Assembly: GCA_039024555.1 (NCBI GenBank)
Contig: JBCCQQ010000012.1
Location: 41,347-105,346 of the forward strand
Origin: Cyanobacteria bacterium P01_D01_bin.156
GTDB taxonomy: Bacteria; Cyanobacteriota; Cyanobacteriia; Phormidesmidales; Phormidesmidaceae
Length of the DNA stretch: 64,000 nucleotides
Direction of reading: 5' to 3'
Shown: positions 1-64,000 of the stretch, piece after piece
Layout: each line of letters begins with the position of its first letter
Numbering within the stretch: position 1 is the first letter of the stretch
Notes under the pieces: model-generated
Database searches by the model: none
What the model saw: the letters and a program-made list of their open reading frames with translations, nothing else
Told to the model about the DNA's origin: nothing
Program-made: the position numbers and the translations under genes

Positions 1-3000
1 TTGCTTGACTAGGCAAGCCTGTAACCTCGTACTGTCGAGTCTCAATCGGTACTCCAATTTGATAGACGTCATTCTCCTTCCATTGATTGTAAAAAACAGC
101 CTCGGTTAATGTCGCTAAAATCTGAGACTGAATTGGAAAAGCTGCTTGTCTACGAGGATAGGCGATCGCCACCGACTGCGTCACATTACCAAAATCATCC
201 ACTTCCAATGTCAGCTCATGAGCCACCCGTGGATCGTCTGGATTACGCTCATACTGATAGTTCAAACTCTCACGAGGATGGACAAAAAACACCGCATACT
301 GCCCACCCTTTCTCGATTGCAATAGCTTAAGTGTGTAATTACTCTCAGTCACCGTATAAGGGTGTACACTCTCTACTGTCTTATCCAAGGCATACACTTC
401 TTGCCTAAGGAGTTGTCCTTTCAAAGCCCGGCAGGCTTCTCGCTCTTCTTCTATCGTCAGCCCCTCAGGTAAAACGGTGTCGAGTAGAAGGCTCGCGTTG
501 CGATCTCCCTGATAATACTCCTCGGTAAATAGCTTAGAAATGTGTTCCCTATCCCGATAAAATCCCGTGTGAAACCAAGTCTTGGTTACAGCCGGTGGCA
601 CATACAACCCCTTTTCAGCATTGGTGCCTCCCCCAGCCTCAAACACCTCATAGGTTTCTGTATCCACCTGTTCTACATAGCCAAATCCACGAAACTCTCG
701 CTCTTCCCCATCAAAATAACCATGACGATAGCGGTAGATCGTCACAAACCGGTTGCCACTGATACGATCCAGGGTTTCTACCCGATCCACCACCTGCACT
801 GGAAACGAGAGTCGTGTAATCCAAGGCTTACCCGCTGCTCGATCCTGCAAATAAAAATGGGTCGAGGACGCATAGTGTAAATGCGTTTCCGCCCCCAAAT
901 TATTAATCACCGACTGCAACAGATGTGGTTTTAGCCCATCCATTAAATCGATGTAATACATGGGTTGATGGCCATAGCCGGGGGAGCGTGAAGACCAAAC
1001 AATACAAGCCGTCCCATTCCCCAACAAATCGAGGACATTAACGCTGGCAAGGTTGTCCGCGATCGGTAAGCTCGTTACATGCTTGGGCTCACTCCACCCA
1101 TTACCTGACTGGTTAAACCATAAGCTAACCGACTGTCGCCCCAGATAGACAATATCGGTTGTACCCGATCCATCAATATCTGACAGTCGGATGCGTTTTT
1201 GATCAAACACTTCTGGATGCTCAAATACAGGCGAGCGATCCATCGTCACCTTGGCACCAAAATGGGCATACCCCAAATTAGGCCAGTAGCAAACCTCTCC
1301 ATTGCGAATCCGAACAATATCAACCAGGCCATCCCCACTCATGTCCGCCAGAAACACCGACTCCCTCACATCGGCAAATACAAGCGTTGGGCTGCGACTT
1401 TCATCTTGTAACCTTTGCACACGCTGCGCCGGACCAAATCCATCCCGCGCCAACGACGGAAACCAAACAAAAACATTGTGTTCTGAAATGAGAATATCCG
1501 CATGGCCATCCCCGTTGAGATCAATAAACCTCAGATTTGGATCGTTCCAGTTGACAGTGGGCGAAGATTTAAAGGGTGTAAACGATCGCCACTCTCCAGT
1601 TTTCTCCCGCTGGTAATACCCGGATAGCGTCCCAAAAGACACTAAATCCTGGGTACCATCCCCGGCCAGATCTAACAGTTGCTGCTGGATACTTTGCAGA
1701 TTTGCGATCGACGGGAGTGTGGTTAGCCTTTCAACCTCACCAAATCTGACAGTCCCTACTCGCTCCCTCTTTTTCTGCTTCACTTCTGAAGGATCAGGAC
1801 CAAGATTACGCTTATAGAACCAACCCTTGGCCTGCTCCGTCAAAATGCCCGCAATCCCTTCACTATCAAGATCCACCCACTGATAAGTGCTCCCATCCAG
1901 CCCCATGGGTAAATTCTGAAGACTATCAGGATCAACTGTCTGAATGTCAGTTTTTACATCAGGTCGTCCATACTGCAATTCCAATGGTGGATAAGAGCGA
2001 CTGAGCTGGTTCCCCTCAGTATCTTTAGCGGCATATCCCGTTTGCGTCACTGACGTTAGATAAGTTGCAACAGGATTGGGCTCATAACCAAAATCAGTCG
2101 ATCGCACCAAATGCCAGGTACCAACAGTGTCTCTGTCACCAGTTTCATCCATGCGATGAAACATCAGAGTGCGTTGACACAATCGCTGGGTGCGAATCTC
2201 AAAGCCTGAACGATAGGTTGAAAAAGGATCTGGGCGAGATGACCATGGTTGATCTTCCTCTGCAGTCGGACTGTCTCCCACATGCTCTCCATAATCAAAC
2301 ACCAGCTGGAACAGCCACTGCCTATCCCCTGGCTCCGATGATGAATAAGGATTATCCCATGAAGGCTCATTAGCGCCTTGACGATAAGGCATAAGATTGC
2401 CATATCGAATGCGCTTCAGGTACACATTCGCATGGCTCGTTTGATGCGCTAAACGGTTACTTTCAGATAGGAATGTTCGGTCAATGTTTTCAGAATCATC
2501 TCGCTTATATTCATAGACGATCAGATTCCCCTTATCGTCATAACTGGCTTCGAGCAACCACTCGAACACGCGTAAGTTGTTAGTAGCATCTGCGATCCGG
2601 CTATTTAAAACACTGCTAAGACCATAAATGCTGGTGACGTTGTCCTTAGAGTGCGATCTCCAGTGGACTTCACCTGTTTCAAGATTGCACCAACGCTCAA
2701 TTCGGGCAAATAACCCTTCAACTCTGGGACGATACTGACAGATTTCATAAGTTTCACTTTTAGGGTCGTCCTCTACAGGCGGGACCGACACCAAATCTTC
2801 AGCCCCAGACAAAATAAAGACATCTGAATCTTCATTGTCAAGATACTTGGGCAACCCCTTACTTGTTTTGCGTGTTATTGAAGGAACAGAAAGAGACCAA
2901 CCCAACCCAAATACCCCATTGCCAGCACCTGAGTCATAACTGAGGGAGAGCTGGGGATGAAAGTCATGCCGACTCGGGGACGCAAAGATAGGCACATTAA

Positions 3001-3175
3001 GTGCCCCCGTCCCTGTAACCGGATTAACTGAAAACTTCTCCCCAATTCCCCGAATGGCACCACCACCTTTAGGTAGAGATACAGCAGCTGGGGAAGATAT
3101 GTACCCAGCCCCCGTTAACTTCGCCTGGGCATCTCCTTGCCTATTTACTGAATTAGGTACCCCTAGTTGCTCCAT
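1..3175 (-). CDS. SpvB/TcdB-type Tc toxin B component (SpvB N-terminal, FG-GAP-like repeats, TcdB midN/midC); possibly a TcB-TcC/RHS fusion; partial, runs off the left edge
   Basis: Manual translation from ATG at 3175: MEQLGVPNS...SLPKGGGAIRGIGEKFSVNPVTGTG...LSYDSGAGNGVFGLGWSLS...RPRVEGLFARIERW...RPDPFSTYRSGFEIRTQRLC...DLNGDGHADIL...DMSGDGLVDIV...EREFRGFGYVEQ...YERNPDDPRV. The frame matches at both ends and I found no stop, which explains its absence from the ORF track. Confidence 0.92.
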   Translation of the reverse strand, partial: MEQLGVPNSVNRQGDAQAKLTGAGYISSPAAVSLPKGGGAIRGIGEKFSVNPVTGTGALNVPIFASPSRHDFHPQLSLSYDSGAGNGVFGLGWSLSVPSITRKTSKGLPKYLDNEDSDVFILSGAEDLVSVPPVEDDPKSETYEICQYRPRVEGLFARIERWCNLETGEVHWRSHSKDNVTSIYGLSSVLNSRIADATNNLRVFEWLLEASYDDKGNLIVYEYKRDDSENIDRTFLSESNRLAHQTSHANVYLKRIRYGNLMPYRQGANEPSWDNPYSSSEPGDRQWLFQLVFDYGEHVGDSPTAEEDQPWSSRPDPFSTYRSGFEIRTQRLCQRTLMFHRMDETGDRDTVGTWHLVRSTDFGYEPNPVATYLTSVTQTGYAAKDTEGNQLSRSYPPLELQYGRPDVKTDIQTVDPDSLQNLPMGLDGSTYQWVDLDSEGIAGILTEQAKGWFYKRNLGPDPSEVKQKKRERVGTVRFGEVERLTTLPSIANLQSIQQQLLDLAGDGTQDLVSFGTLSGYYQREKTGEWRSFTPFKSSPTVNWNDPNLRFIDLNGDGHADILISEHNVFVWFPSLARDGFGPAQRVQRLQDESRSPTLVFADVRESVFLADMSGDGLVDIVRIRNGEVCYWPNLGYAHFGAKVTMDRSPVFEHPEVFDQKRIRLSDIDGSGTTDIVYLGRQSVSLWFNQSGNGWSEPKHVTSLPIADNLASVNVLDLLGNGTACIVWSSRSPGYGHQPMYYIDLMDGLKPHLLQSVINNLGAETHLHYASSTHFYLQDRAAGKPWITRLSFPVQVVDRVETLDRISGNRFVTIYRYRHGYFDGEEREFRGFGYVEQVDTETYEVFEAGGGTNAEKGLYVPPAVTKTWFHTGFYRDREHISKLFTEEYYQGDRNASLLLDTVLPEGLTIEEEREACRALKGQLLRQEVYALDKTVESVHPYTVTESNYTLKLLQSRKGGQYAVFFVHPRESLNYQYERNPDDPRVAHELTLEVDDFGNVTQSVAIAYPRRQAAFPIQSQILATLTEAVFYNQWKENDVYQIGVPIETRQYEVTGLPSQA

Positions 3176-3405
3176 GATCGAGATAGCAGAACGATAAACA
3201 GGCACATAGAACGAGTAATCAACTCCTATTGAAATTCACATAAACTATGCAACGCAATCAAGATAAGTACCGTAAGCATGAAATTTAGGTAAATAATAGT
3301 GAAGTGACTGAAGAAGAGTTTTAGTAATGAAAATTAATTTTTAGTCAGAAGCGATGGAATGTAATATTAAGTTACAGTTGCAGTTACAGAAAAAAGTTTC
3401 ATTTT

Positions 3406-3669
3406 ATGGCTAAGAAAAATGCAAGAGAACTTATCGTTAAGGAAGGCGCTACCCAAGTAGGAACAACCTGGATAAAACAACAACCTAATCCAGATGAAGG
3501 TATGTTAACTGAATCTGAGAAATTCCAATTACAAGAGAAGGAGCGCATCTCACTTGTATCTTATGATGATGAAGAAATTCAAGACCATTATAAAATTGAA
3601 TTGGCTCAGCCTGTGAATGGACTAGTGTTTTGGTATGCGTACAAACCACATGTACAAATCATAGAGTAA
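3406..3669 (+). CDS. Small hypothetical protein resembling the accessory beta-domain of cyanobacterial cell-wall hydrolases/C39 peptidases
   Basis: 87 aa ATG ORF with pattern TWIKQQP...EKF...HYKIEL...WYAYKPHVQI; family resemblance from memory only. Confidence 0.6.
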   Translation: MAKKNARELIVKEGATQVGTTWIKQQPNPDEGMLTESEKFQLQEKERISLVSYDDEEIQDHYKIELAQPVNGLVFWYAYKPHVQIIE

Positions 3670-3792
3670 GATCCTTATCGACATTTTAATTAATAAAAAC
3701 TCAATCAGGTTAGTCAAGAATTTGTCATGGCAAGTCATATCTATTAAAGGAAGATTGAATCTTTAATTTAGAAGTTAAATTCTAATAAATTT

Positions 3793-5712
3793 TCAGAACA
3801 TAGTTTTTATGGCAACTTTTTCTGAGCTTATCTTATAAAAAGTTGTATTCTCTGTCTCACTTAGACCAGAAACAATAAACCATATCCCAAGGGTTCCCAA
3901 TATAAAATGCAACAGAATTAGTATGAAACTAATAGTATTTGCAACCTTCAAAACAGATACTTCTTCAGGTAATTTATCTTTAAAATTAGAAAAGGTTAAA
4001 TCAACTTTTTTAGCAAATATTAAATTTTGATCCTCAATCAGCTTGATTTTTTTTGAAGTATCACGCACATTTTCAATAAGATTATCCAAATCAAACTTAA
4101 TATCTGAGTCCACCTCAGATCGATGATATTTCTTATGCAATTGCCCTTCCTCGATATAATCAATACAGATTTCTTTGAGTTCGGGTAAGCTGAGCATGTC
4201 AGCGATTTTGCTAAGATTATCACCACATTTGCCAATCAGTTCAGCAGAAGAGTTCACAGGCTCAGCAATAATTTTGCCGTCAGAAATTAATGTTTTTACA
4301 GACTTAAGTATATGTTTCGTGAGCTCGATGAATCGTTGTTTCCACAAATACAACAAAACTAGTGCAAATAAGCAATAGATCAGTATGAGTGAACCGAGCA
4401 GTATTTTACCTATAGCAGGTTTTGCATCACTTTCACTGCCACCATCAGGCTTCTCTACAGGAGGTTTCTGGATAACAGTAAAGATTCCATTGCTAGAAGC
4501 AGTAATAAGCTCTTTTTCTGAAATGGGATTAAACCCTACAGTTCCGACTACAGGAAAATCCTCAACATCTTTAACATTGAAATCATAAACGGCTGTTTCG
4601 TAGTCTTCGAGATTCCATACTTTAATCTTGCCTTTATCATCTCCGGCAATGAGCTTATTCGCGTCGCTATTGAATGCAACAGAACGTGGAGAACCTTCAA
4701 GTGTAAGGAGTTCACTGTTTAAAACCTGGGGTTTTCCATCAATGAATTTCCAAACTCTTATTCCTTCATGGGGGATAGCAGCTGCAACATAAGTACTCCC
4801 ATCTTTCTCAGCAAAAGCGAGTTGAGTAGCTCCTTTTGTAGGTGTATTTTCCAGAAGGGGGATCGATTGACGAAACCAGCTTGATGTATCCCAAAAAACA
4901 AGCATACCGCTTGAACCACTTGCCGCTAGCCATTTGCCCCTAGGGCTAACAGATAGTGATGTTACTGCTGTATTATCATCTTCATCATAAAAAAACTCTT
5001 CTTCTTTCTTTAGCTTACTCCATGAAACTTCCTGATCACTTTTGTGCTGAGAAAGGATTTCATCGAAGTCTAAAATAATAATATTTTCAGTATTTTCATT
5101 CAACAGTGCAACAACTAACTTACGCTGACCTTGATTATTTTCATAAAAGTCCAATGACGAAATTCGAGAATTAATATCTTTAACAATTAAGCGACGACTG
5201 TTGTTTCGAGTATCCCAGATAACAAGGTTCTTGCCATTTTTTTCATTGGAATCCCCACTACTCACAATATATTGGTCATCATCGCTTATGGCAATTGAGT
5301 GAATCCCATTATTATGAACACTTGAAGAGGGGAGTGTAGAAATAAGATCATACTTACCATTAAGATCCCATATATTGATGTTATTGTTTGGCCCAACACC
5401 AGCAATGTAATTTTCACCAATCGAAAAAATGGGCTTGTACTCCCAAGCCACCTCTTTTGGAAGCTTGATTTTTTTAGTATTGTTTGGAGTTCCTTGACTA
5501 ATCAGGGTTGATTTTTGGGTTACAGGTACTTCTATATGATTTTCTGTGTGACTTTCTGGGGAAAATAGTTGTAGGATCTTTGTTGTTTTGTAGTTTTCGC
5601 TACTTTCTGGTGATTCATTAAATCCAAAGCTTTCCCCACCAGATATAACTGGCACCACGACTAAAGTAATGGTTGATACCAAGGTAAGTGACGTTTTCAG
5701 TAGCTGATACAT
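3793..5712 (-). CDS. Exported/membrane-anchored WD40-repeat protein
   Basis: Hydrophobic N-terminus; WD repeats (INIWD, LVIWD, LVFWD, IRVWK, IKVWN); TM helix ILLGSLILIYCLFALVLLYLW; second TM near the C-terminus; AT-rich. Confidence 0.85.
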   Translation of the reverse strand: MYQLLKTSLTLVSTITLVVVPVISGGESFGFNESPESSENYKTTKILQLFSPESHTENHIEVPVTQKSTLISQGTPNNTKKIKLPKEVAWEYKPIFSIGENYIAGVGPNNNINIWDLNGKYDLISTLPSSSVHNNGIHSIAISDDDQYIVSSGDSNEKNGKNLVIWDTRNNSRRLIVKDINSRISSLDFYENNQGQRKLVVALLNENTENIIILDFDEILSQHKSDQEVSWSKLKKEEEFFYDEDDNTAVTSLSVSPRGKWLAASGSSGMLVFWDTSSWFRQSIPLLENTPTKGATQLAFAEKDGSTYVAAAIPHEGIRVWKFIDGKPQVLNSELLTLEGSPRSVAFNSDANKLIAGDDKGKIKVWNLEDYETAVYDFNVKDVEDFPVVGTVGFNPISEKELITASSNGIFTVIQKPPVEKPDGGSESDAKPAIGKILLGSLILIYCLFALVLLYLWKQRFIELTKHILKSVKTLISDGKIIAEPVNSSAELIGKCGDNLSKIADMLSLPELKEICIDYIEEGQLHKKYHRSEVDSDIKFDLDNLIENVRDTSKKIKLIEDQNLIFAKKVDLTFSNFKDKLPEEVSVLKVANTISFILILLHFILGTLGIWFIVSGLSETENTTFYKISSEKVAIKTMF

Positions 5713-5738
5713 GGTTGAAGCTGATCTGTTGATCTCTT

Positions 5739-5770
5739 TATGCCAATTTCTAACTATGCCAATTTCTAAC
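5739..5770. repeat. Perfect 16-bp tandem duplication TATGCCAATTTCTAAC x2, just upstream of the WD40 start codon
   Basis: Read directly from sequence. Confidence 0.9.
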
Positions 5771-6288
5771 GATCAATGTTACTTAAACTATATTTTATAG
5801 GCATATACTTTGACCATAACAAAAATTAACTTACAACACTCCTCTCTTAGAAGAAAGAGCCTCTCATTATTTTAAGTAATATATCCACCCTTATAGCCTT
5901 ATCGACAAGTTGAGGCTATTTTTGAGTAAACCTCAACCTGTTAGCCAATAAAGTGCTTAATCAATAGAAGCAGAGGTGGCTGAGCGCCCTGCCCTGGGTA
6001 TCGGTAGCATCAATCATGGAGGCAGGCCCAGGATAATGCCTGGTAGGGCATTCTGTGAAGGATATCTTCATGCTGCTATTGCAGGGACCCTACGTACAGT
6101 ATCAGGTAGCTGTTAAACAGGTCACCAAGACGGCTCTAGGACGATATGTGAAATCAACTGTACGAGAGGCAATGGGGCAACTACAAGGCCAGCGCAGGAA
6201 AAAGTCCTCTTCTCAAGAGCACCTGAAGCAATTAAACATTGAACAGGTGCGATAAGTCATGATTTGAGGTCAAATTCTGTGATGATGT

Positions 6289-8991
6289 CTATAACCAATT
6301 ACCGATTAAAACAAAAGGTGCCCAAAAATAAGGGTGTCGATAGTCATCATTGTTTAGCAGATTGAGTTGGGCTTGCCGTAAAATTTCGGCTTTGGTAAGG
6401 GAACTTTGAGCAAGTTGTCGATAGAGATCGCTCATCAAGACAGATGTGCCTTCGTCATTCACTTGCCAGAGGGTGGCGAGGGTACTTCGAGCGCCAGAGC
6501 GAACCGCAATACCAGCTAATCCCAGAGCTGCTCGATCATCCCCAGCGGCTGTTTCACAGGCACTAAGTATCAGCAGCTCAATGGTTTCATCTCGACTAAT
6601 TTCTCCAACCTGTAGCATTGAACTCAGTTCATTCGCATTGATTTTGCCATCCCAAGCCTGAATAAAGGTCTCTTCTAGGTCAGAGCTAAACTTACCATGG
6701 GTTGCCAGATGAACAACGGGGAAAGGCAGGGTTGTCAGTTTATCTTCGAAGCTATTAACCTCAAAATCTTGGTCTAGTAGGACATCGCTTGGAACCTGCT
6801 CTTTGATTGCATTAACTTCTGCAACCACATAGGGTAACGCAGAGAACCCTTCTACAGATTCTGATAAGCCACCCACTAGGGCTTTCACCTGTCCTCTAGC
6901 AATAGGCTGTGGATCGATAAGCTGCAAGCCTGGAGTTAGCGCGATCGCATATTTTTCAATTAAATATTGTTCACCGTCGTAGAGTACTGACATGGGCACA
7001 TTGCGAAGCGTGCCATCAAGGACAAACACAAGTACTTCTGTATCAGTAGCCTCTAGATCAGCTGTAATCGGTCTAATTAAGTGATCATAGATATCTTTTG
7101 CTGGGGTAATAAAGTTGATGTTGACATCAGAACCTTGCCCCGTCCTTTGAGGAATAACAGTAGCCCTGCTGTCATCAGGGGTAGAACGAGTTTCCCATTC
7201 AGGCAGACTCTCAAGGGCTTCGCTACTGGGAGGATGGTCTATAATGCCCTCCAGCTGGGTAAGCTCCTGCTCAAAGATATCTTTATTAATAGGGGTAGAG
7301 TAATGTTTCAAGGTATCCTCGGAGGATTCTCCAGGTAAACTGGCAATGATCTCCACACTCTCTTCTAGAATAATCGGGTAGATTACAGCCGCCTTGGTGT
7401 CTACTTGATCAATTCGAGTTTGACTTGTGACCACACAGTCAGCGCGAAAGAAGTTGACCAGCTCCGCCACCTGGAGGTTTTCAATCACATCTCTGGCTTT
7501 AAGTAAATTGTCAGGTGCAGTGGTTGTGGGGTCCTCTGATTTCAAGAGGAGGCTCACCAATTCTCGATAAATCGGTTCGACCTCTTCTCGAAATGAGAAT
7601 TGTAGATCAGGACTGGTTGAAACCAAATCGCTTCTCAGGTTTTGTAGGGTTTCGAGGGCTTGATTATAGGCTGCGATCGCGCCCTGAGTATCTCCCTGCG
7701 CTGCTAAAACTCGACCCAATTGCCACTGCCATTGATAGAGCGCCGTCAATGAGTTTGTTCCCAAAGCCAGGTTCCAGGCTTTTTGGGTGACCTCTGCAGC
7801 GGCTTCCCACTGCTGGTTCACTTCATGTAGACGCCCTAAGTATCCCCAAGCATAAGATTGACCCTGACCATCTTGAATGGCTTCGGCTTGGGCCAATGTG
7901 CCTTCTAAAAATCGGGTTAACTCATCCGTGGATAACCCTGACCCCGATTTGATTAGATGGTTAGCCAGGTTTAGACGAATCAGATTTGAGGTGCGACCGG
8001 GCCGCAGTTGGGGTAACTCGGCCTGAATATTGTTAAGTAGTGCTGAGTCTAATTGATTTTGCGAGAGTTTTAGCCCCAGTAAATTGACCTGGGCCTGTAA
8101 GCGCAACAGTGGGGTGGGGGCAACCGCCGCCGCACGTTGATACAGATCAACCGGATCTAGGGGCTCTGGATACTCAATCGACTCAGCATTGCTGGTTTCA
8201 GCGACTAAATTGCCCAGGCTCAAGAGGGTACTGCTCAGTTCAGCATTGTTGCCAATAGCTTCAGCCACCTGTTGACTTTTTCGCAAGCTGGATAATGCTT
8301 GGTCAGCGTCACCATTGAATCGTTGTATATTCCCCAGGTGCCTCAATCCAGCAGCTTTTATGGCAGAATCATCCAGATCTTCTGTTAAGGTCTCGTTGAT
8401 ATTTTCAAGTTGTTTCAACGCCTGACGATAGCGGCCTTGCACCTGAAGAATTTGGCCTTGGTTGAGCTGAGCCCGCAGCAGGCCGTCTGGATCTTCTAAA
8501 GTTTGATATAGCTCAGTGGCCTGATTTAAGTGGGCTAAAGCTTCGTTAAGCTGTCCTTGGGCCATACTGAGCTGGGCTTGGGCAGTTAAGACCTGAGCTA
8601 AAATTCGTTGGGGGTAAGGCTCGGTAGGCGTCTCACTAAACTGACTGTGGGCAGTTGCGATCGCAGCATCAGCCTCTGTATAGTTGCCCAGCCGCAGGTA
8701 GGCTAAGCCAACATTGCTCAGAGCACTGGCTTGATTGACCCGATCGGCCTGACGCTCATAGCTTTGGGCCGCCTGTTGCCAGGCCTCAATGGCAGCCGCG
8801 TAGCGTCCTTCAGTGTAGTGTTCTCGCCCCTGCTGTATCAGCTGAGTGGGGGTAGTCTGAGCCAGTGATTGCTCAGCGCTAATTTGTCGTGTCATTTGTG
8901 CAAGGCCGGGCAGTGCCTGACCACACAGGCAAGCGGTTAACCCAACCACCACCAAAAATCGAATCCATTTAGCCATCGTATTTGTCATCAT
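6289..8991 (-). CDS. TPR + CHAT domain protease (clan CD) with signal peptide
   Basis: Signal peptide, TPR array, VHLATHG and LSACETA catalytic motifs, terminal HPYFWAPFVLIGNW. Confidence 0.95.
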   Translation of the reverse strand: MMTNTMAKWIRFLVVVGLTACLCGQALPGLAQMTRQISAEQSLAQTTPTQLIQQGREHYTEGRYAAAIEAWQQAAQSYERQADRVNQASALSNVGLAYLRLGNYTEADAAIATAHSQFSETPTEPYPQRILAQVLTAQAQLSMAQGQLNEALAHLNQATELYQTLEDPDGLLRAQLNQGQILQVQGRYRQALKQLENINETLTEDLDDSAIKAAGLRHLGNIQRFNGDADQALSSLRKSQQVAEAIGNNAELSSTLLSLGNLVAETSNAESIEYPEPLDPVDLYQRAAAVAPTPLLRLQAQVNLLGLKLSQNQLDSALLNNIQAELPQLRPGRTSNLIRLNLANHLIKSGSGLSTDELTRFLEGTLAQAEAIQDGQGQSYAWGYLGRLHEVNQQWEAAAEVTQKAWNLALGTNSLTALYQWQWQLGRVLAAQGDTQGAIAAYNQALETLQNLRSDLVSTSPDLQFSFREEVEPIYRELVSLLLKSEDPTTTAPDNLLKARDVIENLQVAELVNFFRADCVVTSQTRIDQVDTKAAVIYPIILEESVEIIASLPGESSEDTLKHYSTPINKDIFEQELTQLEGIIDHPPSSEALESLPEWETRSTPDDSRATVIPQRTGQGSDVNINFITPAKDIYDHLIRPITADLEATDTEVLVFVLDGTLRNVPMSVLYDGEQYLIEKYAIALTPGLQLIDPQPIARGQVKALVGGLSESVEGFSALPYVVAEVNAIKEQVPSDVLLDQDFEVNSFEDKLTTLPFPVVHLATHGKFSSDLEETFIQAWDGKINANELSSMLQVGEISRDETIELLILSACETAAGDDRAALGLAGIAVRSGARSTLATLWQVNDEGTSVLMSDLYRQLAQSSLTKAEILRQAQLNLLNNDDYRHPYFWAPFVLIGNWL

Positions 8992-9003
8992 CGGATCGCC
9001 ACC

Positions 9004-12000
9004 TTATTGAGAGAATGTAGGAGATAGGTTTGCAGTCGGGGTCGCGGTACAGCGCTGAGCCAGCCGTGTTTCAACCGGGTCAGCCGCTGAGATCGGGGCA
9101 TGTAGATAGAGACGCCCATCGGCAGATCGTTGCCAACTTTGGGGCTCAATGATGCGATCAGGCGTGCGATCGGAAGATAATTCAGACGGGACTGTGGTCA
9201 TGACTTCATCAGTCTCCTCCTGGGAGGTAGGTTGAACCTGCTGTGGCCCCAGATCGTCTAACAGTGAGTCTGCTTCTAAATGCTGTTCAGGCGTTAGCGG
9301 TAGTCCACCTCGACCAACAACCGTAAACTGGCTGGGTGTAGTATCTCCTTGGTTTTGTTGATTGGCTAAAAGGTCACAGCGCTGATCAATCAGGCTGGTC
9401 GGGTCAATCAGATCGAGGGGCAGCTCGTTTAAGCCTTCGTCAGTGACCAGGGTAGGCAAAGACACCGTCCCAGACTGCCCCCCGGCAGAGTCGGCTGAGA
9501 TATCGACCCGACCATTGCCTCGAAATGGAGCGAAGCTCCCCGGATTACGACCCACCGGGGTGGCCTGACCGCTCTCAAATAAGTTTGCCAAAAAAGCAGG
9601 CGAGTTGATATTGATAGTTCCACCGGGACCAAATTCTGCATTGGCTAAAATGTCACTGTCTTCGATCACCACAAAAGCATTTGCGTTGATAGTGATATCG
9701 CCACCCCCACCCGTGCCATCAAAGACGCTGCTGCTGATTAAACTACTGTTTCTCAGCAAAATGTTCTGGGCACTCAGGTTTACCCCACTGCCAATACCAG
9801 AGTCCGAGCTGGCTGAGAATTCTCCGCCGTTGGCTTCTAATAGCCCATCTACATTGACTTCCACATCCCCAGCAAAGCCGCTCCCCTCAGAGCGACTAAT
9901 CACCTGTCCCGAACGCTGCAACAGAAAATCATTTGCCTGGATGTCAATTGGGCCACCGTTGGCCCCCCCCCGAGCAAAGGTAGAAATTTGAGCCCCGTCT
10001 TCGATGGTCAATTGCCCAGTATTCACACGAACTTCACCACTGGCCGCTCCATTCACCTGCCCACCGCTAAATGCAGAGATGCCACTGGGGAAAACCGTAA
10101 ACTCTTCAGCAATCGAGTCAAACGAAATTGTATTCGGGTTGCCTACTAGTTCTGCCAGTTGTTCCCGGCTAAGCGCATCTGTTGTGCCACTTAAACGAAT
10201 TGAGTTTGCCGCATTCACAATCACATTCCCCCCAGCCGCAAATCCCAAGGTAGATGCCTCAATCCGGCCACCGTCTTCTATGACTAAATCTCGTGTATTG
10301 ACAATCAGCGTGCCGCCTTCAGCTGCCCCAAATGTGCCCGCCGACAGCCCCCCCACCTGGGTGTCATCGGCGCTCAAAATCTCGACAGACTCCGACGCAT
10401 TGACCGTCAGGGTGCCGCTCTGGCCAGAGCTGTTAAAGCCATTTGAGGCAGAAATCTCACCATTGCGAGTGATCAGCCTGCGGGTATTGATAGTCAAATC
10501 ACCAGCCGCTCCCGCAGAGGGGAAAAAAGTACTCAGGTCAATATCGACAGTCCCATTGTCGGTTGTGATTCTACTGCCGCCTTCAACACTGACCACATCT
10601 GCGCCCCGGACGGTCAGGTTACCCGCATCGCCCCCACTAACGGAGCCCGTCGTGATTAAAGAAGCGTCTTGTAATCGGATACGGTCTGCAACCAGGGTTA
10701 AATCCCCCCCGTCTGCGGTCTCAGTGACAAAGGAAGCGTTAGAAATTTGGGCTCCGTTAATCAAATCAACTGTGTTGGCGGTGATATTGACATCGCCCCC
10801 ATCTTCGCTACCTGCAACACTACCGCTGATCAGCCCAAAATCAGACACTTGTAGTTGATCAACCTCAATAGAGATGTCACCGCCTCTGCCGTCTGCGACC
10901 CCATCCGTGCCTGCATACAGACCACTGCGACTACCCACAACCCGAATCTCGTCCGGATTGACATCTGGGAACTGTCTAAAGCCAACCACGGGGCTATCAA
11001 TCACGGTAAAATCAATGCCAATCGCATCATCTGCGGCCTCTAAGACCACATCTGTGACATTGCTCGTGTTGACATTGCTGAACAATCGTCCACCTGTGGC
11101 ATTAACGATGGCTGAAGCCTGTCCGTTTGTATCAATGCCCCTACCAGGTCCCTGGGTATTGATCGCCGCTACGGTAATCTCATTGTCGACCAAACTGGTG
11201 ACTGCTTCATCCAGATCTACTGTTGTGGTGTGAGAGCTGGCATCGCCGAACCACATAACCACCCGTCTGGCATCCGGACGCCATCCTGTGTCTTGATTTG
11301 TGGCAATACCTGGATCAGTAGTGCCCACACCATCAGTTGAAGTGCCTGAGGTTGCTACCTGATGAAGGGCAAAAAAGTTGGCTTCTGGAAAGTCACCTCC
11401 CCCGGTAGGTCGCCATTGCTCAATAGCTGTTTGAGCCTGCTCTTGACTCGGAGAAATTGTTTGGAGAAGTCCATATGAAGATGTAGGGGCCAAGCCTTCT
11501 CTCGGATCACCATTATATTGCCCAACGCCAAAAGCAATATCTAATCCTACGAAGCGTTGATCGGCCCCAGAAATTCTGTCTAAAAGACTGATAGCACTGT
11601 TTTCAACTGCGCCTAGAATCCCGCTCATGCTGGTTGTATTATCTGCTAAGAAAAATACATCTACCACTCCTGTGGCCGGATTGTCTGGATCACCAATCGG
11701 TATGGTTTTATCCACAGACTCCCCTGAGATCAACAGGCGGTCTGTGATGTCTAGATTAATGCTACCCGCGTCACCATCTCCAAGAGAGGCCGTCACAACA
11801 GCCCCGCCATCGGTCAAGGTTAAGGCGCGGGCATTAATATTCACATCACCAGAGTTACCACTGCCCCCCGGATAGACGCTGTTGACAATGCTGCTATTAG
11901 ACCCTGAGCCAGCACCGTCTAACAGGACACTGCCCACCACATCCAAATTAATATCACCTGTATTACCCTGGCCTCGAACGGCATTGTAAATGCCTGCGCC

Positions 12001-13752
12001 GTTCGTGATAAATAGATTATTGGCCTGGATATTGGTATCGCCGCCGTTTGCAATAGCGCCTCGCTCTACTAAATTGAGAATGCGGGTATTGGTACCCGCC
12101 ATCCTCAAGTCACCAGCAATATCTAACGTAATGGTGCCGCCATCACCCAATCCCAACGCGCTGGTTTCAATCTGAGCACGGTTTCCTAGTGAGAGCCCGC
12201 TGGCCTGAATCTCAACATCGCCGCTGCGACCTGCTGAGAGGCTGCGGGCCTGAACCAGTGACCTATCGCCAATCGCAACGTTACCATCAGCCAAAAGGGT
12301 AATATCCCCGGCTCGATTAGGCGAAGTTGAGCTGTTATCGGCCTGGATGACGCTGCCTGCTGGAATGATGATTTGACCGCTAGAATCAACAATCAAATCA
12401 CCACTGCCCTCCTCCGTACTTAAATTAATCGAGCCCAGCGTGATATTGCCCTGAGCCCCGTTTGACTGAGACTGGTTAGTGAGCAAAACCAGACCATTCG
12501 CCTCATTCATTTGGACTTGCCCAACAGAAATATCAGCGCTAGTAGTATTGCCATCAAAGGCAAGGCCATTTGGCCCAGGCGTACCTGATACGCCCAGTGG
12601 AAAGCTAGATGTTGACTGAGTACCCGCGCGAATATCTAGAACAGGACGGGCACTACCATCCACTTCAACTCGATCAACACCCGCTGAGGTAGCTCTGGAC
12701 AAGAAAACAGTTTCACTCAGAAAATTACCTGTGGTCTCAGGGCCGGTAATCGTCACCTCGCCCACATTGACAGACCCACCCGCCAGAATATGTAGTGATG
12801 CCCCTGTATAGTCATCAAAGCTAACATTGCCAGTGCTACGAATAACAGGGTCAACTGGGCTGACCAGGCTACTCAACTCACCATTTAACTGTTCGACTCT
12901 GAAATCACCCCCATTAGAAAAGTGAGCATCACCAATGACTGGGTTGGCCGATCTCAGGATCAAATCTTCACCAGCAAACAAGCCACTATCGGCATGGTTG
13001 AGAGCAAAAATATCAACGGCTTGATCTCCTTGCACCAACACATCTCCGGCTGCGGCAACAATCAAGGGTTGAGCTTCGCTATCTCGAATTTGAACCGTAT
13101 CGTTGGCTTGCAGGGTAAGGTTAGCCCCCGCTAGAACTGAACCCTGAAGGGTGAGCGTATCAGCACTGAGGGTTAGGTCTGCACCAGTTTGTAAGTTACC
13201 CGCATTCAGAATTTCACCTCGCTGGGCCGCACTGTATTGCAAACCAGGCGTCAGAGTCACTGCCAGCAGCGGCGGCGCAGCCGGATCTACGGCACTGTAG
13301 CGCATCCCCGCCCCCAGCTCAAATGCCTCAGCTGTGCTGGCGAAGAAAGAACCGGTAATATCGAGCTGGGCGTCAGGGCCAAAGACAATGCCATTGGGGT
13401 TAAGCAAGAACAAATTGGCAGTGCCGTCTACCCCCAATGTGCCCAGGATAGCGGACGAATTACCCCCGGTGACCCGGCTGAGAATGTTTTCAATGCCAGC
13501 CGGGTTTGCGAAATAAACCCGTTGCAGGTCAGCCACATTAAAGTCTGCAAAACTATGGAACAGGTTAGCCCCTCGGGTTGCGCCTCCCTCAATCAGCTCG
13601 GCAGGCAACCCGCGAACAGTCGCATCTTCCCTAACCCGAGAAGCTTCGCCCCCCAGCGTATTGTCCGGAGTAATTTGAGCTTGAGTCGTTTTAGCACCCC
13701 CCACTAGAATAGCCACCGTCAGAAAAATAATTCGAAGTTTAGAAGTAATCAT
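9004..13752 (-). CDS. Filamentous haemagglutinin-family TpsA exoprotein with inserted vWA domain
   Basis: TPS secretion domain (NLFHSF, NILSRVTG, LFLLNPNGIVFG); G-x-I-x-I beta-helix repeats; internal DVFFLADNTTSM...GGGDFPEA...WRPDARRVVMWFGDA vWA-like block; C-terminal FTVVGRGGLP tail. Confidence 0.93.
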   Translation of the reverse strand: MITSKLRIIFLTVAILVGGAKTTQAQITPDNTLGGEASRVREDATVRGLPAELIEGGATRGANLFHSFADFNVADLQRVYFANPAGIENILSRVTGGNSSAILGTLGVDGTANLFLLNPNGIVFGPDAQLDITGSFFASTAEAFELGAGMRYSAVDPAAPPLLAVTLTPGLQYSAAQRGEILNAGNLQTGADLTLSADTLTLQGSVLAGANLTLQANDTVQIRDSEAQPLIVAAAGDVLVQGDQAVDIFALNHADSGLFAGEDLILRSANPVIGDAHFSNGGDFRVEQLNGELSSLVSPVDPVIRSTGNVSFDDYTGASLHILAGGSVNVGEVTITGPETTGNFLSETVFLSRATSAGVDRVEVDGSARPVLDIRAGTQSTSSFPLGVSGTPGPNGLAFDGNTTSADISVGQVQMNEANGLVLLTNQSQSNGAQGNITLGSINLSTEEGSGDLIVDSSGQIIIPAGSVIQADNSSTSPNRAGDITLLADGNVAIGDRSLVQARSLSAGRSGDVEIQASGLSLGNRAQIETSALGLGDGGTITLDIAGDLRMAGTNTRILNLVERGAIANGGDTNIQANNLFITNGAGIYNAVRGQGNTGDINLDVVGSVLLDGAGSGSNSSIVNSVYPGGSGNSGDVNINARALTLTDGGAVVTASLGDGDAGSINLDITDRLLISGESVDKTIPIGDPDNPATGVVDVFFLADNTTSMSGILGAVENSAISLLDRISGADQRFVGLDIAFGVGQYNGDPREGLAPTSSYGLLQTISPSQEQAQTAIEQWRPTGGGDFPEANFFALHQVATSGTSTDGVGTTDPGIATNQDTGWRPDARRVVMWFGDASSHTTTVDLDEAVTSLVDNEITVAAINTQGPGRGIDTNGQASAIVNATGGRLFSNVNTSNVTDVVLEAADDAIGIDFTVIDSPVVGFRQFPDVNPDEIRVVGSRSGLYAGTDGVADGRGGDISIEVDQLQVSDFGLISGSVAGSEDGGDVNITANTVDLINGAQISNASFVTETADGGDLTLVADRIRLQDASLITTGSVSGGDAGNLTVRGADVVSVEGGSRITTDNGTVDIDLSTFFPSAGAAGDLTINTRRLITRNGEISASNGFNSSGQSGTLTVNASESVEILSADDTQVGGLSAGTFGAAEGGTLIVNTRDLVIEDGGRIEASTLGFAAGGNVIVNAANSIRLSGTTDALSREQLAELVGNPNTISFDSIAEEFTVFPSGISAFSGGQVNGAASGEVRVNTGQLTIEDGAQISTFARGGANGGPIDIQANDFLLQRSGQVISRSEGSGFAGDVEVNVDGLLEANGGEFSASSDSGIGSGVNLSAQNILLRNSSLISSSVFDGTGGGGDITINANAFVVIEDSDILANAEFGPGGTININSPAFLANLFESGQATPVGRNPGSFAPFRGNGRVDISADSAGGQSGTVSLPTLVTDEGLNELPLDLIDPTSLIDQRCDLLANQQNQGDTTPSQFTVVGRGGLPLTPEQHLEADSLLDDLGPQQVQPTSQEETDEVMTTVPSELSSDRTPDRIIEPQSWQRSADGRLYLHAPISAADPVETRLAQRCTATPTANLSPTFSQ

Positions 13753-13870
13753 AAAACTGCTTACAACGCTAGGAAATCATCAGAGTTGGAAGCAGATGCA
13801 CCTGTAAAAGAAATATATCTACACCGTTAGAACATATTCAAACCAAGCAACTTTTAACAAAACAAAATAT

Positions 13871-13913
13871 CCCCTTCCCCCTTTCCCCTTTCCCCCCTTA
13901 CCCTAATCTCTCC
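13871..13913. repeat. Pyrimidine-rich degenerate heptamer repeats (STRR-like) between the two tpsA genes
   Basis: ccccttc ccctttc ccctttc cccctta ccctaat. Confidence 0.55.
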
Positions 13914-13915
13914 AC

Positions 13916-16900
13916 TCACCCCTCCATACCTCCGCTGGCTAAAGAACCACAACTGGCATCTAACTGAACAGACGCTGTGGTTGAAGCAGGTGCGGCATAA
14001 AGCACCAGCCGTCCCTCCGGCGTGCGAGTCCATCCTTGGGGCTCTGAGATAATATCTACAGGGCTTGAGTCAGCATGGATTGCAGTTTGAGGACTTCCGG
14101 TTTCTTGATAAGCTGCATCACCTTCAATGACAGGTCCCAGATCTTCAATCAACCTTTCTTCACTCAGGTTTTCACCAGGGGTAGTTGGCAAGCCACCGCG
14201 ACCCACGACCGTAAATTCGTTAGCCACTTCGCTGCCACGATTTGCTGCCAGCAGGTCACAGCGTCGATCGACCAGACTGGCTGGATCTCTGATATCCAGC
14301 TCAGGAACTTCTTGGAGAAACTCTATCGTTGAAGATGCTGCAACGGTGCCATCTACACCTAACTCGGCAGTGGCATCTAAATCACTCTGAGGTGTGCGGC
14401 CCGATTGGAGATTAAACATCGAAGACAACTCTAAGCCTACGATGCTTTCCAAATCGTTATTGGCAATCAATCTAACGTTACCTGCATTGTTAAGTCCCTC
14501 AGCGCTGGCCACAATGTCACTGTTATCATCGAGGCTGGCAAAGATACCACTTAACCGAATTGTAATGTTACCAGCTTCAGCCCTTCTTTGCTCTGGTGTT
14601 GCATCGGAACGGGCACGTGCAATTGCAGTAATCGAATTACAAGTTGAACATTCGCTATTCTCAAATGAATCATTAATAGGTGGATTAGGGTCAGTACGTC
14701 GTAACGATAAACCACCAATATCAAGATTAATGTTGGCGTTCTCACCTGAGTCGGTCTCAGCTCGAATGACCCCACCATTCAGCAGCTCAATGCCACTTGC
14801 ATTGACAAAAATATTGCCAGGATTTCCTAAATTATCGAAGTTGAATTGGTCTAATATTTCTTGTGTTGTTTCACTGTTATTGGTAGGTAATCCATCAACG
14901 GCAATCCGACCACCAGTATCTAGAAAAAGTGTATCTTCGATATTGAGAGTAACATCGCCAGCGTTGTTCTGATTCTGTGTGAGCGCAGCAACCTCTCCGC
15001 CTTCGCTAATGCGCATAGTTGTGGCATAGACGTTAATATCACCCGCGTCTCCACCAGCTTCTGGGCCTGTGTCTACCCGCAATCCACTTCGAAACCCCTC
15101 AAGGAGAAGAAGTTGAGTCGGATTAAATGGATCGACAAAACTAGCACCAGTTTCATTACGGCTTCTACCTGATATTGAAATAGACTCAACTGGTTTCTCG
15201 ATACTACCTACTGTAATTGTGCCGCCTTGACCTTGACCGCCTGGTATCCTCCCTTGAGGATTATCCTGAGATGGAAATACACTTGCTAAGGCCTGCCCAC
15301 CATTTGTCATATTAATTGTGCGTGCATTTAGACTGATTGCGCCACCGTCGCCTTCTCCTCCTGTTTCTACAGTTGTGCGAATAGTACTAAAATCAACTGA
15401 AATAGCTTCTTCCGCGTTGACAGTAATGTCACCAGCATTCCCAAATCCAAACGTACCAGCAGCGATTGTGCTGAAGTCGTTCATACTCAAAGAACGTGCG
15501 CTAATACGAATATCACCACCTTCTACACGTTCGTTGTTTATAAGTAAAGGTTGTCCAGGCACTAATACTTTACCTGCGCTATTCGCAACTTGACTTACAA
15601 TACTGCTAGAGAGTGGAAAATTGTTACCTTGAAAAGGTAATTCTGTAATGCCGGAGAGAATAACATTTTCAGCAACCTCAATATCGATGGAACCACCATT
15701 GCCAGAACCAAACGTATCAGAGCTAATTTGTCCACCGTTAGTTAACTGTAGATTGCCTTCAGAGCTACGGACGATAATATCACCGCTACCATTACTAAAA
15801 AAGGATGTCTGAGCCTGTAAACCACTATTTGGCAAGACTGTTCCTGTCGCGAATTGTGTAAGCTCTTGGGCTAGCAAGCCAGCGGTTGCAAGATCAAAGC
15901 CTCTAGCTAGGAAAAATCCCCCGTATATATTTAGAATAAAATTGAAGCGATTATAGAAGTCAGGGTCAATTTCATCAATATTCACGTCCTCTACCGTAGT
16001 AAGAGATATGTTTCCTGCAGAACCTGTTCCATAGGAGGCGGTAACTACTTGGCCTCCTGTGCGTAGATTTACCCTATCAGCATTTACAGCGATATCTCCT
16101 GCTGATGCAGCACTTCGAGAACGTGCGTTGAGAGTCCCTGCGTTCTCAACAGTTAGTTCTCTTGTGGTAACATCAATTAACCCACCGTCTCCACTATTGA
16201 GAGATGGGTCAACATTTGGCTGAGGTAAAGCAGGGGGTTCAGTACTCACGTAAAACCCGCTAGAAAATCCTCCATCTAAGGTTCCATCTTCATTAATGAA
16301 GATAAGATTGCCATTCGTGTCGCGGCGTTCAAAAGATGCTCCTCCACTGATATTAACTGACTCACTGGCATCAACATTGATCGTGCCAGCATTCCCTGAA
16401 CCCTGTGTTAAGGTCAAAACCAAGCCACCATCAAGTAAAGAAAGTGAGCGGACATCAAAATTAACGTTTCCACTATCCCCAGGGCCTATACCAAATGTAT
16501 TTGTTGCAATTCTTCCACCATTAGTGAGCGATACACGAGCAGATGGCGACAAAATGTTAATATCTTGTGCTGACTGCGAGCCCTGGGTATTAGAAAAGAG
16601 ACCACTAAAAGGGCCTTGATTTATGATGATATCATCTACCTGCTCGTTTGCAGGTGTATTTGGTGGAGGATTTAAAATCCTATTCCTGACGTCTTCCAAA
16701 CGTTGATAGTAATTAATATCCCTTCCGTCAATTACAATTTCTTCATTGACGCGAAGCGTAATTTCTCCACTTGCCCCTAGTCCCAGAGTGGGTGTAAAAG
16801 TTTGACCGCTATTAGTCAATACTTGCCCACCGTTTCGAGCAGAAAAACGCTCAGCTACGATTTCAATATCTCCACCATCTCCGGAGTCAAATGTAGCTGC

Positions 16901-19186
16901 TGCGACTATTGCACCATCAGAAATAGAAAAATCTCCTGTGGTTATTGTAATATTTCCACCATTACCCAGTGCACCTCGTTCTGTTAGGGTTAGTAACCCA
17001 CTTGAAAATCCTTGACTGGTAGTGCCGCGTATAGATACAGATTGCGGCATATTAACAATAATCTCTCCTCCCTGTCCACGTCCACCGGGGAAAGGAACAC
17101 TACCTAACTGAATTTCTCTAAAGAGTGCTGCAAGTATTTGAGAATCCTCGACAATAAGCCGTTGGCCATTAACAGAAACCCTGGAAGCTATTCCTTCACC
17201 TCCAGGCTCAATCAATCCTCTTATCTGTGCCTCATTGGTCAGTGAAACAAGATCATTTACATTGATAGTAATGTTGCCCGGATTGGCAGATGCTTTGAGC
17301 GCAGCCGGGTTGCCTAAGAGTGAACCAGGATTGCCTGATAGGGTAATAAATGGAGTAGTGCTGGTAGCAACAATTGCATTGTTGCTGATGGAAAGAGAAT
17401 CGCTGTTAATGATTACAGTTCCACCATTTTCACCAGGCCTTTGACCAACGCTATAGCTAGCAACGCCTCCATTGAGGATATCAGGTAGTAACGGATCACC
17501 CAGGCCATTGATATTTACGTTACCTTGACTCTCTAGCAAAATATTGCCACCGAGCGCTCCAGCAGAATTGATAAATGCACCTGGCAAGATATTAATATCA
17601 CCATTAGCTCTGAAGGCTATATCACCACCAACTCCCAAGGGGATATTGCCTAGGAAAGCAGGTGGATCTGCATTAACACCTCCCTCAACAATGATTTCCC
17701 CAGTAGATCGAACTTCAATATCACCGCCATTTAAAAAATCACCATTAATAATAGCTTTCCCCTGTAGTAGTCCAGCTGTCTGACTTGGAATTAGTCGAAT
17801 GTCTCCTGGATCTTCGTTTTGATAACGATTTGTTAGAAAAACAAGCCCTGAAATAGGTGTTGCTGGACCATTAATTACATCAGAAGTTGCATCAGCGAAG
17901 AAAATTGTTCCAACCTCGATGTCCGCTCCTGTTGCATCTGTCAAAATAGGGGTTGGATTATTTGGTGAACCAATTCCGTCTACATCATCAGGTATGGGCA
18001 GATTTTCCCAATCGATACCTGCTCTAATATCTAAAGTAGGCTGACGTTTGCCATCAATTCCTTGGAATGAAACAACTGTCCCGTCTGCTAATTGGATACT
18101 ATTTTCAAATGTTAATTGGATATTAGAATCAACTTCACCATTACCTGGATCTGCACCTTGAATCCAGATGAAGCCTGGGATTCTAACACTACCACCAGCT
18201 AAGATATGTAGAGAGTTACCAGCATATGCAGCTAACGTTACATCACCATTGGCTCTGATGACTGGATCCTGAGGACTATTTAATTCGCCCAAATTGCCAT
18301 CTAGTGTCTCAACGGCAAAATTACCATTTGCAAAGTAATGAGCATCACCAATAACACTGTTATCTGACCTCAGAACTATATTAGCTCCTGAAAACAAACC
18401 ACTATCAGGATGATTGAGCGCAAAAATATCAACTAGTTCATTGCCCTGCACCAAAAGCGTATCACCTGCGGCAGCGATAAATGGCTGATCAACGCTGTCA
18501 CGAATTTGAACCGTATCCTGGGCTTGTAACGTGAGGTCGCTACCGGCTATTAGCTGACCCGAGAGATCCAGCATATCGCTAGCAAGTGTAAGACTTTGCC
18601 CAACTGAAAGCTCACCAGTATTTTGGATAGCTCGTTGGGTTGCACTATATTGCAACCCCGGTGTTAGCTTCACTGCCAACAGCGGCGGCACATCGGGATC
18701 AGCCACGCCATACTGCAACCCATTCCCAAAATCAAACGCCTCAGCGGTGCTAGCAAAGAAAGAACCTGTAATATCCAGCTGGGCATTAGGGCCAAAGACG
18801 ATGCCGTTGGGGTTGAGCAAAAACAAATTAGCGCCCCCGTCAACACCGAGGGTGCCTAACAAATTAGAAGGGTTTTCGCCCGTCACCCGGCTCAGGATAT
18901 TCTCAATGCCAGTCGGGTTAGCAAAGTAAACCCGCTGCAAGTCGGCAATATTAAAATCTGAAAAACTATGGAATATATTCGACCCGCGAACAGCCCCCCC
19001 TTCGATCAGATCGGCGGGCAACCCGCGAACGGCTGCATCCTCCGTAACGATCGAAGTCTCATTGCCCAGAGTGTTATCTGGAACAATTTGAGCCTGGGCA
19101 ACGGTTGAGCGGCCCAGAGGCAAAAGGACACATGTCAAAAACAGCGCAGCAGAATGCCTCTGCCTCATCAATAAAGCTGTTGCCAT
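13916..19186 (-). CDS. Filamentous haemagglutinin-family TpsA exoprotein (second paralogue)
   Basis: TPS domain very similar to that of 9004..13752 (NIFHSF, NILSRVTG, LFLLNPNGIVFG); beta-helix repeats; C-terminal RCDLLA...FTVVGRGGLP...EPQGW tail. Confidence 0.93.
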   Translation of the reverse strand: MATALLMRQRHSAALFLTCVLLPLGRSTVAQAQIVPDNTLGNETSIVTEDAAVRGLPADLIEGGAVRGSNIFHSFSDFNIADLQRVYFANPTGIENILSRVTGENPSNLLGTLGVDGGANLFLLNPNGIVFGPNAQLDITGSFFASTAEAFDFGNGLQYGVADPDVPPLLAVKLTPGLQYSATQRAIQNTGELSVGQSLTLASDMLDLSGQLIAGSDLTLQAQDTVQIRDSVDQPFIAAAGDTLLVQGNELVDIFALNHPDSGLFSGANIVLRSDNSVIGDAHYFANGNFAVETLDGNLGELNSPQDPVIRANGDVTLAAYAGNSLHILAGGSVRIPGFIWIQGADPGNGEVDSNIQLTFENSIQLADGTVVSFQGIDGKRQPTLDIRAGIDWENLPIPDDVDGIGSPNNPTPILTDATGADIEVGTIFFADATSDVINGPATPISGLVFLTNRYQNEDPGDIRLIPSQTAGLLQGKAIINGDFLNGGDIEVRSTGEIIVEGGVNADPPAFLGNIPLGVGGDIAFRANGDINILPGAFINSAGALGGNILLESQGNVNINGLGDPLLPDILNGGVASYSVGQRPGENGGTVIINSDSLSISNNAIVATSTTPFITLSGNPGSLLGNPAALKASANPGNITINVNDLVSLTNEAQIRGLIEPGGEGIASRVSVNGQRLIVEDSQILAALFREIQLGSVPFPGGRGQGGEIIVNMPQSVSIRGTTSQGFSSGLLTLTERGALGNGGNITITTGDFSISDGAIVAAATFDSGDGGDIEIVAERFSARNGGQVLTNSGQTFTPTLGLGASGEITLRVNEEIVIDGRDINYYQRLEDVRNRILNPPPNTPANEQVDDIIINQGPFSGLFSNTQGSQSAQDINILSPSARVSLTNGGRIATNTFGIGPGDSGNVNFDVRSLSLLDGGLVLTLTQGSGNAGTINVDASESVNISGGASFERRDTNGNLIFINEDGTLDGGFSSGFYVSTEPPALPQPNVDPSLNSGDGGLIDVTTRELTVENAGTLNARSRSAASAGDIAVNADRVNLRTGGQVVTASYGTGSAGNISLTTVEDVNIDEIDPDFYNRFNFILNIYGGFFLARGFDLATAGLLAQELTQFATGTVLPNSGLQAQTSFFSNGSGDIIVRSSEGNLQLTNGGQISSDTFGSGNGGSIDIEVAENVILSGITELPFQGNNFPLSSSIVSQVANSAGKVLVPGQPLLINNERVEGGDIRISARSLSMNDFSTIAAGTFGFGNAGDITVNAEEAISVDFSTIRTTVETGGEGDGGAISLNARTINMTNGGQALASVFPSQDNPQGRIPGGQGQGGTITVGSIEKPVESISISGRSRNETGASFVDPFNPTQLLLLEGFRSGLRVDTGPEAGGDAGDINVYATTMRISEGGEVAALTQNQNNAGDVTLNIEDTLFLDTGGRIAVDGLPTNNSETTQEILDQFNFDNLGNPGNIFVNASGIELLNGGVIRAETDSGENANINLDIGGLSLRRTDPNPPINDSFENSECSTCNSITAIARARSDATPEQRRAEAGNITIRLSGIFASLDDNSDIVASAEGLNNAGNVRLIANNDLESIVGLELSSMFNLQSGRTPQSDLDATAELGVDGTVAASSTIEFLQEVPELDIRDPASLVDRRCDLLAANRGSEVANEFTVVGRGGLPTTPGENLSEERLIEDLGPVIEGDAAYQETGSPQTAIHADSSPVDIISEPQGWTRTPEGRLVLYAAPASTTASVQLDASCGSLASGGMEG

Positions 19187-19302
19187 GATGCAACCTCACA
19201 AGTGAGAGATTCAGGATGTTCGTCAGTACTTACACGGAATATTATCATGAGACTTCGGGACAGTATTTTTAAGTTTACATAAAGAAAAACTGATGCAGTT
19301 TT

Positions 19303-21033
19303 CTAGAAAAGCTCACCTGAAAGGGTAAATAAGATACCGCTTTCTTGTAAAGAATCACCTTCTGGACCCGGATCAATCAGAGGGATGCCAAAATCTATCC
19401 GAGCAGTCACGCGATCGCCAATCTGCCAGAGCAACCCCGTGCCAACCGATAGCAGTTGATCAGGGTCGGGATCGGCACGATCTCCATTGTTCCAGCCCCA
19501 GCCATAGTCAATAAAAGGTGCAATTTGGGCAGTGGTATCCCAGTCAGGGATCGATAACAAAGGGAAGCGCATCTCAACCGAAGCAAATAGACCATTGTCA
19601 GCAGTGGACTGATCTTGACGATAGCCACGCACGCTACCCTGACCCCCTAACCGAAACTGTTCTAGAGAAAGCAAAGGCCCATCGGCCAACTGCCCATTTA
19701 GTCGGGCCACTAACAATTGATCTCTACCAAATAGCTTGACCCATTGGGCCTGCCCCTGCCAGCTAAAAAATTCACTATCTGGGATGCCGCCATCATTGGT
19801 GGTGGCATCAAACCAGGGCACCCCCAAGCTAAATTGCGATCGCAACGCCAATACCTCATCCGCACTACGTTGAGTCCATTCCTGGCTAAACCGCACCGCA
19901 GACAAGCGGGTCTCGCCATCCTCAGACCCCAAGGTTTCAAACGGCAGACGCTCGGCACCGGGGAGTTGAAATGTGCTGCTGGTGCGATCGTGATCAAACG
20001 AGAGCCCCAACGCTAAAAGTTCGGTGGGCGTCTCAATAATCGGCTGTCGCAAATTGAAGGATAGCTGGTCAGAGTCAGAGCGAATCCCTAATACCTCAAA
20101 GTCATCCGCAACAACCCGACTATCTGTTGTACTAAAAGAAACCCCAACTGTTCCATTACGGGGGTTGATGGGGATTGTGTAATCAGCTTCCCAGGTATCA
20201 CTGCCATCCGTATTGCTATAGCTGAGGTTAAAACCATCACCCAACCCCAGGACATTGGCGTGGGAAAAGGTGGCTCGCCGACGAAAGCTGCCCACTGTAG
20301 TTGAGCGGCTGTTATCTAAGGTGATCTGAGTGCCAATGGCAGGCGCTTCTTTAACAGTGAGGTTGAGAATACTACCCCCGGTGCGAGTACCTGCAGCCAG
20401 CTCAGCAGAGATGCTTTCAATTAAGGGATTAATTTGCAACAGCTGCAAAGATTCTACTAAGTCTTCTACATTTAAGGGCGGCTGGGCAGCAATCCCAATG
20501 CGGCTGCGGATATAGCCAGGATGGAGGCGTTTTAGGCCCTCTATATTAATATCTTCTAAACTACCCTCTACCACCCGTATCTCGACCACGCCATCGTCAA
20601 TGAACTGGTCAGAGGGCAAAAAGGCCCCTGAGGAAACATAACCCGCATCTAGATAAAGCTGCGTTACAGCAGACCTTGCCTCAAATAGCTCAGTAAAGGT
20701 AATGGGTCGATTCACATAGTCCTGGGTCGCAGCCGCCAGTTCCGCCTCACTAAAAACGGTGCTGCCAATCACTTCAAATCGCTCAACTACCACTGTCCCT
20801 GGCACGTCTAAGCCAGGCTCTGGTAGGTCAGGGGGTGTTGGGGGTAAAGGGAGTAAATCTTCTGGGGAGGGCAGTGGTGCCGGTGGTTCAGGAATGGGTT
20901 CTGCTGGTTCGGGGGGTAAACCTGTATCGCTGGGCGGAGCTGATTGGGCAAAACTGTCTGTCGATAGAAAGCTAACTGAAGCTGCGATCGCAACAGCAAC
21001 GACCGTAAGCAACTGGATATTTTTAAATAGCAT
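19303..21033 (-). CDS. ShlB/FhaC/HecB-family TpsB outer-membrane transporter
   Basis: Signal peptide, Pro-rich linker, POTRA (YLDAGYVSSGAFLP...VVEG), GGQGSVRGY motif, terminal Phe. Confidence 0.95.
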   Translation of the reverse strand: MLFKNIQLLTVVAVAIAASVSFLSTDSFAQSAPPSDTGLPPEPAEPIPEPPAPLPSPEDLLPLPPTPPDLPEPGLDVPGTVVVERFEVIGSTVFSEAELAAATQDYVNRPITFTELFEARSAVTQLYLDAGYVSSGAFLPSDQFIDDGVVEIRVVEGSLEDINIEGLKRLHPGYIRSRIGIAAQPPLNVEDLVESLQLLQINPLIESISAELAAGTRTGGSILNLTVKEAPAIGTQITLDNSRSTTVGSFRRRATFSHANVLGLGDGFNLSYSNTDGSDTWEADYTIPINPRNGTVGVSFSTTDSRVVADDFEVLGIRSDSDQLSFNLRQPIIETPTELLALGLSFDHDRTSSTFQLPGAERLPFETLGSEDGETRLSAVRFSQEWTQRSADEVLALRSQFSLGVPWFDATTNDGGIPDSEFFSWQGQAQWVKLFGRDQLLVARLNGQLADGPLLSLEQFRLGGQGSVRGYRQDQSTADNGLFASVEMRFPLLSIPDWDTTAQIAPFIDYGWGWNNGDRADPDPDQLLSVGTGLLWQIGDRVTARIDFGIPLIDPGPEGDSLQESGILFTLSGELF

Positions 21034-21259
21034 TAAAGATTAGAACAACTCTAGTTTCTATCATTATTATCTAAAATTCAAGAAATCAAGTAAATTTTTG
21101 TTGAAGTAATCATTATTGAATAAGTACGATATTGCTAGATATAGATAAGATAATTTACCTTTTTTCTCCTTTCCTCTTTCCCCATCATCTGGAGTGAATA
21201 ACCTATTAGTCCTGAGCAAGATATCTATGTGAAGTCCTTGAGAAACAGGAATCAGGAAC

Positions 21260-21991
21260 ATGCACTCAGATGGTTATCACTATTGGACCTTAGGTTCGCT
21301 CTATCATCAGTTCGGCTATGTGGTCGAAGCACTCGATAATTATCAAGCCGCAATGCGAGCTTTTCAACAGGCAGGTGACTTTATCAGTATGGGCAAAATG
21401 TTGAGTTGCTTAGGCGAGCTCCATGCCCAATTGGGTGAGGATGGGCTCAGTCAAACGCTTTGCCAAACTGCAGTTCGTGTGTTGCAGCGAGAAAATGATC
21501 CCGTCGATGCAATTACCAGTTTGCGAACCTTGAGCCGGTTACACTACCGACAAAATCAGCCTTCACTGGCCCTAGACCCTTTAAAGAAAGCCCTTCACAT
21601 CTGTGAAGAGACAGGGGATGAACTCAATCAAGCCATAACCCTGTGTGACATGGCTGAACTCTATCTCAATCAAAACCAACATCTATTAGCCGTGAGCGTT
21701 TCTAAACAGGCGTTAGACATTTGCCATTGCCTCAATCATCTTGACCAGGTTGAGGCAGCTGTGCGCTGCTCAGCAACTGTACTCTGTCATCTCGCGCAGG
21801 TTTGTCAACACACGAGCCATCACGATTTAGCAATCGAGCATTACCTCGAAGCGCTCAGCCGGTTTGAACAGCTCGCCGACTCTATTAGTATGGCGCGAGT
21901 TTCAACTCAGTTGGCTCAACTCCATGAGCAACTGGGCCATGTAGCTGTAGCACTGCATTACTATCAGCAGGCGTTACTGCCATCTGAGTAA
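21260..21991 (+). CDS. Tetratricopeptide-repeat protein
   Basis: Repeated LG..Y...G....AL..Y..AL helices; divergent from tpsB. Confidence 0.85.
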   Translation: MHSDGYHYWTLGSLYHQFGYVVEALDNYQAAMRAFQQAGDFISMGKMLSCLGELHAQLGEDGLSQTLCQTAVRVLQRENDPVDAITSLRTLSRLHYRQNQPSLALDPLKKALHICEETGDELNQAITLCDMAELYLNQNQHLLAVSVSKQALDICHCLNHLDQVEAAVRCSATVLCHLAQVCQHTSHHDLAIEHYLEALSRFEQLADSISMARVSTQLAQLHEQLGHVAVALHYYQQALLPSE

Positions 21992-22046
21992 GTGTTACCA
22001 GCTCGGACCTATAACCTCTACAGAAAGCCCCCTTGGAGGAAACACA

Positions 22047-22202
22047 ATGATACCGATTTTGCCCATTTGCGTGTTTGCTTTTATCTTTGTGCTTTGGACT
22101 CAGACTGCTTTAGCCAATCCGCCTAAACCCCCATCTCCCAAAGAGGAGCTGGTGGATGCTGTGATCAAACTTCTAGAGCAGCAAACTGAAAAGAAGTCCT
22201 AA
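22047..22202 (+). CDS. Small secreted peptide (51 aa), not in ORF track
   Basis: GGAGG RBS at 22035; MIPILPICVFAFIFVLWTQTALA-NPPKPPSPKEELVDAVIKLLEQQTEKKS*; classical Sec signal ending in ALA. Confidence 0.65.
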   Translation: MIPILPICVFAFIFVLWTQTALANPPKPPSPKEELVDAVIKLLEQQTEKKS

Positions 22203-22299
22203 GAATCGTCTGAAATTTTTGAATTTGGGCTATGTTTTGAAGTAGCTAAAAATTATTGCCTCCTTATCCACAACCCTGTAGCTACATCAGGAAATCCCT

Positions 22300-22795
22300 A
22301 TGCCCCTTCGGTATCGTCAACGCTTGCCCCTCTGTGCAGTGGGTTTGTTACTTTTCTCTGGGATGGCCTTAGGGTGGCGACTAACCGCCATTGCATCAGA
22401 ACCTGCACCATCCGTCAGGCTGTCTACCTTGACGGATGTTACCTCGTCCCTTGACTCGGTCCTTCCTACAACATCTTATTTGCCAGATGGGTTGGAGCGT
22501 TCTGAGTCGCCTGTGGGCATGGGCGAGGGGTGATCGGAGGGGGCAATCGCACGGAAGTGACCAAATTACAGAAAAAATTGACCAGGTTGTTTATCACAAG
22601 TGTGATACTTTTGGTGGGGCGTCAGGAGGACCTATTTTGGCGGAAATTGAGGGTGAATGTCGGATTGTGGCAGTGAACTCGGCGGAGCAGACTACCCGAG
22701 AAGGGGAAGGCATTGTCAACTATGCGGTGCAGGTGCCAAGGTTGTTGGCCCAGTTAGAGCAGTGGTTGGTCAGCGCAGAGGTAGAGAGTAGATGA
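22300..22795 (+). pseudogene. Internally deleted trypsin-like (V8/glutamyl endopeptidase-type) serine protease
   Basis: Signal peptide/pro-region in 22300..22533; catalytic-Ser region HKCDTFGGASGGPIL...IVAVNSAE in another frame; His/Asp-bearing middle absent. Confidence 0.75.
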
Positions 22796-25700
22796 TAAGG
22801 CCAAAGTTGACAGTTGGTTTGTTGTTGCCCTGGTTGATGGCATTGACAATGAGCGCGGACAAAGTTTCTGCTTTCGACCAAGATTATCTGGTGTACCAAA
22901 ATCTGAAACATGAGCTACAAGCGAAATACTCCTCTGCTGAATTTTTGATATCTAATTGGAAAAGATTGGCTGAATTGAAGCATAGTCATGTAATGCAGCC
23001 CCTACAACCTTTAACAAAAACAGGAATAATTGAAGTTGTACCTGAAGGCGTCGTATACGAAGATATTCATACTTTCGAGGGAAGATCAGGCCAGGGAGTA
23101 GTCATAGAATTAACTAGTGATCATGATCCTGTGTATCTTCTCCTAGTCAACTCTAATTATGAAGAAATTGCTCAAATTAGAGGAGATGCCAATAGTGATT
23201 TGAGCTTAACTTTGTCTTTGCCCGAGACAGATACTTATACGGTTCTGACAAGTGCATCGTTTGTTGAAGAGGTTGGTTATACGCTACATATCAGGTCGGC
23301 TATTGCTGAAGAGGTGAGAATAGCAGAACTTCAGAGAGAGGTTGTTGACCTTCATGCACAAGGCATCTACTCAAGTACTATTCCTATGATTGAAGAAATT
23401 GCTGCTCTTGAAGAGAGAACTCTGGGGTCAAGTCATCTTAATTATGCTATTAGCTTGAAGAAACTATCATTTACTCATGGCGTACTGGGTGATCATAGCA
23501 AGGCTGAGTCTTTTCTAATTAAAGCTCTCGAGATACAAAGACAGAATTTAGGAGAGAATCACTTAATAGTTGCAGATACTCTCCAACAGCTAGCGCTTAC
23601 TTATCTGGCTTTAGGTCGCACAGATAAGGCAGAAACCTTACTTCTGAAAGTCCTTAATATCAAGAAGGAGAAATTATCGATTGATGATAGCAGCTATCTA
23701 AGAACACTTCACGAGATAGGGTTCTTATATTATACTCAAAATCGCTTGAGTGAAGCGGAAAATATTTATCTAAGATTGCTTAATATCTTTGATCAAGGTG
23801 AGGCAAGTTCTTATCCAACTTCATCACGTTTAGCCGTGTTAAACAACCTAGCATTAGTTTACTATAGTCAGCTTCGTTATGATGAAGCCCAAGACATATA
23901 TCGAAGAATACTCGATATTGATCCTGAATATGAAGCTGCCATATATAATCAAGGTCTAATTTTCCATAAAGAAGGTCAATATGATGACGCTATTGAACAA
24001 TATCGCGAAGCAATCAGATTAATCGTAAATCGACGAGATAACGAGGCTCCTATCTTAGGATCTATGCTAAGGGAGTTGTCTTTATCGTCTTGGGCTCAGG
24101 GAGAATATGATAAGGCACTCAACCTCCTTGAAAGAGCTTTATATTTAGATGCAAGATTTATTCAGCTCAATATTCTAACTGGTACTGATCAGCAGAAAAG
24201 AGAATTCCTTGATAAGAATAAAAGAATCCTAAATCAAACAGTCTCTCTATACCTTGATGGAATGCCTGAATCTCCAGAAGCAGCTAAACTTGCTTTTCAA
24301 GCAATACTTCAATTTAAAGGTAAGGTGTTAGATCTAGTTTCAGTCAATCGTCAACAAGTAGGTGTCAGTTTTACAGAAAATGAGCAACATTTGTTAGAAC
24401 AATTGGAAAGTATATATTCTCAAATAGCTAACTTGACGTATCAAGATACTGAGAATCTTTCACTCGAAGCTCATGATGTACAGGTAATAGATTTAGAAAC
24501 TGATGCTCAAGAACTCGAAGAGCAGCTAGCATTAACGAGTGCTGGACTACATGTAGAATTTAATGCTGATTTGTTTGAAGAGATCAAAAAGGTTATTCCA
24601 GATAGCAGCGTTCTTGTTGAGATACTTAAATATGATCCTACAGCAGCAGAATCCTCCATACTTGATCGTTTTTTGGAGGATTCTCGGTATGTAGCATTTA
24701 TAATGCTTCCTAGTGGATATATAAAGGGAGTTGATTTAGGTAGCGCAAATCTTATAGAGAAACACATTAAGCATTATCGCTATGCACTAAATACTCAAAA
24801 AGAGGATATCAAAGAAGTTGCTCGTGAACTTGATAAATTTTTAATGGAGCCCCTTAGAGAGTACCTCGACAACAAAACACATATCCTCCTTTCACCAGAT
24901 AGCCAATTAAACCTAATTCCCTTCGAAGCTTTAGTTGATGAGAATGATCGCTATCTTTTAGAAAGATATACATTTACCTATTTAAATTCCGGGCGTGATC
25001 TCTTGAAATTTCAAACTACAGAATCTAATGCCCAAATAAGCCAAGCTCCTGTAATAGTAGCTAATCCAGATTATAACTATTCGGAGGAAATAGAAGCTTC
25101 AAAAGACAATACAGCCTCTGGTTCTAGCTTACAGAGTGAACATCATTTTGTTGATTCAAATGGTAGGCGCTCAGTTGATTTATCTGAGCTTTATTTTTCT
25201 TCCTTAGATGGTACAGAGCTTGAAGCTGACAATATCATTTCGCTAATACCAGAATTTAGTTTATTAGAAGGAGCTCAGGCAACGGAAAATGCAATAAAGC
25301 AAGTTCAAAATCCTAAAATTTTACACCTGGCAACTCACGGCTTCTTCCTTCCAGACATAGAATGCTATCCTTCTGGAGATACTAGGAGAAGCTTGGGATC
25401 GGATGACCGAGCCAGTATTCTGCTACAGCCCGTTTTTGCAGATCAAGCTCCTGATTGTCAACCTACGCCTAGTAACTCTGAAAATCCTTTATTGCGTTCT
25501 GGTCTAGCATTTGCTGGCTTCAATCTTCGTAAGAGTGGTAGTGAGGATGGAGTCTTAACAGCTCTAGAAGTGATGGGATTAGATTTAAGTGCCACAGAGC
25601 TTGTTGTACTTTCTGCTTGTGAAACAGGATTGGGAGATGTTTCTAATGGTGAAGGTGTTTATGGGCTGCGACGTGCTTTTACAATAGCAGGGGCTCAAAG

Positions 25701-25911
25701 CCAATTGATAAGCCTATGGAGAGTTGCCGACTACGAGACTAGTTTACTGATGACACTCTTTTACAAAAATCTTAACCATGGAATGGGACGTAGTGAAGCT
25801 TTTCGTGCAGCACAGCTGGAAATGATGCAACAGCCAGAATATATCCATCCCTATTATTGGGCAAGTTTTATTTCATCAGGTGATTGGACGCCTCTAAATT
25901 TTTATTTTTGA
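22792..25911 (+). CDS. PPC-like + TPR + CHAT domain protease
   Basis: Signal peptide; DIHTFEGRSGQ..LPETDTYTV PPC-like domain; kinesin-light-chain-type TPRs; LHLATHGFF, LSACETG, HPYYWASF. Confidence 0.93.
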   Translation: MIRPKLTVGLLLPWLMALTMSADKVSAFDQDYLVYQNLKHELQAKYSSAEFLISNWKRLAELKHSHVMQPLQPLTKTGIIEVVPEGVVYEDIHTFEGRSGQGVVIELTSDHDPVYLLLVNSNYEEIAQIRGDANSDLSLTLSLPETDTYTVLTSASFVEEVGYTLHIRSAIAEEVRIAELQREVVDLHAQGIYSSTIPMIEEIAALEERTLGSSHLNYAISLKKLSFTHGVLGDHSKAESFLIKALEIQRQNLGENHLIVADTLQQLALTYLALGRTDKAETLLLKVLNIKKEKLSIDDSSYLRTLHEIGFLYYTQNRLSEAENIYLRLLNIFDQGEASSYPTSSRLAVLNNLALVYYSQLRYDEAQDIYRRILDIDPEYEAAIYNQGLIFHKEGQYDDAIEQYREAIRLIVNRRDNEAPILGSMLRELSLSSWAQGEYDKALNLLERALYLDARFIQLNILTGTDQQKREFLDKNKRILNQTVSLYLDGMPESPEAAKLAFQAILQFKGKVLDLVSVNRQQVGVSFTENEQHLLEQLESIYSQIANLTYQDTENLSLEAHDVQVIDLETDAQELEEQLALTSAGLHVEFNADLFEEIKKVIPDSSVLVEILKYDPTAAESSILDRFLEDSRYVAFIMLPSGYIKGVDLGSANLIEKHIKHYRYALNTQKEDIKEVARELDKFLMEPLREYLDNKTHILLSPDSQLNLIPFEALVDENDRYLLERYTFTYLNSGRDLLKFQTTESNAQISQAPVIVANPDYNYSEEIEASKDNTASGSSLQSEHHFVDSNGRRSVDLSELYFSSLDGTELEADNIISLIPEFSLLEGAQATENAIKQVQNPKILHLATHGFFLPDIECYPSGDTRRSLGSDDRASILLQPVFADQAPDCQPTPSNSENPLLRSGLAFAGFNLRKSGSEDGVLTALEVMGLDLSATELVVLSACETGLGDVSNGEGVYGLRRAFTIAGAQSQLISLWRVADYETSLLMTLFYKNLNHGMGRSEAFRAAQLEMMQQPEYIHPYYWASFISSGDWTPLNFYF

Positions 25912-26033
25912 GGTTGATTGTTGTTGGTTTGACAGAACAGACATTTTTTTTGCTCTGAATCTTTTATGTTTCATTAGGAAAGACTACAACCAGTTTTTTT
26001 GACAAGAAGATAAATACTTTGTAGATAAATAAA

Positions 26034-26063
26034 AAGGTGACTCATCTGTTGATAAGTCACCTT
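26034..26063. terminator. Inverted repeat between convergent genes, probable bidirectional terminator
   Basis: AAGGTGACTcATC-tgtt-GATaAGTCACCTT, preceded by an A-run. Confidence 0.65.
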
Positions 26064-26134
26064 GACTAATGAGACTTTAAACTTTGGGCCTATTTCATTG
26101 ACTGACTGCTAGCAGAGAAGATAGTCGATACTAT

Positions 26135-27067
26135 CTATTTGCTATCTGACTTAATGGGGTTATGCTTAAACTTTGCGATCGCACCCCCTGCACCCATCAA
26201 TATCATAGCCAGAACCGTCCCAGGTTCCGGTACGCGCTCAGGAGATGGACTATCTCCAAATACTTCACCGGATACTGGTTGGTAGTTTGCCCGCCTGACC
26301 TGCCGTAGAACCGTCCTAGACTGTAGCAGTTTAGGAGATGAATCGAGCAACAGATTGCTGGCCATCACCTTTTCCCCCTCCTCAGATCGGATACCCTCTT
26401 CAAAAAGTGAGAGGTTGGACGTTAATAGGCCTGACCCTAAAACAGACTTAGTCTCAGGTTGATTAATCGGTTGAGTAGCCGTTAACAGCTCCGTAGCGGG
26501 TAGTAAATCTAATGGCTGAGATACTAGTTTCACCAAAAGTTCAAATGGATCTCCTAACGTGGGAGGCTCAGCGTAGACACTAACCCAGGGCTCTTCTACG
26601 TCAGGCACATAGTCACGCCCTAAGCGAAAAAAATCAGTCTGTCCCGTTGAGACTTCAGATTCCAACGGAGAGGGTGGCGGCAACGTGATGTTTGGATCAA
26701 ATTCAAACTGTGGATTAACCTCAATATTGGGCGAGACCTCGATATTCGGAGATACCTCAATATTGGGGTTTACATCGACACCCGGTTGCACCTTGAGCGC
26801 GGCCTCCAGAAAAATTTTCAGCAACTCAACATTGATGGTTTGGTCCAGCTTAAACGGTTCGATTAAGGTTATATCCGGCTTCGATATGTCAAACTTGTCT
26901 CCTAGTTCTAGAATATGAAATGGCCCAATCTGGACATTGCGATTGAAAAGGTTGAAAGTCAGTTTATTGCCTGACAATAGTGTGATGCTTGTCGTTGCCG
27001 ATAACGCAATGGCAGGTAAAGCAGCGGCTCTAAGAAGACGTTTCCAGGCTGATTTTGGTGGGGACAT
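26135..27067 (-). CDS. PEP-CTERM sorting-domain protein
   Basis: C-terminal VPEPGTVLAMILMGAGGAIAKFKH; N-terminal signal; internal (S/N)PNIEV hexapeptide repeats; ATG 27067 follows GAGGAG. Confidence 0.85.
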   Translation of the reverse strand: MSPPKSAWKRLLRAAALPAIALSATTSITLLSGNKLTFNLFNRNVQIGPFHILELGDKFDISKPDITLIEPFKLDQTINVELLKIFLEAALKVQPGVDVNPNIEVSPNIEVSPNIEVNPQFEFDPNITLPPPSPLESEVSTGQTDFFRLGRDYVPDVEEPWVSVYAEPPTLGDPFELLVKLVSQPLDLLPATELLTATQPINQPETKSVLGSGLLTSNLSLFEEGIRSEEGEKVMASNLLLDSSPKLLQSRTVLRQVRRANYQPVSGEVFGDSPSPERVPEPGTVLAMILMGAGGAIAKFKHNPIKSDSK

Positions 27068-27339
27068 ATGTATTCTCCTCTTCAAAAAGAGATGAGCGGA
27101 TCTTGTACAGCACAGCAGCTAGGCCGGCGACCGTACTGTAGTCGTGTATTTCTGTCCGATCAGAGCTTATTCAGGTTTACGAACGGCACTCTGATCAAAA
27201 CCTTTTGAATAAGCTCTCCTTGTCAAGAAAGATAGCTTGATAGCGCGATGAGAGAACTGTTCGTGCTCAAGAAGTCAAATGGTGAAGCCTCTTGGCGGAT
27301 AACCACTGCACTTCTTATTACCAATCTTTGTGAGGAATT

Positions 27340-29145
27340 TTGAATATGTTTGACCCGATCGTCCCTCATGCAGAGGGCGTATTGACCCCTGCTTGGACAA
27401 ACTGGGCTGTTCCCGGACTCGATGCATTGTTGCAACCTCAGCCGTTGAGCACAAATCTAGGGGATCTACTCTTTGATCTTGCTGCGACAACTGAAGCCCT
27501 TACGTTAGCAGATAAGTCTCCTGATGGGTTGATACCTTTGGTAATTCAGGAGCTACAAGGCACATCCGCAACTGTTAATAATCGTTCATCTGTAATCAAT
27601 CAGCCCCCCTTTTATGATGGCCCCGATACTCTTTTGGGGGATATGTCTGCAAGCGTTAAGGATGCCGATCTTCCGGATTGGCTATTGTCATCTGGTACTC
27701 ATCTCTGGCAGAACACCTCTGCTAATGAACCGGCAACCTCCAACGACGATACATTGGTCGGACCACGTGATTTAGGCAGTTTGGCAGGGGCAGTACAGAT
27801 TGATGGGTTTGTGGGCAGTCGCGGTCAAACCAACTACCAGCTCAACCTCTCTGCTGAAGCGATCGGTGGCATCAGGACTGAATCAGGATACCTCTGGGCC
27901 GATACGTTTACCCATCAGTCGGGATATGCCTACACTGTGTTCTCAGGCAATGGCAACGTCCAATTTGGAGACGGCTACCGTGACCTCATTGACCTATCTA
28001 ACATTGACTCAAGCACCGTTAGCTTTAATCTGGCAGGCATTAACGGCGATGGTATGTTGCACAATCCTGGAAATGGCATGCGCATATTTGATGCAATTAC
28101 CCTCAGCAACGGTGAGCAAATCCTTTTTGAAGGGATTGACACTCTGAGCTTTGCTGACGGTGACCTCAATCTGTCTACCATTCCCAATGACCCCTATTTT
28201 GGCTATCAGTGGAACCTGCATATGATGGGAGTTCACAACGCATGGCGGTTTACAACCGGCTCTGCTGACGATGTTTTAGTCGGTGTGCAAGATACTGGCC
28301 TGATGTTGGATTTCAACGGAGCTATGCATACTGACCTGGATGCCAACCGGACCTATGTTGACTTGCAAAACTATAGCGATGAGTCCCTTGATGCCTCTCA
28401 TGGGGCCGCAGTACAAAGCATTATTGCAGCCGCGACCAATAACAATAGCAGTATGAGTGGTATCAATTGGGCCTCCAACGTACTGCATCTAGATGTGTTG
28501 GGGGGCGAAAGCACGGATTATGATCTGGCAGACGCGACGGAGATGATGATTAATGAAGCTGCTCGCAATGACCAACGCCTGGTCATCAATATGAGCCTGG
28601 GCTTAGATAGCCAGGGGACTGTTGGTATTTCTCCTAATCTGGAGCGCCTGATTGCAAACCATCAAGAGGATGTGCTGTTTGTGATTGCCACGGGCAATGA
28701 TGATCAGAACTATCTGTCTTACCCGGCGAATCTAGCTAACTTATACGGCAATGTGATGGCGATTGGGGCTTCCTGGGGTATGCAGGATGTGGACGGCAAT
28801 CCCAAGGTGCCAGGAGATCGCATCTCTTACCCAGGCTGGTGGGGCTCTAACTTTGGCTATGGCATGTCTTTGATGGGTCCCTCGGAGGTAGTGGCAGCTG
28901 AGTCTGCCCCCTGGAATGTGCATGGGTATACCGGTGTGTTTAATGGCACCTCTGCGGCCACACCCAATGTGGCTGGTGTCGCCTCGCTTGTGTGGAGTGC
29001 AAACCCTGATTTAGCTGCCACTGAGGTACATCAGATCCTGGCGCAGACCGCCTATGACTTGGGTATACCTGGCTATGATCAGATCTATGGCAATGGGTTC
29101 GTAAATGCAGATGCAGCAGTACGACAGGCGTTGGCTTGGAGTTAG
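27340..29145 (+). CDS. S8 family (subtilisin-like) serine peptidase
   Basis: Triad motifs VGVQDTG, SHGAAV, NGTSAATPNVAG; oxyanion ATGND. Confidence 0.93.
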   Translation: MNMFDPIVPHAEGVLTPAWTNWAVPGLDALLQPQPLSTNLGDLLFDLAATTEALTLADKSPDGLIPLVIQELQGTSATVNNRSSVINQPPFYDGPDTLLGDMSASVKDADLPDWLLSSGTHLWQNTSANEPATSNDDTLVGPRDLGSLAGAVQIDGFVGSRGQTNYQLNLSAEAIGGIRTESGYLWADTFTHQSGYAYTVFSGNGNVQFGDGYRDLIDLSNIDSSTVSFNLAGINGDGMLHNPGNGMRIFDAITLSNGEQILFEGIDTLSFADGDLNLSTIPNDPYFGYQWNLHMMGVHNAWRFTTGSADDVLVGVQDTGLMLDFNGAMHTDLDANRTYVDLQNYSDESLDASHGAAVQSIIAAATNNNSSMSGINWASNVLHLDVLGGESTDYDLADATEMMINEAARNDQRLVINMSLGLDSQGTVGISPNLERLIANHQEDVLFVIATGNDDQNYLSYPANLANLYGNVMAIGASWGMQDVDGNPKVPGDRISYPGWWGSNFGYGMSLMGPSEVVAAESAPWNVHGYTGVFNGTSAATPNVAGVASLVWSANPDLAATEVHQILAQTAYDLGIPGYDQIYGNGFVNADAAVRQALAWS

Positions 29146-29243
29146 TGAGTAATCGGTGGTAGGTGGGGTGTTCAGTTTATCGAATGCCCACACCTATCAC
29201 CTACCGCCTAGTCTTTAGTTTCAACCCGTTCGTAGTAGCTCTT

Positions 29244-29759
29244 ATGAAAGCGCTCCTTTCCCTACTAATCAGCAGCAGTTTATGCATAGCTGACTGTACT
29301 GCTCTGACAGTATCGACTCCAACATCCTCTCAACCGATGGAAACCATTGATTTTGAACCAATACCGCTAAGCGCACCTGGCCTTAACCAACGTTACATTG
29401 CTGAGCTAACCCTTTGGATAATTCGCGATGAGTCAGACTGGCAGGCTTTCTGGCGACAGCAGCAGCGGTTACTATCAGAGCCGCCTCCTTTGCCCGATAT
29501 TGACTTTACAGCCCAGATGCTGCTGGTGCTGACACTGGGCTCACGACCAACAGGGGGGTATGGTCTAGAGATTGACCGGATTGAATTGCTGGAGACGACT
29601 CAGCCTACATGGCGAATCTACTATTTGGAGAGGGTACCTGGTAAAACCTGCCTGGTAACACAGCAGACAACCACGCCCACAGCTTTTGTTAGCGTGCCGC
29701 TTAGCAATGCAGAGATTGAGCTAACTGGGCAGATCCTTGTTAACAACTGTGAACATTAG
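29244..29759 (+). CDS. PrcB-family (protease complex subunit) protein
   Basis: Signal peptide from ATG 29244; PDIDF...LGSRPTGGYGLEI...CLVTQQTTTP typical of the PrcB C-terminal domain. Confidence 0.8.
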   Translation: MKALLSLLISSSLCIADCTALTVSTPTSSQPMETIDFEPIPLSAPGLNQRYIAELTLWIIRDESDWQAFWRQQQRLLSEPPPLPDIDFTAQMLLVLTLGSRPTGGYGLEIDRIELLETTQPTWRIYYLERVPGKTCLVTQQTTTPTAFVSVPLSNAEIELTGQILVNNCEH

Positions 29760-29829
29760 GTTTGAATAAGTTTTCTTGCTTCAGCTAGATAGGTAGACAA
29801 TACCTGTAGCTTTCTGGAAATGGATTCCG

Positions 29830-32800
29830 ATGACACTCATGAACGCGAAGCACTGTGTTGCCCTGACAATTTTAACTTTGTTGGGGATAGCCAGAACTCC
29901 AGCCCTGGTTTTGGCACCGCCAATCTCAGAGACGGTCTCAATCGCTTAGTCGGGAGATATTGGAAGTCTTGCTAGAGAGGCGATTCAATTATACGAAGCC
30001 GGTCAATATGCAGCGGCAATTCCGCTGATGGAACAGGTACTTGCGTTTGTAGAACAACATCTAGGTCCAAATAACATAGACATAGCAGCAACTGTCAACC
30101 TTTTAGGTCAGATGGAATACGCTCAGGGGAATTATGCTGCTGCAGAATCGCTTTATCAACGTGCCCTACAGATTCTAGAAACTGCCTTAGGCGAAAATCA
30201 TCCAGATGTGGCTTTCAGCCTCAATAACCTGGCACTACTATATCAGGCTCAAGGCAAATATGATGCAGCCGAACCGCTTTATCAATGCGCCCTACAGATT
30301 CTAGGAACTGTCTTAGGTGAGAACCATCCGAGTGTGGCTAATAGCCTCAATAACCTGGCATCGCTGTATCAGGCTCAAGGCAAGTATGATGCAGCCGAAC
30401 CACTCTTTCAACGCGCCCTACAGATTCTAGAAACTGTCTTAGGTGAGGATCATCCTGACGTAGCCACTAGCCTCAATAACCTGGCCTCATGTATGAAGAT
30501 CAGGGCAATTATGATGTGGCTGAACCGCTTTATCAACGCGCCCTACAGATTCGAGAAGCTGTCTTAGGTGAGAGCCATCCGGATGTGGCTAATAGCCTGA
30601 ATAACCTGGCGTTTCTGTACCAGAATCAGGGCAATTATAGTGCAGCAGAATCCCTTCATCAACGTGCCTTACAGATTCGAGAAACTGCATTAGGTGAGAA
30701 TTATCCGGATGTGGCTAATAGCCTAAATAACCTGGCAGAGCTGTACCGGGTTCAGGATGATAGTGATACAGCAGAATCCCTTCATCAACGCGCCTTACAG
30801 ATTCGAGAAACTACCCTGGGTGAGAATCATCCCGATGTGGCTGCCAGTCTTAACAACCTGGCATTGCTTTATCAGAATCAGGGCGACTACGAGGCAGCGG
30901 AATCCCTCTATCAACGCTCGTTTAAAATTGTGGAAACCATCTTAGGCGAGAATCATCCCGATGTGGCTGTCAGTCTTAACAACCTGGCATCGCTTTATCA
31001 GGATCAGACCGACTATGGTGTAGCCGAACCACTTTATCAACGTGCCCTACAGATTCGAGAAACTACCCTGGGTGAGAATCATCCCGATATAGCTGCCAGT
31101 CTAAATAACCTGGCATTGCTATCCTGGATCGCAGGCGACCTTACTCAAGCAAATACCTTGTTCAACCAAAGTATTGACATTGAGGAAACCAATCTGGCTC
31201 TAAATCTAGCTATTGTTTCCGAAGCGCGAAAGCGGGCTTACTTGGTGAATTTACAAAGCACTACCTATAAGATACTTTCTTTCCATCTACAAGCAGCTAC
31301 CGGTAATCCTGATGTAGCCCAACTGGCTCTAACATCCTTGCTTCAGCGTAAAGGACGCACCCTAGACATAGCTACAAACGAGCTGCAACGTCTTCGCCAA
31401 AACCTGATGTCCCAGGATCAGACCCTACTCGACGAGCTGACGACAACACGCACCCAATTAGCAACACTTATCTACGGCGGCTTGAGTGATCGCACCCCTG
31501 AAACCTATCGCACCCTCATTGGCGATCTACGTAATCAGGTCGAGCAGCTCGAAAATCAACTTGCCCAGCGCAGTACTGAATTTCGGCAAGAAGCTCAATC
31601 TGTCACGGTTGAAGCAGTCCAAGCCCAGATCCCATTAGAGGCAGCCCTGATAGAGTTTGTGCGATACAAACCGTTTGATCCTAAAGCCAGCCCTCGATCT
31701 GAGCAATGGGATACCCCTCGCTATGCCGCCTATGTTCTTTTTGACCAGGGCGAGCCCAAGTGGGTCGATCTGGGTGAAGCTGCTGCCATTGATCAGCTGG
31801 TCACAGATTTTCGCCGCGACCTTGCCACCCACCGCCAAAGCATCCAATCCTCTGTCCGTGAATTAGATGCTGCCCTAATGCAGCCTATCCGAGCCCTAAT
31901 CGGTGGCCAAAAACATCTACTCATCTCGCCTGATAGCGAACTCAACCTGATTCCTTTTGCGGCTTTAGTGGATGAAACCGATCGCTACCTGGTAGAAACC
32001 TACCAGATTACCTACCTCACCTCTGGCCGTGACCTGTTAAAACTACAGCTCGATGTATCTAACCAACAAGGACCAGTCCTCTTTGCTGACCCTGACTACG
32101 ATAATCCGGGCAGTCCTGATACACTGAGCATAGCCACAAATTTTTCTCTCTCGAGCTTAGGCGAGGAAACGAAGGAGAAAGCAGGCCAACGTTCAGTTGA
32201 TCTCAATAGTCTCCAATTTGGCCCACTCCCTGGGACTGCCGAAGAAATTTCAGCCATTGCGCCTCTGCTCCCTAACGCCAGTATTCTTACTGGTTCCCAA
32301 GCCACTGAAAACATGTTGAAGCAAGTCCAATCCCCTAACATTCTTCACATCGCAACACATGGCTTCTTCCTGGGGGATGTTCCCTTGGTTGCCCCACCAG
32401 CAGATCCCAACCGCGCTACTATTCTAGTTGAAACGCTGGCTTTACTAGCTACACCAGCAACTCCCAGCAATTTAGAAAATCCACTGTTGCGTTCTGGCCT
32501 TGCCCTAGCGGGCTTTAATCCTCGCCAAAGTGGAGACGAAGACGGTGTCCTCACTGCGCTGGAAGCCTCTGGCTTGAACCTGTACGGCACTAAGTTGGTA
32601 GTCCTCTCTGCCTGTGAAACCGGATTGGGGGATGTTGACAACGGCGAAGGTGTCTATGGACTGCGCCGTGCTTTTACCCTGGCCGGGGCCGAAAGCCAAT
32701 TGATGAGCCTGTGGCAGGTCAGCGACTATGGCACCAGCGAGTTCATGCAGCGATATTATCAAAAGCTAAAGGACAGCATGGGTCGCAGTGAAGCCATGCG

Positions 32801-32903
32801 GCAGGTACAGCAAGAAATGATGGTAGATGCAGCCTACAGCCATCCTTACTACTGGGCAGCGTTCATTCTCTCTGGCGATTGGACACCGATTGAGGGGTTA
32901 TAG
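29830..32903 (+). pseudogene. TPR + CHAT protease gene with nonsense codon and frameshift
   Basis: ATG 29830 encodes a signal peptide; in-frame TAG at 29947-29949 (ISETVSIA*SG, likely CAG>TAG); 1-nt deletion near 30489 (CTG GCC TCA T GTAT vs repeat copy CTG GCA TCG CTG TAT); 126-nt TPR repeats; CHAT motifs LHIATHG and LSACETG intact. Confidence 0.85.
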
Positions 32904-32912
32904 CGATAGTCG

Positions 32913-35843
32913 CTATTGGTAATCACCAATCAATAAAAATGCCGCCCAGTCATTTGGATCGGGATGTTTCTTCATAGTAGACAGCATCGCATGGCGAAGG
33001 GCTTGCGCCTTAGTTTTACCTTGTTGAAGATTAGTATAAAAATCGATCATCAAGTCAGTTGTTGGCATGTCCGGAATACTCCATAGTGAAACCACAACAC
33101 TGGAGGCTCCTGCAGATAGGAAGGATCTCGGTAGGCCTAATAGGCCATCACTTGTAGAAAGACCATGACCAGTATCACAAGCGCTCAAAACCACTAAATC
33201 AGCCGTCAGCCTTAGATTTGAGATTTCAGAGGCTGTGAGCAGACCGTTGTCTCCTGATGAGGGAGTAAATGCTAACGCACCCGGTGAATTTATCAAATTG
33301 ATCAACTCTTCATTTGCCAAAATACTTAGATCTTCAATATTGTCTGATGGTTTTGCCCCTGCAATGTTCCAAGTCATAAAACCATGTGTTGCAAAATGGA
33401 TTAATTTCGCATCAACAATCTGGTTCAGAACTGCTGACTCAGTAGCATTTTCCCTCAGGGTAGCATCTCCTCCAAGCAGGGATGCAATTTTAGAGGCTTC
33501 AGTTTCTGCCCCTGGTAACTGAACTAAGGTAGCAGACTCCCCTGGTAACATTGGCATCTCTGGGTTGCCAACAATCAACAATTCTTCGGTACTACTCTCT
33601 AAGAAAGATAGGTTATCTGATGCTTGCAAAATATTGAAAGCTTGAATAGAGGGAATGACTGAAAGAGTATGGGTTTCGATTAGGTGGCGACCTTCAGCGT
33701 CTAGCAAAGCAGGGAACGGAATTGTTTCTAATCCTTCATCGGGAACCAGCATTACATGCTCTTCTGGATTTTGAGGCAGTAAATCGTGAATAGGTTCGAT
33801 GAGTAAATCATATACAATTGATAAGTTAGCTTGATCGAGGCGGGAAGATCGCCCCGTCACTAAAACAGTAGCCCTCAAGTCGTTTACTTGGCCTAGCTCT
33901 GCTGCTGTTTCAAGATCTGTTGAGGTGTTTCCCTGTCTGAATGCACCCGAGAGTTTAGGTATGATGTCATCTACTGATGGTGTTCTATACGAGATTGTAC
34001 CATCTGGTTGAATTATCCATATTGCAAGGTATTCTTTAAAGGGGAAAGAGTAGTAAACAAGAGTTGCCTGTTGCTCTATCGCAACCTGACGCATCTGTTC
34101 AATATCCATACTAGATGTAACAGACTCACGAACTGCCTCAGCAGAAAGACGGCGCTGGTTCAGTATATCGCTCAATATTCTAGAACGCCCCCGCTCTAAA
34201 ATTTCAAGGGCTTTATCATATTTATTCTGAGCAATTAAAGTCACCTGCAAAACATCATAAACATCTGATGTTAAGTTACTTTGTGAGACTCGATCACCTG
34301 CGGTGAGGCGATCACTCTCTGCGGCTTCAAACGTGAGCATAGCCTCTTCAAGTGTTTGCTCAGCGATTGGATACTCTTCATTGACTAAAGAAATTAATCC
34401 TAGAACATACTGCGCTTTACCGATCGTACCCCGCCGGATATTGCCTGTTTGCTGGTTTAAGACTTGTTGCAGGGATGCCCTTGCCTCAGCATATTGACCT
34501 AGTCGGAAGTATACAAGGCCAATCTCTGCTAGAACAGCATTTTCCATCTGATCATTATCCAACTCCTGATACAATTCCCAAGACCTTTTGAGCATATCTA
34601 GAGCACCAGCATCCTCACCCAACTGCCTAGATAGAACGCCTATATCCGCTAAGGTTCTTGCCATACCTTCATGGTCCTCAATACGGCCATACAAAGTTAG
34701 TGGAGTGATTAGAAGCTCAAGAAAATTAGAGAGATCTTCTTCATTGCTGTTTGAACCAGACCTATTAGAAAGATTGATCCTATTGATAATCAAAAGCCGC
34801 GCTGATGTGGCAATTCCATTGACAATAGTCACATCCTGGTAATTCTCAAGCATGGTTTCCCATATTGCAGCAGCTTGGCTACTATAACCAAGGGCAATAT
34901 GAAATTGACCTACACCTCTGTACAGTTCCGCGAGGGCGTTGAGTGTTGAGGCCTGACTAACACGATCTCCTGCTGCCTGCGCTTTGTCTAATGCCTGTTT
35001 ACAACTATTAATTGCCAAATCTATCTGCGCATTTTGGTAATAATTAAATCCTTCAAGGAAATAAACTCTGGATTCCAATGATGGATTAGAAATGTTTAGT
35101 GAGATCTCTTTTGACTGCGCTAGATAAGTATGGGCAGTCTCAAAGTTATATTGTTGAATATGAGACCAGGCCAATAACTCTAGTACATAAGCTTGATAAA
35201 AGCGTTGTTGTAAGGATGTAGGATTCTGATTATTTTGAAAAAGGGATAGTGCTGTTTCCAGATGACGCTGGCTTTCCTCAAACTGTTTTTGCTTATCGAA
35301 ATGTATAGCCTTCGCTAGGAGGTTTTTTGTATCTTGTATCAAATGCCCAGCATCATTTTGGTGGTTATGAATATCTTGATTGAGGTCGTAAGCCGTCTCT
35401 AGTGCTTGAGATGATTTCTCATACTCCCGCAAGCCTGAGTACGCAATGCTTAATACCTTGAAAGCATCACTCTGCCCCAGCCTGTCTTCTAAAATTTCAA
35501 ACATGACGAGTGCCTCTTGGGCAAGCTCACGCGCTCGGGTAGGCCTTTCCAGCCAGTTGTAAAGCTCTGCGAGTGCAATCAGTGCTTTGGTTTGGGCTTG
35601 CGGGTGGTTTTGCGATCGCGCCTTCTCAAGTGCAAGCTGTAAAGTGTTTTCAGCATCTGATAGCTGCCCTGAATAATAAAGTCGTAAACCTTCTTCTGTT
35701 AGGGACTCAACCTCTGACAGGCCTTCTTTATTGAAGCGCTCAGCAGAAAATGACTGTGGCTCCGCTGCAAGCACTGACGCAGAGAAGCCGATTGACGAAG
35801 CAGTTAGGCCCATCAACAAGCCAACTGTTAAAATAACACGCAT
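32913..35843 (-). CDS. TPR + CHAT domain protease with signal peptide
   Basis: TPRs, ALEILERGRSR, IHFATHG, LSACDTG, PNDWAAFLLIG. Confidence 0.93.
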   Translation of the reverse strand: MRVILTVGLLMGLTASSIGFSASVLAAEPQSFSAERFNKEGLSEVESLTEEGLRLYYSGQLSDAENTLQLALEKARSQNHPQAQTKALIALAELYNWLERPTRARELAQEALVMFEILEDRLGQSDAFKVLSIAYSGLREYEKSSQALETAYDLNQDIHNHQNDAGHLIQDTKNLLAKAIHFDKQKQFEESQRHLETALSLFQNNQNPTSLQQRFYQAYVLELLAWSHIQQYNFETAHTYLAQSKEISLNISNPSLESRVYFLEGFNYYQNAQIDLAINSCKQALDKAQAAGDRVSQASTLNALAELYRGVGQFHIALGYSSQAAAIWETMLENYQDVTIVNGIATSARLLIINRINLSNRSGSNSNEEDLSNFLELLITPLTLYGRIEDHEGMARTLADIGVLSRQLGEDAGALDMLKRSWELYQELDNDQMENAVLAEIGLVYFRLGQYAEARASLQQVLNQQTGNIRRGTIGKAQYVLGLISLVNEEYPIAEQTLEEAMLTFEAAESDRLTAGDRVSQSNLTSDVYDVLQVTLIAQNKYDKALEILERGRSRILSDILNQRRLSAEAVRESVTSSMDIEQMRQVAIEQQATLVYYSFPFKEYLAIWIIQPDGTISYRTPSVDDIIPKLSGAFRQGNTSTDLETAAELGQVNDLRATVLVTGRSSRLDQANLSIVYDLLIEPIHDLLPQNPEEHVMLVPDEGLETIPFPALLDAEGRHLIETHTLSVIPSIQAFNILQASDNLSFLESSTEELLIVGNPEMPMLPGESATLVQLPGAETEASKIASLLGGDATLRENATESAVLNQIVDAKLIHFATHGFMTWNIAGAKPSDNIEDLSILANEELINLINSPGALAFTPSSGDNGLLTASEISNLRLTADLVVLSACDTGHGLSTSDGLLGLPRSFLSAGASSVVVSLWSIPDMPTTDLMIDFYTNLQQGKTKAQALRHAMLSTMKKHPDPNDWAAFLLIGDYQ

Positions 35844-35858
35844 GATAATTACAGTCCT

Positions 35859-36563
35859 TCAATCATTTTGACATAGTTCCTCATAGGCACCCTCTAATGC
35901 TTCGGAAATATTCGAAGAGACGGTGGCCAGCGTCGTTACTTCCCGCCAGGCATCCATCTCGTAACCCTGCTGCCAAAAATAATCAACTCGCTCTTCAATC
36001 AACCCTTCAACCGTTTGGTGATTAGTGATCGCGCTCAGTTCCAGAGATTCTAGATCGGCTGCGACGGCTTGCTGTTCCTCCATCGTCACCACACTAAAAT
36101 CAATGCTGTAAACTGCTGAGTCAGGAAAGTCAGGCGAATACACCTTTAAGAGATAACGATTCCCTGGCCGTAGTACAGGTCCCTCATAGCGGACAGCATT
36201 AAGCCCTTCCCCGGCGGGCGATGTCCAGAGAGGTCTTTCCCCATTGAATTCAAAAATGGCTAACCCCCCTATGCGTCCCTTAGAAATAAAGGTAGGCCGT
36301 TCATGCCAGACCAGTTGCTCATCAGGGCCAAGTTCAGGCGCTATCATACAAATCTCACCACGAGACCCTGCGGGCGGATCTTCTGCACCAGGGGGTTTAC
36401 GACTACTGCGAGTGCCGCCTCGGCCTAATAGCCAATCAATAAACCCAAATCTTTCATTGGTGTCTGCGCTTGCAGAGGTTGATAACTGTGATAAGCCTGT
36501 CAGCAGTGAGGTGCCAAGGCAAAGTGATAGTAGAGATATACGCAAGGCTTTAGTTTTAATCAT
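35859..36563 (-). CDS. DUF928-like secreted protein
   Basis: Signal peptide, AGSRGEICMIAP, VWHERPTF, YEGPVLRPGNRY; usual position after a CHASE2-CHAT gene. Confidence 0.7.
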   Translation of the reverse strand: MIKTKALRISLLSLCLGTSLLTGLSQLSTSASADTNERFGFIDWLLGRGGTRSSRKPPGAEDPPAGSRGEICMIAPELGPDEQLVWHERPTFISKGRIGGLAIFEFNGERPLWTSPAGEGLNAVRYEGPVLRPGNRYLLKVYSPDFPDSAVYSIDFSVVTMEEQQAVAADLESLELSAITNHQTVEGLIEERVDYFWQQGYEMDAWREVTTLATVSSNISEALEGAYEELCQND

Positions 36564-38961
36564 AGGAATGGCGTCTCCAAACAATAGGAAAGGCATAAAA
36601 CCAAAAAGCTACGGTCGGCAACAACAGCGGCAACAAGATTTTGGCGGTAATGAAAACTTGCCCGCTGATGAGCCCATAGGCTACTGTTGTTATGATAAGG
36701 ACGGGAATACTCTTTCGACGAGTCAGTTTCCGATTTCGAAACGCTCGCTCACCAGCTTTACCCAGAAAGGCAGCTAGCCCAACTATCCAGAGATCGGGAA
36801 CGGTTAGAACAAGATGATTTTCTAACAAATGATGAACTCGATAGGCATTGGCTTCAATACCTGGGAACACGTTTGAAGGATTAGCCTCTAAATCCTGAGC
36901 CCGCCAATATGCGATCGCAACTGGCAATGTAAAGTTGTCCGAATGGCCATCCACCCCTGCTTCTTCATACCCACCGGCTCCAATAATAAAAATGGTTTCA
37001 GGATCCAAATCTAAAACATCCGTGTTTTCTAAGAGTTGGTAAGCTGCAACCCGACGGAAAACTCTCTCAGGAGGAATCGAAAAATCCAAAATTGGATAAA
37101 ACCAATACTGCCCAAACCAAGTTTTCATTTGATTGGCTAAGCTTGAAAGCTTTAAATCAGACAATGTTTGTAGGGAGTGGACGGTTTGTTTTTGCTCAAT
37201 GGTATTGAGTAAGGTGCTGCTAAACTTGACCTGGCTTTGTAAATTAGGTTTGGGATCACCAGGGGTTAGCATCTGGCGATAGCGGTGACTCAAGGCTAAC
37301 CAGTAGGTGAAAGGACACACTTCATAACACATGTCCTCCCAGCCTGGTAAGACCATATGACGTACAGGGGCGTTAATGTACCCCTGCAAACTCCAATTTG
37401 GATTGGCAATCTGAGCGTCAGGGTTGACTAGAATATGTTCATTGTCTTTCCAATGGCTCGATAAAACCAACCAAGTGCCCGACTTTACCGCTTGTTGAAT
37501 AACTGAGGCTAAGCGGGCATCTTCAGGTTGTTGACGATCTAAAACATAGTCTATGCCCAGAATAGACACTTCTTGCTCAGTGAGTTGTTCAATCAATGAG
37601 GCTAAATAGTCTCGATTAATGGGCTGAGGATTACCTAACTGCTGAGATTTTCGAATGGAGGCTTCATCCACCTGGATTAAGGTAACCGGAGGCGAGCTTT
37701 TGGGAATTTGCAGGGTCACCTGTCGATAGATAGACTGGGCCAGCAAACGCCCGGATAGCAACCGTTGCTGTACAGGCGGTAACACGCTCAACAGTGCCAA
37801 AACTCCCAAAGCAGCCGCTTGACGTCGGGTTGGTAACCAATGCTGTATTTTGGTTAGCCATCCCTGAGGTTCTAACTGAAAAAGAGGCGCACTTGGATGA
37901 TGGAATAGGGAAGGAATCAGATAGGCCGAAGGATAGGTTAGATGATTTTCTGCTTTTAGAGATTGACAAGCTTTGAGCAGGGCATCGTGAACATCACACC
38001 ACTTTGCTAGCTGGTGCAGAAAGTGAGAAAGAAAGGTTTGGGCAACCTGATTATGAATCGGTTCTCGCATAATTACCACCTGATTCAGACCCAGGTCAAT
38101 CAGGCTATCTGCAATATCAATCCCGCTACAGGAGTTAAATAGCGCAAACTGAAGCCCTTTGGATTGTGCAGTTTTTAAGTAAGGGGTGAGATCTTGTAGA
38201 GATAGGGTCGCGTTGGGGGCGATCGCAATTTCCCCACCGACCACTTTCGCTTCATTACTATGGCCAAAAAAGAACAGCATGTCCCAACCATCTTTATTGG
38301 CAACGGTCTTACAAATATCCTGTTTAAGTGTTAACGTATCGCAGCCCGGTTGCCAGCCAATTGAGGTGATATCCAATAGAGCATTAAACTCTGTGAGAGT
38401 ATTGCGATCGCGATTCATATCAAGGTTGGTATCATCTCCCCAAATCACGAGTACACGAGGTTTATCCTGGCGATTAGGTGGCTCAACGGTACTTGACCGG
38501 ATGTTGGCAGGGCAGCGAGCAATGCGAATCGGTGCCCTGCCGCTGGCCTCAGCACTCAGTTCCCAAGCCTCCCACGGCAGACGAGCCACCTCTATCGGTT
38601 CGCAGGTTAGGAAAAGCGTAATACTGTCGTGTGTTTGTCGTGCTTGTATTAACTGATCTCGGATATCGTGAAGTGGCTCACGGCGCAACCAGCGATGGAA
38701 TTCGGATAACAGCTTTGCTTCGGACTGACCCAGTTGACTGTGCCAATTCACCTGCGAGATGACTTGCCCGGCAACCCCGACTCGGCTACGGAGTTCACTT
38801 TTGTAATAACCCAAATAGTCACGCTGCCAGCTTTGATAGAGCACAGTTAGCGCCGACGGATAGGGAAGCTTTGCTGTTTTACGCTGGCCTTGCCCCCAAG
38901 ACAGCTCAAACAGACAAGTCTGCTCCACTTTGTAAACATTCAATCGGTAAATAGTGACCAT
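36556..38961 (-). CDS. Cytoplasmic CHAT domain + extracytoplasmic CHASE2 sensor membrane protein
   Basis: RLPWEAW, FFFGHS, FNSCSG (His/Cys dyad); TM; LIQVDEASI...RDYLASLI...ILGIDYVLD CHASE2; three C-terminal TMs. Confidence 0.9.
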   Translation of the reverse strand: MVTIYRLNVYKVEQTCLFELSWGQGQRKTAKLPYPSALTVLYQSWQRDYLGYYKSELRSRVGVAGQVISQVNWHSQLGQSEAKLLSEFHRWLRREPLHDIRDQLIQARQTHDSITLFLTCEPIEVARLPWEAWELSAEASGRAPIRIARCPANIRSSTVEPPNRQDKPRVLVIWGDDTNLDMNRDRNTLTEFNALLDITSIGWQPGCDTLTLKQDICKTVANKDGWDMLFFFGHSNEAKVVGGEIAIAPNATLSLQDLTPYLKTAQSKGLQFALFNSCSGIDIADSLIDLGLNQVVIMREPIHNQVAQTFLSHFLHQLAKWCDVHDALLKACQSLKAENHLTYPSAYLIPSLFHHPSAPLFQLEPQGWLTKIQHWLPTRRQAAALGVLALLSVLPPVQQRLLSGRLLAQSIYRQVTLQIPKSSPPVTLIQVDEASIRKSQQLGNPQPINRDYLASLIEQLTEQEVSILGIDYVLDRQQPEDARLASVIQQAVKSGTWLVLSSHWKDNEHILVNPDAQIANPNWSLQGYINAPVRHMVLPGWEDMCYEVCPFTYWLALSHRYRQMLTPGDPKPNLQSQVKFSSTLLNTIEQKQTVHSLQTLSDLKLSSLANQMKTWFGQYWFYPILDFSIPPERVFRRVAAYQLLENTDVLDLDPETIFIIGAGGYEEAGVDGHSDNFTLPVAIAYWRAQDLEANPSNVFPGIEANAYRVHHLLENHLVLTVPDLWIVGLAAFLGKAGERAFRNRKLTRRKSIPVLIITTVAYGLISGQVFITAKILLPLLLPTVAFWFYAFPIVWRRHSYD

Positions 38962-39064
38962 GGCAATTGTCTGAAAGCGCGATTAATCCACATTCAGTTT
39001 GAAAACTTGTGCATTTGACTGAGGGCAACCACCCTGTAACACTGGGCGTGGTGAAAGTTAAGAT

Positions 39065-40225
39065 TTAAGGCTCAAAACCAAACATAGGAAAGGTTTGCAC
39101 AGGGCCATTGGGCAAACCAATCTGTACCTTAAACTGTTCATCAAAGTGACCAATCGCTTGAGTATACAGATAGGCCGAGTGAGTTTCGGCTGCGAGGGGA
39201 GGTTGCACCACAGTCGAGGTTTGGTCTTCTACTTGTATATAGATACCGGTTGGTAAGCTTTCTTCTGCGACAGCTCCCAAGCAAAGCAGCAAACTCCATT
39301 CAGGTATTGCCGTTTCCTTCAACGGCCAAACAAATGCATAGAGCCTCAGTGACAAGCCTGCTAAGTGAAAATCCTGGTAGGCTCCTCTGGCTTGGTCAGG
39401 CATCGTAACATGACTACTCGCCAGCACATCTTGTAATGGAGCAAGTGTTTCGGGGGTCGATCGCATTGCAGCAGCAGGTGTCAATGGCGGCACCAACGGC
39501 GGCAATAGTGTCCAAGCTAACTGATCTGCGATCTCATCGAGCTGATTTTGAAGCCATCGTCCTGTATTAATGAAATTTATCGGGAGCGTTCTGGCTGCAC
39601 TCCTTAGCTTTATCGATGGAGAGCTAGCCACTTGAGCAGCCGACTGGACAGATGTCATGGTCTCCGGTTCTAAACAACTCAGATAAAGCAACAATTGTTC
39701 TGGCGTATTGTCAAAGGTTTGGATCGGCACCCAAAATACAGACAGACTCCCTAGCTGGGTAGGCTCTAACTGCCCTTGCTGTTGGTAAGCTTGAATTTGA
39801 TTGCAGCGAAGTCCGGCAATAATTCTGACTTGATCAACTTCTTCTTGTACATCGACCAAAACATATAGATGGGCCGGATCTGAACCATTAGCGGCTGCTA
39901 GAGGAATCGCCACATGGTCATCGCTCAGACTACCCATGGGTAAAATACAAATGCGATAGTGACCGACTCGCAAATTAACACCTGAGCCAGGAGGATAAGT
40001 ACGATATTCACTTACAAACTGATGTGCCCCCTGGTTTAACCACTGGTCAAACCCAGCCACGGCGAGGGCTCTTAAAAAAGTGTGCCATTGTTCAGTCTCG
40101 TCAGGAATCGCCTGACAAATCTGTGTAGCCCATTGTAAAGAAGATTCAGATAGCATAATTGTTTCTGTTGCCAATGCGTCAAAGTCATCAAATGTAAGCG
40201 GGTTGAGGTCAGCATCATGCATCAT
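39065..40225 (-). CDS. DUF1822 family protein
   Basis: W..FLRALAV.GF..WL, AHLYVLVDVQEE, INTGRWLQNQLDEIA..LAW, EWSLLLCLG patterns. Confidence 0.8.
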   Translation of the reverse strand: MMHDADLNPLTFDDFDALATETIMLSESSLQWATQICQAIPDETEQWHTFLRALAVAGFDQWLNQGAHQFVSEYRTYPPGSGVNLRVGHYRICILPMGSLSDDHVAIPLAAANGSDPAHLYVLVDVQEEVDQVRIIAGLRCNQIQAYQQQGQLEPTQLGSLSVFWVPIQTFDNTPEQLLLYLSCLEPETMTSVQSAAQVASSPSIKLRSAARTLPINFINTGRWLQNQLDEIADQLAWTLLPPLVPPLTPAAAMRSTPETLAPLQDVLASSHVTMPDQARGAYQDFHLAGLSLRLYAFVWPLKETAIPEWSLLLCLGAVAEESLPTGIYIQVEDQTSTVVQPPLAAETHSAYLYTQAIGHFDEQFKVQIGLPNGPVQTFPMFGFEP

Positions 40226-40231
40226 CGGTCC

Positions 40232-41587
40232 CTACCTCCACTCATCGAGGGAAGAAAACATCGCACACAAACGGCGCGCAAACACACTATTCACGGTTCG
40301 ATTTTTGGGAATCTGTGCTTCAGAAGCAGCCTCCGCCATCACCGATTCAGTGTCTTCGGTCAAACTTTGATCAAGCCTACTAGAAATACCGTCTAATTGC
40401 TCTGGGGTAATATGCTGCAAGGCATCGGCCTGTACCTCTGTCTTGAGCCGGTTAAGCCAGTAGACACAAACATCAGCCCGAAATCGTTTTAGCTGTAGCA
40501 GCCGAGTCACCTGCACTTGGGAAGAGAGTCCTGTTTGGGCAGCAATCTCTTTCATAGCCAGCCCTTGACAATGGAACAGCTTAAGGGCCTGTAGAAAGAT
40601 TTCATCTTTAGGTGGCTTCCGTCGGCGATATTGCTCAGCATAATTTTGGACCACATGCTTAATTGCCTCATCCAAACTCGCCAGAAAATTAACCCGATAG
40701 CGCTCCATAAAGGCATGTTGGGTTTGGGTCGATTCATCATCTAGTTCATCAATAACCATAACCTCAGCCGTGTCTGGCTGATCGAGGGATTGGGCAATTA
40801 GGGGGGTCCCTCGACGCACTGCGATGCGATACTGCCTCAGCTGATAGGCAAGATCTTGCAACTGATTCAACACTTCACTCGGAGACTGGCCTGGCGCAAT
40901 TTGCTTGAGTTGCTCAACGGTGGGTTCTGCACAGCGTCCACGATATCCACGTTGGCGCTGCATCAAGCGGGCTCTGCGATAGACCCGATGGTAGGCATCC
41001 AGCAGCCACGTTGCGGTTTGGAGCTCACCCTGGCTCAGATGATTGAGAAAACGGGGCAGTTGTGCCACTTGCGTATCATTGAGAATGGCCCAGTCGCTAA
41101 TGCGATAAAACCCCAGATTTATACAAAATCGGGTCACCTCTGGATGATCCCTTGTGCGCCTGGCGACCCAGGTACCCAGGGCAGCCTTGGTAGGATCATA
41201 GCTATCTAAGATAGTGACGGCTACTGATGGATAGGTGGGTTCGAGTTGCCCATCATCATCAAGCACCAATGGCCACAATTCTAAAGCTGAAAATCCATAG
41301 GTTTCACCGAACTGAGCAGCGAGTTGACGGCAAACATACCCGATTTGATGGGAAATCCAACAGCGTAGACACAGCTTTGCCAGCAAGGCAGCCTCTACGT
41401 CTGGCGCGTCTGGTTGACCCATTTCCCAAAGCCGTTGTTGAACTTGGCTATCGGTCACGCTCGGATCAGCCAATATCACAGAGCAGTGATTTTGCACCAG
41501 TTTCCGCGCTGCGGGGATTTCCCTGGCCTCGCAGTTTCCTGAACTAGTGAGCTTTAGTATTTGCCAATAACGGGAGGCTCGCACCAT
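40232..41587 (-). CDS. Sigma-70-like (HetZ-like) transcription factor
   Basis: Region-2-like ILDSYDPTKAALGTW; region-4-like HTH LFHCQGLAMKEIAAQTGLSSQVQVTRLL; directly upstream of DUF1822. Confidence 0.65.
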   Translation of the reverse strand: MVRASRYWQILKLTSSGNCEAREIPAARKLVQNHCSVILADPSVTDSQVQQRLWEMGQPDAPDVEAALLAKLCLRCWISHQIGYVCRQLAAQFGETYGFSALELWPLVLDDDGQLEPTYPSVAVTILDSYDPTKAALGTWVARRTRDHPEVTRFCINLGFYRISDWAILNDTQVAQLPRFLNHLSQGELQTATWLLDAYHRVYRRARLMQRQRGYRGRCAEPTVEQLKQIAPGQSPSEVLNQLQDLAYQLRQYRIAVRRGTPLIAQSLDQPDTAEVMVIDELDDESTQTQHAFMERYRVNFLASLDEAIKHVVQNYAEQYRRRKPPKDEIFLQALKLFHCQGLAMKEIAAQTGLSSQVQVTRLLQLKRFRADVCVYWLNRLKTEVQADALQHITPEQLDGISSRLDQSLTEDTESVMAEAASEAQIPKNRTVNSVFARRLCAMFSSLDEWR

Positions 41588-41748
41588 GGTTAAGACTGGT
41601 AAATTATGTGACCCGTTCTAACTTGTGGCAAGTTTAAACCGCTTTTAGCTACAGATAAATAAATTTTGTTTGAATCTATCTACCTTGACCACATCCAGAT
41701 CCCCGGTTTCTGCCTAACGGAAAACGCCTGTTTCAAATCGGATGTGAT

Positions 41749-41862
41749 TTAAGTTGAGTCGATGACGGGAGGAGACTCACCGCCCTTCGCCACCTCAGCC
41801 GCGAGCAGATGGTAAAGGGTCAGGCTAAGAACGAGGAATAGGGCATTGATTAGCTTAGTCAT
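41749..41862 (-). CDS. Short signal-peptide-bearing ORF (37 aa), possibly a truncated peptide gene
   Basis: AAGGA upstream; MTKLINALFLVLSLTLYHLLAAEVAKGGESPPVIDST*. Confidence 0.45.
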   Translation of the reverse strand: MTKLINALFLVLSLTLYHLLAAEVAKGGESPPVIDST

Positions 41863-41927
41863 AGTTAGCAATTCCTTAACGTGCTGTTAAAGGCTATTGC
41901 TGGGGATCAGAGACTTATTCACTAGCT

Positions 41928-42215
41928 GGCGAACAATATCTCATCGAAAACTATACTCTTTCGACAGTCCTATCTACCGAGTTAACCGATACTGAGGATT
42001 GCTTACTGAGCGTAGAGCAGTCACCAGTTTTGGGGCTAGGGACGTCCACAGCAGTTCCTGGCTTTAGCCCATTACCCAATGTTCCAATAGAGCTAGATGT
42101 CATCGTTCGTTCAGAAAGCAGCGATCCACAAGGAATTTATCCAGGCCAAGTGTATTTAGATAACGCGTTTAACCGCAATACTCTCTGGCAAAATCTGAGT
42201 GGCAACCGGCAATAA
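41928..42215 (+). pseudogene. Internal fragment of a CHAT-domain gene
   Basis: GEQYLIENYTLSTVLS...LGLGTS...PGFSPLPNVPIELDVIVR...GIYPGQVYLDNAF; no N-terminus and no catalytic motifs. Confidence 0.75.
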
Positions 42216-42357
42216 CGGTGTGTCTGCGACAGAATATATATTTTTCATTGGTTAATTTTTTTATTGAATAAGCACTTCCCCTTCAGAAATAGGAACATAT
42301 TAGACAGATAGTCTCAACTGAAGATACTGCTCCTGTATTCGCTTAAAAAGCTTGACC

Positions 42358-44640
42358 ATGCCCCAGATTAAACGTCGTCACTTTCTACAATTAGCAGGGT
42401 CTACCCTGGCTTCTATTGGACTGAGTCAGTTGGATTTGATCCACCAAGGAGATCGCTATGGCCGGGTACTTGCCCAGAGGACACCTCGTAAGCTAGCACT
42501 ATTGGTAGGCATTAATAACTATTCAGATGATATTGGAAAATTGCGGGGTTGCCTGACTGATGTTGAGCTGCAATACGAGTTATTGGTACATCGCTTTGGC
42601 TTTCAACCAGCTGACATCATGATTATTAGTGATCCGATTGAGGGGTTACTAGCCGATCGGGTCACGGCTTCACCGACTAGAGACAATATTCTGAGGGCGT
42701 TTGAAGAACATTTGATTAATCAGACGAGAGAAGGGGATGTAGTAGTATTTCATTACTCTGGGCATGGTTCTTTGGTCAAGGATGATAATGTCATTGCTGG
42801 GTTTAATAATCGTAATGGGACCATGGTGCCCATTGATGGCCGCTCTAACTTGTTATCCGGAAGTGGGCAGGTCAATGACATTATGGGCAAAACCTTATTT
42901 CTGCTCACCTATGCCCTCAAAACAGAAAATGTCAGCGTTGTTTTAGATAGTTGTCATTCCGGGGGAGGCACCCGTGGAAATTTAGTCTTTCGCTCGATTT
43001 CTGGACGATCCTTAGATAGGGATGCTGACCCCAGCGAAGCTGAGTTAGCCTATCAAGACGTCTGGCGCGAACGCACTCAGCTCTCACCACAGCAACTTCA
43101 GGATTTACGAAAAGAAGGGATTGCAAAAGGGATGGCATTAGGATCAGCCCGCATCAGCCAACTGGCTGCTGATGCACCCTTTGGTGATTTTCATGCAGGA
43201 GCCTTCACTTATTTGCTGACTCGTTATCTCTGGCAACAAGTGGGTAATCAATCACTCGACACGATCTTTATAAACCTATCGCGCAGTACCCACGATGTTG
43301 CCAAAATCGCTGGCATTGAGCAGGACCCCATTCACGAGGTCAAACCCAATAGCAACTATGGTCAGCACCCCCCTTACTTTCTTGAACCCCAACAACCTGC
43401 TGCTGAAGCCGTTGTCCGGGAGTTCAATGGTGATCGGCTTACCTTTTGGTTAGGTGGCGTATCTTCCCAAAGTCTTGAAGCTTTCACCGAAGGCGCTGTC
43501 TTTAACTTGATTGATGCCCAGGGTAATCCTATTGGCGAAGTTACCCAGACGGGCCGTTCTGGATTAGAAGGCTATGGTACCCTCAGTAGCCCAAGTCGTA
43601 GTGATTTAAATAGTGGCATTCTGATGCGCGAACAAATACGCGGCATTCCAACAGAACTGTCTTTACGAGTCGGTCTAGATACTAGTTTGGCAGCTGACAT
43701 GGAAGCAGCAAGATCAGCTCTGGTCTTGGTTAGCCGGGTCACCCCAATTACCCTCGATCAAACTCAACCCGTAGATTATCTGTTGGGCAGACTGACAGAA
43801 ACCTCTAAAACACAGGCCACAGAACAAGGAATTTCGGTTTCTGCCCCTGTTGGTAGTATTGGCCTATTTACGCCAGGGTTAACCCCGGTGCCCGATTCTT
43901 TTGACCGCTCAGATGAATCAGTTGAGGGAGCTGTTAGACGCTTACAACCCCGAATGAAAATGCTACTGGCCGGGCGTATTCTCAAGGCAGTGGTGAATAG
44001 TGAGACATCTGATGTCAATGTTGATGTAAAAGTCACCCCTGTAGAGACGGGTGGGCTATTGCTTAGTCGTGGTAGTCGAGCTACCCAAGAAGCTGGCATT
44101 ATCGCTCAAACCATTGATGTCGGAATACAACAAATCAAGTTAGGCACCAAGATTCAAATTGAGGTCACCAATCATGAGTTCAACGATCTCCATATTGGCA
44201 TTTTAGTTATTGCCAGTAATGGTGATCTGGTAGTTTTACACCCTGTCGACTGGGATGCTGCTGAGATTGATACGTTGGTTCAATCTTCTCAAACGGTGAC
44301 AGTTCCTAAACCAGGTGGTGACTTTGAGTTTGTCGTGGGTGGCCCCGCTGGCTACTTTGAGTTATTGGTTTTAGTGAGTACCGATCAGCTTAGAGATGCT
44401 CTCAGAGGTTTAAAGGAAGTTGCCCGTGGACGGGGAATACGGGCAGGTAATCCACTTGTTTTTGGCGAAGGTCAGACCCGTGGTTCAAACGAAAGAGAGG
44501 ATGCTCCGGTGCAAGTACTGGATAATTTGCTGGGTGATTTGAACCGCAGTGCCCAAAGTACAGTTTACACACGCGGTCGACGAAGCTCTGATACTAGAGG
44601 GCTAGCAGCCTTTTCCGCTATCTTTGAAGTAGCTGAGTAA
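42358..44640 (+). CDS. Caspase-family (peptidase C14, metacaspase/orthocaspase) protein with Tat signal and DUF4384-like C-terminus
   Basis: KRRHFLQ twin-arginine motif; KLALLVGINNY, LRGCLTDV, FHYSGHGS, LDSCHSGG. Confidence 0.93.
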   Translation: MPQIKRRHFLQLAGSTLASIGLSQLDLIHQGDRYGRVLAQRTPRKLALLVGINNYSDDIGKLRGCLTDVELQYELLVHRFGFQPADIMIISDPIEGLLADRVTASPTRDNILRAFEEHLINQTREGDVVVFHYSGHGSLVKDDNVIAGFNNRNGTMVPIDGRSNLLSGSGQVNDIMGKTLFLLTYALKTENVSVVLDSCHSGGGTRGNLVFRSISGRSLDRDADPSEAELAYQDVWRERTQLSPQQLQDLRKEGIAKGMALGSARISQLAADAPFGDFHAGAFTYLLTRYLWQQVGNQSLDTIFINLSRSTHDVAKIAGIEQDPIHEVKPNSNYGQHPPYFLEPQQPAAEAVVREFNGDRLTFWLGGVSSQSLEAFTEGAVFNLIDAQGNPIGEVTQTGRSGLEGYGTLSSPSRSDLNSGILMREQIRGIPTELSLRVGLDTSLAADMEAARSALVLVSRVTPITLDQTQPVDYLLGRLTETSKTQATEQGISVSAPVGSIGLFTPGLTPVPDSFDRSDESVEGAVRRLQPRMKMLLAGRILKAVVNSETSDVNVDVKVTPVETGGLLLSRGSRATQEAGIIAQTIDVGIQQIKLGTKIQIEVTNHEFNDLHIGILVIASNGDLVVLHPVDWDAAEIDTLVQSSQTVTVPKPGGDFEFVVGGPAGYFELLVLVSTDQLRDALRGLKEVARGRGIRAGNPLVFGEGQTRGSNEREDAPVQVLDNLLGDLNRSAQSTVYTRGRRSSDTRGLAAFSAIFEVAE

Positions 44641-45014
44641 AGTTTTATGCTATTCTCTGCCATGTACTTTGCGCACTGTTAGATTTTCCTGGCCGACTTG
44701 GTTGTAGTAATCACAGGCTGGATTCACACCTGCTAGGCTTGTCAGTGAGGGGCTGTCAATTTTTGTCATGGGAACAACTTTTGGTTATCTACTCCCTGGT
44801 TGCCCACTTTTTTCACCTTTGGGTACAAAGGGCTGGGATAACCTCATCTGACTGCCCAATTGTTAGGGCAGTTTCTAGCGTCTTGAAGATTTCAAATTAG
44901 ATACCTCTGATAGAGCCGCACCTTTATGCGACAACACACGATCTTGCAAGGTTCCCTCAGATTTAAGCCGTTGATAAACGCTATCTAACCCAATGTAAGT
45001 CGTTCTTGTAGAGT

Positions 45015-45160
45015 TCATGCACCAAAATATCCGGTGTAAAACTGGCCAACTGATCGAAAACCGAGGGACTTGTAAAGGGCAATTCCAGCAAAATTATGAT
45101 TATCGGCCATTAGCCCCCAGCATAAGCTACACCCACCCTGGATAGACTTTGAGGTTGGCC
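45015..45160 (-). pseudogene. C-terminal remnant of a GNAT acetyltransferase
   Basis: Manual translation ...LMADNHNFAGIALYKSLGFRSVGQFYTGYFGA* matches GNAT motif B (N..A..LY..LGF). Confidence 0.45.
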
Positions 45161-45401
45161 TGCAGGGCACACCTATCTGATCAGCACGAGTAAGAGGTAA
45201 AAGATTAAATATATTAAGTAATCTTTCTAATATCAGCTATTTATCAGCACAGATAGACTGATGCCCATAGAATTGAGTTATCAGGATTGATGAGGTCTCT
45301 ATGAGCCCGTTGCGGGGCTTCAGAAGACTTCATGCTTAGGCTCTACCCCTTTTCAATAAAGGCATAATCCCTTCACGGCAGCATTGTCAGGAGTGCGCAT
45401 C

Positions 45402-45671
45402 ATGCTCCTTTTTGTCAGCAAGCGGCAAGCGACGGAATGCTTGAACCTGAGTGGTTCAACGCTGAAAAAGTATCGACTCAATGGGGAGTGGATTGAAGGT
45501 CTGCATTGGGTCCGCATTAACAGTCGCTGTATTCGATACAATCTGGAACTGATTGAGGATTGGTTGCATAACCGGGGTAACTCGGCAGCGCATATGCGTG
45601 CGATCGCAACCTACCAGCAACGGCTCTTGAGTAATCAAAAGAAATCCAAGGCATCGAGGCATCATGGCTAA
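45402..45671 (+). CDS. Excisionase/AlpA-like HTH DNA-binding protein of a mobile element
   Basis: FVSKRQATECLNLSGSTLKKYR...WIEGLHWVRINSRCIRYNLELIEDW. Confidence 0.7.
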   Translation: MLLFVSKRQATECLNLSGSTLKKYRLNGEWIEGLHWVRINSRCIRYNLELIEDWLHNRGNSAAHMRAIATYQQRLLSNQKKSKASRHHG

Positions 45672-45912
45672 GTAACCAGACACCCGCCAAAATCGAAAGC
45701 GGATTATGTTTTCGTACAATACGGACCTTGATTCTCCGGTTGGTATTGTGTTTCAGTACCTGACCCAAAATCCTCACCTGCCGCGCCTGATGGGCAAGCG
45801 GAAGGGGGTGGATGCCATCTTTGCGTTTTGGCGACCGTTTGCGTTTCAGGCGATGGGGCAGGCCAGCGATGCTGCGCTAAAGCTGATGGCTCGGGAGTCT
45901 TTGAAGGCGATA
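45664..45912 (+). pseudogene. Truncated hypothetical gene of the mobile-element remnant
   Basis: ATG 45664 overlaps the xis-like stop; TAA at codon 4, then the same frame continues (RKRIMFSYNTDLDSPVG...FWRPFAF); cut off near 45912 by the IS fragment. Confidence 0.45.
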
Positions 45913-46034
45913 GCGACCGGTCTCAACACAACGTGCGGTGCTTTTGATATGTTGGCTTTGGCTGATGCCATCTGCTGTGTCAGCCCTTTTCGTTTCGATT
46001 CTATGTACAGCTCTACTTGTTTGATATCAATTGC
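45913..46034 (-). mobile_element. N-terminal remnant of an IS21-family (IstA) transposase
   Basis: AIDIKQVELYIESKRKGLTQQMASAKANISK/(frameshift)RTARCVETGR resembles the IstA N-terminal HTH (QV.LYM..R..G.TQ..AAAKAGIS.R..RRIE). Confidence 0.6.
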
Positions 46035-47461
46035 TACAGTGGCTTTGATGGAGATTTAGGTACCCTTTTTCTTGAGGACTTTAGGGGCTTTTTAGTTGGT
46101 GAACTGGTTGCTTTAGTTGGTTTCTTGGCTGGATTGGATACTTTTTTTGTTGGAACAGATGCTTGTTTTTTAGGAGAAAGCTGTTTGTCCAATTCACGTC
46201 GTCTATCTGCGTCTTGAGCCACTATTTTTGCTCTGCGGGTGGCTTCTTGTTTTCGGGCATTCTCGAATTCAGAATTTCGTGAGTTGGCAACTATTTTTTG
46301 AGCTTGATTGGAGTTTGCTAGTCGATTCAGGGGAATATAGTCGCTTTTGAAGTTGAGCTCTACTGAAGAGGTTAACTCTACATTAACGTTTTCTTCTTCT
46401 GTGGTGTGCGATCGTTCAGTCGAAACGTAGCCAATCGTATTTTGCAGTTGAGCATCGACCCCCCATGGGCCAACTTTGGCTCCTCCCTTTACAGAAATTT
46501 TATTAGTCATGTCGAATCGGTTACCTTTATCTGCCTGGGCAGCGCTTCGAGCATCAATATGAAATCGCATGGTCGCATTTATTCTGCCGCTCTCAATGAC
46601 AATACGCCGCAGACCCATTTGTACCAGCGTGGCTAGCATTTGCTGCCGGGTTTTGGCTAGGTGACGACGCACAAATGGCAGCAGCGTTTTTTCTGGGTCT
46701 CCGCGCGTGGGTAGTGAACTCTTGTCATCTAAGCCTAATGATGCTTGAAGGGCCTCTTGTGAGGGCATTTTTGCTCCAGAAAGTAAGCGAATTGTAGTGT
46801 TACGACCGGTTGTGTTTTGAGGGGTGTGATCGCCCCAAAAATCATCATTGTCTCGATCTCTGTCCGTCAACTCAAACGAGTCAGGGAAACGTTCAACTAA
46901 CCAAGTTCGAGCCTGACTAGGTGCCATGTTGGTATCGGCAAATCCTTCTGTCGACGCTGCCACATTGTTCAAGAGTTCAATATACATATGCATTTGCTGC
47001 ATATCCGAATCGACTATTGCTTTGAAAACACCATTGATTAGTTCTGCAACAAAGCGAGGAAAAGAAACTGCATTGATAACTCGCCGTGTATTACCGGCGA
47101 GTCGATCGATCGCTTTGCCCCCATGATCATCTGCAGCAGACTGAGCGGTGGCTAGAGGCGGAGATAACTCTATCTCATTTTCTCCAGTAGGAAGGTCTTC
47201 CAGATTCAATGTTTCAGAAGTCTCTTCTAATGCCCTGACAGTATTCTCACTGATCATCTCTTCTAATATCAAGCCCACTGCAGTTTGACAAACATCTACC
47301 ATTTTATGGGCTAAGTTTCGCTGACTTTTTGGATCTAATTCTTGATAGGCTGGTGATTCCAACAGCAAGGCTTTAACACTCTGGCGAACAACTGGAAGAG
47401 GTGTCTTTGTTGTATCATTAGAATGAATTTGATCAGGAGAGACTGTGTTAGGATAGGCCAT
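46034..47461 (-). CDS. Hypothetical protein, operon family-X paralogue D
   Basis: VSFPRFVAELINGVFKAIVDSDMQQM, RQQMLATLVQMGLRRIVIESGRINA, VELNFKSDYIPL; Lys/Pro-rich tail. Confidence 0.9.
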   Translation of the reverse strand: MAYPNTVSPDQIHSNDTTKTPLPVVRQSVKALLLESPAYQELDPKSQRNLAHKMVDVCQTAVGLILEEMISENTVRALEETSETLNLEDLPTGENEIELSPPLATAQSAADDHGGKAIDRLAGNTRRVINAVSFPRFVAELINGVFKAIVDSDMQQMHMYIELLNNVAASTEGFADTNMAPSQARTWLVERFPDSFELTDRDRDNDDFWGDHTPQNTTGRNTTIRLLSGAKMPSQEALQASLGLDDKSSLPTRGDPEKTLLPFVRRHLAKTRQQMLATLVQMGLRRIVIESGRINATMRFHIDARSAAQADKGNRFDMTNKISVKGGAKVGPWGVDAQLQNTIGYVSTERSHTTEEENVNVELTSSVELNFKSDYIPLNRLANSNQAQKIVANSRNSEFENARKQEATRRAKIVAQDADRRRELDKQLSPKKQASVPTKKVSNPAKKPTKATSSPTKKPLKSSRKRVPKSPSKPL

Positions 47462-48420
47462 TAGCGCCCTCCTATAGTGAAAGGCTCATGATTGGTAGGT
47501 GTAGCTGGTATGGATGGCTGAGTAATTTGCAGCCAAGCGATCGCACTAGCGACAACAGCATGATCTACAGGCACCCATTGTGCCAAACTATCCTCTAAAT
47601 GAGGAGAAACCTTTGCTAGCCAAGCCAATAGCTTCATGCCATGACGTCCCCGCTCTACATGCAAATCGATATTGATCACAGTTCCAGACGATTGATCAGT
47701 CGCGATCAATTGCATTGCCCGACGTAAAGCGGTCCAGATAGAGCGGCTACCCAGCGCTCGCTGTAGGTCTGGCTGCTTTAAAATGTACAATACTTGCTGA
47801 ATAGAGCGAAGCAGGGCTTGCGCGGCGAAGGGACCTATGCTGCCTGAGCGACTGATGACGTTGTAAGAAAGCTGCTGGGCCGCAATGCGAATTGGAATGT
47901 CACGACTGGATTGATTGATTGATTTCTGGTCAGATACTGATGTTTGAAGGGCGGTTGCTAGTTGAATGAATAAGGGTTCAAAGTTGAGATTGCGCCCGTT
48001 GGGGGCTGCAAAGGTAGGACCGGCTGAGGTGCCAAACAGTCTAGAAAAAAGTGCTTGACGTTCTATCTGAGTGAATCTCTGGTGGCGTTTTTCCCAAAAC
48101 TTTATGAGTGGAGAGGCGGCTGTTCCCAGATCGGCTCTGATGCCACCACTGATTGCTAGTCCAGCGAATGTTTCTACTGAGGTGAGGAGTTGGATGGCTT
48201 CGAGTTCGGAAGCCAAGTATAGGATTGCGATCGCTTTCAAATGAGCCTGATCTGCCTGAGAGCCCAGGATAGGCGGTAGTTCAATTGTGCCCAGAGAAGG
48301 ATCGCCAAAGGCAAGAGTCGAAAGCTGGGCAGACAGGTGATGAATATCACTCACCAGTTGTTGGCTGGCAGCTAATCCCTGATCCAACTGCTCTAAGCGT
48401 TGTGCCTCCAAAAGATCCAT
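47461..48420 (-). CDS. Hypothetical protein, family-Y paralogue (homologous to the C-terminal half of 52128..54266)
   Basis: LYLASELE..LL..VE...G...F...ERQALFSRLFG aligns with IYFAAILE..LF..VD...G...F...DRRNLYARTLG; ATG 48420 just after upstream stop; TAATG overlap with the next gene. Confidence 0.85.
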   Translation of the reverse strand: MDLLEAQRLEQLDQGLAASQQLVSDIHHLSAQLSTLAFGDPSLGTIELPPILGSQADQAHLKAIAILYLASELEAIQLLTSVETFAGLAISGGIRADLGTAASPLIKFWEKRHQRFTQIERQALFSRLFGTSAGPTFAAPNGRNLNFEPLFIQLATALQTSVSDQKSINQSSRDIPIRIAAQQLSYNVISRSGSIGPFAAQALLRSIQQVLYILKQPDLQRALGSRSIWTALRRAMQLIATDQSSGTVINIDLHVERGRHGMKLLAWLAKVSPHLEDSLAQWVPVDHAVVASAIAWLQITQPSIPATPTNHEPFTIGGR

Positions 48421-48424
48421 CTGC

Positions 48425-49636
48425 CTACGCCTCGTCGACTTTTTTCTTAGGCGGCTGAGCATTTCCTTGAATGGCCGCGATCATCTGGGGGCTGGCCATT
48501 TTTTCCATCGGCATATAGTCGCTCTTGAAGTTGACGCGAACTTCGCCCGTGAGTTTTGCCTTAACCTCTGCTTTGGATGCAGAAGTTTCATCTAAAGAGG
48601 ATTGAACCGTTGCAAGGTGACTTGTTCTAGATGTAACGCTTGCACTGGCTTGAACAGGCGAAAACCAACCGCCAAAGCTAGCGCCAGCCTTAGCTTCAGT
48701 GCCAGATTTTGACCTGTCGTACAGAGAAGCTTTGGACTGACGTCTAGCGATATCTGAGGCACGCATGCCGAAGACAACTTTAGCGTTAATTTGGCCGTCG
48801 GTAACGACAATTCGATTAATGCCTAGCATAACCATTGAGGCGAGTAGCTGCTGTCGGCTGCGGGCAATTTGTAGCCGAGCGGCCAGCACTAAACGACGTT
48901 CTTGGCTTTCTTCAGAAATATCAGTGATGGGTTCCTTAAGATCTAACTCGCTGGAGATGGTTTTGAGGGCCTCTGACTCATCTTCGGCGGTTACTTGTAA
49001 TTTTGGTTTTGCTGCTGTTTGCGTATCAATATCGCCATCGGCAAAGCCGAAGCTGCCCTGCTCAACCTCGACACCTAGCTTGTCGGGAAAGCGTTCTGCT
49101 AACCAATCACGAGCGTTGTTTTCAGTAATATTGTCTTGTGCAAACTGATCAACTGTTTTAGCAACATTGGCAAGGAGTTCTCCATAGGCTTTCATTTGCT
49201 GAATAGAAGAATTCACAATTGCCTGGAAAACGTTTTCAATCAGGCCAGAGACAAAAGCTGGAAAATCTACTTTATTTACCAGTTCTCCAAACTGCTCTGT
49301 TCCCTGGCGAACAGCACCCGCCTCAAAATCTTCGCCCGCAAATCCAGGATCGCTAGCGGCTCGCTTGCGGGCTGTTTCAGTAGCATCGGCCTGGGTTTGA
49401 GATAAAATGCCTCCCTCAGACGACAGTTCTTGAGCTGCCAACCCGTCTGGATTCACCATATATGATGAGACATCGACCATCGACTGTGCTAGCTGCCGCT
49501 GATCATCTGGAGAGAGCTTGGCAAAACCGGGTGAAGCCTGAAGGATTTTTCGCACTTCAGGGCGAACAAGGCTGAGGGTTCCGTCATTTTTCCAGTTCGG
49601 CTGCTCGTTGGTTTGAGAAGATAGAGAAGTATCCAT
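48425..49636 (-). CDS. Hypothetical protein, family-X paralogue C
   Basis: VDFPAFVSGLIENVFQAIVNSSIQQMKAY, RQQLLASMVMLGINRIVVTDGQINAK, GEVRVNFKSDYMPMEKMA. Confidence 0.9.
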   Translation of the reverse strand: MDTSLSSQTNEQPNWKNDGTLSLVRPEVRKILQASPGFAKLSPDDQRQLAQSMVDVSSYMVNPDGLAAQELSSEGGILSQTQADATETARKRAASDPGFAGEDFEAGAVRQGTEQFGELVNKVDFPAFVSGLIENVFQAIVNSSIQQMKAYGELLANVAKTVDQFAQDNITENNARDWLAERFPDKLGVEVEQGSFGFADGDIDTQTAAKPKLQVTAEDESEALKTISSELDLKEPITDISEESQERRLVLAARLQIARSRQQLLASMVMLGINRIVVTDGQINAKVVFGMRASDIARRQSKASLYDRSKSGTEAKAGASFGGWFSPVQASASVTSRTSHLATVQSSLDETSASKAEVKAKLTGEVRVNFKSDYMPMEKMASPQMIAAIQGNAQPPKKKVDEA

Positions 49637-49681
49637 GGTTTCCGTCTTTGTAGCTCAAGTTAATTGATATATTTTTTGGTA

Positions 49682-51049
49682 CTAACTTGTAGGAGACGGA
49701 TTGCTACTATCATTCCCAGATGAAGGCGGTGCCGAAGCACCCCTGGCACCAGATTGTTGTTTGGGGTTAGCTGCATTTTGAATCATGGCAATTTGAAACG
49801 AATCAGCCATTTTTTCTAGCGGTAAAAAATCACTTTTGAAATTTACTTCGACAGTGCCAGCAAGGCTAGCCTTAGTCTGTAAGGCTGCATCCGTACTTTC
49901 CTGGCTGGCGCTCGCCAAGGTTACCACTGGCGACTGAGTATGCTTGTAAGTTCCTTTCGAATAATAGCTTCCATCTCTTTTTTCCTCTTCTACATCTTCA
50001 GATTTTGCACCATCTTTGCTTTTTGATAGGTTAGTTGTTCTTCTCTCTTCTCCGCCCTCTTCCCCATAATCATACTCACCTTCAGAACCGTACATTCTTT
50101 CTAACTGGCCACTCGCATTCCTGGCATAATCGAACTGAGTAGCGCTTCGTCGAAACTTAAGGTTATCTCTAGCCTGGAAATTATACATAACTTTGGCTGA
50201 GATTTTTCCATCGGTTACCACAATTCTATTGATTCCCATAAGTACCATGGTTGCCAGCAATTGCTGACGACTGGTGGCTAGCTGGGTACGTGCTGCTGGA
50301 ACTAGCTTTTTCTCAATGCTTTCATCATCCAGGCTAGAAATCTGGCCACCGTCTACAGGAAGCGTATTGACTCTCTTAAGTGCTTCCGACTCATCAGCAT
50401 CATCTCGCAATCTCACTCTAGGCCCACCATTCTCATCCCCAAAATCGCCTGTGTCAATATCAACCACAAACAGATCGGGGAATTGATCGACTAAGTGATC
50501 CCGTCCCTGGTTAGCTGATACGTTTTCATCCCTGAATTGATCGATCGTTTTGGCGACATCTGCAACTAGCCGACCATAGGCTTCCATCTGCTCGATAGAA
50601 GATTGCACAATGGAGTGAAATACGCCGGAAATAAGACCAGAGACAAAGGTCGGAAAATTTACGCTCTGGAGCAATGCGCCAGCGACAGCAGCGCCTTCTC
50701 GTGCTGCTTGCGCCTGAAACTTTGGGCTGTTTGCTCTTTTTGTCAAATCTTCTCTAACGCCTGTTCTTGTTGGATTGCTAGCAATCTCTGCACGTCTGAG
50801 AGCATCATTCTCCAGTCCAATTGCATAGGGATCTTCTAGCGCCGTCTTCTGGCGCTTGGTCGTCGGTAGCTTATTGCCTCGGATGCCATCAGGTTCTGCC
50901 AGGTATGAAGCAATTTGAACAGTGTGGTTTGCAATTTCTTTTTGTTTGTCGGGGGGTAGAGAACAAAAGGCATCACTCTTTAGTAACAAGTCCTTCACAT
51001 TTTGACGGGCCAGTGATAGGGTTTCTCCACTGGGCTGATTGTTATTCAT
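49682..51049 (-). CDS. Hypothetical protein, family-X paralogue B
   Basis: VNFPTFVSGLISGVFHSIVQSSIEQMEAY, RQQLLATMVLMGINRIVVTDGKISAK, GTVEVNFKSDFLPLEKMA; ATG 51049 overlaps the upstream stop. Confidence 0.9.
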   Translation of the reverse strand: MNNNQPSGETLSLARQNVKDLLLKSDAFCSLPPDKQKEIANHTVQIASYLAEPDGIRGNKLPTTKRQKTALEDPYAIGLENDALRRAEIASNPTRTGVREDLTKRANSPKFQAQAAREGAAVAGALLQSVNFPTFVSGLISGVFHSIVQSSIEQMEAYGRLVADVAKTIDQFRDENVSANQGRDHLVDQFPDLFVVDIDTGDFGDENGGPRVRLRDDADESEALKRVNTLPVDGGQISSLDDESIEKKLVPAARTQLATSRQQLLATMVLMGINRIVVTDGKISAKVMYNFQARDNLKFRRSATQFDYARNASGQLERMYGSEGEYDYGEEGGEERRTTNLSKSKDGAKSEDVEEEKRDGSYYSKGTYKHTQSPVVTLASASQESTDAALQTKASLAGTVEVNFKSDFLPLEKMADSFQIAMIQNAANPKQQSGARGASAPPSSGNDSSNPSPTS

Positions 51050-52094
51050 AAGGGTGTCCTTTTGCCGATAGATTTGCGAGCTGATTTTCACCCAGTGCGA
51101 ATTCGATAGGGCGCAAATATAGGCTGACTTTGGCCGGATTATGCGGAGTGATAATGACGCTCAGCACAGAGAATTGGCCAGGCCAACCGTGGGTGTCGGG
51201 GGTAAAGGCCTGTAGCCAACGCTGTAAGGATTGTAGTTCTCGGGGGCGTTCTGCCAGTCCAAGGGTGAGGAGTTTGAGGAATTCTGGGGGAAAATCGGGA
51301 AGCATACCGAGGGCAACTTCTAGCTTGACTTCTGGATCTTTGAGTGATCCTGCTAAGCCGATGAAGAGTGATCGCGCAGGCAAGCTAAACCGTCCACCCA
51401 AAGAAAGTCCAAATACCTGCATCACAGCAGACATTTGGTGCTCTAGGCCCAAATGAGTCATGAGTGGATTAAGCTCGCTCAGACGCACGGGCTTCCAGTG
51501 CAAAAAGGTCAGCCGCTGCCGACCGCTATTGCGCTGACAAGAGATGGTGGTAAAAATCGGGACGAGATCTGGTAAATATGATTGGGCGGTTCGAGCCAGT
51601 TGCTGCAAAGCCGATGGCAGTGAATTGATTTGGTTTGGATGAATTTCGTAATAAACCTTGGAAGAATGTAGACCATCGCGATCATAGGAGTTGCCAAACC
51701 ATGCACCGTAGGTCAAGGTTGGATTGCCAAATAAACTGCGCCATTCTTCACTGCTTTGATCAAACCAGTGAAGTGCTTCTGGGCCGAATTGAGAATTGAC
51801 CAATCGGCGCATCTCTCGGGTCGATTCGTCTCGCCGGGAAACAGGTAGAACACCAGGGCCAAGTGGCTCAATCACAAAGCGGAGGGTTTTAGGTTCCCTT
51901 GCGGAGAACGAGGGCTCGAAAGGGATAGTTCCTGGTGCAAGCGTATTTTGAGCGTATTTTTGATCACCGACGGGTAGCTGAAATGAGCGATCTAGCAATC
52001 CCCCCACATATGGTAAAGGGTTACTGGCTCCAATGGTTTCAGCAGCCTGCTGAACCCGATACTTAATGGCATTGGCAGCAGCTTGTATAGACAT
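51042..52094 (-). CDS. Hypothetical protein, probable ABBA-fold / DMATS-like prenyltransferase homologue
   Basis: IPFEPSFS..PKTLRFVIEPLG, WFG...KVYYE, KVSLYLRP resemble the DMATS motifs P.E.S...LR...EP and K.Y; 350 aa; GAGGAG RBS. Confidence 0.5.
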   Translation of the reverse strand: MSIQAAANAIKYRVQQAAETIGASNPLPYVGGLLDRSFQLPVGDQKYAQNTLAPGTIPFEPSFSAREPKTLRFVIEPLGPGVLPVSRRDESTREMRRLVNSQFGPEALHWFDQSSEEWRSLFGNPTLTYGAWFGNSYDRDGLHSSKVYYEIHPNQINSLPSALQQLARTAQSYLPDLVPIFTTISCQRNSGRQRLTFLHWKPVRLSELNPLMTHLGLEHQMSAVMQVFGLSLGGRFSLPARSLFIGLAGSLKDPEVKLEVALGMLPDFPPEFLKLLTLGLAERPRELQSLQRWLQAFTPDTHGWPGQFSVLSVIITPHNPAKVSLYLRPIEFALGENQLANLSAKGHPYE

Positions 52095-52127
52095 AGTTTA
52101 TCTCCTCGGTAATTGCCTCCTGTTCAT

Positions 52128-54266
52128 CTAAATGTTGCCGACACCAACAGATTCGAGCATGTCTTGAGCAATCGATGGGATTTGGACAGGACGAGACGTC
52201 AGTGTTGGACCCTCATAGGGGTTGGCGTAGGTCTCAATTTTGTTATCTGGTGTTCCGGTTACAGCTAGCCATCGCTCACAGGCATTTACTAAATCTGAGT
52301 CATGTGGGCTAATCATCGCAGTTGATCCAGAGGCATGTCCGTACGGCATCGCGATCTCGTTGATGTCCAGAAGAGTAGGACTATTCACAGAAGATAAATC
52401 TGTTGCATGATTTGCGAGCCAGCGAATAATAACAGCGCCTGAAGATGCCATCGTTCGATATTGAATGCTGTTGCGCGGGCCGCCTAGGTCGGTTGCTGCA
52501 ACTTGGTCAATAACGCCATACATATCTTTCGCGCCATAAGCACCTTTCACCTCTGGGTCCGACAGGATTTTAATATCATCTTTAATCTGCCTTTCTAGTT
52601 TTACCGCTGCATAGTGCGCGATAGAGAATCCGTGTAAAGATAGATTTGCAGCTAAGTCTCGACCTGATTTTCGAATTTGTTCCTGGCTGACTCGGTATGG
52701 AATGCTGGAGCGCAGAAGCGTATCAACATTTGTTTGACGAGCAAATGACGAGATAGCAGAGATAAAGCGCATCCAAAGCATCTGAAAATCTCGGTTCACC
52801 AGTCCACTAGCTTCTCCGCCTGGAAATCCCAGCGTCCGAGCATAAAGATTACGCCTGTCGTATTCAGAAAACTGCTTGATATTATTTTCCATACGCTCGA
52901 ACAAAAGATCGCCCGCATGGCTTTTGCCCAAAGGCAACATTCCGATTTGAAAAAGCTCAACCAGCCTATCCACCACCTGAAATAGCTTTAGGTCTTCTAA
53001 AATGGCAGCGAAGTAAATTGCCTGCATTGCCAGAATGTTATCTTTGATGATCTCTACGCTAGATTCCTGTTCTAGATCGGGCAAATTGATCTCAAAAGTA
53101 GAGCCGGGCGCGTCTTCATCTGCGGCAATGTAGCGGCTCAAGGCCGTTTTTGTATGCAGAGAAAGGTACCTATCTTTAGCGGCGATTCCTTGATTCGCTA
53201 GCGTTTTGACAACTGTGGCCCACTGCTGTGTATTTACAGATTTGGAAGCGAACTTATTTTGGGATTGGCTGTTGCTTTCCTCGGCCAGAATGTCATAGAC
53301 CCCATCAAATAGATCTTTGTGATTGTTGTACTCGCTTCTTGCAAAAGAAAGCCCGTCTGTAAACCGGATGCCTAGCTTTGGATCGGTAATATGATTGCGC
53401 TGTAAGATACCATAAACCGCAGCGAGTTCTTTCTCATCGCTAGTAATACTTTGAAAGTTTTCTTGACTACGAAGCTTGCCAAAGAAGTGATCTTCAAGCT
53501 TTTGATTTGTTTGAGCAAAGGCCTTCCTCACTGCTTCAAACAAGGGATCTACCACCCAAGAACTGGGGCGAATAGGCGTGTCTTTGCTAACTTCTTCTAT
53601 CCCATAGAGCTTTCTGTTGATGGACCTTAGCTCTCTTTCGTGAGAATTTGGTAAGCTACCATTGTTTTTATTCTTTTTAGATAGGAGTTTAGTTCTCTCA
53701 CTTTCCAAAGCTTGGCGCAGTTGTTCATTGCGCTCTCGCATATCCACGAATGCCACTGAATTGCTAATGCTCTTTCTAGCTTCTCCAACAAATCTTTCTG
53801 GATTGGGTACGATGTCATTACCGTTCCTCCTGAGTTTATCTGTAATGATAGACTGATTGGCTTGTGCAAGTCTTTCAGGTGTGTCAAAACCATCATTAAT
53901 CAGTCTCTCTGCCGCCTGCACCAAGAGATCCGCATCAAGATTCTCCCCACCAGCTACCTGGTAAATAAATTGTGCTAAAGCATACTGCTTAGCCTCTTTC
54001 CGTAGTCCTTCTAGGTCAATGGAGCTAGCATCAATGCTTGTGAGGACGTTCTCAATTGTTGTTTGATCTCGACGGATAAAATCGTCCGTCTTGCCATTCA
54101 AAAGAAATACTAGTCTTGAAAAACTATCAATTCCGAACTTGGTGATAGCTTCTTGTCTTGCGTTGTCAATGCTGGAAATGTCTATCAGCATTTTACCGAA
54201 AGGACTCATTGATTTATTTCCTAAGTGATGTACAGATTTGAGGTGCTCTAGAGGGTTTACCCACAA
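52128..54266 (-). CDS. Hypothetical protein, family-Y domain with long N-terminal extension containing an HhH-like motif
   Basis: 712 aa ORF; AERLINDGFDTPERLAQA HhH-like segment; C-terminal half paralogous to 47461..48420; start uncertain (TTG 54266 or ATG 54209). Confidence 0.85.
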   Translation of the reverse strand: MWVNPLEHLKSVHHLGNKSMSPFGKMLIDISSIDNARQEAITKFGIDSFSRLVFLLNGKTDDFIRRDQTTIENVLTSIDASSIDLEGLRKEAKQYALAQFIYQVAGGENLDADLLVQAAERLINDGFDTPERLAQANQSIITDKLRRNGNDIVPNPERFVGEARKSISNSVAFVDMRERNEQLRQALESERTKLLSKKNKNNGSLPNSHERELRSINRKLYGIEEVSKDTPIRPSSWVVDPLFEAVRKAFAQTNQKLEDHFFGKLRSQENFQSITSDEKELAAVYGILQRNHITDPKLGIRFTDGLSFARSEYNNHKDLFDGVYDILAEESNSQSQNKFASKSVNTQQWATVVKTLANQGIAAKDRYLSLHTKTALSRYIAADEDAPGSTFEINLPDLEQESSVEIIKDNILAMQAIYFAAILEDLKLFQVVDRLVELFQIGMLPLGKSHAGDLLFERMENNIKQFSEYDRRNLYARTLGFPGGEASGLVNRDFQMLWMRFISAISSFARQTNVDTLLRSSIPYRVSQEQIRKSGRDLAANLSLHGFSIAHYAAVKLERQIKDDIKILSDPEVKGAYGAKDMYGVIDQVAATDLGGPRNSIQYRTMASSGAVIIRWLANHATDLSSVNSPTLLDINEIAMPYGHASGSTAMISPHDSDLVNACERWLAVTGTPDNKIETYANPYEGPTLTSRPVQIPSIAQDMLESVGVGNI

Positions 54267-54284
54267 ATGATTTCTATTTCCTGG

Positions 54285-55736
54285 TCAGAGACTCGTCTTT
54301 GGCGGCGGCAACCCAGAATGTGTCGATTTATCAATGCGCCTATCTAGAAGACTCAAAGCAGCATACGTATCTAGAACACCTAATCCACAGCCCTTAACAC
54401 TCTGCCTTTGCCATGGCTGTGCTGATGCATTCAATAACTGGTGAACATCAGCACTACTTAAAGGGAAGGAACGTCTTGCCGCTCGGCTCACCAACAATCC
54501 GGCGGCAGATGCAACGAAGGGGGCTGCAAAGCTGGTCCCTGTGACTAAAGAGTAGCCATTCAACCCAGCACTATGAATTTGCTCACCGGGTGCGCACAAG
54601 GTGACGTGCTCTCCTCTTGTACTAAAACGAGAGGGATTATTTTCTGCATCTACTGCGCCAACCGCAATCACGTTTGGCAGTGCTGCTGGATAGTATTGTT
54701 CCTCTTTGCTAGAATTGCCACTGGCAGCGACCATTACGCAGCCTCGGGTTAAACCATAGAGAACAACATCTGCATGAGGCTGAAAATCACTCACTTCTTC
54801 AGCAGGCGCAGGAGTACCAAAGCTCATATTGATCACTTTAGCACCCAAGTCGATGGCATATTTTACACCCAAATCAATGTCGGCAATTGATCCTAGCCCT
54901 ACCAAACGTTGTTTACCTGGAAACTTGGCCGCACCTAGAACCCGAACTGGCAACAAACTGCATGCTCCTGCTAGCCCTGGCGGTAAGTGCTGTCCGACTG
55001 CTCTCACAATCGCCGCACAAGCCGTTCCATGACCAACCAAATCTTCAGGATCAGTATCAATTCCCAGCTGGTCACCCACGAATCGAATTCCTGTTGCCAA
55101 GTCACCACTGCCTAGCTGCACAGTATCTACTCCTGCCCGCATCCGTCCTCGCAGCTCTGGATGCCCTTGCACCACTCCGGTATCCACCACCGCAACAATC
55201 ACTGCCGGATCACCTGGTTCATAGGCAAGGGCCTCCGCCATATTTACCTGCTGCCTCGACAGCCAAGCCTCTTCCAAACTCACCGAGGACACAGCACGTG
55301 ATGGCGTGGCCACATTGAAAGGCAGTGCCGAAAGATAATTAGGACCTGCTTGCTCAACTACGGCTGTCTGCCTTAACGCATCTACTAAATCGGTTATACA
55401 ACAAGCCCGATCTGCCTCAATTCGAAAGGTACGAGACAGCCCCGTCACATGTTCTACATCGTCATAGTTTCGGTGCCGCTGGCCAGGCCGACGACAGCTG
55501 GAGGCTGCCGTAAATACCCGACTAATCCGCACTCCATGGGAGAAATGTTTGAGAATGCGGTCTACAACACCAACATTCAGCCGAGCTGCCGCTTGCTGAG
55601 CATGGCACCGAACATCCAACGAGGTCGGAATGTTCTCGGGTGCTTCTCCTAATGCCAGTTTTATAACTAGGCTTCCTGGCAAACTGTAAAGCGGACTCCG
55701 AAACTCCCAAGGAGTTGTTAATCGCTGCACATTCAT
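54285..55736 (-). CDS. S8 family serine peptidase, no signal peptide
   Basis: VAVVDTG, GHGTACA, AASGN, GTSFAAPFVA; N-terminal pro-domain; ATGA overlap with the upstream gene. Confidence 0.95.
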   Translation of the reverse strand: MNVQRLTTPWEFRSPLYSLPGSLVIKLALGEAPENIPTSLDVRCHAQQAAARLNVGVVDRILKHFSHGVRISRVFTAASSCRRPGQRHRNYDDVEHVTGLSRTFRIEADRACCITDLVDALRQTAVVEQAGPNYLSALPFNVATPSRAVSSVSLEEAWLSRQQVNMAEALAYEPGDPAVIVAVVDTGVVQGHPELRGRMRAGVDTVQLGSGDLATGIRFVGDQLGIDTDPEDLVGHGTACAAIVRAVGQHLPPGLAGACSLLPVRVLGAAKFPGKQRLVGLGSIADIDLGVKYAIDLGAKVINMSFGTPAPAEEVSDFQPHADVVLYGLTRGCVMVAASGNSSKEEQYYPAALPNVIAVGAVDAENNPSRFSTRGEHVTLCAPGEQIHSAGLNGYSLVTGTSFAAPFVASAAGLLVSRAARRSFPLSSADVHQLLNASAQPWQRQSVKGCGLGVLDTYAALSLLDRRIDKSTHSGLPPPKTSL

Positions 55737-56506
55737 ATGTCACCTCCACTGTTAGTGACAATTTCTGGCATCCCAACATCAATCACGTCGGCAGAGGCCC
55801 AGTCAAAGTTGGTTTCTGCTACCATGCCAGGTGCTGTTTCCACCTGTAAAGCGCCGCTCATATGTGAGCCTGGATAATCCACCACAAGCTCCTTAGTTGT
55901 AGACTCCAAAATCTGAACATTTTCACCATTGATTCGCACTGTTGGTGGCTGTTTTTCTTGAGCTAGGTTAAAGCCTCGAATGCGCATACGGGACGTTCCT
56001 TCTGGCAATACCTGCTTCACCTGTGGCTGAGAAGCCCGTTTTAAGGCTGCTCGCAGCCGCATTGCTGGAATTTGAGAGATTTGTTCTACCACATTCTCAT
56101 TTTTCTGCTGTTGCAATTCGCGTAGCTGAGACACGCTATGAATGCCTGCCCATTCCAATCGACGCTGTTCTTCTTCCGTAATGTCATCTCCTAATACTTC
56201 TTTCAGCGAAGGTTCATCGGCTTCTGCTGTAAATGTATTTTCCTCAATCATCGGACGGGTGATAGTTGTGAAATCAAAATGCAGCACGCTGGTTTCTTTC
56301 GCATTTGGGCCTGCTGGACGAATGAGGATCTGGCTTTTGGCCATATCGACATGAGCGCGTAAATCAATCGAGAGTTCCTTGAGGGCAAAGGTCAAAGGCA
56401 GGCCAAACTGAGCCTTGAGAGACATACTTTTCTGCGCCCGGTCTAACTGACTGGTCAAGGCTTGAATGAAGTCTTCTAGGGGTAGTCCTTCCTCGTAATT
56501 GCTCAT
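55733..56506 (-). CDS. Hypothetical protein: Trypco2-like N-domain + HhH-like motif + IPT/TIG-like Ig domain
   Basis: LPLEDFIQALTSQLDRAQ...FALKELSIDLR; RRLEWAGIHSVSQL; PQVKQV...IRGFNL...PTVRING...G.LQVET. Confidence 0.7.
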   Translation of the reverse strand: MSNYEEGLPLEDFIQALTSQLDRAQKSMSLKAQFGLPLTFALKELSIDLRAHVDMAKSQILIRPAGPNAKETSVLHFDFTTITRPMIEENTFTAEADEPSLKEVLGDDITEEEQRRLEWAGIHSVSQLRELQQQKNENVVEQISQIPAMRLRAALKRASQPQVKQVLPEGTSRMRIRGFNLAQEKQPPTVRINGENVQILESTTKELVVDYPGSHMSGALQVETAPGMVAETNFDWASADVIDVGMPEIVTNSGGDI

Positions 56507-56745
56507 GTCTGATCTCCTAAATAAAGATTTATTTTTAATCGACTAGGTCGCTCTTCAAACCCTGTTTTTATCTCCCAGCGGGGTAGGTCGGCCAATAGTC
56601 GAAAGCCCACTTGCGTCATTTCTGCTCTGACTTCGATAGGAATATTGATAACGGCATTTGTTACCCGCAGCTCAGGGTGATCGTGCTCAATCGCATTAAC
56701 CGATTCCATCAGCTCTACCAGGGTTTCCCATAATTCTCGACGCAT
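56503..56745 (-). CDS. Small hypothetical protein (80 aa; helix + beta-strands)
   Basis: Starts 3 nt after the upstream stop; ATGA overlap downstream; GGAGG upstream. Confidence 0.8.
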   Translation of the reverse strand: MRRELWETLVELMESVNAIEHDHPELRVTNAVINIPIEVRAEMTQVGFRLLADLPRWEIKTGFEERPSRLKINLYLGDQT

Positions 56746-56748
56746 GCC

Positions 56749-58032
56749 TTAAGAACCTCCAGATTCAGCAGATGGGGACGGTACAGCAGAAGACGGTGCA
56801 GGCAGCGCAGTTGCTGGTGGGGAAGGCGTCTGTTGTGAATTAGCAGGTGGTGAGTTAGCAGGTGGTGAGCTAGTGGATAATGTGCGTGCATTACTTTGCA
56901 GAAGTGCTAGCTGTGCGGCATCTGCAAAGCTTTCTAACGGCAGGGTTTCACTAGCAAAATTAATTTTGACTTCCCCATATAGATCGGCCTTAATCACCGC
57001 ATCAGATTGAACATTAGCCTCAACCGTCGATACTTTCATGATCGACTGATAAGGATTACGGCCTCGCATTCCCCAAGAGTTTGAGCCAGTTGCTGTGCCC
57101 GGATCTTGTGAAACGGCATACTCAACGGCGGCTTTATCTCTTGCAGCTGCTCGAAACTTTAACTTGGCAGAAATAGAACCATCTCGAACAACAATCCGGT
57201 TCATCCCCATCAGTACCATGGTGGCCAAGGTCTGAAGTCGGTTCGAGCCATATTTACGCCGAGCCGCTGGAATGAGTTGCTCTTCAATCAAAGTTTGCGT
57301 AAAGTCTTCATCTGCTAAACCGTAATCCGCTAGCCAGCTAGGAGAAACATCGTCGCCGTCTTCATTGACGGTGTGCATCGGTCGTAAGCGCGGTTGCCCG
57401 CCGGAAAAATCTAGCTGTAAGTCTCTCGGATAAAGCTCTACTAGCCAGTCGCGAACTTGGTTGGGAGTGACGTTTTCGTCGGTAAATTGATTGACGTCTT
57501 TTGCGACTGCACTGACCAGTCCGGCAAAGGCTTCCATTTGCCGAATAGATGATTCAACAATGGCATCGAAAGTGCCATGCACCAGATTGGCAACAAATGT
57601 AGAAAAATCGAGTTCGTCTAAGACTGCACCTGCTGCGGTTGCAATCTTTTCGGTTGCTGTTTTCTTGGGTTGAGTTGGTGCAATCTCGCTATTTTCTTTG
57701 TTGATAGGCTGCTGGGTGCCTAATCTCTGGCGAGCTAAACCACGGCGACGAGCTAAATCATTGGGCGTTTCCATTGCCATAGCGTAGGGATCGCTTGCAG
57801 GTGGTGAGGGTTTAGCTTGCAGTGTAGGCTGAGCGGTTAATCCAAAGGCATAAGGATCAACTGCTGCTGGCTCAGGGGATTGCTGTAGAGCCTGTTGAAT
57901 AGAATCAAGATCGCGCTTTAGGGTCAGCTGTTGTTCAGGAGGCAGTGATTGAAAGGCAGGCGCTTGCTCTAGTCGCGATGCGACCTGATTTGTTAAATTC
58001 TGGGCGGCTATAATCTCTGAGGATCCGTTCAT
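56749..58032 (-). CDS. Hypothetical protein, family-X paralogue A
   Basis: LDFSTFVANLVHGTFDAIVESSIRQMEAF, RLQTLATMVLMGMNRIVVRDGSISAK, GEVKINFASETLPLE. Confidence 0.9.
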   Translation of the reverse strand: MNGSSEIIAAQNLTNQVASRLEQAPAFQSLPPEQQLTLKRDLDSIQQALQQSPEPAAVDPYAFGLTAQPTLQAKPSPPASDPYAMAMETPNDLARRRGLARQRLGTQQPINKENSEIAPTQPKKTATEKIATAAGAVLDELDFSTFVANLVHGTFDAIVESSIRQMEAFAGLVSAVAKDVNQFTDENVTPNQVRDWLVELYPRDLQLDFSGGQPRLRPMHTVNEDGDDVSPSWLADYGLADEDFTQTLIEEQLIPAARRKYGSNRLQTLATMVLMGMNRIVVRDGSISAKLKFRAAARDKAAVEYAVSQDPGTATGSNSWGMRGRNPYQSIMKVSTVEANVQSDAVIKADLYGEVKINFASETLPLESFADAAQLALLQSNARTLSTSSPPANSPPANSQQTPSPPATALPAPSSAVPSPSAESGGS

Positions 58033-58051
58033 TGTTTATCTCTAACGCTTC

Positions 58052-59293
58052 CTATTTCAGACGGTAAACAATGTCTGTAAAGCGATCTGAATGGCGAAGT
58101 CGTTCCAATCGCTGTTTTGCGGCTCCTGATGATGAAGCTAGTAATCGATCCATCATTTCGTTTTGGCTGATGAATACGGCACCCAGTTCTCGTAAGTTAC
58201 CAACTAAGGCGGCATGGGTAGTGGGATTGAATTGACCGTTTTGGTCAGCTTTGGGTATCCAGCTAATGGTTTGTTGAAAAGAAAGTAGGTCTTTGAATCC
58301 TAGCAGCTGTAATGCGTTTTCTCGTTGCATTTGTGTACGAAGTGGACCTGCTGACTGAAGTATCCACCGTAGGCCACCTCCCAATCCTTGTATGACGACG
58401 CGGTCAAAGACCATAGCAAGGGCACGATCGCTTACCAAACCAAGATTGTGAGCAATCGGTAACATCGGCCGAAACAAGTACTCAATGGCGGTTTCGTTTT
58501 GTGCCGCCTGAAAGGTAGGAATCGCTCCTGATTTTTGAAATCGCGCTATCCATTCATCGCTCCAGAGAACATTACCACCTATAGGCTTTAATCGTGCTTC
58601 TTCAGTACTAGCGGTTGTCACTGCTAAAAGTTCAGAGGTTTGGGGGCCAAAGAGCTGAGAAAACTGATCGGTATCTCTACGCTGCATGACGGTCAATAGC
58701 TGACCTAATAATCCAGAGGCTTGCGTAAAAAGAACCAGGCCAAAGCCTAAGCCGAATTGACGCTGCTGGGCAGGCTGGTTATGTATCAGGGATTCAAGGT
58801 TGGCCGATACAGCTGTGTAGGGCGTCTCTCCTGAATCAGCGACCGCGACTTCTCGAATGATTTGATACATCTCCTGAAAGTCTAACGGAATAGCTTCTGG
58901 AGACTGAGAAGGTATCGACGGTAAGTCAGGCTCAGACCCTATCAGCATCGTATAGTCAGATAATTTAAGTGATACGTTTTCTATTTTCTCTGCTGCTGGC
59001 TGTTCTGGGGCGTTTTCTTTCCCAACTGTGTGAGCTGTGGCAAGTTCTGAAATAGGTACAGTAACCGGGATTACAGACTGAATCACGTCAGGTGGTGGGG
59101 CTGATAGCTGAAACCTAATCTTTTCATTCTGTTGATTATCGCTATCTGTGCTGCCAGGTAATTTCTCTGTAGATAGGGATTGCGATCTCACAACAACCTC
59201 TACTGGCTGCGTGATATCAGGCGGCGGCGGCGACAGCTGTGGCTTTGCTAAACCATTATTTGAATTCAAGGCTGGGCTGGCATGCATAGCCAT
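58052..59293 (-). CDS. Lysozyme-like fold protein with Pro-rich N-terminal repeats and possible peptidoglycan-binding segment
   Basis: VAVADSG..Y.AV...FGLGFGLVLFTQASG.LG.LL...F...Q...RALAMVFDR..QG.GG; LLSFQ...DQNGQFNPTT; ATG 59293 after GGAG. Confidence 0.55.
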   Translation of the reverse strand: MAMHASPALNSNNGLAKPQLSPPPPDITQPVEVVVRSQSLSTEKLPGSTDSDNQQNEKIRFQLSAPPPDVIQSVIPVTVPISELATAHTVGKENAPEQPAAEKIENVSLKLSDYTMLIGSEPDLPSIPSQSPEAIPLDFQEMYQIIREVAVADSGETPYTAVSANLESLIHNQPAQQRQFGLGFGLVLFTQASGLLGQLLTVMQRRDTDQFSQLFGPQTSELLAVTTASTEEARLKPIGGNVLWSDEWIARFQKSGAIPTFQAAQNETAIEYLFRPMLPIAHNLGLVSDRALAMVFDRVVIQGLGGGLRWILQSAGPLRTQMQRENALQLLGFKDLLSFQQTISWIPKADQNGQFNPTTHAALVGNLRELGAVFISQNEMMDRLLASSSGAAKQRLERLRHSDRFTDIVYRLK

Positions 59294-59327
59294 TACTCCA
59301 TCAAAATGAAATCTATCAAAATCGAAA

Positions 59328-62300
59328 TTACGGCTGTGTCCACCGATAGGAAATGTTGTGCATTCCATTACCGAATAAGACCAGGTCGGTTATAGCAATT
59401 CTGTCGTCGTAAATCACATTGGTGAAACGATAGTGGAACCGAACTTTGATCGCTGCAAAGCCTTCCGAAACAGCGTTCTCTTTAGATTTTTCTTGGTAGA
59501 CATTGGCATCATTCATAATGCTAGCCTCTACGTTTAGTCCAGCACCTACAGCATCGTTGGCCTTAGTAATTGAAATAGAAACATTGCCTAAAGACCTTCC
59601 ATTATATTGGAAGCTAAGCTCACTATCGACATAAATCTCATCTAGGCCACCAACAGTTCCCAGTCGTGGACCTTTGACTGTTATGATTTGCTCTTTATAG
59701 GAGGCCGATCCAGCATTTTTCTTCTGGTCAGCAGGGTATTTTATCCCCTTGAGCTGTGAAAGTTTCCAGGTTATATCTCCTTTGTTATCAAGGATGCGTG
59801 TTATCACTGCCCCAGCGATTGCTGACGTCACGCCCTCAAGGGCCTGTTGGCTATGACTATAGTGATTGCTGCTATCTTCACGGCCCCCGGCATGGAGGAC
59901 TTGAATATTGACGCTGTTAATAGCGGTTGCCTGTTCGTATTGTTGGATAAAGTTCTGGAAAGGCAAGTCGTATGTACTGCCTTGCCCTACTGGCCAAGGA
60001 TCAAGAACGCGTACATGTGTTCCTTTGATTGTGCCGTCACCATACAAGCCTGCCATGACTACTACGTGTAGGGAGGGAGTCGCTTCACCGATCCAAAGCG
60101 GTCCATTTTGCTCTAGCATTTGGCGTAGTTCACTGATGGCGTAGGAACGAGGGGTTTCGACGACTAGCTTCCAGCTGCTCGCCAAGGTGGGGACATCTTT
60201 GGGATTAAGTCCATTTTGGTAGGTAGCCCAAGGGCCTTGTCCCATCACGATGTCTTTGGCTGAAATTGAGAGGCGATCGCGCCAGCCTACTATCATGGCG
60301 GCGGCGGCGGCCCAACAAGACATTGCTGTTGGCTGCGGCAGTAGCGATACATCTTGCCAGGTCACGTCAAAGCTTTGCCCAGAGAGCATTGGAACATAGC
60401 TCTGCATGCCGTTGGTACTTACACTTGGCTGCGTGGTCGAGCGGAGATAGCATGTTCCGCTAATCACCATGCCCATGTAATAGTCCCAATCCCAAACGGC
60501 ATTTGGGCAGTCTTTGTGAGTTGTGCTAGAATCCGCTTCTACGTGGCCCAAAATATGTTGACGATCTAATGGGATGCCATAGGTGTCGGCCAGCCACCTC
60601 ACCAAAGCTGCCGAGGCACAATATTGCGCTTCCGTCGGAGGCGAGTCCGTAGTGTTTGCAATATGTTCTATACCAATACTGTCGCGATTCGCGCGATTCG
60701 CATGCCAGGCTTTATCTTTGTGCTTCACCATTTGCACAACTTCGCCATCCCTGCCAATTACATAGTGAGCACTGACCTTGGTTGTGTCTTTCTTTTGAAG
60801 CCAGCGAACCATTCCGTTTGTTGTTGCTTTCGCGCTGCTATCTGTAATGTGAATAACAATTCTGTTAATTTGTCTGTCAGTTTTTGGAGTGTATTTATCT
60901 GGATGTGCTGGTGCAAAGCGACTAGCCTGAGGATACTCTGGTTCAACAAAAGCCATGCTGTAGCTTTGCTCTTCGCTAACAACAGGAATATCTCCTACTG
61001 TTAGAATCGGCCCTTCAAACCCACGATCATCTCCTTCCTCCACAATTCCTTGCACACTAGATAAAGTGCTAGAGTTGTTGGCATAGACATAATGAGTATA
61101 AGCATCATCTGCGATTAGATGTCCTACATACTTTAATCCCCGCTTCAGGGCTACTCTGGCAATATCTCCGGCGTCACTGCGCTCTGGCAAACCATAAGTT
61201 ATTGCAATACCCGCATGATGATAAGCTGCTAAAACCAGTTCTGAGCAAATAAATGTCTTATCGGACGGGCCAAGCGTCAGGTCTGATGTACTGGGGGACA
61301 GTATTCCTGCCACTAAAGCTGTCCAACCTCCATATTCTTTTCCAACTTGCTGCTGTGCAAACGCTACAGCTTTTTGGACCTGCTGGTTTGTTATATCTGG
61401 AATCCGATAAGCAACCGCAAGTGAGGCATCTTTAAGCGCTTCAGCTAAAGTTCGTTGGACTACACCAGCTTGGCTGTAGGCTTCTACGATGTTCCCATTC
61501 CCAATATATAAAATTGCGTGGCTCACTGCTGAGCCTGTCACAAAGCGAATGCCGGTCGCTGTCCAGCTCTGTGTAGTGGTTAGAATAAGATCGCCAGCGA
61601 TAAGAGATTGCTGATCGATGGAACGACCGCCTTTACCTGGATCGAGCGGAATTTGGAGTACCTTTAGGGGTGGCTCTGGTTCTGGAGAAAGTGTTTTTCT
61701 TGAAGGTAGCTCTTTAGATGGTATTTCCTCTGGAATTGGCTCATTATAGGGGTCACCTGCATCTGAATCTATTAAACCATCGGCATCTTGCGCGCTGTAC
61801 CACAAAGAATCATCATAGCCATCGTCATAGACAAAGGCTCTCACAGACTGACTTTCTGTTGCTGGCTGAATAGAGCTATCTGGTTCATCTGATGAAGAAA
61901 CAATAGTTGGTTTCTCATTTATAATTCTCTCTATTTCTCCTGGCTCTGCAATGTCACCACCCCATTCCAACGAAGTGCGATCGCCATTCTCCGCATAGCT
62001 CTTTCCATTATTCACCGAACCCATTCGCCGATTCGGTATTTCCATCAGCCGTCGATTATTACCAGAAAAAGTATTAGAGATCCGAATATACGGCATTGCT
62101 TTCGGATCAATACGCACCACCTCTGGATTGCTAAAATTAGGCTGTGAATAAACGGCCAATGCATAGTAAAGCCGAGACTGCCCCACAAACCTTGCCATCG
62201 CAGTAGGCGGAATCAGGTAAACCGCTTCTCCCTTTTCCGCAGGCAACAACCCTACAGCACGGCTCGAATAGAAATTTGAAGAAGTACGTCTTGACTTAGC

Positions 62301-62441
62301 ATCCGTCCCAAAAAACAGAGTTGGATCGCTCGCGACAGCGACTTCTATCCAAGCAGGACTGATCCCAGTGCGGATGGTAAATCCCATAACTGGAAATTGT
62401 CGACTCACTTCCTGACGATTGGCCTGAATCAACGCTGGCAT
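59328..62441 (-). CDS. Multidomain hydrolase: unknown N-domain + permuted papain-like C92 (YiiX/YebB) + N-acetylmuramoyl-L-alanine amidase (Amidase_2) + AvrRpt2/C39-like cysteine protease + unknown C-domain
   Basis: GDLILTT...SHAILY...FICSELV; IVIHIT...SAHYVI...AWHA...SIGIEH...ILGH...DCP; QPTAMSCWAAAAAM...HVVV...VLDPWP; GAGGA RBS; no signal peptide. Confidence 0.9.
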   Translation of the reverse strand: MPALIQANRQEVSRQFPVMGFTIRTGISPAWIEVAVASDPTLFFGTDAKSRRTSSNFYSSRAVGLLPAEKGEAVYLIPPTAMARFVGQSRLYYALAVYSQPNFSNPEVVRIDPKAMPYIRISNTFSGNNRRLMEIPNRRMGSVNNGKSYAENGDRTSLEWGGDIAEPGEIERIINEKPTIVSSSDEPDSSIQPATESQSVRAFVYDDGYDDSLWYSAQDADGLIDSDAGDPYNEPIPEEIPSKELPSRKTLSPEPEPPLKVLQIPLDPGKGGRSIDQQSLIAGDLILTTTQSWTATGIRFVTGSAVSHAILYIGNGNIVEAYSQAGVVQRTLAEALKDASLAVAYRIPDITNQQVQKAVAFAQQQVGKEYGGWTALVAGILSPSTSDLTLGPSDKTFICSELVLAAYHHAGIAITYGLPERSDAGDIARVALKRGLKYVGHLIADDAYTHYVYANNSSTLSSVQGIVEEGDDRGFEGPILTVGDIPVVSEEQSYSMAFVEPEYPQASRFAPAHPDKYTPKTDRQINRIVIHITDSSAKATTNGMVRWLQKKDTTKVSAHYVIGRDGEVVQMVKHKDKAWHANRANRDSIGIEHIANTTDSPPTEAQYCASAALVRWLADTYGIPLDRQHILGHVEADSSTTHKDCPNAVWDWDYYMGMVISGTCYLRSTTQPSVSTNGMQSYVPMLSGQSFDVTWQDVSLLPQPTAMSCWAAAAAMIVGWRDRLSISAKDIVMGQGPWATYQNGLNPKDVPTLASSWKLVVETPRSYAISELRQMLEQNGPLWIGEATPSLHVVVMAGLYGDGTIKGTHVRVLDPWPVGQGSTYDLPFQNFIQQYEQATAINSVNIQVLHAGGREDSSNHYSHSQQALEGVTSAIAGAVITRILDNKGDITWKLSQLKGIKYPADQKKNAGSASYKEQIITVKGPRLGTVGGLDEIYVDSELSFQYNGRSLGNVSISITKANDAVGAGLNVEASIMNDANVYQEKSKENAVSEGFAAIKVRFHYRFTNVIYDDRIAITDLVLFGNGMHNISYRWTQP

Positions 62442-62595
62442 GTTGTTTCCTCAGTATTGTCGTACTACACTTTAAGAGAGGTATCGAAGAATGCTTGCTG
62501 CCCACCCACTTAAGCTCTGTAATATTTCTTATATATGTGATCTGTAAATTTTCTATTGCCTGTGAAAAAGCATAAGTTGACTAACAAAGTTGGAT

Positions 62596-62624
62596 AGTCG
62601 GGAAAAAGTCAGGAAAAAGTCAGA
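62596..62624. promoter_or_regulatory. 11-bp-period direct repeats (AGTCRGGAAAA x2 + AGTCAGA) upstream of the operon; candidate regulator-binding site
   Basis: agtcgggaaaa agtcaggaaaa agtcaga; a TATGCT -10-like hexamer lies about 20 nt downstream on the minus strand. Confidence 0.55.
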
Positions 62625-62797
62625 TCGCGAGATTATTTCTCAGCTTTTAGAGATACAAACCCTTTGTCCTTAAAAGAGATCAGCATCATGTAAAGTTCCA
62701 TAAGATCGTCTTGAAAGCTTAATCATATATTTGGTTTTGTTGCATTCAGTGAATTTTATTTAATTTGTTGTTTCGCAATATTGAGATGCGCAGCCTG

Positions 62798-64000
62798 TTA
62801 TTGTTTATCGGTCGGCTTCTGGACAGCACCTAAAATTGTCAGAGTTGATTTCTGGGCATCGGTTAAACCAGAAACAGACTGAATGTTCATGTCTTTGTAA
62901 GGTCGGGGAGCTCGTAGAACTTTCAGGCATTCAAGTGTATCGATATCCCATACCCTTACAGTTTCATCATGGCTAGCACTGGCTAGCATTTTGTGATCAG
63001 AACTGTAAGCGACCGAAGACACCATATTCTCATGACCTATCAGCGTCTTTAGACATTCAAAGGTGGTCGCGTCCCAGAGTTTGATGGTGTGGTCATGACT
63101 ACTACTGACAAATGTCTGACCATTGGGAGTAAAGCAAATTGCACTGATATGTCCCCCATGCCCTTTCACAACGCGGAGAGGCTTATCGGCATCAAGGCTC
63201 CAAAGTATCAAATCCCCATGGGACCCTCCACTGACCATTGTCTGACCATCAGGGCTAAAGGTCAGTTCACTCATCCAATCTGTATCTATCTGAAAGCTTT
63301 TCAGACATTGTCCAGTACTGGTATCCCACAGCTTTATTGATTTATCGATGCTGCTCGTAACCAAAAAACGACCATCGGGGCTAAAGCTAAGGCCAAAAAC
63401 CCAACCTTGATGCCCCCGCAGCGTTTTTAAGCATGTGCCTGTTTGCCAATCCCATAGCCTGGCCGTATGGTCAAAACTACTCGTGGCCAGGTGTTGTCCA
63501 TCAGGGCTAAACGCAATTTGCCAAATTTGTCCTTCATGGCCTTCCAGTATCTTAGTAAGGTCATGAGTTTCCAGATTCCATACGTAGATGGTGTTACCCG
63601 CAGCACTTGCTAATAATGGTTCCACTGGATGATGGGTGAGGGCATGGACATATCTGGAATGTCCTTTAAGAGAGCGATGACAGGTCTCTGTCTCTAAATC
63701 CCAAATCCTGACAATTTGCTCCTGCCCGCCACAGGCTAATGCCGCAGTATTGGGGATAAATGTAACCGACCAATTGACCTGAGGGTAACCCCTAAACGTT
63801 TTGAGACATTGCCCTGACTCCACCGACCACAGCTTAATCGATTGGTCGTCACAGGATGCCAGGATAGATGACTGTGTTTGAAAGGCAATCGACCATACCC
63901 GCGATGTGAAACCTTGCAGCGTTCTCAGACATTGCCCCGTTTCTGCATCCCAAATCCTGACCGTTTGATCTTCACCCGCACTGGCGATTAAGTGGCCATC
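62798..64000 (-). CDS. WD40-repeat C-terminus of a probable NB-ARC/NACHT (STAND) protein; partial, runs off the right edge
   Basis: Frame open to 64000 (DGHLIASAGEDQTVRIWD...); many GH...WD repeats; tail PRPYKDMNIQSVSGLTDAQKSTLTILGA is typical of cyanobacterial NB-ARC/NACHT-WD40 proteins. Confidence 0.88.
   Translation of the reverse strand, partial: DGHLIASAGEDQTVRIWDAETGQCLRTLQGFTSRVWSIAFQTQSSILASCDDQSIKLWSVESGQCLKTFRGYPQVNWSVTFIPNTAALACGGQEQIVRIWDLETETCHRSLKGHSRYVHALTHHPVEPLLASAAGNTIYVWNLETHDLTKILEGHEGQIWQIAFSPDGQHLATSSFDHTARLWDWQTGTCLKTLRGHQGWVFGLSFSPDGRFLVTSSIDKSIKLWDTSTGQCLKSFQIDTDWMSELTFSPDGQTMVSGGSHGDLILWSLDADKPLRVVKGHGGHISAICFTPNGQTFVSSSHDHTIKLWDATTFECLKTLIGHENMVSSVAYSSDHKMLASASHDETVRVWDIDTLECLKVLRAPRPYKDMNIQSVSGLTDAQKSTLTILGAVQKPTDKQ

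What the first reader, a model, noticed from the sequence alone, without database searches (positions are those of the whole stretch)
46034..62441. Candidate undescribed system: 12-gene operon of paralogous putative structural proteins with a maturation protease, prenyltransferase-like enzyme and cell-wall hydrolases
Seen: 12 co-oriented genes with overlaps or short gaps (TAATG at 47461, ATGA at 55733 and 56503, 8-nt overlap at 51042). Order: multi-hydrolase, lysozyme-like, X-A, 80 aa, Trypco2/IPT-like, S8, Y-long, prenyltransferase-like, X-B, X-C, Y-short, X-D. None has a signal peptide. I recognise no sheath, tube, baseplate, capsid, gas-vesicle or Reb motifs. Inference: four X and two Y paralogues, a dedicated cytoplasmic protease and peptidoglycan hydrolases suggest a protease-matured hetero-oligomeric assembly (pore, tube or filament) that carries wall-degrading cargo or is released by lysis. 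It could be an antibacterial weapon or a programmed-death/defence module.
Basis: partly seen in the sequence, partly recalled or inferred. Interest (0 to 1): 0.92.

Follow-up and report, generated by a model that had tools for sequence, protein, structure and literature searches.

The report
Widespread uncharacterised protease–hydrolase gene cassette
A tightly packed block of twelve genes in this cyanobacterium is one copy of a rigidly conserved, horizontally spread cassette found in many bacterial phyla, most of whose proteins belong to no described family; it probably builds a protease-controlled membrane- and wall-breaching device.

Summary
The 12 co-oriented minus-strand genes at 46034-62441 are real, with the stated overlaps. 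Ten have no hit in Pfam, NCBIfam, PADLOC or PHROGs. Eleven of them form a cassette kept in the same order and orientation in 80 of 80 related loci. By record title these come from about a dozen phyla. Of 57 loci with enough flanking DNA, 55 are complete.

Gene order: modular leaderless murein hydrolase/protease, XA, 80-aa protein, Trypco2-like protein, S8 protease, Y-long, DMATS-like protein, XB, XC, Y-short, XD. The second gene (g02) is not core (5 of 80 loci).

The cassette is very patchy: 1 distant match in 400 other genomes of the phylum. Yet XC is 49-68% identical across phyla, which points to horizontal spread.

The Trypco2-like gene overlaps the S8 gene by 4 nt in 61 of 61 loci, and the S8 catalytic residues are invariant. 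The X proteins carry conserved amphipathic beta-strands. No protein has a membrane helix or a signal peptide.

Best reading (about 0.35): a protease-licensed pore plus wall hydrolase that lyses the producer, for defence or for release. No known apparatus matched. I found no description in print. High interest; mechanism unproven.

The parts
59328..62441 (-). g01 'E': 1037-aa leaderless modular hydrolase/protease = conserved N-domain + C92/NlpC-like + Amidase_2 + Peptidase_C70 + conserved C-terminal domain (CTD)
   Evidence: Pfam: Amidase_2 2.8e-32, Peptidase_C70 5.3e-30, Peptidase_C92 6.4e-10. PHROGs endolysin/amidase families. The N-domain and C70+CTD are conserved in the upstream genes of relatives.
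61815..62441 (-). E N-terminal domain (aa 1-209), no known family
   Evidence: 32-42% identical to the N-termini of the 1069-1562 aa upstream proteins of four relatives (BLASTP) and found by tblastn in 5 of 5 upstream regions.
59334..59834 (-). E C-terminal domain (aa 870-1036), beta-rich by sequence, no known family
   Evidence: The part of g01 most often conserved next to XA. Three tandem copies in L030, L031 and L036. 41-sequence alignment A10. HMM E 1e-46 to 1e-76 in 4 relatives.
58052..59368 (-). g02: 438-aa protein, accessory and not core
   Evidence: tblastn hit in only 5 of 80 loci. No Pfam hit at E<=0.01. No similarity to g01.
56749..58032 (-). XA, first of four X paralogues
   Evidence: Alignment A1. 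Same position in related loci.
56503..56745 (-). g04: 80-aa protein, translationally coupled to g05 (ATGA)
   Evidence: A 70-116 aa ORF fills this gap in 51 of 60 loci. Alignment A7. A homologue sits next to the g05 homologue in the variant cluster L086 (HMM E 5.6e-7).
55733..56506 (-). g05: 257-aa protein with a Trypco2/Pepco-like N-domain (about aa 1-90), a helical linker and an IPT/TIG-like C-domain
   Evidence: 12 of 43 orthologues hit Pfam Trypco2 (best 1.7e-4) and 3 of 43 hit TIG. The Trypco2 HMM's best genome-wide hit is the g05 orthologue in 3 of 4 relatives, at 13-18 bits against a cut-off of 24.2. The window's own protein has no hit.
54285..55736 (-). g06: S8 subtilase with a conserved 175-aa N-terminal region
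   Evidence: Pfam Peptidase_S8 4.5e-37, aa 178-441. D185, H236, N341 and S402 are invariant in 45 sequences. 4-nt overlap with g05 in 61 of 61 loci.
52128..54266 (-). Y-long (712 aa); its C-terminal half is homologous to Y-short
   Evidence: Alignment A3. No Pfam family in the window protein, and only one stray hit among 43 orthologues.
51042..52094 (-). g08: 350-aa protein with partial DMATS-type (ABBA) aromatic prenyltransferase likeness
   Evidence: 12 of 43 orthologues hit Pfam Trp_DMAT (best 1.4e-4). Trp_DMAT's only genome-wide hit in 4 of 5 genomes is this gene: model positions 56-129 of 357, 12-19 bits against a cut-off of 25, no hit in 14 control genomes. Protein-atlas neighbours carry Trp_DMAT, PTase_Orf2 or DUF5838 at 0.93-0.94.
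49682..51091 (-). XB (likely start at the ATG at 51049)
48425..49636 (-). XC, the most conserved component
   Evidence: 49-68% identity across the 80 loci. 2071 homologues at E<=1e-3. 2025 clusters at E<=1e-3 among 1.84 billion representatives.
48524..48790 (-). XC aa 283-371: two conserved amphipathic beta-strands flanking a variable Ser/Thr-rich stretch
   Evidence: AF2 model strands 286-299, 310-320, 329-339 and 350-363, at low confidence. Column-wise hydrophobic/charged alternation over 47 orthologues.
47461..48462 (-). Y-short (333 aa), all-alpha
   Evidence: AF2 pLDDT 90.2, pTM 0.87, twelve helices.
46034..47461 (-). XD, with a Lys/Pro/Ser/Thr-rich disordered tail
   Evidence: translation. 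Tails of 72-368 aa in 55 of 56 orthologues measured (one outlier, 1226 aa, is likely an ORF-calling artefact), mostly P/A/G/S/T/Q-rich. Fused to a small methyltransferase in 4 of 80 loci.

Best explanation
The region is one copy of a horizontally transferred, self-contained 11-gene cassette (plus one accessory gene here). All of its products are made in the cytoplasm without membrane helices or signal peptides. Together they most likely form a protease-licensed device that breaches the cell membrane and degrades the cell wall. Proposed sequence; every step from 2 onward is inferred. (1) The cassette is expressed as one operon, shown only by the tight or overlapping junctions. In proteobacterial and actinobacterial relatives a dedicated SARP-type activator sits upstream. 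(2) The four X paralogues and two Y paralogues form a latent soluble hetero-complex. The active S8 protease (g06) is held with its translationally coupled partners: the Trypco2-like protein g05 and the 80-aa protein g04. (3) On a trigger, S8 cuts g05 at the end of its Trypco2-like domain, near the nearly invariant Ile82 in FTTITRPMIEEN, which is followed by an acidic tail. It may also cut the X proteins. (4) The beta-hairpin proteins then insert as a charged-lumen beta-barrel pore. The DMATS-like protein g08 may add a prenyl group that helps soluble proteins bind the membrane. (5) The leaderless E protein, with its conserved docking ends and variable amidase, NlpC-type and C70 or trypsin domains, reaches the peptidoglycan and the producer cell lyses. 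The purpose is either altruistic death on infection or stress, or release of cell contents or enzymes against competitors.
For: A real, selected unit: 80 of 80 related loci are colinear and co-oriented, and 55 of 57 loci with enough flank carry all nine tblastn-detectable core genes. The 80-aa ORF is present in 51 of 60 loci. Flanks downstream of XD are unrelated from locus to locus. Horizontal spread: 1 distant match in 400 other genomes of the phylum, against 49-68% XC identity across phyla. Protease-effector pair: g05 and S8 overlap by 4 nt in 61 of 61 loci. The S8 residues D185, H236, N341 and S402 are invariant in 45 sequences. g05 orthologues hit Trypco2 (12 of 43), and the Trypco2 model's best genome-wide hit is the g05 orthologue in 3 of 4 relatives. 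Trypco1/2 ('Pepco') are reported to be protease-activated beta-barrel pore toxins with an N-terminal amphipathic helix, cut after a conserved Ile before a charged tail (Evans et al. bioRxiv 10.1101/2025.11.14.688446: passages, section 8 read). The partnership outlasts rearrangement: a distant variant cluster (L086) again holds S8, Y-like, X-like, g04-like and g05-like genes, in another order. Pore-like features of X: long predicted beta-hairpins and strict hydrophobic/charged alternation in two conserved strands across 47 orthologues. Wall hydrolase without an export signal: Amidase_2, C92 and C70 over cut-off, no hydrophobic N-terminus, and the same conserved-ends/variable-middle design in 5 of 5 relatives examined.
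Against: The Trypco2 likeness is below Pfam's cut-off (13-18 bits against 24.2) and covers only model positions 1-41 of 78. It is absent for the window's own g05. g05 is 257 aa, not about 117 aa. Six of the eleven core proteins (X and Y) have no assigned role: nothing shows they assemble, form pores or are cut. XC's very high conservation is unusual for components of an arms race. There is no NTPase, nuclease or recognisable sensor. Neighbouring genes are mostly housekeeping: of 24 loci whose flanking ORFs were called, two stood out with defence-type neighbours (GmrSD/HEPN in L016, TPR-CHAT in L058). The window copy itself sits next to a caspase-like gene. A SARP activator upstream in 4 of 5 relatives suggests induced production rather than constant surveillance. 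A plain endolysin would not need conserved N- and C-terminal domains and an ever-present C70 protease. No expression or protein data exist.
Confidence: 0.35

Rival explanations
1. An antibacterial delivery or release system. The X and Y proteins build a particle, channel or carrier. The E protein is its diversifying cargo, with conserved ends for loading and interchangeable wall-degrading or proteolytic domains in the middle. S8 and g05 serve maturation or exit, and the target is another cell.
For: E has a variable enzymatic middle between conserved N- and C-domains, with combinations of C92, one or two Amidase_2, one or two C70, Trypsin_2, or three CTD repeats. This pattern is typical of antagonistic effectors (established knowledge of polymorphic toxins). 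A dedicated transcriptional activator lies upstream in 4 of 5 relatives, as for induced bacteriocins. X tails are long and disordered, and one X homologue (P0199) continues into a C92-like fragment.
Against: No immunity-like gene lies between E and XA. The cassette has no ATPase, no membrane or outer-membrane component and no signal peptide, so there is no visible way out of an intact cell. No sheath, tube, baseplate or secretion-system family was hit in Pfam, NCBIfam or PHROGs.
Confidence: 0.22
2. A dedicated anti-phage abortive-infection system, in which the X/Y complex is the sensor for a phage cue and S8 with the Trypco2-like protein is the death effector. This overlaps the best explanation but commits to phage defence as the purpose.
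For: Known Pepco-protease pairs are effector modules of Avs and other defence sensors. Distribution is sporadic with cross-phylum transfer. The window copy lies beside a caspase-like C14 protein and a WD40 protein.
Against: Only the subtilase hit PADLOC. The sampled flanking genes show no consistent defence-island context. XC is strongly conserved. The cassette is large and has no NTPase. SARP control in relatives.
Confidence: 0.15
3. A biosynthetic or protein-modifying pathway. The S8 protease and the DMATS-like prenyltransferase process and prenylate a peptide or protein, as in cyanobactin maturation, under SARP control. X and Y would be scaffolds, carriers or substrates.
For: S8 matches the PatA/PatG cyanobactin protease model at 89.7 bits, cut-off 421. 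DMATS-like signal in g08. SARP regulators classically control secondary-metabolite clusters (established knowledge; AfsR match). The variant cluster L086 lies next to an NRPS-type module and an MFS transporter.
Against: No precursor-like hypervariable peptide: g04 is conserved. The variant cluster has no detectable g08 homologue. Wall hydrolases and a Trypco2-like protein have no place in such a pathway. Both enzyme matches are far below the family cut-offs.
Confidence: 0.08
4. A divergent form of an already known apparatus (extracellular contractile injection system, type VI or VII secretion, R-body, gas vesicle, encapsulin) that sequence and fold searches failed to recognise.
For: S8 gives its best NCBIfam score to the type VII mycosin model (169.5 bits). 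The XC model is of low confidence (pLDDT 65), so its fold was only weakly tested.
Against: The mycosin score is below the cut-off of 278.75. None of the other eleven proteins hit any component family of these systems in Pfam, NCBIfam or PHROGs. No ATPase or membrane component is present.
Confidence: 0.03

Closest known systems
Pepco (Trypco1/Trypco2)-protease effector modules of prokaryotic conflict systems (Kaur et al. 2020, PMC7159879; Evans et al. 2025, bioRxiv 10.1101/2025.11.14.688446)
   Same: A small non-enzymatic protein is encoded immediately upstream of, and coupled to, a serine protease. It has an N-terminal amphipathic helix followed by beta-strands, and a conserved Ile followed by a charged tail. 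Orthologues give sub-threshold Trypco2 matches.
   Different: The protease is S8, not a trypsin or caspase fused to a STAND/Avs or vWA-MoxR sensor. g05 is 257 aa with an extra linker and an IPT/TIG-like domain. The match covers half of the model and is below the cut-off. The pair sits inside a fixed 11-gene cassette with two unknown protein families, a DMATS-like protein and a murein hydrolase.
Phage holin-endolysin lysis cassettes and lysis-dependent release (type 10 secretion); comparison from established knowledge
   Same: A leaderless multi-domain murein hydrolase (Amidase_2 plus an NlpC/CHAP-type domain; PHROGs endolysin families) is encoded with proteins that could open the membrane.
   Different: No holin-like membrane protein: no membrane helix in any product. 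The hydrolase carries conserved N- and C-domains and a C70 protease. There are no phage genes.
Bacterial gasdermin-protease and EACC1-protease pore systems
   Same: The logic of a soluble latent pore former licensed by a neighbouring protease (passages).
   Different: No sequence relation was found. X proteins are 400-475 aa with a large helical part and come as four paralogues.
Polymorphic toxin / effector loci of secretion systems
   Same: The variable enzymatic domains of E lie beside conserved 'apparatus' genes.
   Different: In E both ends are conserved and the middle varies. No immunity gene and no secretion ATPase or membrane channel were seen.
Cyanobactin maturation enzymes (PatA/PatG S8 proteases, PatF-type ABBA prenyltransferases)
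   Same: An S8 protease co-occurs with an ABBA-prenyltransferase-like protein.
   Different: Scores are far below the family cut-offs. No precursor peptide and no heterocyclase or oxidase.

Membership tests
Pepco / Trypco2 (PF19631) | Match to the family model over its curated cut-off (24.2 bits) | tested here: not met
   The window's g05 has no hit. Orthologues score 13-18 bits over model positions 1-41 of 78. 12 of 43 orthologues match at E<=0.01, best 1.7e-4.
Pepco / Trypco2 (PF19631) | Encoded directly beside a serine or cysteine protease | tested here: met
   4-nt overlap with the S8 gene in 61 of 61 loci and in the window.
Pepco / Trypco2 (PF19631) | Small stand-alone protein of about 117 aa | tested here: not met
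   g05 is 257 aa. Orthologues run from 253 aa (median 277; the longest ORF calls, up to 571 aa, are probably over-extended) and carry a linker and an IPT/TIG-like domain.
Pepco / Trypco2 (PF19631) | Conserved Ile at the cleavage site, followed by a charged tail | tested here: inconclusive
   I82 is nearly invariant in FTTITRPMIEEN and an acidic stretch follows. No cleavage data.
Pepco / Trypco2 (PF19631) | Detergent-resistant 9-11-mer beta-barrel that becomes toxic after cleavage | not testable with these tools
   Needs protein work.
Peptidase S8 (subtilase) | Pfam match over cut-off and an Asp-His-Ser triad | tested here: met
   128.4 bits against 21.8. D185, H236, N341 and S402 invariant in 45 sequences.
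Type VII secretion mycosin (TIGR03921) | Score over the equivalog cut-off (278.75 bits) | tested here: not met
   169.5 bits. No C-terminal membrane anchor.
IetAS defence system (IetS/IteS) | Full-length match to IetS and a partner ATPase IetA | tested here: not met
   Only 13-23 bits over about 45 residues. No ATPase in the cassette.
DMATS-type ABBA aromatic prenyltransferase (PF11991) | Match over the cut-off (25 bits) along the whole barrel | tested here: not met
   12-19 bits, model positions 56-129 of 357 only. 12 of 43 orthologues at E<=0.01.
DMATS-type ABBA aromatic prenyltransferase (PF11991) | ABBA barrel fold and diphosphate-binding Arg/Lys/Tyr residues | tested here: inconclusive
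   E60, R72, Y148, R194, Y326 and R328 are invariant and K146 nearly invariant. Their equivalence to catalytic residues of known enzymes is recalled, not aligned here. No structure was predicted. Atlas neighbours are prenyltransferase clusters.
Murein hydrolase domains of g01 (Amidase_2, Peptidase_C92, Peptidase_C70) | Pfam matches over cut-off | tested here: met
   112.2, 39.8 and 104.6 bits against cut-offs of 26, 27 and 19.
Contractile injection systems / T6SS / phage tails | Sheath, tube, baseplate or spike families | tested here: not met
   No such family at E<=0.01 in Pfam, NCBIfam or PHROGs for any of the 12 proteins. At the fold level this is only inconclusive.
Holin-endolysin lysis cassette | A small membrane protein (holin) with transmembrane helices | tested here: not met
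   Highest 19-residue hydropathy is 1.55 in all 12 proteins.
Known anti-phage systems (PADLOC-DB 2.0) | Component models matching several genes of the locus | tested here: not met
   Only the S8 gene matched (PDLC03014 at 4e-20, weak IetS).
DUF2589 (PF11655), an atlas lead for X | Match to the family model | tested here: not met
   No match at E<=1 in the window's genome or in 4 relatives. The atlas score was only 0.78-0.79.

The most novel reading that the evidence does not exclude
The cassette encodes a new kind of envelope-breaching machine. The four X and two Y proteins, soluble until licensed by the S8 protease and perhaps lipid-anchored by a DMATS-like protein prenyltransferase, assemble with the Trypco2-like proteins into a hetero-oligomeric beta-barrel complex. 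This complex carries or releases the modular E hydrolase across the membrane. In effect it would be a previously unrecognised, ATPase-free, leaderless protein export or lysis apparatus shared by a dozen phyla, built from two protein families with no detected relative.
Probability: 0.15. Interest if true: 0.95.

Novelty: categorically new. Interest (0 to 1): 0.8.

Why it matters
Two abundant protein families have no name, no solved relative and no assigned role. X has 2025 clusters at 50% identity among 1.84 billion representatives, and Y travels with it. Both move between phyla as a fixed 15-kb unit together with an active protease, a pore-toxin-like protein, a prenyltransferase-like protein and a shuffled wall hydrolase. 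Whatever it does (programmed lysis, defence, or a weapon), it would add a new multi-protein machine to bacterial cell biology. It would extend the newly found protease-licensed pore toxins to a far more complex setting. If the DMATS-like protein acts on proteins, it would be a rare case of bacterial protein prenylation. The cassette is compact enough for direct heterologous testing.

Tried and rejected
1. Fold searches.
- XC model (pLDDT 65.4): Foldseek against PDB gave no match at E<=0.001. The best was E 0.053, to FliF ring and anthrax-type pore hairpins at TM 0.1. VIA-align wide gave a best Z of 5.3.
- Y-short model (pLDDT 90.2): Foldseek best E 0.38. VIA-align best Z 7.3 (EgtB), followed by many DinB-like four-helix bundles at Z 5-7. 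That is within the noise quoted for helical proteins, and Y-short has no invariant His. I draw no fold assignment, and this does not show the folds are new.

2. Profile searches of PDB sequences with X (A1, A2), Y-long (A3), g08 (A4), g05 (A6), the CTD (A10) and g02: nothing below E 0.25.

3. Complex prediction on XB plus XC with alignments: no verdict (ipSAE 0.05 and 0.01). This is not evidence either way.

4. g04 as a short paralogue of the g05 N-domain: profile-profile probability 0.8%, E 0.073. 1 of 43 orthologues hit Trypco2 at E 0.023. Not supported.

5. Search for stand-alone short relatives of g05: only fragments of g05 orthologues, none carrying PF19631.

6. DUF2589 and DUF5838 leads from the atlas: no genome hits.

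7. Sequencing runs: no RNA holder listed. The one DNA holder may be the source sample.

8. Promoter and terminator scan: counts at or near shuffle expectation, so uninformative.

9. Earlier findings of this scan: none.

10. Literature: six full-text searches found nothing describing this cassette or the X and Y families.


Full report
**Observation.** Searches show twelve consecutive ORFs on the minus strand from 62441 down to 46034. Gaps run from -50 to +45 nt. Shine-Dalgarno-like GGAG/GAGG motifs precede several starts. The window is G000:C12:41347-105346 and ends at the contig end, so only about 1.5 kb upstream of the first gene can be seen.

**What the libraries recognise.** Only two of the twelve proteins match curated families at E<=0.01.
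- g01 carries Peptidase_C92/NlpC-like (aa 282-413), Amidase_2 (522-647) and Peptidase_C70 (694-835).
- g06 is an S8 subtilase (aa 178-441).
- NCBIfam adds only sub-cut-off protease models for g06: mycosin at 169.5 against 278.75 bits, and PatA/PatG at 89.7 against 421.
- PADLOC matches only the subtilase.
- PHROGs matches only endolysin/amidase families for g01 and protease families for g06.
- The four X proteins, both Y proteins, g02, g04, g05 and g08 have no hit.

The paralogy is real. X proteins are 27-34% identical to XA, with a shared helical core and a shared C-terminal NFKSD-type motif. Y-short corresponds to the C-terminal half of Y-long (profile-profile probability 99.9%, E 3.5e-34).

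**Conservation elsewhere.**
- XC has 2071 homologues at E<=1e-3 among 8000 scored candidates. The best 120 are 56-100% identical, and every one that a source names is called hypothetical.
- A profile search of 1.84 billion cluster representatives found 2025 clusters at E<=1e-3 and 543 at E<=1e-30.
- In the one-genome-per-species collection, 371 stretches encode a relative, and the best 80 loci were fetched.
- By record title these come from Cyanobacteria, Acidobacteriota, Chloroflexota, Actinomycetota (including Cellulomonas), Alpha-, Beta- and Gammaproteobacteria, Myxococcota, Planctomycetota, Gemmatimonadota, Armatimonadota, Desulfobacterota, Bacteroidota and one MAG labelled Deferribacteres. 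MAG labels are as deposited.
- tblastn with the twelve window proteins shows the same order and orientation in 80 of 80 loci. All nine readily detectable core genes are present in 59 of 80 loci, and in 55 of the 57 loci with at least 8.3 kb upstream and 2.8 kb downstream of XC.
- The two exceptions are L032 (Cupriavidus necator A5-1), which has only the g08-to-XD half with split hits, and L085, where Y-short is not detected at 1e-5.
- The 80-aa gene, too short for tblastn in most loci (25 of 80), is present as an ORF in 51 of 60 loci.
- g02 occurs in 5 of 80 loci and is not core.
- Genes downstream of XD differ from locus to locus (peptidases, sigma-54, DNA polymerase chi and others), so the cassette ends at XD.
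- Median identity to the window ranges from 34% (Y-short, g04) to 56% (XC).
- Within the window's own phylum the cassette is rare. Of 400 other genomes sampled, one has a match, at 28% identity.
- High cross-phylum identity with such patchiness indicates horizontal transfer.

**A rearranged variant.** The single phylum match (L086) is a different cluster: S8 (34% identical), a 182-aa protein, a Y-like protein split as 431 + 130 aa (HMM E 7e-21 and 2.5e-8), an X-like protein (4e-42), proteins of 684 and 447 aa, a g04-like protein (5.6e-7), a g05-like protein (8.8e-22), and proteins of 381 and 608 aa. My HMMs detect no g08 or CTD homologue, and Pfam recognises only the S8. So S8, X, Y, g04 and g05 stay together even when the order changes. 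That is the strongest sign that they act together.

**The first gene (E).** The parts of g01 conserved next to XA are C70 plus a 165-aa C-terminal domain. Upstream proteins in other loci combine C70 (once or twice), C92, Amidase_2 or Trypsin_2. In three loci there are three tandem CTD repeats without a recognised enzyme domain. I fetched full upstream regions for five relatives. In the four where the ORF could be called cleanly, the proteins are 1069-1562 aa. All five share with g01 a conserved N-terminal domain of about 200 aa (33-42% identity), a variable middle, then C70 and the CTD. E is therefore an eleventh core component with conserved ends and a shuffled enzymatic middle. It has no export signal.

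**The protease pair.** g05 ends inside the S8 start codon region (ATGA) in the window and in 61 of 61 loci. The S8 residues D185, H236, N341 and S402 are invariant in 45 sequences, and the 175-aa N-terminal region is also conserved.

The window's g05 gives no Pfam hit. However, 12 of 43 orthologues match Trypco2 (best 1.7e-4) and 3 of 43 match IPT/TIG. When the Trypco2 model is run over whole genomes, its best hit is the g05 orthologue in 3 of 4 relatives. That hit reaches only 13-18 bits (cut-off 24.2) and covers model positions 1-41 of 78.

Trypco1/2 were defined as neighbours of trypsin-like peptidases in conflict systems (Kaur et al. 2020, PMC7159879; two passages seen). They were renamed Pepco by Evans et al. 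(bioRxiv 10.1101/2025.11.14.688446; passages, section 8 read). That preprint reports a 117-aa protein that forms 9-11-mer beta-barrels. It has a basal amphipathic helix and is made toxic by protease cleavage after a conserved Ile, ahead of a charged tail. g05 has an N-terminal amphipathic helix, then strands, then the nearly invariant FTTITRPMIEEN, then an acidic stretch. This fits that pattern but is not proof.

**g08.** 12 of 43 orthologues match Trp_DMAT (best 1.4e-4). The model's only genome-wide hit in 4 of 5 genomes is this gene, with none in 14 control genomes. The hit reaches only 12-19 bits over model positions 56-129 of 357 (window residues about 50-115). Protein-atlas neighbours are prenyltransferase clusters at 0.93-0.94. 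Invariant Glu, Arg and Tyr residues (E60, R72, Y148, R194, Y326, R328) and a nearly invariant Lys (K146) resemble the catalytic Glu and the diphosphate-binding residues of DMATS enzymes. That correspondence is recalled, not aligned here.

**X and Y.** The AF2 model of XC has moderate to low confidence (pLDDT 65.4). It shows a helical N-terminal two-thirds and four long strands at 286-363. Across 47 orthologues the two conserved strands alternate strictly between hydrophobic and charged columns (I283 to A293; A356 to K371). They flank a variable, Ser/Thr-rich stretch. This is the pattern of a barrel wall with one apolar and one charged face.

XA, XB and XD end in low-complexity tails. XD tails measured 72-368 aa in 55 of 56 orthologues, and in 4 of 80 loci the tail leads into a small methyltransferase. 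That domain is closest to PDB entries named RNA, L11 or protein-lysine methyltransferase (E 1e-36 to 3.5e-29).

Y-short folds confidently (pLDDT 90.2, pTM 0.87) as twelve helices. The fold and PDB searches are reported under Tried and rejected. They gave no assignment.

**Context.** In 4 of 5 relatives a SARP-type activator lies upstream of E (AfsR, E 3e-12). In 3 of 5 a conserved protein of about 100 aa lies between the activator and E. Neither is in the visible part of the window. Next to the window copy are a caspase-like C14/DUF4384 protein and a WD40-repeat protein that runs off the contig (read by eye).

**Mechanism.**
- Shown: a conserved, transferred operon; an intact protease coupled to a Trypco2-like gene; leaderless wall hydrolase domains; no membrane or export signals; amphipathic strands in X.
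- Inferred: that S8 cuts g05 and/or X; that these form a pore; that E then reaches the wall; that g08 lipidates a component; and that the outcome is lysis of the producer.

I rate this protease-licensed breach-and-lyse model at 0.35. The rivals are a delivery or antagonism device (0.22), a committed anti-phage abortive-infection system (0.15), a modification or biosynthetic pathway (0.08) and an unrecognised known apparatus (0.03). The remainder is left open.

**Novelty.** The embedded protease-plus-Trypco2-like pair is a known kind of module. The cassette as a whole, the X and Y families (six of eleven core genes), the E end domains and g04 match nothing in the four family libraries or among PDB sequences. 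Six full-text searches found no description. The bioRxiv supplements of Evans et al., which list Pepco neighbourhoods, were closed and could bear on this.

Noticed in passing
window 42352-44640 (+): A 762-aa protein with a caspase-type Peptidase_C14 domain (9.7e-20) and DUF4384, convergent on the end of the cassette. It is a conflict-system-like neighbour but is not conserved with the cassette elsewhere.
   Followed up: partly
window 62798-64000 (-): A WD40-repeat protein (repeats read by eye in the translation) lies upstream of g01 on the same strand and runs off the contig end. Its N-terminal part, possibly an NTPase, is not visible.
   Followed up: no
L087 7734-8627 and 8663-9100; L089, L090 and L091 equivalents: In relatives a SARP-type regulator lies upstream of the E gene (AfsR E 3e-12; 27-55% identical among the four relatives). 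In 3 of 5 a conserved protein of about 100 aa (motif FIVRIW...WRGSIEHVQSGE) lies between the regulator and E.
   Followed up: partly
L032, L033, L063, L068 (XD ORFs); proteins P0194, P0221, P0218: XD orthologues are fused through their Lys/Pro-rich tail to a small class I methyltransferase closest to PDB entries named RNA, L11 or protein-lysine methyltransferase. This hints that the lysine-rich tail is methylated.
   Followed up: partly
proteins P0212 and P0199: One XD-like homologue (805 aa) ends in a domain with a clear hydrophobic membrane segment. Another X homologue continues into a C92/NlpC-like fragment that resembles the g01 motif FICSELV. Either could be an assembly artefact (read by eye).
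   Followed up: no
L086 (G396:C101:101500-121400): A variant cluster with single X-like, Y-like, g04-like, g05-like and S8 genes plus five unknown proteins. It lies directly downstream of an NRPS-type module (Condensation, AMP-binding, PilZ, PP-binding) and an MFS transporter.
   Followed up: partly
L030, L031, L036, positions about 180-1900: In these loci the protein upstream of XA consists of three tandem copies of the CTD and has no recognised enzymatic domain.
   Followed up: no
L032 (Cupriavidus necator A5-1): A truncated cassette: only g08, XB, XC, Y-short and XD, with XC and Y-short hits split in two. This suggests decay.
   Followed up: no
L016 13996-15921; L058 14213-17495: Immediately downstream of XD, two loci carry defence-type genes: GmrSD plus RiboL-PSP HEPN in L016, and TPR plus CHAT protease in L058. 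Most other sampled loci have housekeeping neighbours.
   Followed up: no

Follow-up and report, generated by a model that had tools for sequence, protein, structure and literature searches.

An operon of 12 tightly packed genes, all on the minus strand, was found at 46034..62441 of a 64,000-nucleotide stretch of cyanobacterial DNA (the window). It encodes four paralogues of an unnamed protein family (family X), an S8 protease and wall-cutting enzymes. The hairpins of family X, one long one per protein and resembling a pore-forming toxin's stem, in an operon with a protease and wall-cutting enzymes and with a common, likely cleavage signal, may therefore be a new way to breach envelopes, pore formation being putative. 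In the preferred reading, which is given about an even chance, the operon would be an inducible envelope-attack machine, in which an S8-matured hetero-oligomeric long-stem β-barrel acts with freed wall-lytic enzymes against other bacteria. An operon with family X, a protease and swappable wall-cutting enzymes is apparently undescribed in family libraries and the open-access literature. Newly noted are the hydrolase polyprotein, the motif common to cargo, X and S8, an 80-aa gene that had been overlooked, a prenyltransferase of DMATS fold and a protein with weak likeness to Trypco2/Pepco.

Four paralogues in a conserved operon

56749..58032, minus strand: family X paralogue A, 427 aa; hairpin 56938-57198, 65-aa insert with weak alternation; motif YAMAME at residue 83
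49682..51049, minus strand: paralogue B of family X; hairpin region 49820-50227 with a charged, non-alternating insert of 114 aa; YAIGLE motif at residue 89, numbered from the GTG at 51091
48425..49636, minus strand: paralogue C of family X (403 aa); hairpin 48509-48814 with arms of about 44 residues and W324/F325 at the tip (AF2 and covariation)
46034..47461, minus strand: paralogue D of family X (475 aa); hairpin 46331-46606 with arms of about 39 residues and, of the four, the most clearly amphipathic face; LATAQS motif at residue 103

A sequence-only reading had placed four paralogues with a conserved scaffold here. All four ORFs were found, with 28-38% identity in pairwise BLASTP (E 1e-32 to 1e-80) and 27-34% identity of B, C and D to A in the alignment. 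The alignment contains every described scaffold element, namely the N-terminal module, the F..FV..L helix, R..L...(F/Y)P, R.Q.LA..V..G..RIV...G.I.A and V..NF.S...P. An in-frame GTG lies 14 codons upstream of the called start of B, at 51091, and the tail of D is Lys/Pro-rich. These are the only family X copies in the genome. The paralogues cluster by operon slot, each slot being its own clade, in line with the suggested subunit-specific roles.

Core gene order was identical in 59/59 loci spanning the operon core, with many phyla represented, and clustering at 50% identity divides the family into about 2,000 groups. Loci were found in Pseudomonadota, Myxococcota, Acidobacteriota, Chloroflexota, Actinomycetota and cyanobacteria. 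Both diderms and monoderms (for example Kribbella) carry the operon; cultured carriers include Ruegeria, Lysobacter, Roseateles, Ramlibacter and Kribbella. Two operons are a minimal version with a single X gene, in which the 712-aa protein described below is kept and the prenyltransferase is missing. Transcription regulators (sigma-54 activators or BTAD/SARP type) made up 18 of 28 hand-picked flanking ORFs; none adjoins the window's own operon.

Family X appears to be unnamed and without a family-library assignment. Pfam gave no match to gasdermin, MACPF-CDC, aerolysin/PA-type, DUF2589 or Trypco families for the four window proteins (E<=0.01) or 98 homologues (E<=0.1), and no match to PDB sequences was obtained. 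The AF2 monomer of C, of moderate confidence (pTM 0.52), has a helical body, one long hairpin and two 4-residue strands. When the X model was searched against solved structures, the hits reflected mainly the N-terminal helices, the insert being unmodelled.

A β-hairpin in the variable insert

The inserts of A, B, C and D are 65, 114, 80 and 70 residues long. Covariation shows that, in some state, the insert folds as one long antiparallel β-hairpin whose register continues that of the two conserved strands, in agreement with the earlier proposal of a hairpin flanked by such strands. The strongest covariation antidiagonal lay at insert length + 19 in the length groups 80 (n=122, P<1/300) and 78 (n=23, P<1/300), and the same register was seen in groups 70 (n=32, P=0.003) and 73 (n=9, P=0.03). 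It recurred in an independent sequence set with 77-residue inserts (n=23, P=0.01). The top covarying pairs in C were 313-336, 314-335, 315-334, 316-333 and 317-332 (z 6.4-9.8). Covariation was without significance in 7 of 11 length groups of the first set, including A-like (62) and B-like (100) groups, and in 3 of 4 of the second, the groups being small. The AF2 model of C builds the hairpin base, with 281-297 paired to 354-370. A globular monomer with a disordered insert and no oligomer interface, together with a lack of membrane activity, had been named in advance as evidence against the pore-forming proposal. The disorder was found, in that insert pLDDT was <50 in the monomer of C; a compact globule was not (pTM 0.52), and by covariation the insert does fold in some state.

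The insert had been called Gly/Ser-rich. In 376 distinct inserts this held for Ser, with Thr (15.0% and 9.0%, vs 6.3% and 5.2% outside the insert), and not for overall Gly (6.6% vs 6.9%), which is enriched only at the tip (16-26%); Pro is scarce (1.0% vs 7.3%). The two insert stretches quoted for C and D were both found in the sequence. Period-2 hydrophobicity compared with 500 shuffles gave z=2.28 (P=0.022) for D, 1.71 (P=0.052) for C, 0.91 (P=0.17) for A and -2.3 for B, consistent with the description of alternation in C and D, a charged insert in B and a short one in A.

Cross-strand hydrophobicity correlated at the covariation register in C-like hairpins (r=0.40, vs -0.01 and 0.07 at +-1) and D-like hairpins (r=0.43, vs -0.10 and -0.08 at +-1). 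A-like and B-like inserts had no cross-strand amphipathy (r=0.06, 0.03). Trp occurs within the 10-residue tip of 189/206 C-like and 72/85 D-like inserts. The amphipathic character proposed for the C and D inserts is borne out, with one hydrophobic face and a Trp/Gly tip. On their outer face, C-like hairpins are Ala-rich and no more than mildly hydrophobic (mean 0.16), and very basic arms occur in part of the second set. Arm lengths differ (36, 39, 44 and 61 residues), which is awkward for one barrel.

These properties bear on the possibility that X forms a polymer (as a tube, cage, collar or fibre) which stays soluble and never enters a membrane, the enzymes being attached to it or enclosed in it once the S8 has acted. 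The lack of amphipathy in A and B, the mild hydrophobicity of C and the Ser/Thr-rich arms of unequal length all fit such a polymer, and in FliF long hairpins form non-membrane collars. However, a near-invariant Trp/aromatic, Gly-rich tip and an in-register hydrophobic face in the C and D types are typical of membrane-entering stems, and a soluble polymer is considered quite unlikely.

Comparison with known pore formers

A gasdermin/MACPF-type architecture had been suggested. Gasdermin and MACPF protomers have two transmembrane hairpins from a central twisted sheet, whereas the covariation of X gives a single hairpin register and its AF2 model one hairpin without a central four-stranded sheet; with no Pfam match either, this assignment is not supported. 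The likeness would be one of working only: the MACPF complex with lysozyme, and gasdermins, show what X may also have, namely non-identical paralogues with unequal hairpins in one ring, protease control and synergy with a wall hydrolase.

Anthrax PA/C2II and aerolysin types are protease-activated, long-stem single-hairpin β-pore formers with all-β bodies and signal peptides. They resemble the X operon in having one Ser/Thr-rich hairpin per protomer with a hydrophobic tip, a subtilisin-family cut (a candidate in X) and partner enzymes; among X proteins, only the C-like and D-like ones have such an amphipathic hairpin. X differs from them in its body, which is modelled as helical, and in having no Pfam or PDB sequence match.

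The uncharacterised DUF2589 (PF11655) and X have in common, in this order, a long helix, an inserted domain, a strand, a Ser/Thr-rich insert with an aromatic GG-W type tip, a strand and a helix, and DUF2589 cassettes also carry tandem paralogues (atlas feature match with X weak, 0.79). HHalign gave 10-14% probability in the expected register, against 8.6% for a reversed control. Core-only profiles were colinear over 93 columns, with a score of 15.3 that lies within the 9.6-18.6 of 15 column shuffles. Both comparisons were read as scoring no higher than their controls. X is set apart from DUF2589 by a candidate N-terminal cap, by the larger size of its inserted domain and by its association with an S8, a prenyltransferase and a polyprotein.

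Cargo polyprotein, S8 protease and a shared motif

59328..62441, minus strand: cargo polyprotein, 1037 aa; N-domain ~1-168, C92 permuted papain-like, Amidase_2, C70 papain-like and C-terminal beta domain (Pfam)
58052..59368, minus strand: 438-aa protein; homologues weakly match GH46 (lysozyme superfamily)
54285..55736, minus strand: S8 subtilase, 483 aa (Pfam E 4.5e-37); Asp-His-Ser triad D185, H236, S402 and oxyanion N341 all present

The first operon gene encodes a polymorphic, leaderless hydrolase polyprotein. The N-terminal domain is conserved across loci, whose remaining domains (amidases, papain-like, trypsin, M15) come in differing combinations, peptidoglycan hydrolases of several kinds among them. 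No obvious signal peptide was seen in a hydrophobicity scan. Proteins of the 438-aa type matched PF01374 in 4 of 42 cases, below the cut-off (E 2e-4 to 7e-4), and in many loci are fused behind the cargo N-domain.

A short motif precedes the cargo domains, and both the N-terminal linker of X and the propeptide junction of the S8 are enriched for it; through this motif, and as an operon partner, the S8 is tied to family X as had been surmised. The pattern read from cargo alone occurred in 44/277 X linkers, against 12.2+-3.5 in shuffled ones and 3/273 in control stretches. A wider pattern was found in 80/277 (12.5 expected) and, applied unchanged to a later-fetched set, in 28/116 (2.8+-1.6 expected). 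At the S8 junction a loose form was enriched (14/34 vs 5.0) and an Arg-containing form was not (4/34 vs 1.8, P=0.11). The count in cargo itself, 20/23, is circular, the pattern being derived from cargo. The motif is degenerate; the strict form is missing from 197/277 X linkers, from window paralogue C and from one of three tested window cargo sites. The motif suggests an N-terminal cut of X, and cleavage of both X and cargo by the S8 is considered likely.

Among the operon proteins no strong hydrophobic segment or clear signal peptide was detected (maximum 19-residue Kyte-Doolittle means 0.72-1.55, a crude test), and no export or immunity gene was recognised among the 12 genes. These features, the occurrence in monoderms such as Kribbella, and a GH46-like gene kept at the front of most loci reaching that far would also suit a producer-directed role. 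The same processing and barrel would then open the producer's own cytoplasmic membrane, letting hydrolases reach its own wall in holin-endolysin-like programmed lysis or be exported, the barrel being a release device and not a weapon. But self-lysis needs one endolysin, and a polymorphic amidase/peptidase/trypsin/papain-like chain better fits an arms race with other organisms. A producer-directed role is held to be rather doubtful; it and the envelope-attack reading are not exclusive.

Remaining operon genes

56503..56745, minus strand: 80-aa conserved gene, missing from the list of the sequence-only reading; helix-strand layout recalling Pepco
55733..56506, minus strand: 257-aa protein with an N-part weakly like Trypco2/Pepco, a helical middle and a C-part like TIG
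52128..54266, minus strand: 712-aa protein of no named function; C-terminal ~300 aa paralogous to the 333-aa gene
51042..52094, minus strand: 350-aa DMATS/ABBA-fold aromatic prenyltransferase-like protein (AF2 pLDDT 95, pTM 0.91)
47461..48462, minus strand: 333-aa protein of no named function, paralogous to the 712-aa C-part; probably starts at residue 15

The 712-aa C-part aligned with the 333-aa protein in HHalign at 99.95% (E 1.5e-38); the 712-aa protein had no match among PDB sequences. The 350-aa model has ten strands, as in the PT barrel, and Foldseek returned CymD (E 6e-13, TM 0.69-0.73), then DMATS1, PriB and FgaPT2. Trp_DMAT was matched by 12 of 50 family members. Among 50 homologues, E60 is kept in 41, R72 in 29, K146 in 28, Y148 in 27, R194 in 28, K/R257 in 43, Y326 in 41 and R328 in 50, so that four DMATS-type residues are kept in only 27-29; the eight positions are candidates for the indole-binding Glu and the basic/Tyr diphosphate-binding residues. 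Cyanobactin pathways also combine S8 proteases (PatA/PatG), ABBA prenyltransferases and a multi-cassette precursor with repeated recognition motifs. In the X operon, by contrast, the released units would be folded enzymes of 130-250 aa and the prenyltransferase is closest to DMATS/CymD; the window S8 scores far below the PatA profile cut-off (89.7 vs 421 bits).

An ORF of 60-130 aa stands at the place of the 80-aa gene in 59/60 loci, at least two picks looking out of frame; Trypco2 was matched by 1 of 49 members of its family (E 0.009). In the 257-aa family, 18 of 40 proteins matched Trypco2 at E<=0.1, with 1.7e-4 as the lowest value and the window protein not among the 18, and 7 of 40 matched TIG. 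The 257-aa gene overlaps the S8 start by 4 nt, the adjacency order being fixed in 59/59 loci. No profile similarity was found between family X and the operon's Trypco2-like gene.

The Pepco family (named in PMC7159879) comprises 117-aa, homo-oligomeric proteins with a C-terminal tail cut by a sensor-fused trypsin- or cysteine-type protease, a stable barrel being activated by the cut after a conserved Ile; Pepco (Trypco1/Trypco2)-protease pairs are defence modules (10.1101/2025.11.14.688446). Both systems place a protease gene beside a β-barrel former (putative in X), the weakly Trypco2-like 257-aa gene abutting the S8, and both proteins have a helix and one long hairpin. X differs in its size (400-475 aa), four slot-specific paralogues, lack of a Trypco match, candidate N-terminal cap, S8 partner and hydrolase cargo. 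Anti-phage abortive infection after the manner of Pepco-protease pairs, in which X would supply additional death pores, would agree with the Trypco2-like gene beside a serine protease and with a patchy spread (2/301 searched genomes of the window's phylum, 4 plasmid records). It is judged very unlikely, however, as PADLOC 2.0 system-specific profiles matched 0/11 non-protease genes and the S8 matched generic subtilase/IetS models only, no sensor ATPase is found among the 12 genes, dedicated transcription activators adjoin many operons, and variable wall-hydrolase cargo would be superfluous.

Proposed mechanism and significance

In the envelope-attack reading, the components would be made in the cytoplasm. 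The S8 would cut at the shared motif (roughly aromatic/Leu-small-x-small-Leu/Met/Gln, followed by a residue that is small or acidic), remove a ~85-105-residue N-terminal helical cap from each X protein and chop the cargo polyprotein into single enzymes. Laterally joined, the matured X proteins would form a hetero-oligomeric ring, and every subunit would contribute one long hairpin to a barrel stem of ~120-150 angstrom. Formation of a ring or barrel is probable, and insertion of the hairpins into a membrane is somewhat favoured. C and D would provide the amphipathic, Trp-tipped membrane-entering end, with other roles (initiation, cap or lumen) for A and B. Because no export signal is seen, release from the producer would probably be by lysis. 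Barrel and freed hydrolases/proteases would jointly attack other cells, mainly bacteria; whether other cells or the producer are the target is about evenly balanced. The DMATS-fold enzyme may put a lipid anchor on aromatic residues such as the tip Trp, prenylation of the tip being unlikely.

A more far-reaching proposal, possible though on the doubtful side, is a bacterial membrane attack complex plus lysozyme as a new weapon class. Here, 4-5 non-identical subunits, uncapped by a dedicated subtilase and possibly given a lipid anchor by a DMATS-type enzyme that modifies Trp in proteins, would form a long-stem barrel passing polyprotein-cut enzymes into target envelopes, with DUF2589 and Pepco as small cousins.

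If this reading is true, the system is a widespread, unnamed means of breaching envelopes. It would bring in pore-forming proteins of a new family whose body is helical, a bacterial example of an effector polyprotein processed by a protease from its own operon and, perhaps, a DMATS-fold enzyme that prenylates proteins. Since cultured carriers and a single-X minimal version exist, the main claims are directly testable. Family X would also offer a handle on DUF2589.

Organization and conservation of the family X operon

The four proteins of family X (A to D) claimed by the sequence-only reading are present and are clear paralogues. BLASTP among them gave E values of 1e-32 to 1e-80, the other three share 27-34% identity with A in the alignment, and every motif listed in that reading was found when the four were aligned. 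They are the only X copies in the genome. All lie in a twelve-gene operon (62441 to 46034, minus strand), whose intergenic gaps are -41 to +45 nt.

Genes of the operon in order (minus strand; genes without other names are called by length)
59328..62441 (-), cargo polyprotein, 1037 aa
(-), 438-aa gene
56749..58032 (-), X protein A
(-), 80-aa gene
(-), 257-aa gene
54285..55736 (-), subtilase S8
(-), 712-aa gene
(-), 350-aa gene
49682..51049 (-), X protein B
48425..49636 (-), X protein C
(-), 333-aa gene
46034..47461 (-), X protein D

The 72 comparison loci come from the best 80 of 212 matches. At least one other core gene accompanies X in 71/72 of them, and the order 257-S8-712-350 is kept in all 59 loci spanning the 257-aa to 350-aa genes. 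The 80-aa gene was previously overlooked; an ORF occupies its place in 59/60 loci, at least two of these picks looking out of frame. Some loci carry five X genes. A minimal form (L088, L090) has one X, S8, a 712-type gene and the 80-aa and 257-aa genes, the 350-aa gene being absent. Core genes are split in L020, L032 and L043, and an inversion at L054:8847-12846 breaks the operon copy, with parts of C and the 333-aa gene on the opposite strand.

Family X is large (2,071 matches among 8,000 scored candidates; 2,004 clusters at 50% identity) and patchily spread, being found in 2/301 genomes searched in the phylum, this genome included. It occurs in 4 plasmid records, and C had no match in phage records. 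The family has no name in Pfam, NCBIfam, PHROGs or PADLOC, and NCBIfam and PHROGs name none of the X or accessory genes. An anti-phage death module is a highly improbable reading of the operon.

A tree built on 271 columns from the 158 X proteins that carry the F..FV motif grouped the sequences by operon slot: the first slot in 44/44 cases (support 0.94), B in 29/30, the D slot in 14/15, and C mostly (26/34). An additional clade of 27 came from a second operon type. Chance similarity and recent tandem duplication were rejected, as the clades go by slot. Because the clades follow the slots, the tree indicates that the X paralogues are old and specialised.

Among 28 flanking ORFs picked by hand, 18 encode transcription regulators (4 sigma-54 activators, 12 BTAD, 2 others) and two encode DUF3467. 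In three loci the DUF3467 gene lies between a sigma-54 activator and the cargo gene (L002:5431-5859, L006:6681-7136, L089:3658-4065). No regulator stands beside the window's own operon, and a promoter/terminator scan of its 3' end was at chance level. The GC content of the operon (0.475) matches that of the genome (0.471). Just beyond the 3' end, a 95-aa ORF (45384-45671, +) has a match to phrog_539, an excisionase family (E 7e-6), hinting at a possible mobile-element remnant. Elsewhere in the window, 3793-44640 holds four CHAT-TPR genes, two TPS-domain proteins with a ShlB-type transporter, a second S8, a CHAT-CHASE2 gene, DUF1822 and a caspase-DUF4384 gene. This is a usual kind of cyanobacterial cluster; in other loci nothing tied it to the operon.

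The variable insert is a beta-hairpin

Each X protein has an N-terminal helical cap, a cap-to-core linker and, between two conserved strands, a variable insert of 65 (A), 114 (B), 80 (C) or 70 (D) residues. The insert had been likened to a pore-forming beta-hairpin, and the hairpin is upheld by covariation and, for its base, by structure prediction. Covariation was measured on equal-length, gap-free inserts (396/479 sequences parsable), with significance taken against column permutations. In 4/11 length groups the strongest antidiagonal was at insert length + 19: 80 (n=122, P<1/300), 78 (n=23, P<1/300), 70 (n=32, P 0.003) and 73 (n=9, P 0.03). The other seven groups were small and did not reach significance. 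Among X sequences fetched later, 2/4 groups peaked at this register, one significantly (n=23, P=0.01).

The AF2 model of C (pLDDT 75, pTM 0.52; alignment of 150 sequences) comprises a three-helix cap, a long helix (125-159), a small inserted domain, a helix at 243-272 and a two-stranded hairpin base (281-297/354-370), the remaining insert having pLDDT <50. The covariation register lies within 2 residues of this base and places W324/F325 of C at the turn. At that register, with insert classes assigned by length, hydrophobicity matches across the strands in C-like (r 0.40) and D-like (r 0.43) inserts and not at +-1; the match is missing in A-like (r 0.06) and B-like (r 0.03) inserts. A helical refolding insert of the MACPF type was rejected, 100-degree periodicity being below that of shuffles (mean z -0.73).

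The inserts of C and D had been described as alternating like membrane strands. This stood for D (z 2.28, P 0.022) and was marginal for C (z 1.71, P 0.052); A and B showed none. The Gly/Ser-rich description held in part, the inserts being Ser/Thr-rich and Pro-poor with Gly enriched at the tip only. A Trp is found at the tip in 189/206 C-like, 72/85 D-like, 11/27 A-like and 9/58 B-like inserts, and charged residues make up 32% of the tip in the B-like class vs 10-13% in the others.

The hairpin arms have 36 (A), 61 (B), 44 (C) and 39 (D) residues; at 3.3 angstrom per residue those of A, C and D would reach about 120-150 angstrom. We infer that X forms a ring or polymer, because a naked hairpin of such length would hardly be stable by itself. 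The covariation may reflect a hairpin that is always formed or one that is deployed. No operon gene has a strong hydrophobic segment by a crude test. That the hairpins build a soluble tube or cage is unlikely; for the amphipathic hairpins of C and D, entry of the tips into a membrane is the preferred reading.

A motif shared by the cargo polyprotein and the X linkers

The window's cargo gene encodes C92, Amidase_2 and C70 domains. In other loci the cargo slot or the operon 3' end carries trypsin, M15, CHAP, Amidase_3, phage-tail lysozyme and VanY in varying mixtures, and a conserved N-domain of ~165 residues begins the front gene in 34/72 loci, and also in L089 and the window. A short motif (e.g. 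RALE, RPLA, RALD, YARAQE) precedes the cargo domains. It was found at 20/23 anchored cargo sites vs 7.6% of random 9-mers, a circular count since the motif was read from those same sites.

Independent tests were provided by the X linkers. The pattern derived from the cargo alone occurred in 44/277 linkers vs 12.2+-3.5 expected, and in 3/273 control stretches vs 10.5 expected. A wider pattern was found in 80/277 linkers vs 12.5 and, unaltered, in 28/116 linkers of the later set vs 2.8 (control 2/117). Strict sites in the window lie at residue 83 of A, 89 of B and 103 of D, C having a loose site only. At the S8 propeptide junction loose forms were enriched (14/34 vs 5.0 and 25/34 vs 14.4), and the Arg form was not. 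A second cargo motif, [AS]Q[GSA][LYF], was not enriched in X linkers (9/277 vs 6.9), and, for the loose motif, none of the 257-, 350-, 712- and 333-aa genes had a convincingly conserved linker site. A Gibbs motif search on the linkers ran the linker motif together with the last part of the cap helix, and its result was discarded. S8 has a full catalytic triad, and the small P2/P4 residues with Leu/Met at P1 presumably fit a subtilase. S8 probably cleaves both the X linkers and the polyprotein.

An unnamed beta domain ends the cargo polyprotein (window 59328-59840, residues about 868-1037), with an amphipathic helix in front and directly after a motif. L006 has two copies, each following a motif, and for this reason the domain is probably a released unit.

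The single-X system (L088:5603-15774, L090:1263-16422) occurs in cyanobacteria. Its operons also hold a coiled-coil gene, with PG_binding_1 in L088, and a 721-758-aa gene bearing amphipathic segments, each preceded by the motif; L090 additionally has acidic proteins with repeated motif-like sites. The cargo N-domain profile gave no match to the 721- and 758-aa genes, their likeness being by eye only.

Comparison with known systems

A likeness to gasdermin/MACPF-type oligomers had been proposed and was not borne out, X being no member by profile and the C model having no two-hairpin topology; aerolysin and Pepco membership likewise found no profile match. With the C model, Foldseek against the PDB gave nothing significant (best E 0.28; top rows FliF, not meaningful; insert mostly pLDDT <50), VIA-align reached a non-significant Z of 4.7 at best, on the N-terminal helices, and a viral structure library gave a non-significant E of 0.035. 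PDB sequence searches with X, 712-, 333-, 257- and 350-aa profiles and the 438-aa protein were unconvincing; the MarR-like rows for X (E 0.006-0.015) span one helix.

DUF2589 and X are alike in the order of structural elements. An atlas match was weak (0.79), and profile scores were no better than those of reversed or shuffled controls; kinship is plausible. Besides two paralogues, a DUF2589 cassette at L078:701-3603 has a third, small gene and, by eye, an NlpC/P60-like gene. One of these paralogues ends in a stretch that resembles, again by eye, the middle helical part of the 257-aa gene.

Among the accessory proteins, the 350-aa protein is modelled as a ten-stranded PT barrel (pLDDT 95); its best structural matches are CymD and further DMATS enzymes (E 6e-13, TM about 0.7). 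Candidate catalytic residues are kept in part, and it may carry out prenylation. A weak Trypco2 signal (18/40 members at E<=0.1) marks the 257-aa protein, whose end is TIG-like. The 333-aa protein and the C-part of the 712-aa protein are paralogues (HHalign probability 99.95%); the former had no known match in the PDB sequence search and no usable match in the atlas. Homologues of the 438-aa protein weakly match GH46.

No account of the operon was found in searches of open-access papers; subscription papers and preprint supplements, with possible neighbourhood lists, lay outside this scope. Single parts echo known systems, but the core family and the combination match none of the systems tested.

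Discussion

The original observation is confirmed, and its interpretation is partly supported and extended. The analysis establishes the operon, the hairpin, the amphipathy of C and D, the clades by slot, the variety of the cargo and the motif, whereas cleavage, ring, membrane entry, target and prenylation are proposals. The operon may work like a protease-activated single-hairpin beta-pore, a likeness of function. Of the characterised cases, Pepco comes closest (10.1101/2025.11.14.688446; also PMC7159879, 10.64898/2026.01.04.697583).

A barrel that serves lysis or export at the membrane of the producer itself is a somewhat unlikely reading, and is compatible with attack on other bacteria. For the attack reading, the most likely one, the following chain is proposed, and we give it, taken whole, about an even chance. 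Expression of the operon would be induced. S8 would take the caps off X and cut the polyprotein, and the X proteins would assemble together into a ring of different subunits, its stem a long beta-barrel, with the hairpin tips of C and D entering a membrane. Together with the freed hydrolases, the barrel would then harm other bacteria after release, probably via lysis of the producer.
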